DNA of 64,000 nt from the NCBI RefSeq assembly GCF_963921235.1, contig NC_086108.1, forward strand, positions 21,452,001 through 21,516,000. Reading direction: 5' to 3'. Position 1 is the first letter of the stretch. The number at the start of each line of letters is the position of its first letter. The DNA comes from Mobula hypostoma. Its lineage: Eukaryota. The notes under the pieces were generated by a model. The model ran no database searches. It saw only the letters and a program-made list of their open reading frames with translations, and was not told the DNA's origin. The translations under genes and the position numbers were made by a program. Shown here in pieces: positions 1-64,000 of this stretch.

Positions 1-391
1 CACAAAGCCCTATCTTCACATTGAGGATACTCCTAATCATAGTGTGTGATATTAAAAAAGTGCTGAATGTCAGAACAGATCTGACAGCTCAAAACTGGAT
101 AACCAAGAGAACCATGAATCATTACAAGCATCAGGATGTACAAGACAGCCAGTTCTTGGTAAATAATAACATTTATTCTACCATTACCTTCTTACTGCAT
201 TTGTCTTGTTGAATGGCATTCCAGGAGCAATATCAGGATTAGTGTAGAAGTGTGCTTGATGGTCAGCACAGATTTTATTGTCCAATACACCCCATTATTG
301 ATTGTACAACTCTATCACTCCAAATGTTAATAGTACAGATGTAATTTCACAAATATATAACTGAAGTATAACCTTCATAACTGAGCATTCA

Positions 392-545
392 CACCAAAGT
401 TGCTGGTGAACGCAGCAGGCCAGGCAACATGCTGCCTGGCGACTGTACCTCTTCCTAGAGATGCTGCCTGGCCTGCTGCGTTCACCAGCAACTTTGATGT
501 GTGTTGCTTGAATTTCCAGCATCTGCAGAGTTCCTGTTGTTTGCG
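392..545. mobile_element. Fold-back mini Penelope-like element (two inverted PLE 3' ends)
   Basis: Left arm caccaaagttgctggtgaacgcagcaggccaggca is near-exactly the reverse complement of the right arm tgcctggcctgctgcgttcaccagcaactttgatgtg. Perfect 14-bp TSD taactgagcattca at 378-391 and 546-559. The same terminus follows the GIY-YIG ORFs elsewhere in the window. Confidence 0.85.
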
Positions 546-768
546 TAACTGAGCATTCAATTGTGTTTGCAATATATCAGAACACTGGTTAGCTTTCCTT
601 GCCTAATCTACACGATACCCATTTGTGAATCATGAACTGTATCAACATTTAGATCAGGGTTTCCTAACCTGGGGTCCATGGACCCCTCGATTAATGGTAA
701 GGGTCCGTGGCGTAAAGGTTGGGATCTCCCCCTGGGGGCGGTGGGACTTCCTAAGGAGCGCTCAGTAG

Positions 769-1571
769 CAATGTTCCCTCTAATTTGTAATGTCCAGAGC
801 GTGTTATTTTGTGCTATGCAATTTATCGCCCAGTGACAACATGTGCACATTGAATTTTATATATAGAGGCATTCATTTCAACAGCTAGCAAAGCACTGTC
901 AATAAGAACTCTGATCTCCTTTAGGTTTGATCATTTTCACTCTTGTTCATCTGCGCTCTCACAAAACAGAAGTAGCAGGCCTGTAGTGGGTAATGGAAGG
1001 CTTTCTCTCCGGAGCTTTTGCACACCATGCGTATGTAATTTACTTGCTAAATGACACTTTAAAAGTCAAGTTTCCAAATATTACTCCACTTCGTCCCACT
1101 TGTAAACTTTCTAGCAACTTTTCTATTACAATAATACACGTAGATAACATCAGTTTCTGTATTGTACATAAATATTTCTCATAGCTGCACGTTCCAGACC
1201 TCATGAGCTTTCGGTGTAGCAGTTTCTACTGTTTCATTAAGCCATTCTGTTTTAAATGAACTAGCAATTCTTCTGCACTTCGCGCCCTTTGCTTCTTTAG
1301 AATTCAACATAATGAATCAATAATTTCTTCAATAAATACAATATAAATAAGCCAGTTCTAAAATCTGTAGACAAATCATCGCAAACTCCATGTTGTCAAC
1401 ACTGCCCACATCAGAAATGGGAAAAGGAAATGTGATTGTGTATGATCATGAAATACACTTAACATGCCAATGAGGTAGAAGGTGACAACCTTTTGTGCAC
1501 TTTAAATTGTTTTGTGAACTAGTAGCAAAAGATGTGTGTGCGCACACACGCACACCTTAGAGGGAACATTG
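769..1571. mobile_element. Non-autonomous hAT element (MITE-like)
   Basis: Perfect 15-bp TIRs caatgttccctctaa / ttagagggaacattg. 8-bp TSD ctcagtag (761-768) / ctcaatag (1572-1579) with 1 mismatch; 8-bp TSDs are typical of hAT. Confidence 0.85.
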
Positions 1572-1872
1572 CTCAATAGCAAGGTGGTGGGAGCTGTGGG
1601 ATTACAAGCTTAATTTAAGAAAAGAATTAATTATTATAACCATTTGATCCTCAGTGCCTCATAATTGATTACAATGATCATGTAATCACCTCATCTCTTG
1701 CTAACCTGTGCTCTCTCAGATTTTGGCATATCCTGAGAAAGCTGGACAGAAGAAATTGTGTTATTTCTGAAGCTGACCTATGCATCATTACTGTTCAGTA
1801 CTACAGTTAGTATTAGCTAGTATGATTCCCATACTCTGTTCCTGCGAATTAGGATATGGCGCTCAAAGGGGT

Positions 1873-2808
1873 TGTGACGAAAGAGGGTTACAAAAAGTAC
1901 ACATAGACTAAGATGTTAACTGTCCTGTGCTGGCACCAGTGGGATCAGCAGTTGATCTGCCACCTGTCTTCAGGAGAAAGAGAGATAAGGAAGACAATGG
2001 AGCAGCATTTGGAAATGTTAATGAAGAGACGAGAGAGTTTAACGGAAGGAGACACCGGTCTGAGAACTGTCAAGATCGGCTCCTTTTTGAACCCTGAACT
2101 GTTTGAAGTGTGATGGACAGGCGATACCCCAGCAGGGGGATAAAAAGGGACAGGTTCGCTAAGGCAGGACACACACGACACCACGAGGTAACAAGACCCT
2201 GGAAGCGGTGCGCCTCCCACAAGTCGGTGGGAGCTTTTGGAGGGCTGAACACGGGACCAAGCCATAGACGCACAGGGTGGAAAGGTACAATCGGCGGGAA
2301 CCTGGTATGTGTCCGCCCTTGCCTGGGTGCCAGGTTCACTGCAGAGGAATGATCGTATCTGAAACGGAGGGATCACAGTTGGTGACCTCAGAAGACATTA
2401 CAAAGGGCTCGCCCAAAAGCTGACTGTGAGGAATATCGAAGGTCTGTGTGGAAGCCGTTTTGAATATTCATTCCCTTTCGCACTCTCTCTCCTTCCCCCC
2501 CCCCCCCCCCGTCCACCGGCACGGCAGTGATTACTGTGAACTGAACTGAACTCAATTGAACTGAACTTTGCGTCACTTTAAAACTGGTCATTTACCCCTA
2601 GACGACGATAGAGCTTGATTGATCCTATTATCCTAGTTCTGTGTACATGTGTGTTTATCATTGCTGAACTGTTGTATTGATTATCCTTTTGATTAGAGTA
2701 CTGTGTTGCTTATTTCTTTAATAAAACTTTCTTAGTTCCAGTAATCCAGACTCCAACTGAGTGATCCATTTCTGCTGGTTTGGCAACCCAGTTACGGGGT
2801 ACGTAACA
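1873..2808 (+). repeat. 5' LTR (about 936 bp)
   Basis: TG...CA termini with short inverted ends (tgtgacg/cgtaaca), aataaa near 2720, and a (gaact)n run at about 2538-2566. Confidence 0.85.
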
Positions 2809-2812
2809 TAAG

Positions 2813-2831
2813 TGGGATTCTCGTCCGCGAT
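2813..2831 (+). promoter_or_regulatory. Primer-binding site, tRNA-Pro-like (degenerate)
   Basis: tgggattctcgtccgcgat lies 4 nt after the LTR and resembles the tRNA-Pro PBS TGGGGGCTCGTCCGGGAT. Confidence 0.6.
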
Positions 2832-2903
2832 TTTGAACGCTAAATTTGGGACGGAGTAAATTGATTGGGTTAAAATTCCTGAAAGAAAAGGCAAACAGCA
2901 GAA

Positions 2904-3120
2904 ATAGAGATTGAGGAATTTCTAAAGGCGCCGACCTTGGAGGCATTAGAGGATGCCAGGAAAGCGGAATTGACAGCTGTGGCCAAACAGTTGAATCTTG
3001 TTAAGGGGAAGTTGACAATGAGGAGAGAGGAGATACACAGAGCTATCGTAGAGCACTATGTATCTAAAGGTGTGTTTCCCCAAGGTGAGCTGGGGGTGGT
3101 GTCTATTGAAAAACCTGCTG
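2904..3120 (+). pseudogene. Truncated N-terminus of Gypsy-type gag
   Basis: Frame EIEEFLKAPTLEALEDARKAELTAVAKQLNL...RREEIHRAIVEHYV just after the PBS. The start codon appears mutated to ATA, and the frame is cut off by the CR1 fragment. Confidence 0.55.
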
Positions 3121-3900
3121 AAAAACCCAGTCCAGAATAGCCTGCCCTCTAGTTGGTTCCTCGACATGTTGGTTCAAAAAACCATCCCGCATACATTCCA
3201 AGAAATCCTCTTCCACAGCACCTTTACCAATTTGGTTCACCCAGTCTACATGTAGATTGAATTCACCCATTATAACTGCTGTTCCTTTATTGCACACATT
3301 TCTAATTTCCTGTTTAATACCATCTCCGACCTCACTACTACTGTTAGGTGGCCTGTACACAATTCCCACCAGCGTCTTCTGCCCCTTAGTGTTACGCAGC
3401 TCTACCCATATCGATTCCACATCTTCCCGGCTTATGTCCTTCCTTTCTATTGCGTTAATCTCTTCTTTAACCAGCAACGCCACCCCACCTCCCCTTCCTT
3501 CATGTCTATCCCTCCTGAATATTGAATATCCCTGAACGTTGAGCTCCCATCCCTGGTCACCCTGGAGCCATGTCTCTGTGATCCCAACTATATCATAATC
3601 ATTAATAACAATCTGCACTTTCAATTCATCCACCTTATTATGAATGCTCCTTGCATTGACACATAAAGCCTTCAGGCGCTCTTTTACAACTCTCTTAGCC
3701 CTTGTACAATTATGTTGAAAAGTGGCCCTTTTTAATGCTTGCCCTGGATTTGTCGGCCTGCCACTTTTACTTTTCTCCTTTGTACTTTTTGCTTCTACGC
3801 TCACTTTACACCCCTCTGTCTCTCTGCACTGGTTCCCATCCCTCTGTTGTGAACTAACCTCCTCACGCCTAGCCTCTTTAATTTGATTCCCACCCCCCAA
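3121..3900 (-). pseudogene. CR1 LINE ORF2 N-terminus (APE endonuclease), truncated
   Basis: ORF 3103-3900(-) with APE motifs LCVNARSI, DIVGITETWL, GGGVALLV, GIVYRPPN, IMGEFN, EPTRGQAILDWV. Confidence 0.9.
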
Positions 3901-3905
3901 CCATT

Positions 3906-4620
3906 CTAGTTTAAAGTCACCTCAGTAGCCCCCGCTAATCTCCCTGCCAGGATATTGGTCCCCCTAGGATTCAAGTGTAACCCGTCCTTTTTGTACAGGT
4001 CACGCCTGCGCCAAAAGAGGTCCCAATGATCCAAAAACTTGAATCCCTGCCCCCTGCTCCAATCCCTCAGCCACGCATTTATCCTCCACCTCATCGCATT
4101 CCTACTCTCACTGTCGCGTGGCACAGGCAGTAATCCCGAGATTACTACCTTTGCGGTCCTTTTTCTCAACTCCCTTCCTAGCTCCCTATATTCTCCTTTC
4201 AGGACCTCATCCCTTTTCCTACCTATGTCATTGGTACCTATATGTACCACGACCTCTGGCTCCTCACCCTCCCACTTCAGGATATCTTGGACATGATCAG
4301 AAATATCCCGGACCCTGGCACCAGGGAGGCAAACTACCATCCGGGTCTCTGGACTGCGTCCACAGAATCGCCTATCTGACCCCCTTACTATCGAGTCCCC
4401 TATCACAACTGCCCTCCTCTTCCTTGCCCTACCCTTCTGAGCTACAGGGCCAGACTCTGTGCCGGAGGCACGGCCACTGTCGCTTCCCCCGGGTAAGCTG
4501 TCCCCCCCAACAGTACTCAAACAGGAGTACCTGTTGTTAAGGGGCACAGCCACCGGGGTACTTCCCATCACCTGACTTTTCCCCTTCCCCCTCCTAACCG
4601 TGACCCACTTGTCTGCCTCC
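3906..4620 (-). pseudogene. CR1 LINE ORF1 C-terminal part (SGNH/GDSL esterase-like domain)
   Basis: ORF 3906-4571(-) with VIGDSIVRG, CLPGARVRD, VHIGTND, DGLHLN. Homologous to ORF1 at 48440-49366. Confidence 0.9.
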
Positions 4621-4800
4621 CATGTGTGTTTATCATTGCTGAACTGTTGTATTTATTATCCTTTTGATTAGAGTACTGTGTTGCTTATTTTCTTTCACCT
4701 CAGTAGCTTTCTTAGTTTCTTTCTTAGTTCCAGTAATCCAGACTCCAACTGAGTGATCCATTTCTGCTCGTTTGGCAACCCAGTTACGGGGTACGTAATA
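4621..4800 (+). repeat. 3' LTR remnant
   Basis: Direct repeat of 2646-2808 ending cgtaata, followed by TSD gggt. Confidence 0.9.
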
Positions 4801-5680
4801 GGGTAGAGTTCAGAATCTGCCCTTTTGAATGGTCTTAACTGCATTTCTCATGGCCCAATTGAGATATTGTTACCCAACTTTTCAGGCAGTGAGTCAGGTT
4901 TTGCCTGAGCTATTATGATATTATTACTTTCCCCTTTATGATGCAGCACTTGATGTTGGACTTCAATAACAAGCAATTGACTATGGTCATTAATCCATAA
5001 GAAAAATGGCAGAAGCAGATAAAGTTTTCACCTTGTGAAAACTTCCCGAAATGGAAAAACCTCAAAACACATTTGCTTGCACTTCACAACAAAATAGCAC
5101 TGATTTGCATGGTTCATACATTTCACTGCATTGCTCACTGCTAAATCTGGAATGCCCCACACAACTGGAGAAGAGCTAATGCTGCCTATAGTAAGAGAGG
5201 TTCTGAGTTTTGCATTAGCCACCTACCTATACTGTTAAAGTGATTCTGCTTGGCGACAACTCTATTCAAAGACGAGTCGATGAAATGTCTCAGCATGCGG
5301 AAGATACTTAGGACAACAGTATTTGCTAGGTAGTTGGACGAGTCAACTTTGCCAGGCAACATATCTTTCTTCTTGGTTGTGTTCTCTTCATAAAGGATAA
5401 AAGCATGATCCATGAGTTGTTAGTTACAAGGATACAAGACACAGATATGAAGGAGTCGTCAATATTTCGGGATGTTGAAAATTTTTTAAAGAGAATACAT
5501 TCCACTTACCAACATTCTTGCTTGTGCAATAGATGGGGCATCATCATAACAGGACGCCACCATAGGATCATTACTTTCTTGAAAAAAGATGAAGCTGACA
5601 TATTTACCATTCATTATGTAGTTCATAGGCAACATCTTGTCGCAAAACACCCAAGTGATCAGCTGCACCAGTCATTTAAT

Positions 5681-6500
5681 CAACATACATCAAAGTTGCT
5701 GGTGAACGCAGCAGGCCAGGCAGCATCTTTAGGAAGAGATACAGTCGACGTTTCAGGCCGAGACCCTTCGTCAGGACTAACTGAAGGAAGGGTTAGTAAG
5801 AGATTTGAAAGTGGGAGGGGGAGGGAGAGGGGGAGATCCAAAATGATAGGAGAAGACAGGAGGGGAAGGATGGAGCCGAGAGCTGGACAGGTGATTGGCA
5901 AAGGGGATATGAGAGGATCATGGGACAGGAGGCCCAGGGACAAAGACAAGGAGGGGGGGAACCCAGAGGACGGGCAAGGGGTATAGTCAGAGGGACAGAG
6001 GGAGAAAAAGGAGAGTGAGAGAAAGAATGTGTGTATAAAAATAAATAACAGATGGGGTACGAGGGGGAGGTGGGGCAATAGCGGAAGTTAGAGAAGTCAA
6101 TATTCATGCCATCAGGTTGGAGGCTACCCAGACGGAATATAAGGTATTGTTCCTCCAACCTGAGTGTGGCTTCATCTTTACAGTAGAGGAGGCCGTGGAT
6201 AGGCATGTCAGAATGGGAATGGGATGTGGAATTAAAATGTGTGGCCACTGGGAGATCCTGCTTTCTCTGGCGGACAGAGCGTAGGTATTCAGCAAAGTGG
6301 TCTCCCAGTCTGCGTCGGGTCTTGCCAATATATAAAAGGCCACATCGGGAGCACCGGACGCAGTATATCACCCCAGTCGACTCACAGGTGAAGTGATGCC
6401 TCACCTGGAAGGACTGTTTGGAGCCCTGAATGGTGGTAAGGGAGGAAGTGCAAGGGCATGTGTAGCACTTGTTCCGCTTACAAGGATAAGTGCCAGCTTA
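5681..6500 (-). mobile_element. 5'-truncated Penelope-like element (GIY-YIG endonuclease plus 3' end)
   Basis: ORF 5793-6404(-) reads FTCESTGVIYCVRCSRCGLLYIGKTRRRL...VATHFN...EQYLIFRLGSLQPDGMN. TSD cagtcatttaat (5669-5680) / caatcatttaat (6501-6512). Confidence 0.9.
5743..5778 (-). ncRNA. Minimal type-I hammerhead ribozyme motif in PLE 3' end
   Basis: Minus strand reads AGUC-CUGACGA-AGG-gucucgg-CCU-GAAA-CG-UC-GACU: stem I AGUC/GACU, conserved CUGANGA and GAAA boxes, stem II AGG/CCU, GUC cleavage triplet. Confidence 0.8.
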
Positions 6501-8586
6501 CAATCATTTAATACTGTTTTCACAAGCAGCAAATAAAATCAAGTTCCATGCTTTCAATTGACTGGTTTGAGAGCTTTGATTTAAGAACAATAAACAGATG
6601 GAATGCTTGCTGTTGCACACAGAAGTCAGATGGCTCTCAAAAGGAAACTGCCTGCGACACTTTAATGCACTCTTTGAAACTGATAAAGTTCTTTGAAGAT
6701 TCAAATGCTTCATTCAGTAATCAACTCAAGAATATTAGGCATGGCATTGCTTATTTGCCAGAATTATTTTCAAGGTTTAATGAAATCAATTGAATTGCAA
6801 GGAAAGAATGTGAATCTTATCAAGGTCAAAACAGTTGTCTCCATATTTCTGTCCAAGATAACCCTATTTAAGTGCAACACTGGCTATCACAACATTTTCC
6901 GATTTCTGAGCCTCTCTTTGCCAAAAGGGAAAGAAAAAGAGCAGATGATGGTCTTCAAGTATGCTGTGTCCACCTGGGTGAGCTGCTTAAAGAATTGTCA
7001 GAGAAATTTCAGGATCTTCTCTTGATCCAAATTCCAGATTGGCCAATAAATCCATTCCATCCTGAACACTTGTAATGAGAAATCAACAGGAAGAATGGAG
7101 AGGAAAGAAACATATCTCACTACAAAATGACTTTGAGCTAGAGGTTCAAAACATCACATTAAGACTTTTGATTGTAGAAAGAAAACTCGGAATGCTATCC
7201 TGGAATGTGGAAAAATGTCAAGATATTCTTCATTACCTTTCCGACATCATATTTAGTGGAACGCAGTTTTAGTGCAGCTGCCCAACTTTTTTCAAAGCAA
7301 TGAAACAGACTACATATTCCTAATATGGGAATCTGAGACTCCTGTGTAACATTCAGCCTGTTTTTGAGAAGCTGCACCAAGCCCATCCACCTCATTGAAA
7401 GGTGAAAAAGCAATCAAGTAGTAAATACTTGGACTACGAATGTATACTCTAAAATTGTTGATGAAAATTGCTTTTACCATAATAAAGGAACAAAATAATT
7501 TTTGTAGCTTTAAATAGATTTGAAATTTTTTTGCAATTACTTGTCACTGCTTTGAATTTGCAGTTCCTATTTTCTTTCACTGTGCATTGCAAATCAAAAT
7601 TCTCTCTAGCTTTTACATAATGAATGGAAAGGAGAGAGGGACGCTGAGGCTGTGGTCTGGGAGCCAAGCATGCAGTAACCCAAAAAAGGTTTGGGAACCA
7701 CTGATTTAGAAATTTCCTAACTAAATGTGCAATTACACAATTTCCCTTATTATTCTCCATTTTCCAGACCTTTACCCATTCACCTATCAATTTCCCTTTG
7801 TAGCCTTATGTCATCTTCACAAATTAAATTCCAGTCTGTCTTTAAATTATTAGCAAGTTTAGCAATCAGTGCCTTTATCCAAATCATTTACATAACTCAT
7901 AAAAAGCTGTAATCCCAACAAAAGAATGCAATTCTGATTCCCATTATTGTCCTTGCCAATGCATTACCATGACTTTTATTTTCCACAATAATTTGTTGCA
8001 GCATCTAATCAAATGCCTTCTGGAAATCTAAGTACAACACATCCACTGGCTTTCCTTTACCCACAGCATGCATTACTTCCTCAAATTATTCCAATTAATT
8101 CATCAAACCTGATTTCCCTGTCACAAAACCCAACTCGGTTCTTCCTGATCATTTCGTATTTGTCTAAATTGCAATACCTTCTCTATTCTGACATTCTTCC
8201 TGCAACAGATATTCAGCTAACTGGTCTGCCACTTCCTCCCTTTTTGAATAAAGGAGCTGCATTCACTATATTCCAGTGGAATGAAACCTCCCTTGAATTT
8301 AGAGAATTTTAGAAAATTGAGGCCAACACATTAACTACCGCACTAAACACTCTGAAGACCCTTGGATGAAGTCCAACTCTGTAGAAACCCTTATTATCCA
8401 TGTTCCTATTTTCAGCTAGCTTTGCCTTGTTCTCTTATTTTTCCTTACTTATCAATTTTTTGTATATTCTTTGACTTGCTCCAGCAATAGGTTCTGGTTT
8501 ACAGTTCCATGAATGGAGTTATGACATACTATTAGCAACATCTTCCTATTCTGTTTTTGCGAGCTTTTCATTCAGTTTGAAAATAA

Positions 8587-8995
8587 GTAAGACCATAAGA
8601 CATAGGAGCAGAATTAGGCCATTTGGCCCATGAAGTCTGCTTCACCATTTCATCATGGCTGATCCAATTTCCCTCCCAGCCCCAATCTCCTGTCTTCTCC
8701 CCATATCTCTTCAAGCTCTGACCAATCAAAAATCTATCAACCTCTGCCTTAAATGTACATAAACACTTAGCCTCCACAACTGCTTGTGGCAAAGAATTCT
8801 ACAGATTTATCACTCTCTGGCTAATGAAATAGCTCCTCAACTCCCTTCTAAAAGGACGTCCCTCTATTCAGAGGCTGTGTCCTTGGTCTTAGACACTCCC
8901 ACCATAGGAAACATCCTCTCCACATTCCACTCTATCAAGGCCTTTCACCATTTGATAGGTTTCAATAAGGTCACCCCTCATTCTTCTGACTTCTG
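8587..8995 (-). mobile_element. CR1 LINE 3' fragment
   Basis: Minus-strand remnant (PQAVVEAK...FKAEVDRFL...GYGEK-like) and a CR1-type 3' UTR/tail homologous to 52200-52437. Confidence 0.75.
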
Positions 8996-10475
8996 AAATA
9001 ATACATTTATTTGGACTTATACATGTACCGATACAATTGGTGGCCCTAAATACTTCAACCAGTTTCCTATGGGGAATATTTGAATAGTCTTGAACAGCTA
9101 CCTCTCTAATGTAGAACTTGCTTACTTTTCTTTATCATGTTGTGAATGAAAATTAAATGTCTTGAGAAGTTCAAGACAGTACATGGTTGAACAAGAAGAA
9201 CCAGTGCATGTATACTTTAATCAAAAGAACTTCAGATGCTGGAAATCTAAAACAAAAGACAGAAAATGTGCAAAGCTTTCAGCCAGTCAGGCATCATCTA
9301 TGGAAAGAGAATGAGATTTTGGGAGGGAATTCCAGAGCATAAGGCATGGCCAGCCATTAATTTTAAACTATTACATGTTAAGAATGATGTAGGGGCAGAA
9401 TTTAAGGGAACAGGTTTGAATTCTTGGAGGATATCAGAGAGAGGGGAAAAGACATGTCGACGGTTTCGAAAACAAGGATGAGAATTTAAAAATCTACATA
9501 CTATCGAAACAAGAACTCGTAGTTCAGAAGCACAGCGGCAGTGTGTAAATGGTGCAAGATGGCATCAGGATACCATTATTTTGGATGACCTTAAGGTTAC
9601 AGACAGTAAAAAAATGTGAAGTCAGCAAGAAGTCTGTGGGAAAACAGAAGAATGGATGAAATCCTCAGCAGCTGATAAGCTGAGCATGGTTGAAGTCTGG
9701 TGACATAATGGAAGCACAAATAATGGTGGTGGTAATATATGGCCCTGGGCACACCTTGGTACAAATATAGACCACATCTCTGAAAAGATTTCTTCCACTT
9801 CAGTGAACATAACCTATCAACAGTTCTAGCATTGACCACCTAGCCCTTCTATCCATCATTAAAATCTTGGCCAATCTTCTACCTCAACAGCACTTTCTTG
9901 CAATGTCTACTATTCGATTATCATCAAGAAATCCACAGATCTTTGAAAGAAATTAATAACTGAAATTCAATATCACTTCAAAGATGAGAAGGCTAAAGGT
10001 TTACCACATCGTGAAGAAAGTTCTCTACATCTCAATATGAATTAGCCTACCCATTATGGGACTATGACCATGGTTCCAGAATTCTCAACTAAGGAGGAAA
10101 AAACCCTGCAACCAGCCTGTTGAGACCGATAAAAATAAAGGATATCAATGGATGTTCCTCCTATTTTTCTTAACAAAAGAGGGTACAGATTCTACTCAAT
10201 TTCTACTTCATACAACAAACTTATGTCTGAGGACATTATTTGAAACTAGTCTTGTCATTGGCTCTTCAATATATAAAGAAATGATAGACTTTGTGTGACA
10301 GCATCTTGTTACAGAACTTCACATGAAACCATTTAGTCCTTCATATCTATACTACTGCTGTGAGAGGTGGTTCATATTTAAATTTGGTAACATGTTTTAA
10401 AAGGCCAAAATATACTCAGTACCAGAGTTGCTGACTGAATACATGTTCAGATGAATTTTGTTGTTTTGTTCTGTA

Positions 10476-11434
10476 TGTAGGGTTCTCAGTAATATTAACT
10501 GTAATGTTAACTGTTAATTGCTAATTATAAAATGGCTCCTCTGAAGTGTAATAATGAAGTGACTTCTTTGCAATGTTAACTATGAGGTAATGTTCTCTGT
10601 AGCTGAAATGTTTGGGTTATAGTTATAGATAATGGAAGAACTAACCAATGGAAGCTATGTTATTCTATCTGTATGTGTGGGAACCTGGGTGAGTGCATGA
10701 GTTTTTCAAGAGGAGAACCGAAGAGGAAGGACGTGCTGGACACTCTCTGGTTGACCACCGTGGGTGGTCCCAGGCGGGGGGTCGAGGAGGTCGGAGGAGA
10801 TTGACTGGTGGACAGAAGACCCCGTTAATTGAGCTCCAACAGTTGTGCACAAAGTGGTTGAACTCTGATAAGTTTGGCGCCTTTTACTTTCCTTTTATAT
10901 TGTATCTCTATTAATTACATAGTTCCAGTTAGATGCATCAAGTGTAATCTGTAAATCGTTCATTGTATGCTGTCTGATATTTGATGTGTGAGTTTGTACC
11001 AGGGTGCACGCGGGCACGTGGCCAAGTGGTTAAGGCATTGGACTAGTGACCTGAAGGTCGTGAGTTCAAGCCCCAGCGAGGCAATGTGTTGTGTCCTTGA
11101 GCAAGGCACTTAATCACACATTGCTCTGCGACGACACTGGTGCCAATCTGTATGGGTCCTTATGCCCTTCCCTTGGACAACATTGGTGTCATGGAGAGGG
11201 AAGACTTGCAGCATGGGCAACAGCTGGTCTTCCATACAACCTTGCCCAAGGCCTTCCCCTGGAGAGTGAAGACTTTCCAGGTGCAGACCAATGGGCTCGC
11301 AAGACTAACGGATGCCCTTACTTTATTTTGTACCAGGGTGCATTACACAGCAACTACGCAAACGTGAGACACGGTTTGGCGGGTGGACGGGGTTTCCCCT
11401 GGATAAACGTGAGCTGATAGCCCTGAGCGTTACA
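10476..11434 (+). mobile_element. Solo LTR (related to 35406-36042) with a SINE inserted
   Basis: Runs tgtaggg...cgttaca and shares blocks atgtttgggttat and gagctccaac..ttgtgcaca with the 35406 LTR. Flanks tgta/tata match at 3/4. The left boundary is approximate. Confidence 0.6.
11009..11326 (+). mobile_element. tRNA-derived CORE-type SINE
   Basis: Pol III box A tggccaagtgg and box B gttcaagcc, CORE-like gtgtccttgagcaaggcacttaa, and a perfect 16-bp TSD tttgtaccagggtgca (10993-11008, 11327-11342). A second copy lies at 52968-53276(-). Confidence 0.85.
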
Positions 11435-14400
11435 TATAAACCACCAATCAGTACTTCCAAGGACTATGAATAACTATAGTAAGTACTGCTTTTATTTTTT
11501 TTGAGCTGGGGAAAATTAGTTTTTAATTTTTGGAACCAGCTTTGTTCCTTTGGAGCCATGTTTACTCTCTGTGGAAGACTGTCATAATGTTCAGCTAAAG
11601 ATGTAATGGTGACATGCGAAACTAATTACTTCAGCTGATTGATTACAAAAGACTTGACCTGTGTGGTAATTCTGTGTTCTTGTACAATTTATTAATTATG
11701 CCTTGGCTCAGATGCTCTTCCTCCCCACCTTCTACATAACTGCATTCTGTCTGAAATCATTCCCTTTTCCAAAATCTTTGTTGGTAGAGTAAAGCTTTGT
11801 TCCAGACACCAAAAATAAAATAAGAGACTAGTAAGAGAAAAAAAGGTCAATGTTCATTTGCCAAACATTTTCATCCCTTTTTCCTCAGGGTCCTTTTAGA
11901 AACTAATTTTTTCCCTTTTTAAATCCTTTTTCATGCCTTAGCATAACCCTAAATAAAGATTTTAAAAAATGTGTTTTCATAAACAGAGAAATGGCCAAGT
12001 TGTGGGAAACCTCAGGCCTGTGGGGTCACTTCTTATCACAATGATGCATTCGCACTGGAGGTGTCAAAACCAACCAAGAGCTAGAAACTAGAATTCATTT
12101 CCGCAGTTCTTCTTTGTAGGCCAGCATGACCTCCTTTCTGTACCATAGTTCTTTGATTCTCAGAAGCTATTCAGCAGGTTATAAATTCATCAGGAAAATA
12201 CTCAGGTGTAATTGGCAACTGAAAGGATCCTTTTGCTGAGTAACTTCAGACTATTTCTACAATGTAATTGCAAAACCTAAATTATGCTAACAACTCAATC
12301 TCATGGATCTTGAGAACAACAATTTCAAATCATCAAGGCAAAGTCAATCATAATTTCAGCTGAATTCATACTTTTCAATAAGAGCACATCACTGACTTGT
12401 CAGAAACTGGATTTGAAAACGTTGATTTAATTGAATTATTCCTTAATGGAGCCTTATGTTAAAATGGGTTCCGTATGTATAAGTCAACAAGTAGTTCTTG
12501 CATCTGGTGTGACTTGGAATGTTGGCCACATAGTTGCCGAAGTTCCAGTCGACTGGATGCAGATTTCATCTGCTGGTTGCTGACGTGCAAATGTTCTCTA
12601 AGCTGTTCAAGTTCATATCAAACCTTATTCAAAAATGGACTTACTGCTAACCAGCTTTCCTGATAATGATTTTCAACTGCAGATAAAATGTCTGGATTTA
12701 ATTGAAACAATCTGTCAGCGATAATGTTCAAAGACTTACACAATTTTATTTATAGCTATTCCTCAACAAGGAACAAGTATGATAGACTGAATATGAGTGT
12801 TAAACCTCTCACTTAATGTGACAAACCAAGCATAGCAGAAAGCTGTCTCATTGTTAAAGAATTAGGCCATAGGATGCTGCAAATGGGATATATTTGCACG
12901 AATAGATAAAAAAAGAATTAATGTTTTGAGCTTATGTAACCATGAGAAAGTTCGGAACTCCAGTGTAATGACCAAAAATACAGTAAATATGAAATTTATG
13001 ATAAAGCAAGATGGCGCCAGTAATTTCATTGGCAACATTCTGTGGACTGCATACAATAGTTCCAAATATTCTTTTAAATATACTCCTTTTGAATTACTCT
13101 CATTACAATCTCACGAACATCTGAAGGACTCAGCGGACAAATAAGTTATGGAACCCTTAACAGAATGAAAATTCATCGCCATGCAATGCAGGAGGGGAAT
13201 CTATAAGCCAGACTGAAGTGCAGCCTCCTCTATGCAGCATCTTGTTGGCAAGCATGCAGTCGCTGGAGAACAAAATTGGGGACGTGAGGGCAAGATTGCT
13301 GTATTGGAGAGAAATGGGAGATTGTTCTATTCTATGCTTGACAAACATGCCTTTCTCCTAGCATGCCAAATACAGCAATTGGACCTGAAGAATAGACCAA
13401 ACTGCTGATTTGGAAAAGGCAAAAAGAGGTGGTATGGGTTTCATGCTAAACTCTCAATGGTGCTCCGATGTGGCAGTTTTCTCGAACTTGTGTTCCCCCG
13501 ACTTGGAACACCCAATGGTCAAATGTTGTCAGTTCTATCTACCAAAGGAGTTCTCATCCATGATCCTGACCACAGTTACATACCACCAGTGGACGCCTAT
13601 AATCAAGTGCTCAAGATACTGTGTGATACCGTCTCCAAACAAGAATCAGTCCATTCTGATGCATTTCAAATCATAGTGGGAAACTTCAACCATGCTTGTC
13701 TGAAGAAAACCCTGCCCAATTACCATGTATCATCAGAAGTCCTATGTACCAGACCACTGTCATACTAAGATAAGGAATGCCTACCATTCCAGGCCCAGAC
13801 CACATTTCGGGAAATCTGATCACTTGGTTGTCCTTCTCCAACCTGCATATGGGCAGAGGATAAACAGCAAATTTTGAGAGATTAGGACAACAAAGAGGTG
13901 GTCACAGGAGTTAGAGGAGCAGCTACGGGATTGCTTCAAGTCACTGGACGGGACCGCGCTCAAGGATTCATCTAGTGATATCAGCAAATAAACCATGGTT
14001 GTAATGGACTTTATTAAAACAGCTGTAGATGAGCGTGTACCAACAAAAACATTCAGAGTCTTCCCCAATCAGAAGCCCTGGATGAATCATGAGATCTGAA
14101 ATCTGCGGAGAGCTAGATCAGAGGTATTCAAGTCTGGTGACCTGAAAAGATTCAAGAGGCCCAGAAAGCCAACTCCGGAAAGCCAACATGGGAAAAAGGG
14201 GAAATTCTGGATCAAACGTGAATCAGCGAAGGATGCTCAACAGTTATGGCAGGGTTTGAATGCTATCATCTCTGACAAAGTTAAATCAAATGACATTGGA
14301 GACAGCAGAGTTTCACTTCCAGATGAGCTCAATGCCTTTTATGCTCATCTTGACCATCAAAACATGGAGGAACCATCAAAACTCCCACATCCCCGATGAG

Positions 14401-14600
14401 CCTATGATTTCAGTCTCTGAAGCCGATGTGAGAGCAGCCTTCAGGAGGGTAAACCCACAAAAATCATCCGCCCCAGATGGGGACGTGGCTAACTAATAAA
14501 GACCTATGCTGATCAACTGGCTAGTGTGTTCACTGAGATCCTTACCTCTCGCTTTGGCAGTGTGTGATACTCAGCTGCTTCAAGCAGACTTCAATTATAC

Positions 14601-17396
14601 ATACATACTTGGAATTATGATGTAGTGGCCATTACATAGACTTGGTTGGCACCAGGGCAGGAATGGATTCTCAATATTCCTGGATTTCAGTGCTTTATAA
14701 GGGATAGAGAGGGCGGAAAAAGGGGAGGAGTGGTGGCATTACTGGTCAGGGATACAATTACAGCTACAGAAAGGGTGGGTAACGTAGCAGGATCCTCTTT
14801 TGAGTCAGTATGGGTGGAAGTCAGGAACAGGAAGGGAGCAGTTACTCTGTTGGGAGTATTCTATAGGCCCCTGGTAGCAGCAGAGATACAGAGGAGCAGA
14901 TTGGGAGGCAGATTTTGGAAAGGTGCAAAAATAACAGGGTTGTTATCATGGGTGACTTTAACTTCCCTAATATTGATTGGCACCTGATTAGTTCCAAGGG
15001 TTTAGTTGGGGCAGAATTTGTTAAGTGTGTCCAGGACGGATTCCTGTTACAGTATGTGGACAGGCCGCCTAGGGGGAGTGCCATACTAGATCTAGTACTA
15101 GGTAATGAACCGGGTCAGGTCACAGATCTCTCAGTGGGTGAGCATCTGGGGGACAGTGACCACCGCTCCCTGGCTTTTAGCATTATCATGGAAAAGGATA
15201 GAATCAGACAGGACAGGAAAATTTTTAATTGGGGAAGGGCAAATGATGAGGCTATAAGGCTAGAACTTGCGGGTGTGAATTGGGATGATGTTATTGCAGG
15301 AAAATGTACTATGGACATGTGGTCGATGTTTAGAGATCTCTTGCAGAATGTTAGGGATAAATTTGTCCCGGTGAGGAAGATAAAGAATGGTAGGGTGAAG
15401 GAACCATGGGTGACAAGTGAGGTGGAAAATCTAGTCAGGTGGAAGAAGGCAGCATACATGAGGTTTAGGAAGCAGGGATCAGATGGGTCTATTGAGGAAT
15501 ATAGGGCAGCAAGAAAGGAGCTTAAGAAGGGGCTGAGAAGAGCAAGAAGGGAACATGAGAAGGCCCTGGCGAGTAGGGTAAAGGAAAAACCCCAAGGCAT
15601 TCTTCAATTATGTGAAGAAAAAAAGGATGACAGGAGTGAAGGTAGGACCGATTAGAGATAAAGGTGGGAAGATGTGCCTGGAGGCTGTGGAAGTGAGCGA
15701 GGTCCTCAATGAATACTTCTCTTCGGTATTCACCAATGAGAGGGAACTTGATGATGGTGAGGACAATATGAGTGAGGTTGATGTTCTGGAGCATGTTGAT
15801 ACTTAGGGAGAGGAGGTGTTGGAGTTGTTAAAATACATTAGGACGGATAAGTCCCCAGGGCCTGACGGAATATTCCCAAGGCTGCTCCACGAGGCGAGGG
15901 AAGAGATTGCTGAGCCTCTGGCTAGGATCTTTATGTCCTCGTTGTCCATGGGAATGGTACCGGAGGATTGGAAGGAGGCGAATGTTGTCCCCTTGTTCAA
16001 AAAAGGTAGTAGGGATAGTCTGGGTAATTATAGACCAGTGAGCCTTACATCTGTGGTGGGAAAGCTGTTGGAAAAGATTCTTAGAGATAGGATCTATAGG
16101 CATTTAAAGAATCATGGTCTGACCAGGGACAGTCAGCATGGCTTTGTGAAGGGCAGATCGTGTCTAACAAGCCTGATAGAGTTCTTTGAGGTGACCAGGC
16201 ATATAGGTGAGGGTAGTGCAGTGGATGTGATCTATATGGATTTTAGTAAGGCATTTGACAAGGTTCCACATGGTAGGCTTATTCAGAAAGTCAGAAGGCA
16301 TGGGATCCAGGGAAGTTTGGCTAGGTGGATTCAGAATTGGCTTGCCTGCAGAAGGCAGAGGGTCGCGGTGGAGGGAGTACATTCAGATTGGAGGATTGTG
16401 ACTAGTGGTGTCCCACAAGGATCTGTTCTGGGACCTCTACTTTTTGTGATTTTTATTAACCACCTGGATGTGGGGGTAGAAGGGTGGGTTGGCAAGTTTG
16501 CAGATGACACAAAGGTTGGTGGTGTTGTAGATAGTGTAGAGGATTGTCAAAGATTGCAGAGAGACATTGATAGGATGCAGAAGCGGGCTGAGAAGTGGCA
16601 GATGGAATTCAACCCGGAGAAGTGTGAGGCGGTACACTTTGGAAGGACAAACTCCAAGGCAAAGTACAAAGTAAATGGTAGGATACTTGGTAGTGTGGAG
16701 GAGCAGAGGGATCTGGGGATACATGTCCACAGGTCCCTGAAAGTTGCCTCACAGGTGGATAGGGTAGTTAAGAAAGCTTATGGGGTGTTAGCTTTCATAA
16801 GTCGAGGGATAGAGTTTAAGAGTCGTGATGTAATGATGCAGCTCTATAAAACTCTGGTTAGGCCACACTTGGAGTACTGTGTCCAGTTCTGGTCGCCTCA
16901 CTATAGGAAGGATGTGGAAGCGTTGGAAAGGGTACAGAGGAGATTTACCAGGATGCTGCCTGGTTTAGAGAGTATGCATTACGATCAGAGATTAAGGGAG
17001 CTAGGGCTTTACTCTTTGGAGAGAAGGAGGATAAGAAGAGACATGATAGAGGTGTACAAGATAATAAGAGGAATAGATAGAGTGGATAGCCAGCGCCTCT
17101 TCCCCAGGGCACCACTGCTCAATACAAGAGGACATGGCTTTAAGGTAAGGGGTGGTAAGTTCAAGGGGGATATTAGAGGAAGGTTTTTCACTCAGAGAGT
17201 GGTTGGTGCGTGGAATGCACTGCCTGAGTCAGTGGTGGAGGCAGATACACTAGTGAAGTTTAAGAGACTACTAGACAGGTATATGGAGGAATTTAAGATG
17301 GGGGCTTATATGGGAGGCAGGGTTTGAGGGTCGGCACAACATTGTGGGCCGAAGGGCCTGTGCTGTGCTGTTCTATTCTTTGTTCTATGTTCTATG
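14601..17396 (+). mobile_element. 5'-truncated CR1 LINE (ORF2 APE + RT, 3' UTR)
   Basis: ORF2 pieces at 14646-14987, 14915-15655, 15612-15806 and 15816-17327, and a (ttctatg)n-like tail at about 17371-17396. Confidence 0.92.
15816..17327 (+). pseudogene. CR1 ORF2 reverse-transcriptase portion (503-aa open frame)
   Basis: KSPGPDGI, NYRPVSLTS, QHGFVKGRSCLT, YMDFSKAFDKVPH, GVPQGSVLGPLLF, KFADD, RPHLEYCVQFW. Upstream ORF2 is broken by frameshifts and a stop. Confidence 0.92.
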
Positions 17397-20300
17397 CTGG
17401 TGCCCAAGAAGACTGCGGTAACCAGCCTTAAAGACCAGTGATCACAGTGATGAAGTGTTTTGAGACGGTGGTGATGAAACATAACTCCTGCTTGAGAGGC
17501 AACTTAGATCTACTCCAATCTCCACAGCACGAGATCCATATCAGATGCTATTCAACAGCTTTTCACTCAACCCTGGAACATTTTGACATCAGGATGTTCT
17601 TTATTGACTACAGCTCAGCATTCAATACCATTATCCCCTCAAAACTAATCATTATGCTCCAAGACCTTGGCTTCAATAACTCCTTGTGTAATTGGATCTT
17701 GGATTTCCTCACTTGCAGACCCCAGTTAGTTCAGATCGGCAACAACATCTCCTCCACGGTCTCCATCAGCACAGGTGCACCACAAGGCTGTGTGCTTGCT
17801 CACCTGCTCTTACACGCTTTACACTTATGACCGTGTGACCAAGCACAGCTCCATATTCAAGTTTACAGATGGGACAACTGTCATGGGCTGATTCAAAGGA
17901 GGTGATGAATCAGCGTATAGGAGGGAAATTGAAAACCTGGCTGAGTGGTGCCATAACAACCTCTTACTCAATGTCAGCTAGTCCAAGGAGCTGATTATTG
18001 ACTTCAGGAGAAGGTAACCAGAAGTCTATGAGCCAGTCCTCCATGAAGGATCAGAGGTGGAGAGGGTCAGCAACTTTAAATTCCTCTGTTATTATTTCGG
18101 AGGACCTGTCCCACTGTCCTTGGCCCAGCATGCAAATGCAATTATGAAAAAAGCATAGCAGGAGTTTGCAGACATCTAAAACATTGTTAAATTTCTATAA
18201 GTGTGTAGTGCAGGAAGTACTGACTGGTTGCATCACAGCCTGGTATAGAAACACCAATGCCCTTGAATGGAAAATCCTACGAAAAGTAGTGGATACGGCC
18301 CAGTCCATCATGTGTAAAGCCTTCCCAACCTCTGAGCACATCTACATGAAATGCTGTTCCAGGAAAACAGAATCCAACATTAGGGACTCCCACCACCCAG
18401 GACATACTCTCTTTTCACTGCTGCCATCAGGAAGGTGGTACAAGAGCCTCAGGACTAACACCACCAGGTTCAGGATCAGTTACTAACCTTCAACCATAAG
18501 GCTCTAGAACCAAAGTGGACTCAACTTCACCTGTCCCACCACTGAAATGTTCCCACAACTAGCAGACTCACTTTCAAGGTCTCTTCATCTCATGTTCTCG
18601 ATATCTATCCAGTACTTATTATTATTATTTCCTTTTAATGTATTTACATGGTTTGTTTACATCTGCAGTCAGGCTGAATGCCCTGGTTGAGGGGTCTTTC
18701 ACTGATTCTGGTATGTTTATTATTCTATTGATTTATTGAGTATGCCCACAAGAAAATGAATCAGAGTTACAACTAAGGACATTCTGAGGAAATCTTAACT
18801 GGGTTCTCTTTCCACATAAAATAAAATTTACTTTGAACTTTGAACTCTTCACTTCATTTGAATTACTTGATTCAGTTCAATAGAAAGGAATGGTTGAACA
18901 GAAATGCAAGCTTAAATTTATAAATTATAAATTTAAATTATTTATGTACTTTATTGACTCTTTATGTTTCTTTACATTTTCTTTCTATTTTAAAATATAC
19001 GCTCAATCTTAAATTGCTGTGTATGACTGTGGATGCCAAACCTTCAAACTCTTTGACACGGTTTAGATTGGTGATATCATTCAATAATGTGCCAAGAATT
19101 TCTTATAATTAATGATCTAAGACTCCGACAGATCAGATTTGAACTGCCTTTGGACGCCAAGCTTCAACTTGAAGATGTGATCAGGGGAAGAGTGGGTTAA
19201 GTAGATGAGCAAACAGCAAAGGTAGGCAGCACACCAGCCTGAGTAAATTCTGGTCCATTATCCATTACAATGGAAGACGAACGCAAAGAAGTCCTAATTG
19301 GATGATTAATTACTATTCAGCAATAAAACCATAAAGGAAAAAGAAAACACTGGACTCACAAGCAAGTTCTCAGGAAATTAGATTCAAAGCACCCAAGATT
19401 TATAAATTTCTTTTTAATCTTGAGACCTACTCTCCAGTCAAAAGAGCAGCTTTCCTTCTCAGGGCCTCTGGCAGCTTGACATGGAAAATTTCAGTACACT
19501 TTTAAATACTTCAACATTGCAGTATTATCTTGGCTATGAGGAATGCAATGGTTCAAGAAGTATGTTCACTATTGCTTCAACAGCAACAAAGGACATTCTG
19601 AGGAAATATTAACTGGGTTCTCTTTCCACATATCCTGCTTGATGGACTGAATTCTTTCAGTTTTTTCTGATTTTGTTTTAAATGAACAATAAATGTTGTG
19701 CTCACTAGAATTTCATTGTTAAAGACTTGGCCAGATAGGTTCATAAAACAAGAAGCTTCTTACACAAAATGTATAACCAATATGGAACAATGGAAAGATA
19801 CCTGCATATCCCTTCTATCCATGTGAATATTTTAAACATTCAAAGGTGGAGTAAAAGTATTGGAGTTGCACAAACCCTCAGAAATACAGCGTTAAACATC
19901 AAACTTATATCTCTGTCAACCTCATGTGCTGCTCTGCTCTGTAAATTTACACCATTTCATCAAAAAGAACACAATGCTCCATAGACCATATTCAAGGAAC
20001 CTCCGGACTGAAAGCTAAAAATCAATCCTCTGCTGGATTCACAGTTATTTTGGAAAATAAAAAATACATAATCTTTAGAAAAGGCCGAGTGTGCTCAAAT
20101 GAGCATGCACTGATTCCTTATCATTCATTTATTTGTTTTGTTATTCCATGTATTCTAGTTATCTTTTTCTTAAATAACTGATGTCACAAGGCAAACACAC
20201 ATATACTTCATCAGTAGACCCACTTCTGTATCCCCACTCTCTCAAATTACTAGTTTCTCTACAGCACTTTCACTTCTATTAAAAGTATAGCATCAAATGA

Positions 20301-21026
20301 TGTCACTAAGACCAACAGACCACAACATCAACATTCCAAAAATCCCAGTGCATCTGAGCTTTATATGAGAAGTGCTCATTAACAACAAATCGCTTATTAT
20401 TTTGATTGTATCATGTTCCTCAGCTCAAGTATAGCAGCTAAATAAGTTTCTGCAAAGTCTTGAGTGAAGTGCACAGTACTTTGCTTAACATACTGGCTTG
20501 GCTTTTTTGTCAACAGGAAAATAGATGGAACCATGTGCCCATTTCTAATTGGTCTCATAATAACCCAGCAGGGCATTCACAGCAACAACTTGCTTTTTGA
20601 CAATCAGATCCAGGATGCCCTGGGTCTGGTCTTGAATGTGCTGCGCTTGTAACCTGTAGTGTAGTTAATTTCAGTATCAGGAAACAAGTATAGTCATGAA
20701 GAATTATGATTTATTTTGGAAGAGCAGAGAATACTCAAATAATCTAGAGTGTAATTAATTTTCAGAAACAGTTTAAGATAAATTACCAACTCTTCTTCCA
20801 ATTTCTCTGTTTGTGTTTCCAATATTATAAAACTCCCACTGTGCTCAGTGCTTCACTGGAGGACCGTTGGCAGTGGAGAGCAGTGATATAATGCTGATGG
20901 TGGATCATAAAACTATATGTGCTGGTTTGTGCCTGGTGAAGTTGAGGCTAAATTTCATAATCCCAAATCTTTCAATTCCGTATTGTGCTCAGTTATGTTT
21001 GTTCGCATCAAAATTCCTTTATTCTA

Positions 21027-21200
21027 AACACGAGGAAGTCTGCAGATGCTGGAAATCCAAAGCAACACACGCAAAATACTGAAGGAACTCAGCAGATCAG
21101 GAAGCATATATGGAACTGAATAAACAGCTGACATTTTGGGCTAAGACTCTTCTTCAGGATTTGAAAGGAAGGGGAAAAACACCAGAATAATAAGATGGGG
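21027..21200 (-). mobile_element. Old PLE 3' end fragment with decayed hammerhead
   Basis: aaacacgaggaagtctgcagatgctggaaatccaaagcaacacac...ctgacattttgggctaagactcttcttcaggat is homologous to the younger PLE ends. Confidence 0.65.
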
Positions 21201-21813
21201 GTTCTATATATATCGATAGAATTCATCTGCTATACTACAAGGTATTGTGTTCAATGCCATACAATTAACTGAGAATAAAATATCTTTATTCCTATGAAGA
21301 ACACACATGATTCATGCAGAATAAACGCTCAGCATGAAGTACTGATGCAAAATCAAAATTATATCAATAAATGCACATTAAATTGAAAATTGAAAGTTGG
21401 ACTTCCATTAAAGGACTGCTTGCAGTCCAAGTGTAGGGTGATTTCAGTCTTAGGACAAGTGGATGATAGTACAAAATCTTCAGTACAAAGCATATGAATA
21501 GTTTATTTTAGGATGAGGCACCTTTAAGGCTGACATCATCAGCATTGCACCAAACTAGTCATATGGAGTTCTATCAGGAATCCAGCCTGGAGGCTAAGAC
21601 ATACAATTGTAGGCTACCAAGTGCTAAAGAGACAAATATTACAATCTTGCCCCATCCAAACAAAAACATGGTAAAAAATCTATTTAAAAAGATACTCATG
21701 CAAGACAAAAGGATATTACCAGAAGGTCATCTCCTCAAACCACTTGACAAAGTATGAGATATCCTTGGCTTCAATTTCACTTCCCTACTTAAACACCATA
21801 TCACTCAGCTGTG

Positions 21814-22195
21814 AACAACACACTCAAAATTGCTGGACAAACTCAGATCAGGAAACATCTACGGAAATGAATAAATAGTTGACGTTTTGAGCTGAGACCC
21901 TTCTTCAGGACTGGAAAGGAAGGGGAAAGGCATTAGATAAAAAGATGGGAAGAAGGGAAGAGAGGCAGGCTAGAAGGTGATAGGTGAAACCAGGTCTGTG
22001 GAAAAGGTAAAGGGTTGGAGTGGAAGAATGGACCACAGGAGTAAGGGAAGGAGGAGGGGACCCAGGGATAGGTGATAGGTGAGGAGAAAAGTTATGAGGC
22101 CAGAGTAGGGAATGGAACAAAAGAAAAGAGGGATGGGGAAATTTTTATAAATAAAAAATAAAAGTATTAAAAATTACCAGAAGGAGATATCAATA
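21814..22195 (-). mobile_element. Old PLE 3' fragment
   Basis: PLE terminus, decayed hammerhead (gttgacgttttgagctgagacccttcttcaggact) and purine-rich UTR. Confidence 0.65.
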
Positions 22196-22199
22196 CCTG

Positions 22200-23445
22200 G
22201 AAGAGATTCGGGACACTCAGCATGGCTTTAGCATAGAAATCATGCCTGACAAATCTCTTGGAGTTTTTTGAGGTGGTAATCAAGAGGGTAGATGAATACC
22301 ATGAGAGTAGGGAAGAGGATGTTGCTTATATGGACTTTAGCAAGGCCTTTAACAGGGTCCCTCATGGCAAGTTAGTCTGGAAGTTTAGACCATGGGATGT
22401 AGGGAGTGATAGCAGATTGGATTCATAATTGGCTGAATTGGCTTAGTGGTAGGAATCAAAGGGTATTGATCGAGGGTTTTTTCTTGGACTGGGGACCTGT
22501 GTCTAGTGGTGTGATAGAGGGGTCAATGCCGGGACCTATGTCATTTGCAGTTACAAAAGGCATGGTTAGTAAATTTATGGATACAAAATAGATGGTGTTG
22601 TGCAAAGTGTAGAGCTTTATAAAAAATTACAAGGGGATCTTGATCAGCTAGGTACGTGGGCTGAGATCTGGCGAATGGCTTTCAATCCATAATAAAGTAA
22701 GGTATTGTACTTTGGGAGATCAAACAGGGATTGGATTTAGGCACTGAATGGTAGGGCTCTGGGAATGTTATGAATGAGCGACCTGGGAGTGTATTTAAGT
22801 GCATAGTTTGCTGAAAGAAATCTCACAGTTAGAGAGGATGGTGTAGAAGGTGCTTGGCACACTGCCCCAGAGTGCACTGAATGTAGGACGCTATGTTGAA
22901 GTTATTTAAGACATTGGTGAGGCTGCACTTGGAGTACCTTGTACAATTTTTGTAATGTTCTTGTAGGAAAGGTGTTAGAAAAATAGAAAAAGTACGAAAA
23001 AGATTTACCATGATGTTTTCTGGACTTGGGGGGCATGAGATATCAGAAGAGGATGCATAGAATAGGGTTTTTTTTTCCCTAGAACATATTCGATTCAGGG
23101 ACGACAGGATTGAGCAATTTCAGATCATGAGGGGAATAGACAGGGTGAAAACACATAGTCTTTTCTCCAGGGAGGGGATGCTAAAAACAGGAGCACATAG
23201 GATGATAAAACAAGAGCACATAGGTTTAAAATCTGACGTGAGAGATTTAGAGTAGATTCTGAATATTTAGTGCATATTCAGAACAAGTAGCCAGAAATAG
23301 TGGCTAAGGCAGCAACATTTAAGAGACACCTTGATAAGCACATAGATAAGTTTTGAGGGCTATGAGCCAAAAGCAGGTAGATGGGACTCACTGGCAACAT
23401 AGTTGGCATGCACAAGTTGGGTCAAAGAAACCATTTTCATTCTTT
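22200..23445 (+). mobile_element. Degraded CR1 3' portion (RT)
   Basis: Recognisable pieces QHGF..KSCLTNLLEFF, YMDFSKAF, WIHNWL..RNQRV, HLEY, with many stops and frameshifts. Confidence 0.75.
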
Positions 23446-23473
23446 ATGATTGGAGCTGAGGATGTATTTCAGA

Positions 23474-24154
23474 ATGCAAACTCGAGGAATTCTGAAGATG
23501 CTGGAAATTCAAGCAACACACATCAAAGTTACTGGTGAACGCAGCAGGCCAGGCAGCATCTCTAGGAAGAGGAACAGTCGACGTTTCGGGCCGAGACCCT
23601 TTGTCAGGGCTAACTGAAGGAAGAGCTAGTAAGAGATTTGAAAGTGGGAGGGGGAGGGGGAGATCCAAAATGATGGGAGAAGACAGGACAGGGAGCAACA
23701 CACATCAAAGTTGCTGGTGAAGCAGCCTCCAACCTGATGGCATGAACATTGACTTCTCTAACTTCCGCTAATCCCCCACCTCCCCCTCGTACCCCATCCG
23801 TTATTTATTGATATACACACATTCTTCTTCTCTCTCTCTCCCTCTGTCCTTCTGACTACACACCTTGCCCATCCTTTGGGTTTCCCCCCCACCCCCCTTT
23901 TCCTTCTCCCTGGGCCTCCTGTCCCATGATCCTCTCGTATCCCTTTTGCCAATCAACTGTGCAGCTCTTGGCTCCATCCCTCCCCCTCCTGTCTTCTCCT
24001 ATCATTTTGGATCTCCCCCTCCCCCTCTCAAATCTCTTACCAGCTCTTCCTTCAGTTAGTCCTGACAAAGGGTCTCGGCCCGAAATGTCGACTGTACCTC
24101 TTCCTAGAGATGCTGCCTGGCCTGCTGCGTTCACCAGCAACTTTGATGTGTGTT
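23474..24154. mobile_element. Fold-back PLE insertion with inverted 3' ends and an extra internal terminus
   Basis: Minus-strand PLE end at about 23474-23690, a second short end at about 23693-23721, and a plus-strand PLE piece at about 23722-24154. 13-bp TSD gatgtatttcaga (23461-23473, 24155-24167). Hammerheads at 23576-23611(-) and 24058-24093(+) both have CUGACAA cores. Confidence 0.85.
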
Positions 24155-24919
24155 GATGTATTTCAGATCTGGGTGAGGTAGAAGATTCAGCATATTCACA
24201 ACCACAGTGGACTTCAGAGTGTTCTGCGGATGACGCAAAAAAAACCTGTGGAAGGTTTTCCATAATCTTAAACTAAGGCTGACACCTCACTATGAAGTGT
24301 AAGGTAATGATGCACAGAAATCTAACAACATTTAGCATGTGTGAAATTAACTGACAATTAAGCAAAAATTGTTGATTGCTATATTTACAATCCTTTGGTT
24401 AAAATTTTGTCGGATAGGAACAGCAGGCAGATGAACAAAATTATTCTCAATTTCCAAAATATTTTAAAGGAACCAGACCATTCACCGGATATCTTATAAT
24501 CACTGCTTGATAGGCCCAATGCAGGTTCTCAGCTGTTAAAAGAAATGAGCTGCTCATTTGAGGAAGTGATAATTCATCAACTATTGGAATATTTTGGAAA
24601 CAAAAGAGTTGAAAAGGAAATAAATTCAAAATACTTGATTAGTCACCATTTCTGTGCTGTAGTTTCTATAGTTTCTATTCACTATCCATCATCTGATTAA
24701 TCCACCTTCGTCTCTCATAATTATTCGAAGTCGATAATTATTGCTTCTCTACATACACAGGCTGCCTTCGAATTGTCAGTATAACTTTCCACTCTAACCT
24801 TCTGAGCTTTCTTAAAAAAAATCCTGGCTATCAATAGCATTTCTTAGTCTATTCCAATCTGTGTTCATATTCTTTAAGAAAGCTGCAAGTCTGACAGTGG
24901 GCATCAAGTGTCTTGACTT

Positions 24920-26960
24920 TTAACACTTCTCTCTCCAATTCCAACCTCTCTCCTTCCGAACGCTGAGCTCTTCACTCCCTCTGCACTAATCCTAACCTCA
25001 CTCTCAAACCGGCTGATTAGGAGGGTGCTGTAGTAGTCTGGTGTACTGACCTCTATCTTGCTGAGGCCCAACAACAACTCTCAAACATCTCCACTTACTA
25101 CCCCCTCAAACAGGACCCCACTAAGGAGCACTAGGCCATTGTCTCCCACACCATCATTGACCTTATTAGCTCTGGGGGTCTCCCATTTCCACTGCCTCCA
25201 ACCTCATAGCTCCGTCACCCTGCACCTGCTACTTCTATCTCCGACCCAAGACCCAGAAACCTGCTTGTCCAGGTAGACCCATTGTTTCAGCTTGTTCCTG
25301 CCCCACTGAACTCGTATCTGCATACCTCAACTGTTTTCCCCACTTGTTCAGTCCCTTCCTACCTACATCTGTGACACTTCACACGCTCTGGATCTTTTCA
25401 ATAATTTCAAGTTCCCTGGCCCCCATCATCGCATTTTTACTATGGATGTCCAGTCCCTATACACCTCCACCCCTCCCCCGCCCCCCCAACAGGAAGGCCT
25501 CAAAGCTCTAGGTTTCTTTCTGGACACCAGACCCAGCCAGTTCCCCTCCACCACCATTCTCAACCATCTAACGGAACGTCCTCACTCTTAATTATTTCTC
25601 TTTTGGCTTCTCCTACTTGCTTCAAACAAAAGGTGTACCCATGGGCACTCCTATGGGTCCCAGCTATGCCCACCTTTTTGTTGGCACGTGGAACAGTCTA
25701 TGTTCCAAGACTACCCCGGTGACCATCCCCCGCTTTTCCTATGCTACTTCGAGGACTGCATTGGAGCTGCTTCCTGCACACATGCAGAACTTGCTGACTT
25801 CATCCACTTTGCCTCCAGCTTCCACCCTGCTCTCAAATTCACCAGTTCCATTTTCGACACCTTCCTCCATTTCATGGTCTCTCCATTTCTATCTGTGCAG
25901 ACAGCTCATCTACTGATGTCTATTATAAACCCACAGACTCTCACAGTTACCTGGACTATCACACACAAAATGCTGGTGGAACTCAGTAGGCCAGGCAGCA
26001 TCTATGGAAAGAAGTACAGTCGTTATTTCGGGTTGAAATCCTTCAGCAGGACTGGAGAAAAGAGCTAAGGAGTACTTGGAACATCAGTGGTACTTTTTTT
26101 CCATAGATGCTGCCTGGCCTGCTGAGTTCCTCCAGAATTTTGTGCGTGTTGCTCAGATTTCCAACATCTCTATATCTTCTCATTTGTTACCTGGACTATA
26201 CCTCTTCCCCTTCTCTCACTTCCTCTGTCAACCCCGCATCTACTCTCAGGATGAGATTTTTCATTCCAGAACGAAGGAGATGTCCCCCTTCTAAGAAAGG
26301 GGCTTCCTGTCCTCCACCATCAACGCTGCCCTCCACCGTATCTCTTCCATTTCACGCAGGTCTGCTCTCATCCCATCCACCCACCACCCTACCAGGGATA
26401 GGTTTCCTCTCGTCCTCACCTACCACCCTACCAGCCTCCTAGTCCAGCACATAATTCTCTGCAAATTCCTCCATCTCCAACAGGATCCCATCACCAAGCA
26501 CATCTTTTCTCCCCTCCCACTTTCTGCTTTCCACAAGGATTGCTCCCTACGCAACTCTTGTCTATTCATCCTTCCCCACTGATCTCCCTTCTGACACATC
26601 CTCGCAAGTGGAATAAGTGCTACATCTGCCCCTACACCTCCCTCCTCACTACCATTCTAGTGCTCCTCCCCCCTTTTCTTTCTTCCATGGCCTTCTGTCC
26701 TCTCCTATTAGATTCTCCCTTTTCCAGCCCTGTATCTTTTTCACCAATCAACTTCACAGCTCTTTACTCCCCCGCCCCCCCACTCCCGGTTTTTTCTTGT
26801 CTTTCTCTCTCCCCTCCCCCTCCACACCTTTTAACTCGACTCCTCATCTATTTTTCACCAGACTTGCTGAAAGGTCTCAGCCTGAAATATTGACTGTACT
26901 CTTTTCCAGAGATGTTGCCTGGCCTGCTGAGTTTCTTCAGAATTTTGTGTGCGTGGCCTG
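24920..26960 (+). mobile_element. Older PLE with degraded reverse transcriptase
   Basis: LKPAD*.GAVVVW.TDLYLAEAQQQLS, FTMDVQSLYT, QTKGVPMGTPMGPSYAHLFVG, LCYFEDCIG, RKWNKCYICPY, and a PLE 3' end with decayed hammerhead at about 26860-26895. Confidence 0.85.
25960..26185. mobile_element. Fold-back mini-PLE nested in the older PLE
   Basis: Inverted arms cacacaaaatgctggtggaactcagtaggccaggcagcatctatgg / ccatagatgctgcctggcctgctgagttcctccagaattttgtg. 14-bp TSD gttacctggactat (25946-25959, 26186-26199). Confidence 0.85.
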
Positions 26961-27493
26961 AGAGTCCCTTATGAGCATGCAAGACTTGGAGCTTTCCAAG
27001 GTAAGGCTGACGGTCTTATCATTATTCAGACAAACTAAGAAAGTACTTATGATTTCCAGTCGTAATCCAAAATTGTGAAGCCAAACCTCTTAAGATTATA
27101 TTTGTTCACTTGCAAGAAGGCACTTTGCTTTAAAAACCAAATACTGATTTTGGCACTTAATTCTGATAATTTCTTCAAGCAAAGTCAAGAACATTTGAAT
27201 ATAATGAGAATCCTTTTAAGCAAGAGATTAATTAAAATGGATTATTATAAAAACTCATCAGCAACCGATATAATTATTTTATAAATTAGAAGAGTCAATT
27301 CACTCCCTAGGTAGACTGAGGTTTTCGGTCGCTTTTTTTAAATAAGAAAAATAATGCCTACCCCACCAAAGGCTGAAGACTACCCTGTTTCTTTTAAGTC
27401 TCAGTTGTTGGAAATGACATGTCTGATCAAGAAACATACATCAAAGTTGCTGGTGAACGCAGCAGGCCAAGCAGCATCTATAGGAAGAGGCGC

Positions 27494-27529
27494 AGTCGAC
27501 GTTTCAGGCCTAGAGCCTTCGTCAGGACT
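27494..27529 (-). ncRNA. Minimal type-I hammerhead ribozyme motif
   Basis: AGUC-CUGACGA-AGG-cucuagg-CCU-GAAA-CG-UC-GACU. It differs from the other copies only in loop II. Confidence 0.8.
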
Positions 27530-27824
27530 AACTGAAGGAAGAGTGAGTAAGGGATTTGAAAGCTGGAGGGGGAGGGGGAGATGCAAAATGATAGGAGAAG
27601 ACAGGAGGGGGAGGGATAGAGCCGAGAGCTGGACAGGTGATAGGCAAAAGGGGATACGAGAGGATCATGGGACAGGAGGTCCGGGAAGAAAGACAAGGGG
27701 GGGGGTGACCCAGAGGATGGGCAACAGGTATATTCAGAGGGACAGAGGGAGAAAAAGGAGAGTAAGAGAAAGAATGTGTGCATAAAAATGAGTAACAGAT
27801 GGGGTACGAGGGGGAGGTGGAGCC

Positions 27825-28300
27825 TTAGCGGAAGTTAGAGAAATCGATGTTCATGCCATCAGGTTGGAGGCTACCCAGACGGAATATAAGGTGTTGTTCC
27901 TCCAACCTGAGTGTGGCTTCATCTTTACAGTAGAGGAGGCCGTGGATAGACATGTCAGAATGGGAATGGGATGTGGAATTAAAATGTGTGGCCACTGGGA
28001 GATCCTGCTTTCTCTGGCCGACAGAGCGTAGATGTTCAGCAAAGCGGTCTCCCAGTCTGCGTCGGGTCTCACCAATATATAAAAGGCCACATCGGGAGCA
28101 CCGGACGCAGTATATCACCCCAGTCGACTTACAGGTGAAGTGATGCCTCACCTGGAAGGACTGTTTGGGGCCCTGAATGGTGGTAAGGGAGGAAGTGTAA
28201 GGGCATGTGTAGCACTTGTTCCGCTTACACGGATAAGTGCCAGGAGGGAGATCAGTGGGGAGGGATGGGGGGGACGAATGGACAAGGGAGTTGTGTAGGG
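27825..28300 (-). pseudogene. PLE GIY-YIG endonuclease domain
   Basis: C-terminal part of ORF 27825-28595(-): VIYCVRCSRCGLLYIGETRRRLGDRFAEHLRSV...LEEQHLIFRLGSLQPDGMN. Confidence 0.9.
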
Positions 28301-29179
28301 AGCGATTCCTGTGGAATGCAGAGGGGGGGGGAGGGGAAGATGTGCTTAACGGTGGGATCCCGTTGGAGGTGGCGGAAGTTACGGAGAATAATATGTTGGA
28401 CCCGGAGGCTGGTGCGGTGGTAGGTGAGGACCAGGGGAACCCTATTCCTAGTGGGGTGGTGGGAGGATGGTGTGAGAGCAGATGTTCGTGAAATGGGGGA
28501 GATGCGTTTAAGAGCAGAGTTGATAGTGGAGGAAGGGAAGCCCCTTTCTTTAAAAAATGAAGACATCTCCCTCGTCCTAGAATGAAAAGCCTCATCCTGA
28601 GAGCAGATGCGGCGGAGACGGAGGAATTGTCTGATCAAGAGCTGATTTATATTATCATCTGTAGACCTTGTGTGAAGACGAACTTTTCAATAACGTGCAG
28701 AGTGAAAATAATCAAGAGAAATAATCAATGGAGAGGTCTGTCCCACAATTCACTAAAGTTACAATCTGGATGCCAACAAAAGCTGAAGTGATTAAGTTGC
28801 AGGGTATGTGTTCCCCACTTTTTCTCTCTTTTCAAAGATATCCCTCTGTCCTCCTGTTTATCAGAAACAAAATATAAATTTAAAACACATTTTATTGTTG
28901 GTAGAAAACAAACAACATCCAGTGTGATCAGTTAAACTATTCTGCCTCTTGTATCAGAATTATGTACTTCAGATGGCAGGGCATCAAAGATATTTTTACA
29001 GATGCAGGAGGTCCACTAAAACAATAAAGTCACACTGTTTTGATTGCTGTTGTACCACACAAGCTTTAATCAGCCTACTAGAAACAATATCTACAGAATT
29101 TAGCAGGGAAAATTAACCTTAGAATGGAAAACTATTTCACAGTGCTCTCCCTACCCTCAAGAAACACAACTGTGAGGTC

Positions 29180-30225
29180 AGAATTAGAATCAGGTTTAAT
29201 ATCACTGGCATATACCACTCAAACAACTGATCTGCTTCACTCTGTATGCCTCCTCATCACCATCTAAAATTTATTATGAAAGTACATATGTATCACCATA
29301 TACAACCCTGAGATTGGTTTGGTTACAGGCATACTCAGTAAATCCAAGAACCACAAAAGAATCCATGAAAGATGCACCCAACATCATTGGCAAATTTATA
29401 GATGGTGTTTGAGCTGTATCTAGCCATATGGAACACAGTCATGTGTGTAGACAAGAGTAGAGCAATGGGCTAAGCACGCATCTTTGTGCACCAGTGTTGA
29501 TAATCAGGAAAGATGAGACGTTATTTCTAATCTGCACTGGCTATGGTCTCCTGAGGATGAAGTCAAAGGTCCAGTTGCAGAGAAAGGTATAGAGATCCAG
29601 GTATTGGAGTTGTTGATTAAAACTGAGGGTACGATTGTGTTGAATCCTGAGCGGTAATCAACAAACAGCAGTCTGACATAGGTATTGCTATTCCCAAACA
29701 CAGGCAAATCTGCAGATGCTGTGCACACCAAATGCTGGAGGAACTCAGCAGGTCAGCCAGCATCTATGGAAAAGAGTAAACAGTCGACATTTCGGGCCGA
29801 GACCCTTCATCAGGACTGGAAAAGGAGGAGAAATTTGCCAGAATAAAAAGATGGGGGGAGGGGAGGGAGGACAAGCTAGAAGGTGATCGGTGAAGCCAGT
29901 TGTGTGGGTCCTGATGAAGGGTCGCAACCCAAAACATTGAATGCTTACTCTTTTCCATACATGTTGCCTGGCATGCTGAGACCCTCAAGCATTTTGTGTG
30001 TGTTGCTAGGTACTGCTATTGTTTAGGCAATTCAAGACCGAGTGGAGAGCCAGGGAGATTCCATCCACTGTAGACCTATTGTGTCAATAGGCAAATTGTA
30101 GTGGCTCCAGGTCCTTGCTTAGGCAGGCGTTGGTTCTGGCTGGCCATGACCAACCTCTCAAACCCCTTCACTTCAGTAGATCAGAGTGCACCTGGATGAT
30201 AGTCATTGAAGCAACTCACCCCGCT
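29180..30225 (-). mobile_element. Rex1/Babar-type LINE fragments
   Basis: Minus-strand NTYVRLLFVDYRSGFNTIVPSVL and a 3' tail (aataaacctgattct-like). Interrupted by a mini-PLE. Confidence 0.65.
29693..30006. mobile_element. Fold-back mini-PLE (older subfamily)
   Basis: Inverted PLE ends with hammerheads at 29782-29817(-) (CUGAUGA...GAAAUGUC) and about 29907-29942(+) (decayed). TSD taggtattgctatt (29679-29692) / taggtactgctatt (30007-30020). Confidence 0.8.
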
Positions 30226-30304
30226 CGTCTTGAGCATTAGTATCCCATTTCTGGTCCAGTTCACTGCAAAGATGCATGTTCCCACCCACAAGATGTCTAT
30301 ATTG

Positions 30305-30715
30305 AGTTTCAAATGTCATAAAATCACATACAGCATGGAAATAGATCCGGCGACCCAAATGGTCCATGCTGATGAAGATTCCCATCTAAACTAGTCATAT
30401 TTGCTTGCATTTAGCCCATATCCCTCTACTCCTTTTCTGTCAATGTACCGATCCAAATACCCTTTAAATGTTGGTAATATGCCTGCCTCAACCACTTCCC
30501 CTAGTTGTCCACTCTCTGGGTGAAAAGGTTGCTCCTCATGATCCTATTAAACCTCTTCTTTCTCACCTTAATGTTATGATTCCTCAGAGCTGAGAAGACT
30601 GCGTGTATTCACCCCATCTATGCCCCTCAGTTTTAGACAACTCCTTAAGATCATCCCTCTTTTTCATACACTCAATGAAAAAAGTCCAACCTGCTCAACC
30701 TCTCTTGGAGAGGCT
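30305..30715 (-). mobile_element. Degraded CR1-type 3' fragment
   Basis: Reverse-oriented CR1 3' UTR and ORF2 end (ccactctctgggtgaaaa is the FTQRVV motif on the minus strand). Confidence 0.55.
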
Positions 30716-31510
30716 CTCCAAGCCTCTCTGAATAATTATATCACCATCACTGATTTATGTGAATGCCTGGCTCTTCCATTTTGGGTAACAAAGAGAATTT
30801 CTAGTAGTTTTGTCTGGAGCTTAAGGAAGGCCTGCACTAAGTGTAGAATGCATATACACCTCCGAAACCACCTTCTCAACATGCCAATTACCTTTTGTCC
30901 CACCTTACAGAACCCATGGGTTCCATACAGCCACCTCAGAACCCACAGAATCAGAACATCTAAGAAGAAACTAAAAGAAAGGAATAAAATAAAAAATGCA
31001 GAGGAGCAAATCAAATTAAGGATTTGCAGATTTGAGAATTCAGGTAATATTCCTACAAACTAATTATTGATATTATTGGCACATTCAGCATTAAACAATC
31101 TGTACAACAAATAGTGAAGGAAAAGCTAACAATTACTTGACACTCTTAATAAGAGCAATCTACCCTTTATTCTGGTTAAGATAAATCTAAATGACCATAT
31201 CAGCCAATAACTGTGGAAGAGGTATGCAAATAAATGTTGTCAAATGAATTTGATTTTGTATAACAATAAAGTAAAACAGAGCCTATCAGTCAAGACTACT
31301 ATAGACCAGATGTTTGGCTGTGTCACAAGCCTTTATACATTGTGGAAGTTAAACAATCTATATTAATTGCTTGCTAATTCTATTTATTACAGCAAATCCT
31401 AATAAGAAGGCAACACATAATTAGTCCATTAATGAAAAGTTATTTTTCGTTCCATTCCTGTTCTTCTTAAACATCCCATTCTAACCAAAACAAACTGCTC
31501 TCAAAAAATA

Positions 31511-31698
31511 CACATCAAAGTTGCTGGTGAACGCAGCAGGCCAGGCAGCTAGCTCTTCCTTCAGTTAGTCCTGACGAAGGGTCTCGGCCTGAAACGTCGA
31601 CTGTACCTCTTCCTAGAGATGCTGTCTGGCCTGCTGCGTTCACCAGCAACTTTGATGTGTGTTGCTTGAATTTCCAGCATCTGCAGAATTCCTCGTGT
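31511..31698. mobile_element. Fold-back mini-PLE with intact hammerhead
   Basis: Inverted arms cacatcaaagttgctggtgaacgcagcaggccag / ctggcctgctgcgttcaccagcaactttgatgtg. TSD ctgctctcaaaaaata (31495-31510, 31699-31714). Confidence 0.88.
31567..31602 (+). ncRNA. Minimal type-I hammerhead ribozyme motif
   Basis: agtc-ctgacga-agg-gtctcgg-cct-gaaa-cg-tc-gact read directly on the plus strand. Confidence 0.82.
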
Positions 31699-31849
31699 CT
31701 GCTCTCAAAAAATATCAACTTTTCTTGGTGTTGCCATGAACCGTGTTGCATGCTGTTCTGATCACTTCCATTTTCCACAAGAAGCAACTTCTCACAATTT
31801 GTTACTTGGGATGCAAAACCACTATAAGAAAATTAAGTATTTTTGACAC

Positions 31850-33066
31850 AGAGTGGATAGGGGAGAACCAGTGGATGTGATATATTTGGATTTTCAAAAG
31901 GCTTTTGACAAGGTCCCACACAGGAGATTAGTGTGCAAACTTAAAGCACACGGTATTGGGGGTACAGTATTGATGTGGATAGAGAATTGGTTGGCAGACA
32001 GGAAGCAAGGAGTGGGAATAAACGGGACCTTTTCAGAATGGCAGGCAGTGACTAGTGGGGTACCGCAAGGCTCAGTGCTGGGACCCCAGTTGTTTACAAT
32101 ATATATTAATGACTTGGATGAGGGAATTAAATGCAGCATCTCCAAGTTTGCGGATGACACGAAGCTGGGCGGCAGTGTTAGCTGTGAGGAGGATGCTAAG
32201 AGGATGCAGGGTGACTTGGATAGGTTAGGTGAGTGGGCAAATTCATGGCAGATGCAATTTAATGTGGATAAATGTGAGGTTATCCACTGTGGCAAAAACA
32301 GGAAAACAGATTATTATCTGAATGGTGGCCGATTAGGAAAAGGGGAGGTGCAACAAGACCTGGGTGTCATTATACACCAGTCATTGAAAGTGGGTATGCA
32401 GGTACAGCAGGCGGTGAAAAAGGCGAATGGTATGCTGGCAATTATAGCAAGAGGATTCGAGTACAGGAGCAGGGAGGTACTACTGCAGTTGTACAAGGCC
32501 TTGGTGAGACCACACCTGGAGTATTGTGTGCAGTTTTGGTCCCCTAATCTGAGGAAAGACATCCTTGCCATAGAGGGAGTACAAAGAAGGTTCACCAGAT
32601 TGATTCCTGGGATGGCTGGACTTTCATATGATGAAAGACTGGATGAACTAGGCTTATACTCGTTGGAATTTAGAAGATTGAGGGGGGATCTTATTGAAAC
32701 ATATACAATCCTAAAGGGATTGGACAGGCAGGAAGATTGTTCCCGATGTAGGGGAAGTCCAGAACGAGGGGTCACAGTTTGAGGGGAAGCCTTTTAGGAC
32801 CGAGATTAGGAAAAACTTCTTCACACAGAGAGTGGTGAATCTGTGGAATCCTCTGCCACAGGAAACAGTTGAGGCCAGTTCATTGGCTATATTTAAGAGG
32901 GAGTTAGATATGGCCCTTGTGGCTAAAGGGATCAGGGGGTATGGAGGGAAGGCTGGTGCAGGGTTCTGAGTTGGATGATCAGCCATGATCATACTGAATG
33001 GCGGTGCAGGCTCGAAGGGCCAAATGGCCTACTCCTGCACATATTTTCTATGTTTCTATGTTTCTA
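31850..33066 (+). mobile_element. 5'-truncated CR1 LINE (RT C-terminal half, 309-aa ORF 31853-32782)
   Basis: YLDFQKAFDKVPH, GVPQGSVLGP, KFADD, RPHLEYCVQFW, and tail tttctatgtttctatgtttcta. Confidence 0.92.
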
Positions 33067-33790
33067 AATATGCTGCCACCGTTGCGAAATCTGTTAACTT
33101 AGCAGCAGCAGTTTAATGCAATAGAAGATAATATAGAAAGAAAGAATACATAAGTAAATCAATTATAGTAAGTATATATGTTAATTGAATAGCTTAAAAA
33201 TGCAAGAACAGAAATATATATAAAAAAGTGAGGTGGTGTTCTTGGGTTAAATGCCAATTTAGAAATCGGATGACAGAGGGCAAGAAGCTGTTTCTAAATT
33301 GCTGAGTGTGTGTCTTCAGGCTTCTGTACTTCCTTCCTGATGGTAACAATGAAAAGAGGGTATGCCCTGGGTGATGAGGGTCCTTAATTTCTGAGGCACT
33401 ACTCCTTAAAGATGTCCTGGGTACTTTGTAAGCTAGTACCCAAGATGGAGCCGATTAAATTTACGACCCTCTGCAGCTTCTTTCGGTCCTGTGCAGCAGC
33501 CCCCCACCCACTGCGCCCCCATACCAGACAGTGATGCAGCCTGTCAGAATGCTTTCAACGGTACATCTATAGAGGTTTGTAAGTGTTTTAGGTGACAAAC
33601 CAAATCATTTCAAACTCCTAATGATACATAGCCACTGTCTTGCCTTCTTTATAGCTGCATTGATATGTTGGGAGCAAGTTAGATCCTCAGAGATCTTGAC
33701 ACCCAGGATCTTGAAATTGCTCCTTCTCTCAACTACAGATCCCTCTATGAGGATTGATTCGTGTTCCTTAGTTTTAGCCTTCCTGAAGTC
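33067..33790 (-). mobile_element. Rex1/Babar-type LINE 3' fragment
   Basis: Reverse complement of the LTGCITVWY / HPGHTLFSLLPSG region and 3' UTR seen at 18200-18800. Confidence 0.7.
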
Positions 33791-33835
33791 CTGGTTTATG
33801 TCCTTGTTTATTTAGACTATAGTACTCATTATTCA

Positions 33836-34045
33836 GCCAGCTGGTGGTGTAGTGGCATCCGCACCGGACTTTGAGGCGCGTGATCCCAGGTACAAATCCG
33901 GCCGGTTCCTTGCACGCTTTCCATCTGCGCTGGGATGACTATCGAGCTAGCAACTCGACCTTGTAAAAAAACAGACAAGTGCTAAAGAAACAGCAAGGTT
34001 CCCACCCAATGCACCACAAGGCACGGAAAGGAACAACAAACAAAA
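33836..34045 (+). mobile_element. tRNA-derived SINE
   Basis: Box A-like tggtgtagtgg, box B-like ggtacaaatcc, and an (aac)n/A-rich tail. Confidence 0.55.
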
Positions 34046-34064
34046 CTTATTACTTAAGGTTCCT

Positions 34065-34510
34065 TAAGGTTGTCATAGCCAGGGGAGGTAGTGGGGATAA
34101 GCCCCCACTACGATTTAAATGCTCCCCATCTCAAATAACCTCACCTGTGGCTTAGCTACTCAGCCCAAAGGAACTGCTTCTATTGACAGGAGAAGGGGCA
34201 AAGGTGGGTCACTGATGCCTTAAAACCATTTGCTTCAGGCAGATGAACTTATCAGCCGTGGTTAGCAGCTCATCTAGGCGAAGGAAAACTCTGATCGCAA
34301 ACCTCTGCTACCTTGCGGTTATACCCAAACATGGTGAAGGCTTTGGGAATAAACTCCAAGGAAAAGTCCAGAGCTGGACTCCTGTGCTGAGTTCAATGCT
34401 GACTGGCAATCTTGTGACAATGTTAGTGCCAAACTGTACCAAGTCCCTGCTGTTCCCTTGGATTCATTAGTTACATTGGGGGGGGTGGTGGATGGGAGCC
34501 TGCTAGTTGG
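34065..34510 (+). mobile_element. RTE-type LINE 5' UTR-like fragment
   Basis: Contains gaaggaaaactctgatcgcaaacctctgctaccttgcggttataccc, which I recognise as RTE 5'UTR-like. It shares ctcacctgtggct with the 59200 element and has the hairpin gtagtgggg...cccccactac. Confidence 0.5.
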
Positions 34511-34544
34511 GGAATATCTCTCTCTCCCCCTCTCTCCCCGGTGA

Positions 34545-35120
34545 TTAGTGGTGTTCCACAGGGATTGGTGTTGGGACCGCTTCCTTGCGTATTACATGCC
34601 AATGATTCACATGACAGAAATGATAGCTTTGTGGCCAAGTTTGCAGACGATACGAAGATATGTGGAAGGATAGGTAGTGTTCAAGAAGCAGGAATCTGCA
34701 GAAGGACTTAGACCGGGAGAACAGGCGAAGAAGTGGGAGATGGAATATAGTGCCAGGAAATGTATGGTCATACACTTTGGTAAAAGAAATAAAAGTGTAG
34801 ATAATTTTCTAAATGGGGAGACAATTCAAAAATCAGAGGTTCAGAGTGAGTTGGGAGTCCTCATACAGGATTCCCTAAAGGTTAACTTGCAGGTTGAGAT
34901 AGTGGTAAGGAAGGCAAATGCAATGTTAGCCTTCATTTTGAGAGGACTAGAATATAAAAGCAAGATGTAATCCTGAGGTTTTATACGGAATTTATCAGAC
35001 CACACTTATGAGCAGCTTTGGGCCCCAAATCTAAGAAAAGATGTGTTGGCATTGGAGAGGGTCCAGAGGAGGTTCACAAAAATGATCACAGGAACAGAAG
35101 TGTTAACATATGAGGTGAAT
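34545..35120 (+). mobile_element. Degraded CR1 RT fragment
   Basis: GVPQG.VLGP, KFADDTK, KCMVIHFG, KANAMLAFI.RGLEYKS. Confidence 0.75.
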
Positions 35121-35321
35121 AGTCAATGAACTTATGAACACAACCATGTTATTCATCTTTTGCACAATTTTTGTACTTTATTGTAATTTTTGCCGGAAAA
35201 CAACAAACTTCATGACATATGTCAATGATAATAAACCTGATTCTGCACAACTGCAAAAACAGCAAAATAATTCTGATGCTTTACAGTTCCACAACCGAGC
35301 TTTGATCCTGACCTATTAACT

Positions 35322-36170
35322 TGTTTGTCAGGAGTTTACATATTCTCTCTGTAACCATGTGGGTATCTCCGAGGTGCTCCAGTTTCAGCCCACACCTCAG
35401 AGATGTGTAACACGCTGTAAGGTTTCACTGCTAAGGCTAATGTAATAGCTTCAAAGTAATGTTCCACTGTTAAGGTAATGGTTTCTCTATAGCAGCAATG
35501 TTTGGGTTATGACTCGAGATTAACGGGGCTTTGGAATGCAGAGGTTAGCCAATCAGGAGTTTGCTGCCCTGTCTTGTGATTCTGGAAGCAGTTGATTTCA
35601 CGGGCTTTTGCCAGAGGAAGAGGGAGAGATGAAGAGAGAAGACGCTAATGCAGAGATCTGGTAGACTGCCAGACAGGGTGGACTCGGAGCAGGGGTCCGA
35701 AGGTCAGCGAAGCTCGGAGGGGCCCGATGGTGGAAGAAGGATTATTGAACTCTGTGAGCTCCAACTTTTGTGCACAGACTGTTTATTATTAAATCTTATG
35801 ATTTGGGCCCTTTTTCTTTTATATTTTGTTTCTCTACTAACCATATAGTCAAAATAAGAGTTATAAAGCTTAATTGTTTAATCACATATTGTGTATTGTT
35901 TGTTATTTCAGGGTACTGATTTGTAACAGGGGACACATTGCGCAGCATCCACCCAAACGAGCTTTCTTAAGTTTGGCCGGGCAGGGGGTTATCACCGCGC
36001 CCCCCCCCCCATATTAAGCCGCTAGGCGAAGTGAGTGTCACAGATGTGCGGGGCTGTTAGGTTATGGCTGAGGAGAACAGGGTTACAGGGAACACTAGTA
36101 GAAGAATGGGAATACTGTCTGGGTTGACGCAGACTCAGTGGGCTGAAATGGCTTCACTTTATGCTGTAAG
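35322..36170 (+). mobile_element. V-SINE/HE1-like SINE interrupted by a solo LTR
   Basis: V-domain-like ggagtttacatattctctctgtaaccatgtgggtatctccgaggtgctccagtttcagcccaca. It resumes after the LTR with a LINE-like tail (gactcagtgggctgaaatggc). Confidence 0.6.
35406..36042 (+). mobile_element. Solo LTR (637 bp)
   Basis: tgtaaca...tgtcaca termini and a perfect 4-bp TSD gatg (35402-35405, 36043-36046). Confidence 0.85.
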
Positions 36171-36189
36171 GAAATATGGAAGCTACGAA

Positions 36190-36570
36190 TGAGAATCAGA
36201 TTTATTACTACTGACATATGTCATGAAATTTGTTATTTTGCTGCAGCAGTACAGTGCAATACATTAAAAAATGACTTTCAATTACAATAATATACAAAAA
36301 TAAATTCGTGCTAAAAGAGAACAAAATAGTGTAGAGTGTTCATGGATCATTCAGAAATCTAATGGTGGAGGGGAAGAAATTGTTCCTAAGACATTGTGCA
36401 AATTCAGGTTCCTGTACCTTTTTGTTGATGGTGGTAATTACAGGAGGGCATGTACTGGATGGTGAGGGTCCTTCCTGATGGATGCCATCTTCTTTTGGCA
36501 TTGCCTTTTAAAGACGTCATCAATGGTGGTGGGTGGAGGGGAGGGCAAGTGCCCATGATGGAGCTGGGGG
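36190..36570 (-). mobile_element. Rex1/Babar-type LINE 3' fragment
   Basis: Reverse-oriented 3' tail (atcagatttattactactgacatatgtcatgaaatttgtt) and the HHPVHALL region. Confidence 0.6.
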
Positions 36571-36678
36571 TGGGAGATTGAATAGTTTTTTTAGAAAAAT
36601 AGCACAGGTATTAAAGGCTGAGGAACATCCTTGCATACTGTTAATGATTCCATGATAAAACACTCCTCCATATAGAAC

Positions 36679-37521
36679 AGACAAGAGAAAATTTGCAAAT
36701 ACTGGTGTTACATGTCCCCGGTTTCGTTTTACTGGGAGTCCACAGTTTCGTTTCTGTGAGCGTTACCTTATGACCTATGCCGACGGTATAAAAGAAATGT
36801 GGTCATGGTACTGAGAAGGAATCGAAGGAAAGAGAGAGAAAGTGAAGACTGCAGATTTCGAGCTATCCGGGAACAGCTCATGATCGAGAAGGGTAAAGTC
36901 TAATGCTTTTACCCATACCCAAAGGATTAGGTTAATCAGTGGCACACTGTGCATTGTGGAGACGTGTCTGTCCTTCGTATGATCCATGGGTGTGGATTTC
37001 GTGACAGTCACTTTGTGAAATCACTCTTTGTGGGCTTCGGAACATGTATTCCTCGGCTGGGATCTTCAGTAACCGTTTCTTCGTTCGCTAGCCATGGAAT
37101 CTTTGGAATTCGTCATGATTGTCTCGTCACTGCACTGTGAACCCACAAGTCTCTCCTCTCACCTATTTCGTGAATTACTGGGACTGTCTGAACTACCACT
37201 TTAAGACTGTGCTTGAGTAAGATTTGTTAAGAACGGGTTCTAAGTTTTACTGTAAGGGAGCTACAGACACATAACACTGCTAACTTCTGTTTCAGAAAGT
37301 AGTTTATTTAATTTTCTATATTTTTGAGTAGATGTAAATAAATATGGTGTTTTTAATATTAAAACCCAACTCAATTTGTCATCTCTTGCTGCTGGTATGT
37401 TACGAAATCGTAACACTGGAAATCCAAGCAACACACACAAAATGGAGGAACTCAGCAGGCCAGGCAGCATCTATGGAAACGAGTACAGTCTATATTTTGG
37501 GCCGAGACCCTTCAGCGGGAC
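36679..37521 (-). mobile_element. Short old PLE 3' end split by a solo LTR
   Basis: PLE tail aaaatttgcaaatactgg|aaatccaagcaacacacac. TSD cctccatatagaac (36665-36678) / cctccatatggaac (37522-37535). Confidence 0.7.
36706..37415. mobile_element. Solo LTR (710 bp)
   Basis: tgttaca...cgtaaca termini and a perfect 4-bp TSD ctgg (36702-36705, 37416-37419). Confidence 0.85.
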
Positions 37522-40364
37522 CCTCCATATGGAACGATAGATCAAGAAGCCAAGAAGCTCATAGGCATACAACAGGTCACTGATAATTGCCATTGAAAGA
37601 GTAGCAACCAGAATTCTTTTTCTCCCTTCATAAACGCTGCCTTACTTGCTGCGTATTGGTGTGATTTTTCTACGACAACCACATTTAAAACGGAACAAGT
37701 TGTAAAGATATTTAACATAAAGATTCAAATTGATTCCTTTGGATACAGTAAATGGCAGTATCTGTTTCAACTGAGAATCAGGAATTGGAGCATATAGATT
37801 TAATGTAATTTGTAAAAGAAATAAGGAGGAAACTTTTTTTTTAATTTGAGCATGTTGCAGTGATCTAGAATGCATTCCTTGAGAAAGGTTAAAATAGATT
37901 CAATCTTGAATTTTAAAACATAAATAGAAAGACTTTGCAAGGTTATGGAAAGGGGGGGGGAGATTGAATAGTTTTAGAAAAATAGCACAGGCATGAAAGG
38001 CTGATTGGCTTCCTTGTGTACTTTCCAAGATGCTAGGATAACACTGTCCTCCATATACAATATTAGATCACAAAGCCAAGAAGCTCACAAGTTAATGCAA
38101 TGGCTTTCTTCAAAAAATGGTGGGCAGGATTGCAACTTTATCCTCATCAATAAATTAACAACATTCAAAATAAGAAGGGAATACAGCAAACATATTAAGG
38201 AAAAAGCCTATTAATCTAAACATCAATTGCCTTAATAACAAAAGAAAGACCACCAAAGTACTACTGAAGAAAGTTGTCAGGGTAATGATTTGACATTTCC
38301 AAAACAGCTTTTTGAAGGAAGTCCCTCCTGCAAAACATCTGAAAGTAATTTCTAATTGCTTGTGTGAAGGGACTGGGAGAAGATACTAAATAAAAACAAG
38401 ATTCTGCCTTATGTACAGTATTGGATTGGGGAAATCACAAGGGAAGCTCTATCAATCTCTCCAAAAGCAATCCCTGAACAACAAAATCTGTTTGTTCAAA
38501 GTTATTTATCACTGTCATACAATGTTCAATTCAGAATGAGGAGCATTCAAAGTGAACCAGAGAATGCAAAAACAAGGCATAAACCCCATGGCACATTAAT
38601 TCAATTTTTTATTTCCCAATTTGAGATCGTGCTGATGAAGTAAATTTCCTCCATCAGTACTTGATCTTTAATTCAAAAACAGCACTGGAAAAAATTATGG
38701 GATGGAGAGCTAATAAATCCCAGGATCTGATGACCTACTGGTCACTGTTTTGAAAGAGGCGGCTATGGAGACATCCAATACACTGGTTGTCATCTCTCAA
38801 ACTCTCTGTTTTAGATTGTAGTCCTCACTATTTGGACACATGTTACGGTGGGAATCACTGTTAAATTACACAGTAATTTAGCCAAAAGTTCAGTGAAAAA
38901 AAAAGTCTAACTATTAAATCGATTATTTTAGAGGGTTAATGTTTAACTTCTGTTACTACATTTAATCAATGACATCAGCTAAGTTGCTTTGTCCTTTCCA
39001 GCAAAACCAAGCTTATAACATTATGTTAAGTTGTAATTATCAGCTGCTGAAGAATCTTTCTGGCACTAAAAATTAACTTTCAAAGACTTAGGGAAAGCAA
39101 ATTGTGTTTCAAATCTTCTTCCTTTCGGATGTGTTTATAACAAATTTGAAAGCATCAAATGTGGTTGTGTTTGTTCAAATTCAGAACAGCTTATTGCAGA
39201 CTAATTCTGCAGGAAAAGTACACCTTGTAGTGACTTCTTTCACAACTGCAACCTTTCTGTTGCTTACAAATCTGTTCCAGTACCTTTTAGTAGCAATTTA
39301 CAATTCTAAGTTAATCAGTCTCCAAGAAGAGAGCAAACAGTGACAGGAAGACAGCTGTGTTTCTAAGGGAAATCATTTTCCCTGGTAATTTCCTTTTTAC
39401 ATCTGTCTAAGAAATTACTTAATGTAACGGATGACATTAGATCAACCCAATGCCCTGAAAACTGATTTGCTGGCATTTATGGGAGTCCTAAACTAAAGTG
39501 TCTCATGAAGCATTTTAGATCTACAGCTAAGCTTTATAATAAAGTGGCTGGCAGCATCACTAAATTGAGACAGCAAGACCCTCAAGCAAAGGAATAAAAC
39601 ACTTCCATAAAAAACAATTAACTTAATGATTCTTATTTCAATTGCATTTGAATGATGAGGAATCCAAGTCTACCCTCGGTTACTCAAATATTGTTTTGTT
39701 CTTAAAAGTGTTGACTGAAAGTTCAGGTGGGCAGAAGTGCCTGAGAACAAGCAAAAATGCAACTGACAGATGGAAAATAGTTTGGAAGCATTCTCAACAA
39801 TAGTTTCTGCTCAGATGAGGAGTCCACAACACCAAACCTTATTTTTCTTAAAGGAACCATCTTATTTGTAAGTGAGAAATTATTTTTAGATGTTTATCTT
39901 CTCTTTATATTCATAATCACCCTTAATATCCTTCAAGGCTCAAAGGGCCAGAAGGGCCTATTCCACACTGGATCTCTAAATAAAGTTCATCACAATTCCA
40001 ATCCTTTGATGCTATCAATATCAAATACATCCAGTTTCATTGTTTTGTTGTCTGCTGTACTGTTGTCCTCCACTTGTTAGCTGGTTGTGCACAATACCAG
40101 AAGAACATATGAGCAATGAGGCAGATGGATGGTGGAAGAATGAATTTTACCGAGTCAAACCCATCAAGCAGGTGCATAATTAGTGTAAATCCAGTGTCTG
40201 CCAGTCATCTTAGATAAAAGTATCTTGTGAATTATTTCAAAAAGCTCTCCCCGGTATCCTGATAAGTACCTGGCCTATCATAATCAGTCCTGTAGTTTAT
40301 TGTGGTATTGTTCCAAGTTTCCTATATAATAGTGAATTGTCTCTGAAAGACTGTTGTAAGGCAG

Positions 40365-41470
40365 GATCAGAATTGTTCTCGTGAAATTTGTTGTTCTGCA
40401 GCAATACTGTGCAATATATAAAAAAATTACTGTAACTTTCAATAAGAAATATACTTCAAAATGAATAAATAGTGCAAAAAGCGAGCAAAATAGTGATGTA
40501 GTGTTTATGGGTTCATGGACTATCCAGAAATCTAAGAAGGGAAGAAGCTGTTCCAAAAACATTAAGTGTGGGTCTTCAGGCTCCTGTACCTCCTCCCTGA
40601 TGGTAGTAATAAGAAGAGGGCATGTCCTGGATGGTGAGAGTCTTTATTGATGGATGCCACCTTCTTGAGGCACCACCTATTAAAGATGTCTTTGATGATT
40701 GTAAAGCTGTTAGGGTGTATTCTGGGGATAAGGCATATAGCAAATAATTTCAACAGCAAAAAAAATGAACAGCAGTCAACATGGCACCAGTGAACAATGA
40801 TCCCTTGGGTGACATCTTCCAGATAGTCAATCATTTCAGCTTTTCTACATCTTCTGCTTATTCTTTTTGTTGTTTTTGCAACTGTTGGAGCCTGTGACTG
40901 GAGCCTGTAGTTCCATGGAGTGAGCTAGCACTCTGCTATCCCCAAGAAAAGTCCAGGAGAGGAATGCGAGCACAAGCTATTATGAGGAGAAGCTCAGAGG
41001 CAAGACGAGAGGCCATGATGGACTACATTTTTTGCCAATTAAAGTGGCGAGGAAGATTGAAACATTGAGGCAAATGCAAAGGACAGCAAGCAGTTCTCAC
41101 GAGAGGCTGTTGGTTCGAGTCACTTTCCTCAGGGTGAGGGTGGGTGGCTGGTTCGAGTTGCTGCCATTGGGGGTGGGGGCACTGGTTCGAGTTGCTGAGT
41201 CTTTGGTGAAACATCTCATCTCCTAAAACTCCCAAATAAGTACAGCTGCTTGCTTGCCTTCTTTGAGATTGCATCAGTATATCGGGCCTAGTATAAATCC
41301 TCTGAGATGTTGATGCCCAGCAACTTGAAACAGTTTACTGTTTCCACCACTGACCCTTCGATGAGGATTGGTGTGTTTTCCCCTGACTTCCACTTCCTGA
41401 AGTCCACAATTAATTCATTGGTCATATTGACATTGAGTGCAAAGTTGTTATTGTGACACCACTCAACCAG
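40365..41470 (-). mobile_element. Rex1/Babar-type LINE 3' fragments with an unclassified internal segment
   Basis: Minus-strand CLKKVASINKDSHHPGHALFLLLPSGRRYRSLKT (40562-40700) and a further RT piece at 41215-41470. Confidence 0.65.
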
Positions 41471-41699
41471 CTAATGAATGAGAAGTGCTTCATTCAAACT
41501 ACTCTATTTGCTCTTTAACTTAAATTAACCATGCTTCTGATGTAATATCCCAGAGGCCCAATCAGATTTATTGCAATGTTTCCATCCACAGAACATTAAG
41601 ACTAAAACTTCAAGGAGAACCCAACCTCACCCACCCCCCATGCTGCAGACAGGCAGATACGATTATCTGTGTCATTTTAATCAGGAAATAGTACAGTTT

Positions 41700-42170
41700 T
41701 AAACACAAGCGATTCTGCAGATGCTGGAAATCCAGAGCAACACCCAAAATGCTGGAGGAGCTCAGGTCAAACAGCATCCACAGAGAAGAATAAACAGTTA
41801 ATGTTTCGGACAAAGAGCCTTCATCAGGACTGGGAAAAGGAAGAACCAACACAAGCTGACAGGTGATAAGGGAATCTAGGTGATGGGAAAGGTCGGTGGG
41901 TATTATGTGAGAATTTGGGAGGTGATAGGTAGAAAAGATAAAGGGCTAAAGAAGATGAAATCTGACAGGAGAGAAGAGTGAACCATAAGAGAAAGAAAAG
42001 GAGGAAGGGCACCAAAGGGAGATGATGGGCTGGTGAGGAGAACAGAAGGGTTAAGAGTGGAGCCACAATGAGGAATGGAAGAAAAGAGAAGAGGGAGGGG
42101 AGGAGGAATTACCAGAAGTTAGAGAAATCGATGCTCATGCTGTCAAGTTGCAGGCAACCCAGAAGGAAAA
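41700..42170 (-). mobile_element. Old PLE 3' fragment
   Basis: PLE terminus, decayed hammerhead (minus strand agtcctgatgaaggctctttgtccgaaacattaact) and GIY-YIG end. ttttaaacac is repeated at both flanks. Confidence 0.7.
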
Positions 42171-43784
42171 CAAACTTTTAACACGTTCAGCAAGGTAAAC
42201 ACGAATGACACAAGTATTGTCAAAGAACCGCCCATGGATGACAAACTACACATTCCTTTAAGAGGTAAAAAAAAATCCATCTTATTCCTTCCATCAATTT
42301 ACATACATCTTTACACCCAGCAACTTATGTGCTGTTACATAGTCATTGGAGAACAAGAGAAATAAATAAACTGTTGTAAGAACATTGACCTGTGATTTGC
42401 TTCAGATCAGGATGTCAGCTTTTAAAACACATTTCATTGCTGCAAGGCTCAAGTCATCTCCCCTGAAGGACACCCATATATTGTTCATACTCTTTTGTAA
42501 TTGTACTCACTCAGTTGTACTATGCTGTATTTGTTACGCTGAGTGGACATCAGATTAACCAAGGAAGTGACAAAACTCACAGATTTCTTTGGCAGTTAGC
42601 ACTTACACAACTGCTCATATTAACAACATGGAGTTTATCATCGGGTGTAAGTATTACTTTCGGAGTAGATGATGCTGCAAATACTTCTGACTTGTTGTGA
42701 AATTGTTAACAAAATAAGCATCCTACTCATTACCTGCAGTTATATATTTCTTCACTGTTTAGTTTAGTTTTAGGGCAGGGTCATACTGGAGCTGGCCAGT
42801 AACCATTATGTTAATTAAAATATCAGCATTAAATAAGAAAAACCTACCCTTGTAATGCAGATCACAGGTTCTGTTCAATTGCATAAATCTTTGAGACCAG
42901 ATAGCAAGCATATCATATGCCTCAGCACTGATCCATATGGAAAGTCTTTGGTGTCAATGCATGGAAAGGGTTAGAGGTCAAATACATACACACAATACCT
43001 AGTGGTCTTCTACAGATATGCTTACAGCTTTCAGTACAATCTGGCCCATTGCACACAAATATAGAGTAATTCACTGGAAGTCTGATTCAACATTGTCCAT
43101 ATTACAGAAATGACTGGATCTCTAATCTGCAAATTAAAGCAGAATCAGTTCTAATAAAACAGCCACTAAAAATACACAAAGTTTTGCACGGTGAAATTAT
43201 CCTGCATAAATCTTCATTCTCTATAAATTTGGTTAATTAAAGCAAAATGCTATTCTACAATGTCAGGAATCAGGAGGGAATCAATTTTAACATGAAAACA
43301 AATTTCATTCATTTGTTTTATTCTGGTTGTTTAAAGATCTTCCAGAACCCAGATGACCAAACATTTATTCTTCCTTTACCTTGACATGAAAGAGAGACCA
43401 ATGCAACCCTATTCATCAATGCTACTTCAAAATGCTATAAAGCATTTGACTATGGAGAAGCCCTCTCAATCTTAATAAGCAGAGTTCATATAAGAAGTAA
43501 CATGAAGAAATCTCACTAGTCATCCAACAGTAACTTGGTTCCATAGAAAAGATGCCAAATTTGGACTGTAAAGTTACAAGAGTCATGGCAAAATTTTATA
43601 TATTTTTGTTTTGGCTTCAATACCCCAAGTTATCCTCATTCTCTGTCCTTTTCTCTCAGCACTTCTCTTTCCACTTCTCTCTTTATTCCCTCATGTAGTT
43701 CTTCCATTCTCATCTTGTCCCTTGGATTCAGTTCTTCTTCACTTTTTTATCCTTTGTGTGTGTGTTGTCTCTTTTTCCCACTCT

Positions 43785-45440
43785 CTGAGGACTGCCGAGG
43801 GAGGAGACGAAGCTCTTACAGGACTGCTTTGAATTGGTGCACTAGACTATATTCCAAGATTCATTTTCAGATCTGAATGAATATGCCACAGTTTTCACTG
43901 ACTGCGTGCGTAAATGTGTGCCTTCGAGAACATACCCAGTTTTCCCAAATCAGAGGCCCTGGATAAACCAAGCAATTTAGTCTGATGAAAGCTAGATATA
44001 TGGCATTAAAAATCAGCAATTCAGAACCCTACATACAAGTAGTCTAGATATGATCTATGAGAGCAAAAAGACAACTCCGTGTGAAGTTAGAGGTGCAATC
44101 GGATACACGACAGCTATACCAGGGTTTGTATGACATTATTTTGTATAAGGCCAAACTTAACCACACAAATGGCAGCAAAGCTTCACTCCCTGATGATTTC
44201 AACATCTTTTATGCATACTTTGAAAGGGAGAATACTACTACTCCTGGTAACCCCAGTGATCACTCTCTCATGAGCTGATGTCAAAACATCCCTCAAGATG
44301 AACCTTGGCAGGACATCAGGCTCTGATAGTGTGCCTGAGGCGGTACTGAAAACCTGTGCCGACCAACTAGCTGAAGTGTTTAAGATTCCTCTCACTGCTA
44401 CTGCCTAAGGTTCCTACCTGCTTCAAAAGGACTGCAATCATACATTGTCTAAGAAGAGCAGTGTGAATGACTATTAATGACTATCAACTGGTAGCACTCA
44501 TATCTACCATAATGAAGTGCTTCAAGAGGCTGGTCGTGGCAAGAATTAACTCCTACCTGAACAAGAACCTAGGCCCGCTGCAATCTGTCCACCATGCAAC
44601 AAATCTGTAGTAGACACAATCTCACCTGCTCTCCACACTGCCTTGAACAACTAGGCAATAGCAATCGATTGCAGCTTGATGTTCAACACCATCATCTCCT
44701 CAGTATAATCACCAAGCTTCAAAACTTAGGCCTCTGAAACTCCCTCTGCAGCTGGATCCTCGTCTTCCTCGTCGGGAAACCACAGTCAAAGTGATCCAGT
44801 GATAACAACTCCTGAGGGGTAAGTGGTGGAAAGGGTGAGCAGCTTCAAGTTCCTGTGTGTTGCCATCTTAGATACTCTATCCTGGGCACAACATATTGAT
44901 GTAATCACAATGAAGAAATATCAGCGGCTGTACTTCATTAGGAATTTGATGAGATTTGACATGCAACCAAAATACTCTTGCAAATTTCTCCGCTTGTATG
45001 GTGGAAAGCTTTCTGACTGGATACATCACAACTTGGTATGGAGGCTCCAATGCACAGGATCTCAAGAAGCTACAGAGGGTTATAGGTTCAGCCAGCTCCA
45101 TCACAGGGGTAGAACCTTCCTTACCATTTTCAAGAAGCAGTGTTTCAAGAAGGTGGCACCATTACTAAGGACACTGAATCATATGGGGTATGGCCTCTTC
45201 TCATTAGTTCCATCAAGGAGGGGATAAAGGAGTCTAAAGACCTGCACTCACAATTGAAATACAGCTACTACCCCTCTGGTATCCAACTTCTGAAATGTCC
45301 ATGAATACTACCTTGTTATTCCATTTTTGCACTATGCATTTTCAATTTCTTTGCAATTTATAGTATTTTGCTGTTTCATTATGCCCTGAAGCATCCCATT
45401 CAGGTCATAAAGAATAGAGATAATAAACTGAATTTGATTC
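43785..45440 (+). mobile_element. Degraded Rex1/Babar-type LINE
   Basis: SLPDDFNIFYAYFE, LKTCADQLA.VF, IMKCF.RLV, VERVSSFKFL, LTGYITTWYG, FSLVPSRR, and tail aataaactgaatttgatt. Confidence 0.8.
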
Positions 45441-48439
45441 TCTTTGTTCCCTCAACTCATCAGCTCAGTATTACATCCGGTTTTCTAAATCTCTCTTTTT
45501 TGTTTGCTTTATTCATAGTTGGTAGGCAGGGAGAGACAGCATCCAGACTCAGCTCTTTGACCATGAAGGTATCAGTCGAACAAATGATAGCAGCATCAAA
45601 ACTTCAGTATAACAAGCACCACTGACTACAACCTTGCTGTTTCTGGTGTTTTCAAGATATTACTGACCACTCAAACCATGGAGAGATAGGGCAGCACGTT
45701 GGGACACACAGGCAGTGGGAAGTAGTGCTGTTGTGGGAGCAAGGCTGGACAATGTCAGTTCATTAGTTAGTCTTAAGAAGTAGGCTATTTGGATTCTCAT
45801 TCCTGCTCCATCATTCAGTAAGATCTTGGCTCATCATACAACTCAACCCCACTTTACTGCTCCATTCCCATATTCTTTGATTCCCTTAAACATCTGTCAA
45901 TCATCATCTGGAACATACTCAGTGATTGAGCTTGCACATCCTTCTGGGACTGAGAATTCCAAAAATTCACAATACTCTGAGTTAAGATTTTTTTTTCTCC
46001 ATTCTGTCTTGAATAGCTGCTGATTAATTCAGAAATTGGTGTTTCTAGTGAAATAAATTAACATCTTTTTCTTCTACCTTATCAAACCCAGAAAAAGAAT
46101 TTTGTACTTTTCTCGGCAATTGGCTCCAATTCTGATGAACTCTAGACAGAACAGGTCTGCTTCACATAACCCCTCCTCAATGAATCTCCTCTACGCTCCC
46201 TGCTATAAAAATACCATTCTTTGGATAGGTGAGACCAGATCTTTATAAATATTTCACAACTGATTTGACCAGGTCTCCATATTGCAGCATATCCACTCTA
46301 CTACTCAAATATTCTTTCCGTAAAGGGTATCATTGAGTTACTTTACACTTTGCCCATTCATTGACTGTCCCCACCTAGTTTCCAACTCTAATCATAAAAA
46401 ATTAACAACACCCCCTAATTGATAACCAAACACAAAAAGATACGAAACCCTGCACTCCTCTATTTGCACCACTGCCAAATGGTAGAGATTCCACATATCA
46501 CATCCTGTTAATTGCCTTCATTCCTTTTGTCTCCTTCCTCATAACCCAATAACATGACAAAAATCTATTTTACTACTGAATGTATTATATAATGTCAAGG
46601 TCTGGAGGAAAAAAGTGAAGAACTGCATTAATTCAGTTGGAAATATTAGTAAATCTCTATTGAAAGCTGAAGCATTTATAGGGAACTGATCAGGAGTACA
46701 GTTCCTCGTGAGGGGAAGTGCTTACTTTTTCCTCACATGAAATGTAAAAAGTTAATTATCCACTAAGTTGACAAATGGACATTATCCCCATTCTCCTGAA
46801 TCATTGTTAATGAATAGAAAATGTTGGGGAGAAAAATAGCAAAAATAAAATTACAGTTTCACTTCGTATTTTCTTAAAATCATCAGATGTTAGCAAACTT
46901 CTCCTAGTTTACAATTGTACAGCCGACCACCCTTACTTTAGCAGCTCTGCAAGTGATGAATACCACAACAAAACAACAATGTAGTCACCTTTAACTGCTC
47001 TCTGGGACACCAACAAGCCACTCAGTTCTGCCAAACCTCCAAACAGAAATGGCTTACATGTTTCAAAAACAGGCAAAACCAAGCAATTGCCTTGTCTGGT
47101 CATACTTTCAGAACAATATTTATCAGATAAATGTCCACTCTCATCCATCAGTGTCACTAAGGCAGATTCAGTAGTGCAAGCACAAATCAGTCCTCAGACA
47201 ACTTTAATTCTCCACCCTGCACACACTCTGATTCTGAATAGTTCCACAGAAGCTTACCAGAAACTTAAGTAATTACAAATCATTTTCTGATTTCTCACTT
47301 GGCAACTTTAAATCCCTTCTCATCTTAAGAAGTATGTTCAACAGTAGATTGCAATGTAACTTTTTAAAATCCAGACAATGAACCTGACCACTGCAAGGTG
47401 CAATTCCCTTCTTACATTTTAATTTTTTCTGACTAATATAGTTCCATAATGTAATGTTGCCACCTTGAGCAATGACAAAGTTCTATTCTATTCTTAACAA
47501 GGTAACAGATTTTGTTTAAATATTCCGCAATAAATCAGCTGCCAAATCAGTATATTTGGACAGAACAATAATGAATAGGTGGTTCAGCTTATTTTTTTTT
47601 TATTTCTGCTTAAGTCAATGGCATTCTGAAAACATAAAGGAGAAAATCTACCCATTAACCAATCCTGATAATTACTCTATATGCATAACTATGCTTTCCT
47701 GTAATAAAGATTTTAACAAATTAAGAATTTGGATTGATACCAAATCCCAGTTATATAAATGTCTGATTCCATGGTGCCATGACAACCAATTCAAATTCAC
47801 TCTCACACCAAATCTACTAAACTAAAGCACCAACGCACATCACAAAATGTACATTTTTCTTAATTGCTTTAAAAATGCTCAGCAAGTTCAAATCACCCAT
47901 TTCTTGGTGACACATCAAATAATTTGCTTTCAGTTTTAAGAGAACCATAAAGGCAAGTTAGTATGATCTGCAGTGCTTATTATGAATTTTATTTGTTAAT
48001 CTCTTTAATCTCGTATTTTTGGATCGGGACTACAGAGCGTCGTGGGAGCTGAATTCTGAAAGAAGGCAGTTCTTTGAGAAACTTCTTCTAGTGCAAGAAG
48101 GGCGAGACTGCGCCAGCGCGTAATGTCAACAGGACCACTCGGAGAGTTTAAAAAGGAGACCACCCTATACAGCGGGCAGCGGAGTGAGTGGGAGCAGAGT
48201 GTAGGGCTTTGGCTTCAACGGGCTTCGGCGGTAAACGGGAAGAGGCGAGAGCGAAGCGCCAACTCTTTTTTTTTCTCCCACCACCCCCCCCCCTTCGTGA
48301 ATCGGCCCGGACAGACAGGAATAGCAGGGCTCTCACAGTTAATGGTACGAGCTAACAGTTTAAAAAGTTCATCTGTTTGGAGAGGTAAGTGGGTGAGTAG
48401 ACTTATTTTTCCTGTTTCATTCCTGTAGAATTAGATAGC

Positions 48440-49366
48440 ATGCCTGCAGGGTTAGTGCTTTGTTCTAGGTGTCAGATGTGGGAATCCTGGGAGACCTCCA
48501 GCCTCTCTGATAGCCACATCTGCGCCAGATGCACTGAGATGCAGCTCCTCAGAGACCGTGTTAGGGATCTGGAGCTGCAGCTTGATGACCTACTGCTTAT
48601 TAGGGAAAGTGAAGAGGTGATAGACAGAAGCTACAGGGAGGTAGTCATCCCTGGGCTACAGGGGTCAGAAAACTGGGTCACTGTCAAGAGAGGGAAGGGA
48701 AATGCCCAGATAGTGGAGAGCACACCTGTGACTGTCCCCCTCAGCAACAGATATCTTGTTCTGGATGCTGTTGAGGGGGATGACCTGACAGGGGACGCCC
48801 ACGGTGACCGGGTCTCTGGCACTGAGCCTGGCGCTGTTGTGCAGGAGAGAAGGAGGGAGAAGAGAAATGTGGTAGTCGTAGGGGATTCCATAGTCAGGGG
48901 AATGGACAGGAGACTTGATAGAGATACCCGCATGGTGTGTTGCCTCCCAGGTGCCAGGGTACGGGATGTCTTGGATCGGGTCCTGAATATTCTGAAGGGG
49001 GAGGGTGAGCAGCCAGTTGTCTTGGTACATGTTGGTACCAATGACATAGATAGGACAAAGGAGGAGGTCCTGAAGAGAGATTTCCAGGAGTTAAGAAGGA
49101 AGCTGAGAAGCAGGAGCTCCAGGGTAGTAATCTCGGGATTGCTACCTGTGCCACGTGCTAGCGAGGGCAAGAATAGTCGGCTCAGGCAGATGAATGCGTG
49201 GCTGAGAGACTGGTGTAGGGGGCAGGGCTTCAGATTCTTGGATAATTGGGATCTCTTCTGGGGGAAGTATGACCTGTTCAAAAAGGACAGGTTACACCTG
49301 AACCCAAAGGGGACCAATATCCTGGCGGGAAAGTTTAATAGAGCTGTTAGGGAAGGTTTAAACTAA
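48440..49366 (+). CDS. CR1 ORF1p: zinc-finger-like CxxC...CxxC, coiled-coil, SGNH esterase-like domain (308 aa, open)
   Basis: CSRC...CARC, LRDRVRDLELQLDDL, VVGDSIVRG, CLPGARVRD, VHVGTND, DRLHLN. Confidence 0.85.
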   Translation: MPAGLVLCSRCQMWESWETSSLSDSHICARCTEMQLLRDRVRDLELQLDDLLLIRESEEVIDRSYREVVIPGLQGSENWVTVKRGKGNAQIVESTPVTVPLSNRYLVLDAVEGDDLTGDAHGDRVSGTEPGAVVQERRREKRNVVVVGDSIVRGMDRRLDRDTRMVCCLPGARVRDVLDRVLNILKGEGEQPVVLVHVGTNDIDRTKEEVLKRDFQELRRKLRSRSSRVVISGLLPVPRASEGKNSRLRQMNAWLRDWCRGQGFRFLDNWDLFWGKYDLFKKDRLHLNPKGTNILAGKFNRAVREGLN

Positions 49367-49379
49367 TTTGGCAGGGGGA

Positions 49380-52341
49380 TGGGAACCGGAATAACAGAGC
49401 GGAGGAAGGGGAAAACAGAAATAAATCTAAGATAGTGAGCAGTAAAGCAGGAAAGACAGGCAGGTGATGGGGCAAATTTGTAGCCATTGGGATGAGTTGC
49501 AGTGCAATAAAGTTGCAGTGAAATCAAAGCGAAAAGTATCAAATACTGGTCTTAAGGTGTTGTACTTAAATGCACGCAGCATAAGGAATAAGGTGGATGA
49601 TCTTGTCGTACAGCTACAGATTGGCAGGTATGATATTGTGGCCATCACTGAGACCTGGCTAAAGGATGCATGTCTCTGGGAGCTGAACGTCCAAGGATAC
49701 ACGGTGTATTGGAAGGATAGGAAGGTAGGCAGAGGGGGAGGCATGGCTTTATTGGTAAGAAATGATATTAAATCATTAGAAAGAGGCGATATAGGATCGG
49801 AAGGTGCAGAATCTTTATGGGTTGAGCTCAGAAATCGCAGGGGTAAAAGGACCCTGATGGCAGTTATTTATAGGCCTCCAAACAGCTGCAGGGATGTGGA
49901 CTACAAATTATAACTGGAAATAGAAAAGGCTTGTCAGAAAGGCAGTGTTATGATAATTGCGGGGGATTTTAACATGCGAGTGGATTGGGAAAATCAGGTC
50001 GGCACTGGATCTCAAGAGAGAGAATTTGTAGAATGTCTGTGAGATGGCTTTTTAGAACAGCTTGTTGTTGAGCCCACTAGGGGATCGGCTGTACTGGATT
50101 GGGTATTGTGTAATGAACCGGAGGTGATTAGAGAGATTGAGGTGAAGGAACCCTTAGGAGGCAGTGATCATAACATGATTGAGTTCACTGTGAAATTTGG
50201 AAAAGAGAAGTCGAAATTTGATGTGTCGGTATTTCAGTGGAGTAAGGGAAATTACAGTGGCGTGAGAGAGGAACTGGCCAAAGTTGACTGGAAAGGGACA
50301 CTGGCGGGAAAGACAGCAGAGCAGCAGTGGCTGGAGTTTATGCGAGAAATGAGTAAAGTGCAAGACAGGTATATTCCAAAAAAGAAGAAATTTTTGAGTG
50401 GAATAAGGATGCAACCATGGTTGACAAGAGAAGTCAAAGCCAAAGTTAAAGCAAAGGAGAGGGCATACAAGGAAGCAAAAATTAGTGGGAAGACAGAGGA
50501 TTGGGAAGTTTTTAAAACCTTACAAAAGGAAACCAAGAAGGTCATTAAGAGGGAAAAGATTAACTATGAAAGGAAGCTAGCAAATAATATCAAAGAGGAT
50601 ACTAAAAGCTTTTTCAAGTATATAAAGTGTAAAAGACAGGTGAGAGTAGATATAAGACCGATAGAAAATGATGCTGGAGAAATTGTAATGGGAGATAAGG
50701 AGATGGCAGAGGAACTGAACGAGTATTTTGCATCAGTCTTCACTGAGGAAGACATCAGCAATATACCAGACACTCAAGGGTGGCAGGGAAGAGAAGTGTG
50801 CGCAGTCACAATGATGACAGAGAAAGTACTCAGGAAGCTGAATCGTCTAAAGATAGATAAATCTCCTGGACCAGATGGAATGCACCCGCGTGTTCTGAAG
50901 GAAGTAGCTGTGGAGATTGCGGAGGCATTAGCGATGATCTTTCAAAAGTCGATAGATCCTGGCATGGTTCCAGAGGACTGGAAGATTGCAAATGTCACTC
51001 CGCTATTTAAGAAGGGGGCAAGGAAGCAAAAAGGAAATTATAGACCTGTTAGCTTGACATCGGTGGTTGGGAAGTTGTTGGAGTCGATTGTCAAGGATGA
51101 GGTTACAGAGTACCTGGAGGCATATGACAAGATAGGCAGAACTCAGCATGGATTCCTTAAAGGAAAATCCTGCCTGACAAACCTATTACAATTTTTTGAG
51201 GAAATTACCAGTAGGCTAGACAAGGGAGATGCAGTGGATGTTGTATATTTGGATTTTCAGAAGGCCTTTGACAAGGTGCCACACATGAGGCTACTTAACA
51301 AGATAAGAGCCCATGAAATTACAGGAAAGTTACATACGGGGATAGAGCGTTGGCTGATTGGCAGGAAACAGAGAGTGGGAATAAAGGGATCCTATTCTGG
51401 TTGGCTGCCGGTTACCAGTGTGTTCCACAGGGGTCCGTGTTGGGGCTGCTTCTTTTTACATTGTACATCAACAATTTGGATTATGGAATAGATGGCTTTG
51501 TGGCTAAGTTTGCTGACGATACGAAGATAGGTGGAGGGGCTGGTAGTGCTGAGGAAACGGAGAGTCTGTAGAGAGACTTGGATAGATTGGAAGAATGGGC
51601 AGAGAAGTGGCAAATGAAGTACAATGTTGGAAAGTGTATGGTTATGCACTTTGGCAGAAAAAATAAACGGGCAGACTATTATTTAAATGGGGAAAGTTCT
51701 GAGATGCAACGGGACTTGGGAGTCCTCGTACAGGATACCCTTAAAGTAAACCTCCGGGTTGAGTCATCAGTGAAGAAGGCGAATGCAATGTTGGTTCATT
51801 CACTTCTAGAGGAATAGAGTACAGGAGCAGGGATGTGATGTTGAGGCTCTATAAGGCGCTGGTGAGACCTCACTTGGAGTACTGTGGGCAGTTTTGGTCT
51901 CCTTATTTAAGAAAGGATGTGCTGACATTGGAGAGGGTACAGAGAAGATTCACAAGAATGATTCCGGGAATGAGAGGGTTAACATATGAGGAACATTTGT
52001 CCGCTCTTGGACTGTATTCCTTGGAGTTTAGAAGAATGAGGGGAGACCTCATAGAAACATTTTGAATGTTGAAAGGCATGGACAGAGAGGGTGTGTCAAA
52101 GTTGTTTCCCATGATGGGGGAGTCTAGTACGAGAGGGCATGACTTAAGGATTGAAGGGCGCCCATTCAGAACAGAAATGCGAAGAAATTTTTTTAGTCAG
52201 AGGGTGGTGAATCTATGGAATTTGTTGCCACAGGCAGCAGTGGAGGCCAAGTCATTGAGTGTATTTAAGGCAGAGATTGATAGGTATCTGAGTAGCCAGG
52301 GCATCAAAGGTTATGGTGAGAAGGCAGGGGAGTGGGACTAA
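49380..52341 (+). pseudogene. CR1 ORF2p (APE + RT), disrupted
   Basis: LYLNARSIRNK, ITETWL, IYRPPN, KSPGPDG, YLDFQKAFDKVPH, KFADD. Broken into at least six ORF pieces by stops and frameshifts. Confidence 0.9.
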
Positions 52342-52804
52342 GTGGGAGAATGGATCAGCTCATGATAAAATGGCGGAGCAGACTCGATGGTCCGAATGGC
52401 CGACTTCTGCTCCTTTGTCTTGTGGTCTTGTGGTCTAAACATGGATCTGCAGGCTTTGGAAAGAGGCCAACAACTTCAGACAGTAACTTTTGAAGAACTT
52501 ATTTGGTTGGGCTCTAGGGCTTTTGAAGAGTCACATATTTGGAATGTAGATCAGTGACACTACTCATAAGAAGAGTTTGTGGACCTGACCAGACAGTGTT
52601 TGATGATATGTAAACATACCACCTGAAGACAATTAATTTTACATTGGTCTGACATAATTTATAATCTCTGGAGGATCCAAGAATGAAGCCCAGCAGATTA
52701 TACACATGCAATCATTCAAATATTGCATCATTCAAGTAACGTTTTTTTCCACATCCCTACTTGCTTTAGAGAACATTTTTTTTTGCAGGCATGAATTTAA
52801 AGTT

Positions 52805-53420
52805 ATAGAATCATACAAGCACAAAAACAGGCCCTTTAGCTGACCAAGTCTGTTTGGACCACCCAGCACCTATTTATGGTAAGTAATTCTACACAAATCG
52901 CATTTTATTCATCCTATGTTCCAAATAACTCTCCCCCCACCCCCTCAATTCTACTCTTCACATATTTAAAGGCATCCGTTAGTCTTGTGAGACCGTGGAT
53001 CTACGCCTGGAAAGTCTTCACTATCCAGGGCGCAGGCCTGGGCAAGGTTGTATGGAAGACCGGCAGTTGCCCATGCTGCAAGTCTCCTCTCTCCACGACA
53101 CCGATGTTGTCTAAGGGAAGAGCAAGGGCCAATACAGCTTGGCACCAGTGTCGTCGCAGAGCACTGTGTAGTTAAGTGGCTTGCTCAAGGACACAACACG
53201 CTGCCTCGGCTGGGGCTCGAACTCACGATATTCAGATCGCTAGTCCAATGCCTTAATCACTTGGCCACAAGCCCACCTATTCACCTATATACACTCAGTT
53301 ATTTATAATGGCAAAATAACGCATCAACCTAATTTTTAGGATGCAGGAGGAAAGTGGAGCATTGTAGAGTAAACATACGTGATCATAGCAAGAATATGCT
53401 ATCCACACACACAGCACCAG
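52805..53420 (-). mobile_element. Degraded V-SINE/HE1-like SINE with a nested CORE-type SINE
   Basis: Reverse V-domain (ggaggaaagtggagcattgtagagtaaacatacgtg...tccacacacacagcacc) and reverse LINE-like tail (atagaatcatacaagcacaaaaacaggccct). Confidence 0.55.
52968..53276 (-). mobile_element. tRNA-derived CORE-type SINE (second copy)
   Basis: Reverse complement of 11009-11326 along its length (ggcatccgttagtcttg ... gctcaaggacacaacac ... cacttggccac). Confidence 0.85.
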
Positions 53421-53725
53421 AATCAGGTTTAACATCACCAGTGTATGTCATGAAATTTGTTCACTTTGCAGTAGCACTACAATGTAATACTGTGAATTAC
53501 AGTTAATATATATATGTGCCTTCACACTTCTGTTCATCCTTCCTGATGGTAACGATCAGGCAAGACCTGGGTGATGGGGGCCCTTAATGATGGACACGCC
53601 TTTTTGAGGCATCGTACCTTGAAACTGTCCTGGATACTATGGAGGCCAGTGCTCATAATGGAGCTAAGTTTACATCTCTCTGCAGCTTTCTTCGATCCTG
53701 TGCAGTAGCATCCCCACCCCATGAT
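53420..53725 (-). mobile_element. Rex1/Babar-type LINE 3' fragment
   Basis: Reverse 3' tail agaatcaggtttaacatcacc...gaaatttgtt and an RCLKKA region. Confidence 0.55.
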
Positions 53726-54159
53726 GAGGCAGTCGGAATTAAAACTGGGTTGCTAGAGATTTGAGGCAGAGTTTAACAATCCTTCAAGATATTTGATCCC
53801 AATCAATCAGATCCTGTTGCAAGGATAATCTGCATTTACAAAGTACTATAATATTGAAAAAAACCTCAACAAGTCTGAGTAAAGTCTGAATAATCAAAAA
53901 GAACTCCAAGTCAAAAGTAGAATTTAGGATGGATGATAAAATCCTTGGTCAATGAAGATAGTTTTAACAGAGGTCCATTATAAAGAGAAGAGGTGAGCAA
54001 ACAAGATGTAAATATAGAAAGAATTTCAGAATCTGTAAGCCAAACGAATCAGAATCACAATCAGGTTTATTATCACTATCACGAAATTTGTTGTTTCATG
54101 GCACCAGTACAGTGCAAGACATTAAAAAACAACTGTAAGTTACAAAAATAAATAGATAA

Positions 54160-57100
54160 TAGAACAGTACAGCACAGGAACAAGGCATTTGGCCTAGAAT
54201 ATTGTGCTGAACCAGCTAAAAAGCACATCAAAAACACCCAAACACTAATCCCTCCTACCTACACCATGTCCATATCCTTCCATCTTCCTTACATCCATGT
54301 GCTTATCCAAACGTCTCTTAAAAGCATCTAATGTATTTATCAAGCAGCAGATTCCAGGCATCCATGACTCTCTGAGCAAAAAAACTTACCCTCACATCTC
54401 CCTTAAACCTACCCCCTTTCACCTTCAATGCAAGCTCTATGTGCAACACCTCACATCATCTGGGTCAACCATGGGAAACAGATATTCTCTGTCCACTCTA
54501 TCTATATCTCTCAATCGTATAAACCTCTGTCAGATTTCCCTTCAGCCTCTGGTGCTCCAAACAAAACAACCTAAGTTTATCCAGCCTCTCGCGACAGCAC
54601 ACGCCCTCAAAAGCAGGCAGCATTTTGGTAAAACTCCTCTGCACCCTCTCCAAAGCCTCAATGTCCTTCCTATAGTGGGGCAACCAGAACAGTATGCAAT
54701 ACTCCAGATGTGACCTAACCAGAGTTTTATAAAGTTGCAACATAACCTTGACTTTTGAACTCAGTGCCTCGACTAATAAAAGCAAGCATTCCATAAGCCT
54801 TCTTAACCACCTTATCAAATTGTGTAGCCACCTTCAAGGAGATATGAACTTCAATTCCAAGATCTCTCTCATCAGCAACACTGTTAAGGATTGTGCCCTT
54901 AACACTGTACTGTCTCCTTGCATTTTCCCTATCAAGGTGCAACACCTCACGTTTATCTAGGTTAAACTCCATCTGCCATTTCTCTGCCCATATCTGTAAC
55001 TGATCTATATTGTGCTGTATTCTATGCCAGTTTACACGATCCACAACTCCACCAATCTTGGAATCATCTCCAAACTTACTAACCCACCCATCTATATTTT
55101 CATCCAGGTCATTTACAAACGTTGATATATACATTACCAACAACAGAGGTCCCAGCACGGATCCCTGTGGAACACTAATTACAGACCTCCAGCTCAAATA
55201 AGTTCCTTCAGCCTCTACACTCTGTCTTCTATGTGCAAGCCAGTTCTGAATCCAAACAACCAATCTGCTGTGGACTTGCATCTTAACCTTCTGGATTACT
55301 CTCCAATGAGGGACTTTGTAAATGCCTTACTAAAATACACGTAAACAACATCCACTGCCCTAGCCTCATCAATCTCTTGTCACCTTGTCAAAAAACTCAA
55401 TCAAGACATGCCACACACAAAGCCAAGCTGGCTTTCCCTAATTAAGCCTTGAGTTTCCAAATGCTCATATATCCTATCTCTAAGAATTTTCTCCAGCAGT
55501 TTCCCTACAACTGACATGAGACTCATTGGTTTATAGTTCCTAGGATTTTCCCTTTTTCCCTTCTTAAATAGAAGAGGAACATATAGCCACTTGCCAGTCC
55601 TCTGAGATCTTGCCTGTGGCTGGAGAGGACATGAAGATACTGGCCAAGGGCCCTGCAATCTTGTCTCTTGCCTCCTTCAATAACCTGTGGTAAATCCCAT
55701 CAAGCCCTGAGGACTTATCTACCTTAATCTAATGCTTCCAACACTTCCTCCTCCTTGCCCTCTAAATAGCCTAACATTCTGATATATTCAGCACTGATTT
55801 CCTGGTCCTCCATATCCTTTTCCTTGGTAAAAACTGAAGCAAAATACTCATTAAGTACCTCACTCACATCCTCTGCATCCAAACAAATGTTCCTTCCCCC
55901 CATCCTTGTGATTTCACCCTCTCCCTAATTATTCTCTTGCTCTTGATGTATGTTCAGAAAACCTTGGCATTCACCTTAATTCTTCTTGCAAGGTCTTTTC
56001 ATGGCCCCTCTTGACTTTCCTAATTCCCTTCTTTAGTTCTTTTCTGGCTTCTTTATACTCATGTGCCTCGTTTGATCCTAACTTCCGAAGATTTACATAC
56101 TTTTTCTTCTTGACTAAATTCATCACCTCTCTGGACATCCAAGGTTCACCTACCTTTCTAGCCCTGTCTTTCCTTTTAACAGGAACATAACTTTCATGTA
56201 CTATGCAATTGATCTTTAAACACCATCCAAATGTCTGATGTAGACTTGCCAGAGAAAAGGGGCTCCCAATTAGTTCCTGCCTAATTCCTCTCTTAATTAC
56301 CCTACTCCAATTTAAGACTCGACTGCAAGGGCCATATCTATCTTATCTATAGTTATCTTGAAAGTTAAGGAGTTGTAGTCACTGTTCCTACCTGTTCACC
56401 CACTGAAAGGTTAGTCACCCGGCCAGGCTCATTCACATATTGATTTAACAAACCTTCCTGGATCTACTTAACAAATACTGCCCCATCTAAACCCCTTGCA
56501 CTGAGGAGGACCCAGTTTTTATTAGGAAAGTTGAAATCCCCCATGACAACAGCCTCTTTTTTTTTTAAACACCTATTTCCTGAATCTGAAGACATATCTG
56601 TTTCCTTAATGACCCGGTGGCTATTGGGAGATCTGTAGTACAATCCTGTCAGTGTGATTGAACTCTTCCTATTTCTGTTCTCTCCATTATGACTCCCCTG
56701 AGCACAGCTGTGATACTGTCCCTGATTAGTAGTACAACTCCCCCCCACCTCTTTTACCTCCTCCTCTATATTTTCTAAAACTTCAAAAGACCTGGTACAT
56801 TAATCAACCACCCTGCCTCTCTCTCAACCCAAGTTTCAGTAATGGCTGCAACATTGTACTGATCCATGCTCCAAATTCATCACTCTTACCCATAATACAC
56901 TTAGTATTAAAATATACAAACTTCGAACTATCCAACCCATCATACTTGTTATTTTGATTTTGCCTTTTAATACATTCCCTGACTTCTACCTTCTGGTCCG
57001 ATCCTACCCTTACTGACCTGGTGCTCCTGTTCCCAGCTGCCTGCAAAACCAGTTTAAACTCTCCTTGAGTAGCACCAGCAAACCTCCTGGACAAGATATT

Positions 57101-57262
57101 GGTTCTCCTCCAATTCAGGTTCCACCCATCCCTCTTGTACAGGTTGCCCCTTCCCCAGAAAAGGTTCCAATGATCCAAGGACTTGAAACCTTGCTCCCTG
57201 CACCATCTCCTTCGCCACACATTCATCCATGTTATCACCCCACTCCTACCTGCACTAGCCCA
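54160..57262 (-). mobile_element. Degraded CR1 LINE (end of ORF1 through 3' UTR) inserted in a Rex1-type tail
   Basis: Minus-strand WCREQGFKSLDHWNLFWGR (ORF1), VMGDFNFPN (APE), NYKPMSLMSVVGKLLE, VPQGSVLGPLL, KFGDD. Rex1-type sequence flanks both sides (54047-54159, 57263-57685). Confidence 0.85.
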
Positions 57263-58151
57263 AAACAGAAATAGCGAGATAGTAGTCATTAATTCATTTA
57301 CTATTTCAAAATCTGATCATAGACAGGAGAGGTTGTTCATAAAACATTGTGTGTGGGTCTTCAGGCTCCTGTACCGGGTGGTGAGGATCCTTAATGATTG
57401 ATGCTGCCTCTTGAAGGTGACCTTAATGGTTGAAATGTATGCCTGTCTTTGAGCTGGTTGTGCCTACAACACTCTTCAGCCTTTTTCAATCCTGCACATT
57501 GTGATATAACCAATCAGAATGTTCTGCACCATGCATCTATACAAATCTACTAGAGTCTTTATTGACAATACCATATCTCCCCAAACTCCTAATGAAGAAC
57601 AGCTGCTGGCATGCCTTCTTCATGAAGGCATCAGTGTGTTGAGTCCAGGAGTGATTTTCTGACAAATTGATACACAGGAACTTTGCAAATGGTGCAGAAT
57701 GGAGACCAGAAGTTACTCTCACATTTCAGACCTATACAGAAACCTTGTCAACAGTTACGTGAAATTCAATGGGAATTTACACTAAATGTAAGCAGAAAGC
57801 TTCAGTCAGTACTTGAACACAAAGACATGTGGGAACAAACTGAATCGGTGCTCCATTAAACCAGAAGAAAATGATTCATTGAATCATTATTGACAGTGTG
57901 CCACAAATCCTGAATAGTACTGCTACCTATTGCAGCAGAAAAGTGTCAGATACAGAGATGATGTATCTTCTTCCCAACAAATGCTCTATTAATGGTGTTG
58001 CAAATCTCCATACACATTAACTCAAATTAAAGATAAATATATCTACTCTTATTTTCAGCAAACTAAGGAATACTAGACCATCTATAATGTGATTTGTCAA
58101 TGTCTTGGATCTCAGACTTACCCAATCATTTTATGCATGATATGCCTTTCC

Positions 58152-59082
58152 ACAGTTCCACCCCTCTGACTCTCAACACAGCAGCCCCTCAGGGCTGTGT
58201 ACTAAGTCCCCTCCTTTACTTCTTGTTACCCATGACTGTGTCGCCACCCACAGCTCCAATCTGCTAATTAAATTTGCTGACAACACTACGTTGATTGACC
58301 TAATCTCAAACAAGGTGGCCTACAGGGAAGAAGTCACCTTTCTGACACAGTGGTGTCAAGAAAACAACCTTTCCCTAAATGTCACAAAAACAAAGGAGCT
58401 GGTTGTGGATTACAGGAGGAATGGAGACAGGCTAACAGCAATGGATCTGGGATTCAGACGGTAAACAACTTTAAGTTCCTCAGCATCCACATCTCCGAGG
58501 ACCTCACGTGGTCTGTACATACCAGCTGAGTAGTGAAAAAGGCACAACAGTACCTCTTTCACCTCAGATGGCTGAGGAGGTTTGCTATGGGCCCCCAAAT
58601 CCTAAGAACTTTCTACAGGGGCACAATTGAGAGCATCCTGACTGGCTGCATCAGTGCCTGGTATGGGACTGTACCTCCCGTAATCGCAGGACTCTGCAGA
58701 GTGGTGCGGACAGCCCAGCGCATCTGTAGTTGTGAACTTCCCATGATTCAAGATATTTACAAAGATAGGTGTGAGAAAAGGGCCCGAAGGATCACTGGGG
58801 ACCCAAATCACCCCACCAACAATTTATTCCAGCTGCTACCATCAGGGAAACTGTACCTCAGCATAAAAGCCAGGACCAACAAGCTCTGGGACAGCTTCTT
58901 CCACCAGGCCATCAGACTGATTAACTGATGCTGATTTGAGTGTATTTTTGTGTTACATTGTCTATTCTATTTATTCTAAATTATAATAAATTACTATGAT
59001 TGCACATTTAGACAAAGACGTAAAGATTTTTACTCCTCATGTATGTGAAGGATCTAAGAAATAAAGTCAATTCAGTTCAATT
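58152..59082 (+). mobile_element. 5'-truncated Rex1/Babar-type LINE
   Basis: APQGCVLSPLL, KFAD.TT, KKAQQYLFHLR, TIESILTGCISAWYG, LFQLLPSGK, SFFHQAIRLIN, and tail aataaagtcaattcagttcaatt. Confidence 0.85.
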
Positions 59083-59199
59083 ACATGTGATGTGATTTAA
59101 AAAAAAGTAAACAGGGATTATAAAAGTGGTTCTATGTTGATGAGCATGATCAGGAGTTGATCTACTGACGATTTCAGAATTTTTCTTCCAATGAGATAT

Positions 59200-59684
59200 T
59201 CACATCATGCTTGTTCGTCCATCGTTGACGTCGATGAGGACCTCGACACCATTATGATGGTGTCGAGACTAGCGCGTGATTTGGATTTAAGTGAGGGAGA
59301 GTTGCGCAGCGTCAGCCTCACTCTCTCTTCCCAATTCCCATCTGGATCCACTGGCAAGACAGAGTCTAGATGGCTGGAGATGGGTCTAGGTGCAGTGGAT
59401 GACCAGGATGTCTTCTGTGTCTTGTCCTGCTCTACACGTTCCACGATGCTTGCAGAGACCACCTTCTTGACCGTTGGACCTTCCGCTGGTCTCGTCCGCT
59501 CAATCCGCCAGAGTCTGTCTTCACATGCTGGGATAGACAACTCCCTATCTCACCGAGGGTTTCAGACCCGTCAGCTACCCTCACCTGGTTTAGCCGGCTT
59601 GTCGAAGCCGTTGCCCGGGGTGTGGCTGCTGTCGCATGCAAACAGCTACGGGGAGCCACAGGTGAGAGCTGCATGCAGTCTACT
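59200..59684 (-). mobile_element. Non-autonomous RTE-derived element (5'UTR-like joined to 3'UTR-like), CpG-rich
   Basis: gttcgtcc...gaggacc...ggatttaagtgagggagag...agcctcactctctc is RTE 3'-end-like (reverse), and the right end is RTE 5'UTR-like. TSD candidate caatgagatat (59189-59199) / caatgatatat (59685-59695). The family call is from recall only. Confidence 0.6.
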
Positions 59685-59724
59685 CAATGATATATAAATG
59701 CAGATCTTCAAGGAACAAAGAAAG

Positions 59725-60090
59725 AATACAAGAGATTCTGTAGATGCTGGAAATACAGAGAAAATGCTACAGGAACTCAGTAGGTCAGTTTGATCTGCCA
59801 GCCTCAGAGCAGTCTCATCATCAAGCACATGAGGCCATGAACCAACATGTTCAAATGGGAATCAAAAGTGGAATTAAAATAGTTGGCCACTGGGAACTCC
59901 TGCCTGTTGCAGATGGAGTGAAGGTACTCGACAAAGCAGTCAGTCCCTAATCTTTGTCAGATGTCACCAATGCAGCTTAAGTGTTGTCTCGCCTAGAAGG
60001 ACTGGTTGTTGGCCCTGAATGGTGTTCAGGGAGGTGCTTGGGTAGGTGTTACACTTGTGCTGCTTGCGGGGATAATTGCCAAGAGAGATA
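59725..60090 (-). mobile_element. Degraded PLE GIY-YIG/3' fragment
   Basis: gtggaattaaaatagttggccactggga is homologous to 6226-6254, and the PLE terminus gattctgtagatgctggaaat is present. Confidence 0.65.
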
Positions 60091-60411
60091 AGTGCAGAGG
60101 GACTAAAGGACAAGGAGGATTCTCAGATGTTCTGGAATGGAAAGAATGGTAATAAAGAGGACAATACCCCGTGCAGAATTAGACAATGCAATGGTGAACC
60201 TGCAACATTTGCAGAGGTAAGGTTACTTTTAAAAATATTCTCAGAAACATTAGCAATAAAGGGCATTGTTTCTGAATCATGTACGTCAAATCTCCTGATA
60301 AAATCTGTGATCACCATTTCAGCACTTAAGAGTACAATACAGCATCTCTTACATGCCATTACGTGCATGCGCACCGCATGCCCATGTGTGCCTGTGCTTT
60401 TGTTTTCTGTT

Positions 60412-60433
60412 TTCTCTCTCTCTCTCTCTCTCT
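60412..60433. repeat. (CT)n microsatellite / polypyrimidine tract
   Basis: tctctctctctctctctctct read directly. Confidence 0.9.
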
Positions 60434-60439
60434 GTCCAG

Positions 60440-60454
60440 CTTTTCTTGTTTAAG
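60440..60454 (+). other. Candidate 15-nt microexon of an unidentified host gene
   Basis: Long pyrimidine tract followed by ...tgtccag|CTTTTCTTGTTTAAG|gtgagc. The length is a multiple of 3, with TGCATG and several TGC motifs upstream. Confidence 0.35.
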
Positions 60455-60822
60455 GTGAGCTGCGCAGCTGTCAATCTCCATTTAGAGCACTGCTGGATCT
60501 GTCTCCTTGTCAGGACTGCTCCTATCAAGATTTGGAGAGTCCAATTTATAGAGTTTGGCATCTGGGAAATGGGGGGATAAAAAAAAGTAGAGAGAGCAGC
60601 TGGGGAGAGTTGATAGTAAAAGAATCACACTAGTTTCCACATTAAAAAACTTGTAATCTTCATGCTCTGGCCTGTGTTTTCGTATTGTGGATTTTGGCTT
60701 TTGGATTACTCCCTTGGATTTGGTTGCCCTCAATCACTTCTGTAAATACTGTGAATATTCTGCAAATAGGACCATTTGTGACTGTCCCTTTTCCTGTCAC
60801 AAACAACACACAACACTGAGGG

Positions 60823-61303
60823 AGCAACACACATAAAAGTTACTGGTGAACGCAGCAGGCCAGGCAGCATCTCTAGGAAGAGGTACAGTCGACGTTTCAG
60901 GCCGAGACCCTTCGTCAGGACTAACTGAAGGAAGAGTGAGTAAGGGATTTGAAAGTTGGAGGGGGAGGGGGAGATCCAAAATGATAGGAGAAGACAGGAG
61001 GGGGAGGGATGGAACCAAGAGCTGGACAGGTGATAGGCAAAAGGGATACGAGAGGATCATGGGACAGGAGGTCCGGGAAGAAAGACAAGGTGGGGCGGGG
61101 GGGACCCAGAGGATGGGCAAGGAGTATATTCAGAGGGACAGAGGGAGAAAAAGGAGAGTGAGAGAAAGAATGTGTGTATAAAAATAAGTAACAGATGGGG
61201 TACGAGGGGGCGGTGGGGCATTAGCGGAAGTTAGAGAAGTCGATGTTCATGCCATCAGGTTGGAGGCTACCCAGACGGAATATAAGGTGTTGTTCCTCCA
61301 ACC
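60823..61303 (-). mobile_element. 5'-truncated PLE (young subfamily)
   Basis: Nearly identical to 27433-27910, and includes the GIY-YIG end LEEQHLIFRLGSLQPDGMNIDFSNFR. Confidence 0.9.
60887..60922 (-). ncRNA. Minimal type-I hammerhead ribozyme motif
   Basis: agtcgacgtttcaggccgagacccttcgtcaggact is the reverse complement of the intact motif at 31567-31602. Confidence 0.8.
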
Positions 61304-63929
61304 TGGGAGGACTTGTTGTTAAGTTTCTTCCCCAACACCCCTAGACTAGAGCCAATAGGGGGACGTAACAGATGCAAACTGCAAAACTGCAAGCAACTGC
61401 TAAATCCAGTTCCAATGAGGATTTCAAAAAAACCTGGAACCTCTGAAGTAATTGAACATATATAAGACTTTTTACCCCCTCTGGTAGCCACCTTGAATTT
61501 CACAGGACACTAGCTGACTTCAGAGATGCGATTTACATTTTGGTTTTACATTTTGCTGATATTAAATGGTTGCACGATGTTTGAAACAAGCTACTGAATA
61601 AAACAAGACAATGAAAGTTTGCTCTAGCAAATAGAGGCTCTATTTTGGTACGAGCAAAGGAGGTTTAACAAAACAACACCATGTCATTTTAATTACACAA
61701 TACACTTGACTATAGAGGAAATCATTCCAAAATTTTGGGTTACAGTGAATTTTTTAAGCATTTTTTTCTTAAACTAACTTCAGATCGACAGGGCCCTCCT
61801 CATGAAGGGCAGCATGCAACAATACCGATTCTCCCAAAAAAACTATAAGGAATAACAATAGACAGAATAAAATGCCAAAAATATACAGAAAATTATCTTC
61901 AAAAGATTTAACATTCTGAAGATCAGGGAGCATCTGTGGAAAGTGTCTCAGCTCAAAGACCATTCATCTGGTAAAGGGACCTTGACCAGTTTCACCTTCC
62001 AGCATTTTTCACTTCTATTTCAGATTTTCAGCTTCAACATTTTTTAAAAAATTCTTTACTGTCAAAAAATCTCTTCAATGTTAACAATAAAATAGCCACA
62101 CATGTCCCAAAAGTACAATTTCACAGAATGTCAAAATCACTCCTGAGTTGAGGGATTCCGACCACATCCTGCTCGGTTATGACCAGAATTATCACCTTCA
62201 CGTAATGCTTGACAGAATCTGTACCATATTGCCAAGGAGAGTGGAGAAATAAAGAGGAATTTGCCTGTCTTTTGGGAGCTGGCTGATGGCATTGCCACAG
62301 ATGTACCTTGGTGTTCCCATTCTGTCACCATGCAAAAAGATGAGACTTCTGCAGGTAAATTTTGCATTGTGCTTGTGCATAGATGCATATGATGGTAAAA
62401 CTGACTTAGACCTTGATTTTGATATGCAAACAATTTGAAAGATGCCCATGTTTACAAAACTTACTCAAATATTTTACTGCACTGATGTACAATAGAGCCA
62501 ACCATTTAGTTTTCACCATGTACCAAATGTGTCATCTCCAAAGATGAAGTCCCAATCAGATGTAGGTCTTGGAGAGCTGGTCCTTGTATTTGAATAATGG
62601 ACAAAATTTTCTATTCCACATCCCTTTCTTGAATACATTTCTTTTAAAACCTTTTAACACACCCAAATCTAATTATGTCAAAAAGATGAACTTCAGGTCA
62701 CCAAATAAAAATTCTCAACATAGAAGCTTGCAGGCCAAATATCTAAATAAAGTTGCCCAGATGATCTGGAATCAGGAATTAATTACAAATTCCAACAAAG
62801 AGCTGTTCCTCATTACCAGACGCCTGAAAATCAATTTCAAACAATGAGGCTATTTCAGGGAGGAATCCAGTGTGCACAAAGAAGCACTGTGTTGCCAAAA
62901 CCACTTAGCCAGATTTTAGTATTGCTGCATAAATAGTATGAAATACACAGTTGTTCACTAGTTTCCTCAGGCTATTTATTTCACATAAATAAAAAGTGAT
63001 GCCTGCTCACCATTACAATTGTTAACAACATGCGGCCCAATGCTGCTGTCTAGTCTGAAATCCTTCATTCTCACAAACAGAAGTTGTCATGCTGTACAAC
63101 GTGATCACAAATGCTTGCCATATGGACCATCATAAATCTGAGGCTTAATTTAAGCCTTGCCTTTCACCTTACCTTAGCGACCATAAGCCCAGGTGCTGAT
63201 ATTTTCAGCCAATACCAAACAATGTTCTCTTTGACCCTTTTAATACAATCCAACAATATGAAATAAAACACATCACGTTCAAGGAGGAAGGAGTAAGAAG
63301 GAAATACTTATATTAATTTCGCGCATTTAATGACTTCAGGAAAATATTTTACAGTCAACTAAATACTTTCCAATCAGAAAACTTCTGTTAAAAGTAACAG
63401 CTAATATGCATGGAGGAGTCTGACAAACCACATCTTTGTGATGTTTTGGGGGCTAAACATTGCACAGAATAACAATTAAACTCCTTGTTTTCTTTAAATA
63501 ATGCATAGTATTTTGTTGTCACACTAAGGATTCATGGATTACATCACAAACCTAAACAGATCACCATCTACTTTTCTAGTACTGCATTGTTTAAATTTAA
63601 ATTACATAATCAAGTTTCTGCAGACTGATAAAAATCAATTTTAATTTTCATATTCATTCACTATTTTACATGGATTTATGGCAAACTCCCACACAATGGC
63701 TTAACTAATTATCCACCTATCAATGAAGCACATAAAATAAGTCAACTGTAGAAAATGGAGGCCTTTCAGCTGATAGAAAACTTTGAAAGATCACTTCCTC
63801 ACACATATCTTTGTCACATATTCCAGTGAAGCACAAGTCTTTAATGCTAATGAATTGAATAATCTTAATGTAAAAATATGAATGTGTCCAAAGGAACATA
63901 TAAGCCAGTGCATTATACATCAAATAAAA

Positions 63930-64000
63930 ACGTAAACAACAGGAATTCTGCAGATGCTGGAAATTCAAGCAACACACACCAAAGTTGCTGGTGAACGCAG
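63930..64000 (-). mobile_element. PLE 3' terminus cut by the window edge
   Basis: aaacaacaggaattctgcagatgctggaaattcaagcaacacacaccaaagttgctggtgaacgcag matches the long PLE tail. Confidence 0.85.

What the first reader, a model, noticed from the sequence alone, without database searches (positions are those of the whole stretch)
378..31714. Five fold-back mini-PLEs: inverted PLE ends inside one 13-16 bp TSD with a fixed long-arm/short-arm asymmetry
Seen at 392-545, 23474-24154, 25960-26185, 29693-30006 and 31511-31698. Each has two PLE 3' ends pointing outward and a single TSD around the whole unit, so each was one insertion event. One arm always carries an extra tail of about 30-45 nt (...gcttgaatttccagcatctgcagaattcctcgtgtttgc) while the other stops near gatgtgtgttg. 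The internal junction differs every time and two subfamilies show the pattern. Known: PLEs can have inverted pseudo-LTRs and a short 3' tail. Inference: this is a footprint of the integration mechanism, with the two target strands primed at two different RNA positions, rather than a self-propagating MITE. It seeds the genome with long hairpins (dsRNA or editing substrates), and some units have hammerheads on both strands.
Basis: partly seen in the sequence, partly recalled or inferred. Interest (0 to 1): 0.7.

Follow-up and report, generated by a model that had tools for sequence, protein, structure and literature searches.

The report
Head-to-head Penelope stubs, one-sided tail
Five short DNA hairpins here are separate insertions of a Penelope-type jumping gene in a layout already described for this class, and their joints suggest that each was likely written from both cut DNA strands, one copy starting about 40 bases further along the element's RNA than the other.

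Summary
All five units carry 13-16 bp target-site duplications (0 of 300 random controls reach this). Each has two outward-facing 3' ends, one tailed and one not, and five different junctions. Relatives show empty sites with one TSD copy for two units. The element is a Neptune-type Penelope-like retrotransposon. The layout (inverted 5'-truncated copy, one-sided 30-40 bp tail, TSD) is published (PMC8557442, PMC3846280). Two reverse-transcription start sites bounding the tail, and extension of both strands, are shown in vitro (PMC11167929). What this window adds: in two units each arm holds sequence the other lacks, which excludes simple snap-back copying; both TSD-flanked single copies end at the short site; one tailed arm begins at the predicted ribozyme cut. 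Two-strand priming is the best reading (about 0.65), inferred, and not found in print by my searches. Corrections: no unit has an intact hammerhead core on both strands, and dsRNA or editing is untested. The scan has noted this pattern many times on other DNA (388 findings). Interest modest.

The parts
378..391 (.). U1 left TSD copy (right copy 546-559)
   Evidence: 14 bp exact
392..430 (-). U1 tail-less arm; 5' end about +20 from the predicted ribozyme cut
431..439 (+). U1 filler: short fold-back copy of the neighbouring arm end
   Evidence: sequence
440..545 (+). U1 tailed arm; begins at the predicted ribozyme cut (-1/+1)
23461..23473 (.). U2 left TSD copy (right copy 24155-24167); empty site in organism C
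   Evidence: record 10
23474..23695 (-). U2 tailed arm, 5' end -116; hammerhead core mutated
23696..23721 (-). U2 third end: 26-nt piece ending at the short site
   Evidence: (I12)
23724..24154 (+). U2 tail-less arm reaching into the ORF end (about -375); hammerhead core mutated
25188..26957 (+). Older decayed PLE copy (RT region to short end) into which U3 inserted
   Evidence: tblastn
25946..25959 (.). U3 left TSD copy (right copy 26186-26199)
   Evidence: 14 bp exact
25960..26073 (-). U3 tail-less arm, 5' end about -52
26074..26089 (.). U3 16-nt spacer, origin unresolved (filler or decayed start of right arm)
26090..26185 (+). U3 tailed arm, 5' end about +5 (or about -8 if the spacer belongs to it)
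29679..29692 (.). U4 left TSD copy (right copy 30007-30020)
   Evidence: 14 bp, 1 mismatch
29693..29907 (-). U4 tailed arm; tail with internal gap; intact minimal hammerhead core starting at 29813
29908..30006 (+). U4 tail-less arm starting at the front edge of the hammerhead (-31); blunt junction
31495..31510 (.). U5 left TSD copy (right copy 31699-31714); empty site in organisms C and D
   Evidence: records 13, 20
31511..31549 (-). U5 tail-less arm, 5' end about +22
31549..31698 (+). U5 tailed arm, 5' end about -46 to -51; intact minimal hammerhead core starting at 31571
27433..28627 (-). Single-orientation 5'-truncated copy of the same family with linker and GIY-YIG; short end; 13-bp TSD; empty site in organism C
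   Evidence: record 12
5681..6497 (-). Single-orientation copy, short end, 12-bp TSD (1 mismatch)
60824..61305 (-). Single-orientation copy, short end, no TSD found

Best explanation
Each unit is a separate, dead, heavily 5'-truncated insertion of a Neptune-type Penelope-like retrotransposon, likely made when both nicked target strands each primed a cDNA on the element's RNA. Shown: TSDs, empty sites, arm geometry, unique junctions, family. Inferred: (1) the GIY-YIG nuclease nicks the two strands 12-16 nt apart; (2) one 3'-OH primes at the short site and the other at the long site about 38 nt downstream, the two sites that bound the tail; (3) both cDNAs stop early; (4) their 3' ends are joined head to head by end joining (blunt, 1-5 nt microhomology or short fillers), and gap filling gives the TSD. 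If the second strand does not prime, the result is an ordinary single copy ending at the short site. Whether one RNA is read twice or two RNAs are read is not settled. The hairpins are by-products; no function is shown.
For: TSD around each unit, 5 of 5. Empty sites with one TSD copy in relatives for U2 and U5 (records 10, 13, 20). One short plus one tailed end in 5 of 5; 1 in 32 if ends were independent at 50:50 (my arithmetic). In U2 and U3 the tail-less arm reaches further 5' than the tailed arm (about -375 vs -116; about -52 vs +5 or -8), so neither arm can be a copy of the other. Both TSD-flanked single copies end at the short site. Contigs of other copies leave the reference at 23511-23513 (short site; X1 110 and 123 contigs, X6 101 and 112) and at 23485 (tail; X1 108), with long, low-agreement loose ends typical of unique flanks (six places shown per run). 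U2's third end also stops at the short site. In vitro, an Anolis PLE cuts and extends both strands, starts at two sites that bound the tail, and is predicted to be a dimer (PMC11167929).
Against: PMC11167929 saw no difference in start site between the two strands, so the strict short-plus-long pairing is not reproduced in vitro; that element is a Poseidon, not a Neptune. Older tailed single-orientation copies exist (21028, 41703, 59735, 9234) with no partner arm and no convincing TSD, so short-first is not universal or those copies have decayed. n is 5. No listed contig bridges an internal junction by 31 nt on both sides. U1, U4 and U5 alone are compatible with snap-back. Published opinion differs: tail from nuclease resolution, inversions from self-priming.
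Confidence: 0.65

Rival explanations
1. Both arms are cDNAs, but both begin at the long site and the nuclease trims the tail off one end when the intermediate is resolved.
For: PMC8557442 attributes the tail most likely to EN-mediated resolution; the D. virilis nuclease needs the tail for recognition (cited in PMC11167929); fits 5 of 5 asymmetry.
Against: RT starts directly at both tail boundaries in vitro; U2's internal third end stops at the short site without being an outer end; genome-wide short ends spread over 23511-23513, which fits T/TT shared with the target (my reading).
Confidence: 0.15
2. One cDNA folds back and primes on itself (or an antisense RNA self-primes), so one arm is a copy of the other.
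For: Proposed in PMC3846280 from junction palindromes; U1 has a 9-10 nt fold-back piece at its junction; in U1, U4, U5 the tailed arm contains the whole short arm.
Against: U2 and U3 each have sequence in both arms that the other lacks; 4 of 5 junctions are not centred on a long palindrome; the copied arm would have to stop at the same site as single copies.
Confidence: 0.12
3. The units are members of a self-propagating MITE-like or retrozyme-like family.
For: A few joints between oppositely oriented arms have about 7-10 times single-copy depth (table 5c, X6 depth 520 and 504; table 5c, X13 depth 50), so some junctions are repeated.
Against: Five different junctions and two subfamilies; the 3 opposite-strand joints among the 15 of 32 joints shown each lie in one contig per run at depth 30-62, with X6 unique flank at about 60; 12-16 bp TSDs are shared with single retro-copies.
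Confidence: 0.04
4. Assembly artefact, or two separate insertions that met by chance or recombination.
For: No listed contig bridges an internal junction; short-read assemblies struggle with such structures.
Against: A single TSD around each unit; empty sites with one TSD copy; outward-facing outer junctions of U2 in contigs of two organisms and of U4 in organism B (records 1, 2, 22, 23, 26, 27).
Confidence: 0.02

Closest known systems
Canonical EN+ PLE insertion unit: inverted 5'-truncated copy, one-sided 30-40 bp tail, TSD (PMC8557442 Fig. 2 legend; Adineta Pen2a in PMC3846280; passages read)
   Same: Head-to-head arms, tail on one end, one TSD around the whole unit.
   Different: Here both arms are very short (units 154-681 bp), TSDs are 13-16 bp (8-10 bp in the Adineta examples read), and five of them lie in 32 kb.
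Poseidon of Anolis (PAc), PMC11167929 (parts 1-2 of 4 of the text and passages read; supplements not seen)
   Same: Two RT start sites bounding the tail; both strands cut and extended; hammerhead in the pLTR.
   Different: Different clade; the paper does not treat inverted insertions (its one use of 'inverted' is a blocking group) and found no strand difference in start site.
L1 twin priming (recalled, not read)
   Same: Both target strands prime cDNA; 5' inversion inside one TSD; end-joined junction.
   Different: L1 arms copy non-overlapping parts of one RNA; here both arms copy the same stretch from starts about 38 nt apart.
Minimal hammerheads of PLE pLTRs (PMC4209133, passages)
   Same: Type I core with palindromic short stem III and an extra base before stem II.
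   Different: Intact in only 2 of 10 arms; activity untested; Rfam gave 0 matches at gathering score.
Non-LTR retrozymes derived from PLEs (bioRxiv 10.64898/2026.07.22.740005, passages)
   Same: Short, non-coding, hammerhead-bearing, PLE-derived.
   Different: Retrozymes are tandem direct repeats; these units are inverted and each has its own junction.

Membership tests
EN+ Penelope-like element | RT followed by C-terminal GIY-YIG endonuclease | tested here: met
   PF01541 at E 2e-4, 22.0 bits vs cut-off 22.6, and E 0.008; RT region and C-terminus matched by tblastn with P0001 at E 1e-17 to 6e-51; these lie in longer copies that share the terminus, not in the units
EN+ Penelope-like element | 5'-truncated copies, inverted copy at the 5' end, 30-40 bp tail at one end, TSD | tested here: met
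   against PMC8557442
EN+ Penelope-like element | Minimal hammerhead motif in the pLTR | tested here: met
   5 intact cores with stems I and II in the window by my motif scan; Rfam 0 matches; cleavage not tested
EN+ Penelope-like element | Partial tandem with tail continuing into the ORF start | not tested
   No full-length copy in the window; no genome held
Neptune clade | CX2-5CxxC linker between RT and EN | tested here: met
   CKRNKCYTC upstream of the GIY-YIG motif; the motif is shared with Nematis
Neptune clade | RT phylogeny | not tested
   No reference set on hand; no tree built
MITE | Many copies with the same internal sequence between terminal inverted repeats | tested here: not met
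   0 of 5 junctions shared; listed opposite-strand joints mostly near single-copy depth (low recall)
Non-LTR retrozyme | Tandem direct repeats with active hammerheads | tested here: not met
   Arms are inverted; cores dead or absent in 8 of 10 arms

The most novel reading that the evidence does not exclude
Ordered twin priming on one RNA: the first nick primes at the short site and its RNA:cDNA hybrid occupies it, so the second nick must prime at the long site in the still single-stranded tail and copy the same stretch by displacing the first cDNA. This one rule would explain the inverted pLTR, the one-sided tail and short-ended single copies, and U1 would show that ribozyme-cleaved RNA can be the template in vivo.
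Probability: 0.35. Interest if true: 0.55.

Novelty: new member of a known kind. Interest (0 to 1): 0.3.

Why it matters
How PLEs complete integration after first-strand synthesis is stated as unvalidated in PMC11167929, and the papers read give three different accounts of the tail and the inversion. Very short fold-backs like these keep both priming points and the joint within 150-700 bp, so a census in this genome would test those accounts cheaply. The layout itself is ordinary for the class.

Tried and rejected
No whole genome held, so no genome-wide pairing census. Terminus pattern: 0 matches in viral contigs and metagenome contigs. Rfam: 0 matches. No RNA holder on record; run X5 is only guessed to be RNA and its change spectrum (A>G 11, T>C 7) resembles DNA run X1 (15, 7), which says nothing on editing. 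Stem-loop over the short site: predicted, but z -1.2 to +0.3 in 5 folds, not significant. U3 spacer as a copy of flanking DNA: 8-nt match, also found in 48 of 500 random windows, rejected. Variants shared by the two U2 arms as a sign of one RNA: the shared letters are common genome-wide (about 30% and 71% of depth in X1), uninformative. Pile-up of 5' ends at the ribozyme cut: 1 of 10 arms; not among the six loose-end places shown per run. Pile-up at the ribozyme front edge: 23608 is the top loose-end place in 4 of 4 runs (403, 267, 288, 64 contigs) but its consensus starts with the other subfamily's upstream sequence, so it cannot be separated from subfamily divergence. A sixth fold-back at 37416-37654: partner match E 0.39 and no TSD, rejected. 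TSDs for six older single copies and 60824: none above the random range. No target consensus seen by eye in 7 TSDs.

Full report
Observation. The five units are at the stated coordinates and appear among 13 inverted-repeat pairs in the window. Each is bounded by a direct repeat of 13-16 bp, exact in four and with one mismatch in U4; the same search at 300 random position pairs never scored above 9 against 12-16 for the units. In element orientation one arm of each unit stops 3-9 nt past a conserved box and the other 34-50 nt past it. U1, U2 and U5 belong to one subfamily, U3 and U4 to another. Three details need correction: U2 holds a third, 26-nt end at 23696-23721; U4's tail has an internal gap of about 15 nt; and an intact hammerhead core is found in 2 of 10 arms, never in both arms of one unit.

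Identity. Longer copies with the same terminus encode a C-terminal GIY-YIG domain (PF01541, E 2e-4, just under the curated cut-off) preceded by CKRNKCYTC, the CX2-5CxxC linker given for Neptune and Nematis. A 664-aa homologue (P0001) maps RT sequence to 25188-25975 and 26208-26555, an older copy that U3 interrupts. A motif scan finds five intact minimal type I hammerhead cores in the window, of the kind described in PMC4209133 (passages); Rfam has no match. Neptune is therefore likely, without a tree. The host is probably a cartilaginous fish: the highest-identity named hit is from Narcine (56% over 28% of the query); this is inference.

One event per unit. Contigs of four public runs were laid on 23000-32000 (28 records listed, most not shown; U1 lies outside). 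In organism C one contig joins 23460 to 24155 and another 31494 to 31699; in organism D one joins 31494 to 31699. These are empty sites with one TSD copy for U2 and U5. The single copy at 27433-28627 is also absent in C. No empty site was listed for U3 or U4. Outer junctions of U2 are present in A and B, of U4 in B, and the left junction of U5 in A and B. No listed contig bridges an internal junction by 31 nt on both sides.

Not a MITE. The five junctions differ: U4 blunt; U5 about 1 nt overlap; U1 a 9-10 nt fold-back filler; U3 a 16-nt spacer; U2 an extra short end and a few nt of microhomology. On a single-arm reference, 15 of 32 joints were shown; 3 were opposite-strand, each in one contig per run near single-copy depth. 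Recall is low, and a few joints between oppositely oriented arms reach about 7-10 times single-copy depth, so some junctions are duplicated.

Ends are fixed. Contigs of other copies leave the reference at 23511-23513 (short site) and 23485 (inside the tail, where this reference differs from the common variant) with long unique-looking flanks in X1, X6 and X5; organism C did not show these places among its six. Four single-orientation copies in the window end at the short site (5681, 26957, 27433, 60824), two of them with TSDs. Four older ones carry a tail (21028, 41703, 59735, 9234) with no convincing TSD; 21819 and 37416 are unclear, and 63938 runs off the window.

Mechanism. Arm 5' ends relative to the predicted ribozyme cut, tailed then tail-less: U1 -1 and +20; U2 -116 and about -375; U3 about +5 and -52; U4 about -120 and -31; U5 about -48 and +22. 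In U2 and U3 each arm holds sequence the other lacks, so neither was copied from the other. Both are best read as cDNAs, one from each nicked strand. PMC11167929 (parts 1-2 of 4 read; supplements not seen, and its Figs S1-S2 may bear on strand pairing) shows both strands cut and extended and two start sites bounding the tail, but no strand difference in start site and no need for ribozyme cleavage. I put two-strand priming at 0.65, tail trimming by the nuclease at 0.15 and snap-back at 0.12. One RNA or two is open: the U2 arms share only common variants, and the U1 arms differ at 2 of 39 positions, one of which recurs in the copy at 63938, a slight hint of two templates.

Known versus new. The layout is in print: an inverted 5'-truncated copy with a 30-40 bp tail often at one end only (PMC8557442, 12 of 20 passages seen), Pen2a with inverted pLTR, 31-bp tail and 9-bp TSD (PMC3846280, 11 passages), and a curation guide (PMC8969392, passages). 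Very short PLE insertions are also reported (median 128 bp, PMC9977147, passages). I did not find the two-strand explanation of inverted ends in six searches of the open library; subscription papers such as Evgen'ev and Arkhipova 2005 and Arkhipova 2006 were not seen. The scan holds 388 findings with these words in at least 40 genomes and many in this genome; these are unchecked notes, used as leads only.

Hairpin function. The units are predicted to fold strongly, but nothing here shows transcription, small RNAs or editing.

Verdict. Real, independent insertions in a described layout; the mechanism reading is plausible, partly tested, and worth a census. Interest 0.3.

Noticed in passing
window 23696-23721: A 26-nt third end at the short site sits directly upstream of U2's tailed arm, as if RT re-started at the short site after stalling: a miniature partial tandem.
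   Followed up: partly
window 440-445: U1's tailed arm begins within one base of the predicted hammerhead cut; 1 of 10 arms, so chance is not excluded.
   Followed up: partly
window 29908 and 37521: Two 5' ends fall at the front edge of the hammerhead (about -31).
   Followed up: partly
window 25188-26957: U3 inserted into the RT region of an older copy of its own family.
   Followed up: partly
window 37395-37420: A PLE end of intermediate length followed by a short palindrome; no TSD found.
   Followed up: partly
window 63938-64000: A tailed end of the young subfamily running off the window; possibly a sixth fold-back.
   Followed up: no
window 3103-4652, 14867-17327, 31847-32782, 48401-51491, 54727-57316: Open frames that read like CR1-type LINE ORF1, endonuclease and RT fragments (label recalled, not tested).
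   Followed up: no
window 35191-35244 / 36192-36245 and 29178-29213: A 54-nt inverted pair 947 nt apart from another short high-copy repeat (I7; loose ends).
   Followed up: no
window 6500-7420: AT-rich decayed sequence that looks like a DNA-transposase remnant, interrupted at its left by the PLE copy at 5681-6497 (impression, not tested).
   Followed up: no

What the first reader, a model, noticed from the sequence alone, without database searches (positions are those of the whole stretch)
31567..31602. Family of minimal hammerhead ribozymes carried on the PLE 3' ends
Seen: the motif AGUC-CUGACGA-AGG(loop)CCU-GAAA-CG-UC-GACU is intact at 5743-5778(-), 27494-27529(-), 31567-31602(+) and 60887-60922(-). 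It is near-intact at 29782-29817(-) and decayed at about 21130, 21880, 23576, 24058, 26020, 26860, 29907, 37487 and 41795. Known: Penelope-like elements encode minimal type-I hammerheads with a vestigial palindromic stem III, thought to cleave as dimers. Inference: this genome holds very many self-cleaving RNA motifs, and intact copies inside introns could cut host pre-mRNA or yield small circular RNAs. The 27494 copy varies only in loop II, as expected if the core is constrained.
Basis: partly seen in the sequence, partly recalled or inferred. Interest (0 to 1): 0.7.

Follow-up and report, generated by a model that had tools for sequence, protein, structure and literature searches.

The report
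Penelope retrotransposon ends with minimal hammerheads
The motif is real: it is the small hammerhead-ribozyme shape already known from Penelope-type jumping genes, present about 97,000 times in this likely shark or ray genome, and the lone copies in this window are likely silent leftovers rather than cutters of host RNA.

Summary
Confirmed and of a known kind. The 36-nt minimal type-I hammerhead lies in the terminal repeat (pLTR) of a Penelope-like element (RT plus GIY-YIG; two identical-sense motifs 3,511 nt apart in a full copy). 97,394 core-intact matches genome-wide (control 28). The motif differs less between four subfamilies (3-6 of 36) than the 14 nt before it (4-9), but one old lineage spread with A6C. 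Dispersed copies decay about neutrally; there is no excess of core-dead copies. 5' ends of copies pile up at the foot of stem I (895) and not at the cut site (277; controls 197, 162), and 0 of 68 ORF-start copies begin at the cut. The 31567 copy is a lone 188-bp TSD-flanked stub, predicted misfolded; no host exon was found, so 'intronic' is unshown. Side result: short two-hammerhead tandems elsewhere, one joint sitting on GT/AG splice signals at two loci with different haplotypes. The scan has noted this family, that pile-up and one of those loci before, on other DNA of this and other genomes. Cleavage itself was not tested.

The parts
31567..31602 (+). Minimal type-I hammerhead motif, young subfamily; stem I 31567-31570 with 31599-31602, core 31571-31577 and 31591-31594, palindrome 31594-31597, predicted cut after 31598
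31511..31698 (+). Whole insertion: inverted piece (31512-31549) plus 5'-truncated sense pLTR from about 31553 (46 nt before the cut) and tail to 31698
31495..31510 (+). Left copy of 16-bp target-site duplication
31699..31714 (+). Right copy of 16-bp target-site duplication
27427..28686 (-). 5'-truncated PLE: end of RT region, Cys linker, GIY-YIG frame, 3' UTR, pLTR with motif at 27494-27529
5674..6497 (-). 5'-truncated PLE: linker and GIY-YIG frame, 3' UTR, intact motif at 5743-5778
60823..61305 (-). 5'-truncated PLE 3' end, intact motif at 60887-60922
23467..24171 (.). Compound inverted insertion, young subfamily; motifs at 23576-23611(-) and 24058-24093(+), both G8 to A
29723..30010 (.). Two older copies back to back: near-intact motif 29782-29817(-), decayed motif about 29907-29942(+)
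25960..26961 (.). Older copies; motifs at 26018-26053(-) and 26860-26895(+) carry C at core position 6; PLE coding remnant between them
37416..37521 (-). Older copy, C at core position 6, decayed
21028..21923 (-). Two old decayed copies, motifs at 21126-21161 and about 21875-21912
41703..41844 (-). Old decayed copy, motif at 41796-41831
387..546 (+). TSD-flanked young stub with inverted piece; its sense part begins one base before the predicted cut site and lacks the motif
63930..64000 (-). 3' end of a young copy cut by the window edge; its intact motif lies about 60 nt beyond the window

Best explanation
The motif is the minimal hammerhead in the terminal repeat of a very abundant Penelope-like retrotransposon, likely kept by selection on the active source elements, and the lone copies in this window are truncated by-products that are likely silent. 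Shown: a full copy (L045) has pLTR, tail, RT frame, GIY-YIG frame and pLTR, with the motif in both repeats 3,511 nt apart and about 60 nt before the open frame. Inferred: the element's RNA likely begins at or stalls the enzyme at the foot of stem I; reverse transcription likely starts 66-105 nt behind the cut site and usually ends early, which scatters motif-bearing stubs; longer copies arise when the enzyme carries on into the element's 3' end. Any cleavage would likely need a second motif (ACGU palindrome) and probably the element's protein, conditions a lone stub lacks.
For: Architecture; 3' ends at about +66 and a tail to about +105, as for the tail in PMC11167929. Motif differs by 3-6 of 36 between four subfamily majorities (part of it CpG decay in small old samples), the 14 nt upstream by 4-9, the 62 nt downstream by 7-19. 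Copies decay about neutrally; freeing four core A/T sites adds 523 matches to 30,670, four non-core sites add 849, so dead cores are not enriched. 5' junction counts: 895 at -32, 197 at -26, 277 at the cut, 162 at +4; 0 of 68 ORF-start copies begin within 3 nt of the cut and 25 of 37 long ones keep the whole upstream motif. Monomer folds with the core paired to the palindrome; in context stem I probability is 0.08, 0.01 and 0.00 for three window copies; the double-hammerhead scores -9.5 against -28.3 kcal/mol for the best dimer fold. Published minimal motifs showed no monomer and low dimer activity (PMC4209133) or needed the PLE protein (PMC11167929).
Against: No cleavage assay, no raw RNA reads. 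Folding energies ignore tertiary contacts, co-transcriptional folding and protein. The A6C lineage (10 of 17 sampled copies of subfamily B) argues against strict selection on catalysis. Downstream flank conservation (7-19 of about 65) overlaps the motif's range, so the contrast is clear only upstream. No compensatory stem changes were available: 231 of 234 fully paired stems I were the same sequence. The four junction counts use different anchors and masks and were not normalised.
Confidence: 0.8

Rival explanations
1. [quoted passage not shown]
For: 25 of 37 long copies run without a seam through the motif into the preceding unit, seven of them to the 880-nt limit of the fetch; paired pLTRs 99.5-100% identical; short tandems repeat one joint twice. 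This is the proposal of PMC4209133.
Against: A strand transfer through the identical pLTR, or read-through of tandem sources, gives the same DNA. The pile-up at -32 points to uncut templates. Joints of the short tandems are not at the cut site. Catalytic mutants did not affect insertion in vitro in the anole element (PMC11167929).
Confidence: 0.3
2. The motif is kept mainly as a non-catalytic RNA start or protein-binding signal (initiator, splice acceptor and hairpin at the 5' end of the RNA), and catalysis is dispensable.
For: A6C lineage: 425 strict matches, 24 of 30 inspected loci of one older subfamily by eye (output); A6C strongly lowered Mg-dependent cleavage in two other hammerheads (PMC7151607). 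Loop and stems are almost as invariant as the core. Copies start at the foot of stem I.
Against: The other three subfamilies keep every core base; core sites vary less than non-core sites genome-wide (523 against 849; sequence context not controlled). The A6C stubs may have been moved in trans, and A6C occurs in a natural active ribozyme (PMC7151607).
Confidence: 0.25
3. Intact dispersed copies cut host pre-mRNA or release small circles often enough to matter.
For: About one core-intact motif per 36 kb; low-depth contigs from runs guessed to be RNA cover unique sequence of the window; short tandems with two to four motifs 260-435 nt apart exist elsewhere.
Against: The 31567 copy has no same-strand intact partner in the window; predicted misfolding; dead cores are not enriched; no host exon found among 103 of 103 window frames and 150 of 354 flank frames scanned. 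Only 1 of 9 Xenopus dimers cleaved in vitro (10.64898/2026.07.22.740005).
Confidence: 0.07

Closest known systems
Minimal hammerheads (min-HHR) in pLTRs of metazoan Penelope-like elements (Cervera and De la Pena 2014, PMC4209133; parts 1-2 of 4 read)
   Same: Type-I layout, short stem I, extra unpaired base before stem II, palindromic 15.2-16.2 with no loop 3, both pLTRs of full copies, mostly solo copies genome-wide; a splice acceptor at the start of helix I as noted there for D. virilis.
   Different: About ten times the 9,000 motifs given for Xenopus tropicalis; stem II only four pairs, closed by G-U in the young subfamily; one near-uniform motif rather than many divergent families; an A6C lineage.
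PAc (Poseidon of Anolis carolinensis; Frangieh et al. 2024, PMC11167929; parts 1-2 of 4 read)
   Same: Motif next to the ORF start, two 3' end classes about 40 nt apart (tail), no sign of RNA or DNA ends at the cut site.
   Different: Here the cut site lies upstream of the open frame rather than inside it, and the protein has the Cys linker of Neptune/Nematis; nothing here was assayed.
EN+ PLEs of the Neptune and Nematis clades (Craig et al. 2021, PMC8557442; passages read)
   Same: RT, CX2-5CxxC linker, C-terminal GIY-YIG; 5' truncation, partial tandems, inverted 5' pieces, tail.
   Different: Clade not resolved by a tree; 11-16-bp target-site duplications are clear here.
Non-LTR retrozymes (Cervera and De la Pena 2020, PMC7229834, passages; Li, Clavereau and Pollet 2026, 10.64898/2026.07.22.740005, parts 1-3 of 5)
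   Same: Short head-to-tail units of 260-435 nt with one motif each exist elsewhere in this genome and derive from the pLTR; axolotl holds 126,247 type-I motifs, so the number is not unprecedented.
   Different: The window's copies are solo stubs; the tandems seen have two joints as a rule, occur at one or two loci each, and carry the minimal, not the canonical, motif.

Membership tests
Minimal type-I hammerhead of PLEs | Core CUGANGA and GAAA, UH cleavage site, stems I and II | tested here: met
   106 of 125 young full-span copies core-intact
Minimal type-I hammerhead of PLEs | Palindromic vestigial stem III allowing a dimer | tested here: met
   ACGU at 31594-31597; a nested double-hammerhead can be drawn but is not the favoured fold
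Minimal type-I hammerhead of PLEs | G10.1-C11.1 pair and an unpaired base between 9 and 10.1 | tested here: inconclusive
   G-C in three older subfamilies, G-U in 115 of 125 young copies; unpaired A present
Minimal type-I hammerhead of PLEs | Compensatory changes in the stems | tested here: inconclusive
   231 of 234 fully paired stems I identical; no divergent family found
Minimal type-I hammerhead of PLEs | Self-cleavage (dimer or protein-assisted) | not testable with these tools
   no assay; only contig-level runs
Rfam hammerhead families | Match to a curated covariance model | tested here: not met
   no hammerhead family among 9 matches at E<=10
EN+ Penelope-like element | RT followed by C-terminal GIY-YIG | tested here: met
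   L045: RVT_1 E=1.4e-5 (below Pfam cut-off), GIY-YIG E=5.3e-5, in two frames; relatives with PF00078 and PF01541
EN+ Penelope-like element | pLTRs, tail, inverted 5' piece, 5' truncation | tested here: met
Neptune/Nematis clades | CX2-5CxxC linker between RT and EN | tested here: met
   translation; definition from PMC8557442
Neptune/Nematis clades | RT phylogeny placing it in one clade | not tested
   no named reference set on hand
Non-LTR retrozyme | Tandem units each with an intact motif | tested here: not met
   not at 31567 or elsewhere in the window; met at L163, L164, L113, L207 outside it
Non-LTR retrozyme | Expressed circular RNA | not testable with these tools
   no raw reads offered

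The most novel reading that the evidence does not exclude
The pyrimidine tract just before stem I is both a splice acceptor and a lock that pairs with the catalytic core; splicing from a donor 276 nt behind the cut to that acceptor removes the lock and makes a 310-nt unit (or circle) that the element's enzyme copies more than once round. The same joint at two loci on different contigs, with four fixed differences in 310 nt, would record this happening twice, and so catch hammerhead retrozymes being born from a Penelope element by splicing.
Probability: 0.2. Interest if true: 0.65.

Novelty: new member of a known kind. Interest (0 to 1): 0.3.

Why it matters
The pairing of minimal hammerheads with Penelope elements is published; what the ribozyme does there is open. 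A young family with about 97,000 intact motifs gives unusual power to read the DNA record: copies end at the foot of stem I, not at the cut, dead cores are not enriched, and one lineage spread with a core change. That narrows the models (uncut template, or seamless ligation) and gives ready constructs. The window locus itself is ordinary.

Tried and rejected
Rfam scan: no hammerhead hit. Pile-up of 5' ends at the cut site as a fossil of cleavage: rejected; scripted tally of 30 loci gave 6 of 30 at -1/0 against 4 expected, my by-eye tally of the 100 rows gave about 10-11 of about 85 true junctions against about 11 expected, and about 40 of the 100 listed rows are fold-backs or deletions explained by stem I homology (by eye). 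Pile-up at the -34 acceptor: not seen (5 of 30). Splicing as the general source of short tandems: rejected, joints vary widely; only the L163/L207 joint fits GT/AG. Direct parent-offspring link L211 to L164 or L207 to L163: rejected, fixed differences. Covariation: no divergent family found. Host gene: no convincing exon; one weak STAT_int hit (E=0.008, 45857-46057 minus) had no STAT match among solved structures; exons under 55 codons or without a Pfam domain would be missed, and 204 of 354 flank frames were not scanned. No RNA holder listed; runs guessed to be RNA are contigs, show no splice joint with GT..AG ends among the rows shown and cannot show ends. Literature: 'hammerhead ribozyme' with 'cartilaginous' gave 3 unrelated papers; one chondrichthyan was included in the 2026 retrozyme preprint, whose supplements I could not see. 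The paper titled on PLE hammerheads cleaving as dimers appeared only as a citation; I did not read it.

Full report
Observation. The window is G000:C50:21452001-21516000 in a 3.48-Gb genome. The closest named relative of the element's RT is from a shark, 72% identical, so the host is likely a cartilaginous fish; earlier notes call it a ray. The five named motifs and nine decayed sites are all present. Counts: 20 loose matches in the window against 6.86 expected; 67,200 strict matches genome-wide, control 0; 97,394 with an intact core, control 28; 30,670 identical over 35 nt. Rfam has no matching hammerhead model. Positions below are relative to the predicted cut (0 = window 31599).

What carries it. 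Window copies at 5674-6497 and 27427-28686 continue upstream into a Cys-linker and GIY-YIG frame. Twelve long copies were fetched. L045 shows the full plan: a 265-bp 5' pLTR 99.6% identical to the 3' end, a motif in each, 3,511 nt apart, a 900-codon RT frame opening about 60 nt behind the cut, a GIY-YIG frame and an inverted truncated copy in front. L048 and L049 also have paired motifs. This matches EN+ Penelope-like elements with the Neptune/Nematis linker (PMC8557442, passages); I built no tree. The named locus is a 188-bp insertion (31511-31698) inside a 16-bp target-site duplication: an inverted piece, a sense piece from -46, and the tail.

Is it constrained? Among 125 young full-span copies not chosen by motif sequence (22 from 664 kb of unselected DNA, 103 from loci chosen by protein or ORF start), 106 keep the core; non-CpG substitutions are 7 of 1250 in the core, 29 of 2250 in the rest of the motif and 65 of 8571 in flanks (core against flank p=0.59; four polymorphic flank sites set apart). 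Genome-wide, freeing four core A/T sites adds 523 matches and four non-core sites add 849: dead cores are fewer, not more, the opposite of what purging of harmful cutters predicts; context effects are not controlled. Four subfamily majorities (34, 17, 11 and 6 copies aligned, from 115 found; 35 left unclassified) differ by 3-6 of 36 in the motif, 4-9 in the 14 nt upstream and 7-19 in the 62 nt downstream. So the whole motif, not just the core, is conserved in source lineages. The exception is A6C in 10 of 17 copies of one older group, three of them in this window; 425 strict matches. A6C strongly lowered Mg-dependent cleavage in two other hammerheads (PMC7151607, passages). Stems gave no covariation.

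Does the DNA record cleavage? If cut RNA were the template, copies should start at 0. They do not: 0 of 68 ORF-start copies start within 3 nt of the cut and 25 of 37 long ones keep the whole upstream motif; junctions are flat from -7 to +7. Patterns demanding five mismatches upstream of a fixed start gave 895 at -32, 197 at -26, 277 at 0 and 162 at +4 (anchors differ, not normalised), and about 40 of 100 listed rows at 0 are homology-driven fold-backs or deletions. In the unselected sample 5 of 40 young pieces start at -32/-31. I ran the -32 test after reading e1-8157733, which reported this pile-up; my counts agree. One window copy (440) does start at -1, which the flat background explains. 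A seamless cut-and-ligate circle is not excluded by any of this.

Would the 31567 copy cut? Alone, the motif folds with its core paired to the palindrome (-10.0 kcal/mol; z=-0.37). In context the upstream pyrimidine tract pairs with the core and stem I has probability 0.08. The double-hammerhead of two motifs scores -9.5 against -28.3 for the best dimer fold, and costs 24 kcal/mol in the L163 tandem. No intact same-strand partner lies in the window. Published minimal motifs were inactive as monomers and weak as dimers (PMC4209133), or cut only with the element's protein, with no RNA-seq ends at the cut (PMC11167929). No host exon was found, so the intron claim is unshown either way.

Short tandems. 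Three of the 100 listed ORF-start matches lay in short arrays: 310-, 262- and 435-bp units, each within one 13-14-bp TSD, the joint repeated exactly. Single joints of this kind are common and variable, which fits template switching. The 310-bp joint, however, falls exactly on a GT donor and the CAG acceptor 2 nt before stem I, and recurs on another contig with four fixed differences; I found this before seeing that e1-8038400 describes the second locus in the same way. It suggests an occasional spliced unit or circle copied more than once round. With two loci it is a rare by-product, not a spreading family, and C17 alternation suggests a later DNA duplication at L163.

Verdict. Works like, and passes the sequence tests for, the minimal hammerheads of Penelope-like elements; catalysis untested. 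New member of a known kind, already met many times by this scan. The number of motifs is below the axolotl's 126,247 (PMC7229834, passages) though dense for the genome size. Interest 0.3. Supplements of the bioRxiv preprint could not be seen and may list chondrichthyan families.

Noticed in passing
L163 (G000:C2:157816475-157817740, minus) and L207 (G000:C50:58412480-58412945, plus): 310-bp units with one motif each; four joints inside a 13-bp TSD at L163, two joints at L207. The joint falls exactly at a GT donor (present in 19 of 39 copies read) and the CAG acceptor 2 nt before stem I. Four fixed differences between the loci; C17 alternates T/C along L163, which suggests a later 620-bp duplication.
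   Followed up: yes
L164 (C2:122.543 Mb), L211 (C96:1.980 Mb), L113 (C1:46.048 Mb): 262-bp and 435-bp tandems with the joint repeated twice inside one TSD; the 262-bp joint recurs once at L211, whose first unit also starts at the joint position.
   Followed up: partly
L103-L132, L165-L202: About 25 of 31 short ORF-start copies end 144-405 nt behind the cut and are followed directly by a 5'-truncated 3' end in the same direction, with variable joints: likely template switches.
   Followed up: partly
window 26018-26053(-), 26860-26895(+), 37487-37521(-); L282-L311: Older subfamily with A6C in the catalytic core, 10 of 17 sampled copies of that group.
   Followed up: partly
window 31553-31580: The pyrimidine tract before the motif is predicted to pair with the 5' core and stem II strand, locking the motif.
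   Followed up: partly
G000:C22:20187509-20187788: Five matches at a 49-bp period (one step of 98) of a motif truncated at -26.
   Followed up: no
window 11012-11320 and 52967-53274: Two 87%-identical 305-bp repeats with a tRNA-like head, likely a SINE.
   Followed up: no
window 3103-4798, 14867-17327, 31847-32782, 48401-52443, 54606-55719: LINE remnants with RT, endonuclease-like and GDSL-esterase frames, likely CR1-type (name recalled).
   Followed up: no
L045 and other long copies: The best matches share a frame break between RT and GIY-YIG near a C run; the query carried the same break, so this is likely ascertainment.
   Followed up: no
L059:7534-7938(-), L066:4905-5279(-): Tc5-type and DDE_3 transposase remnants in the flanks.
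   Followed up: no
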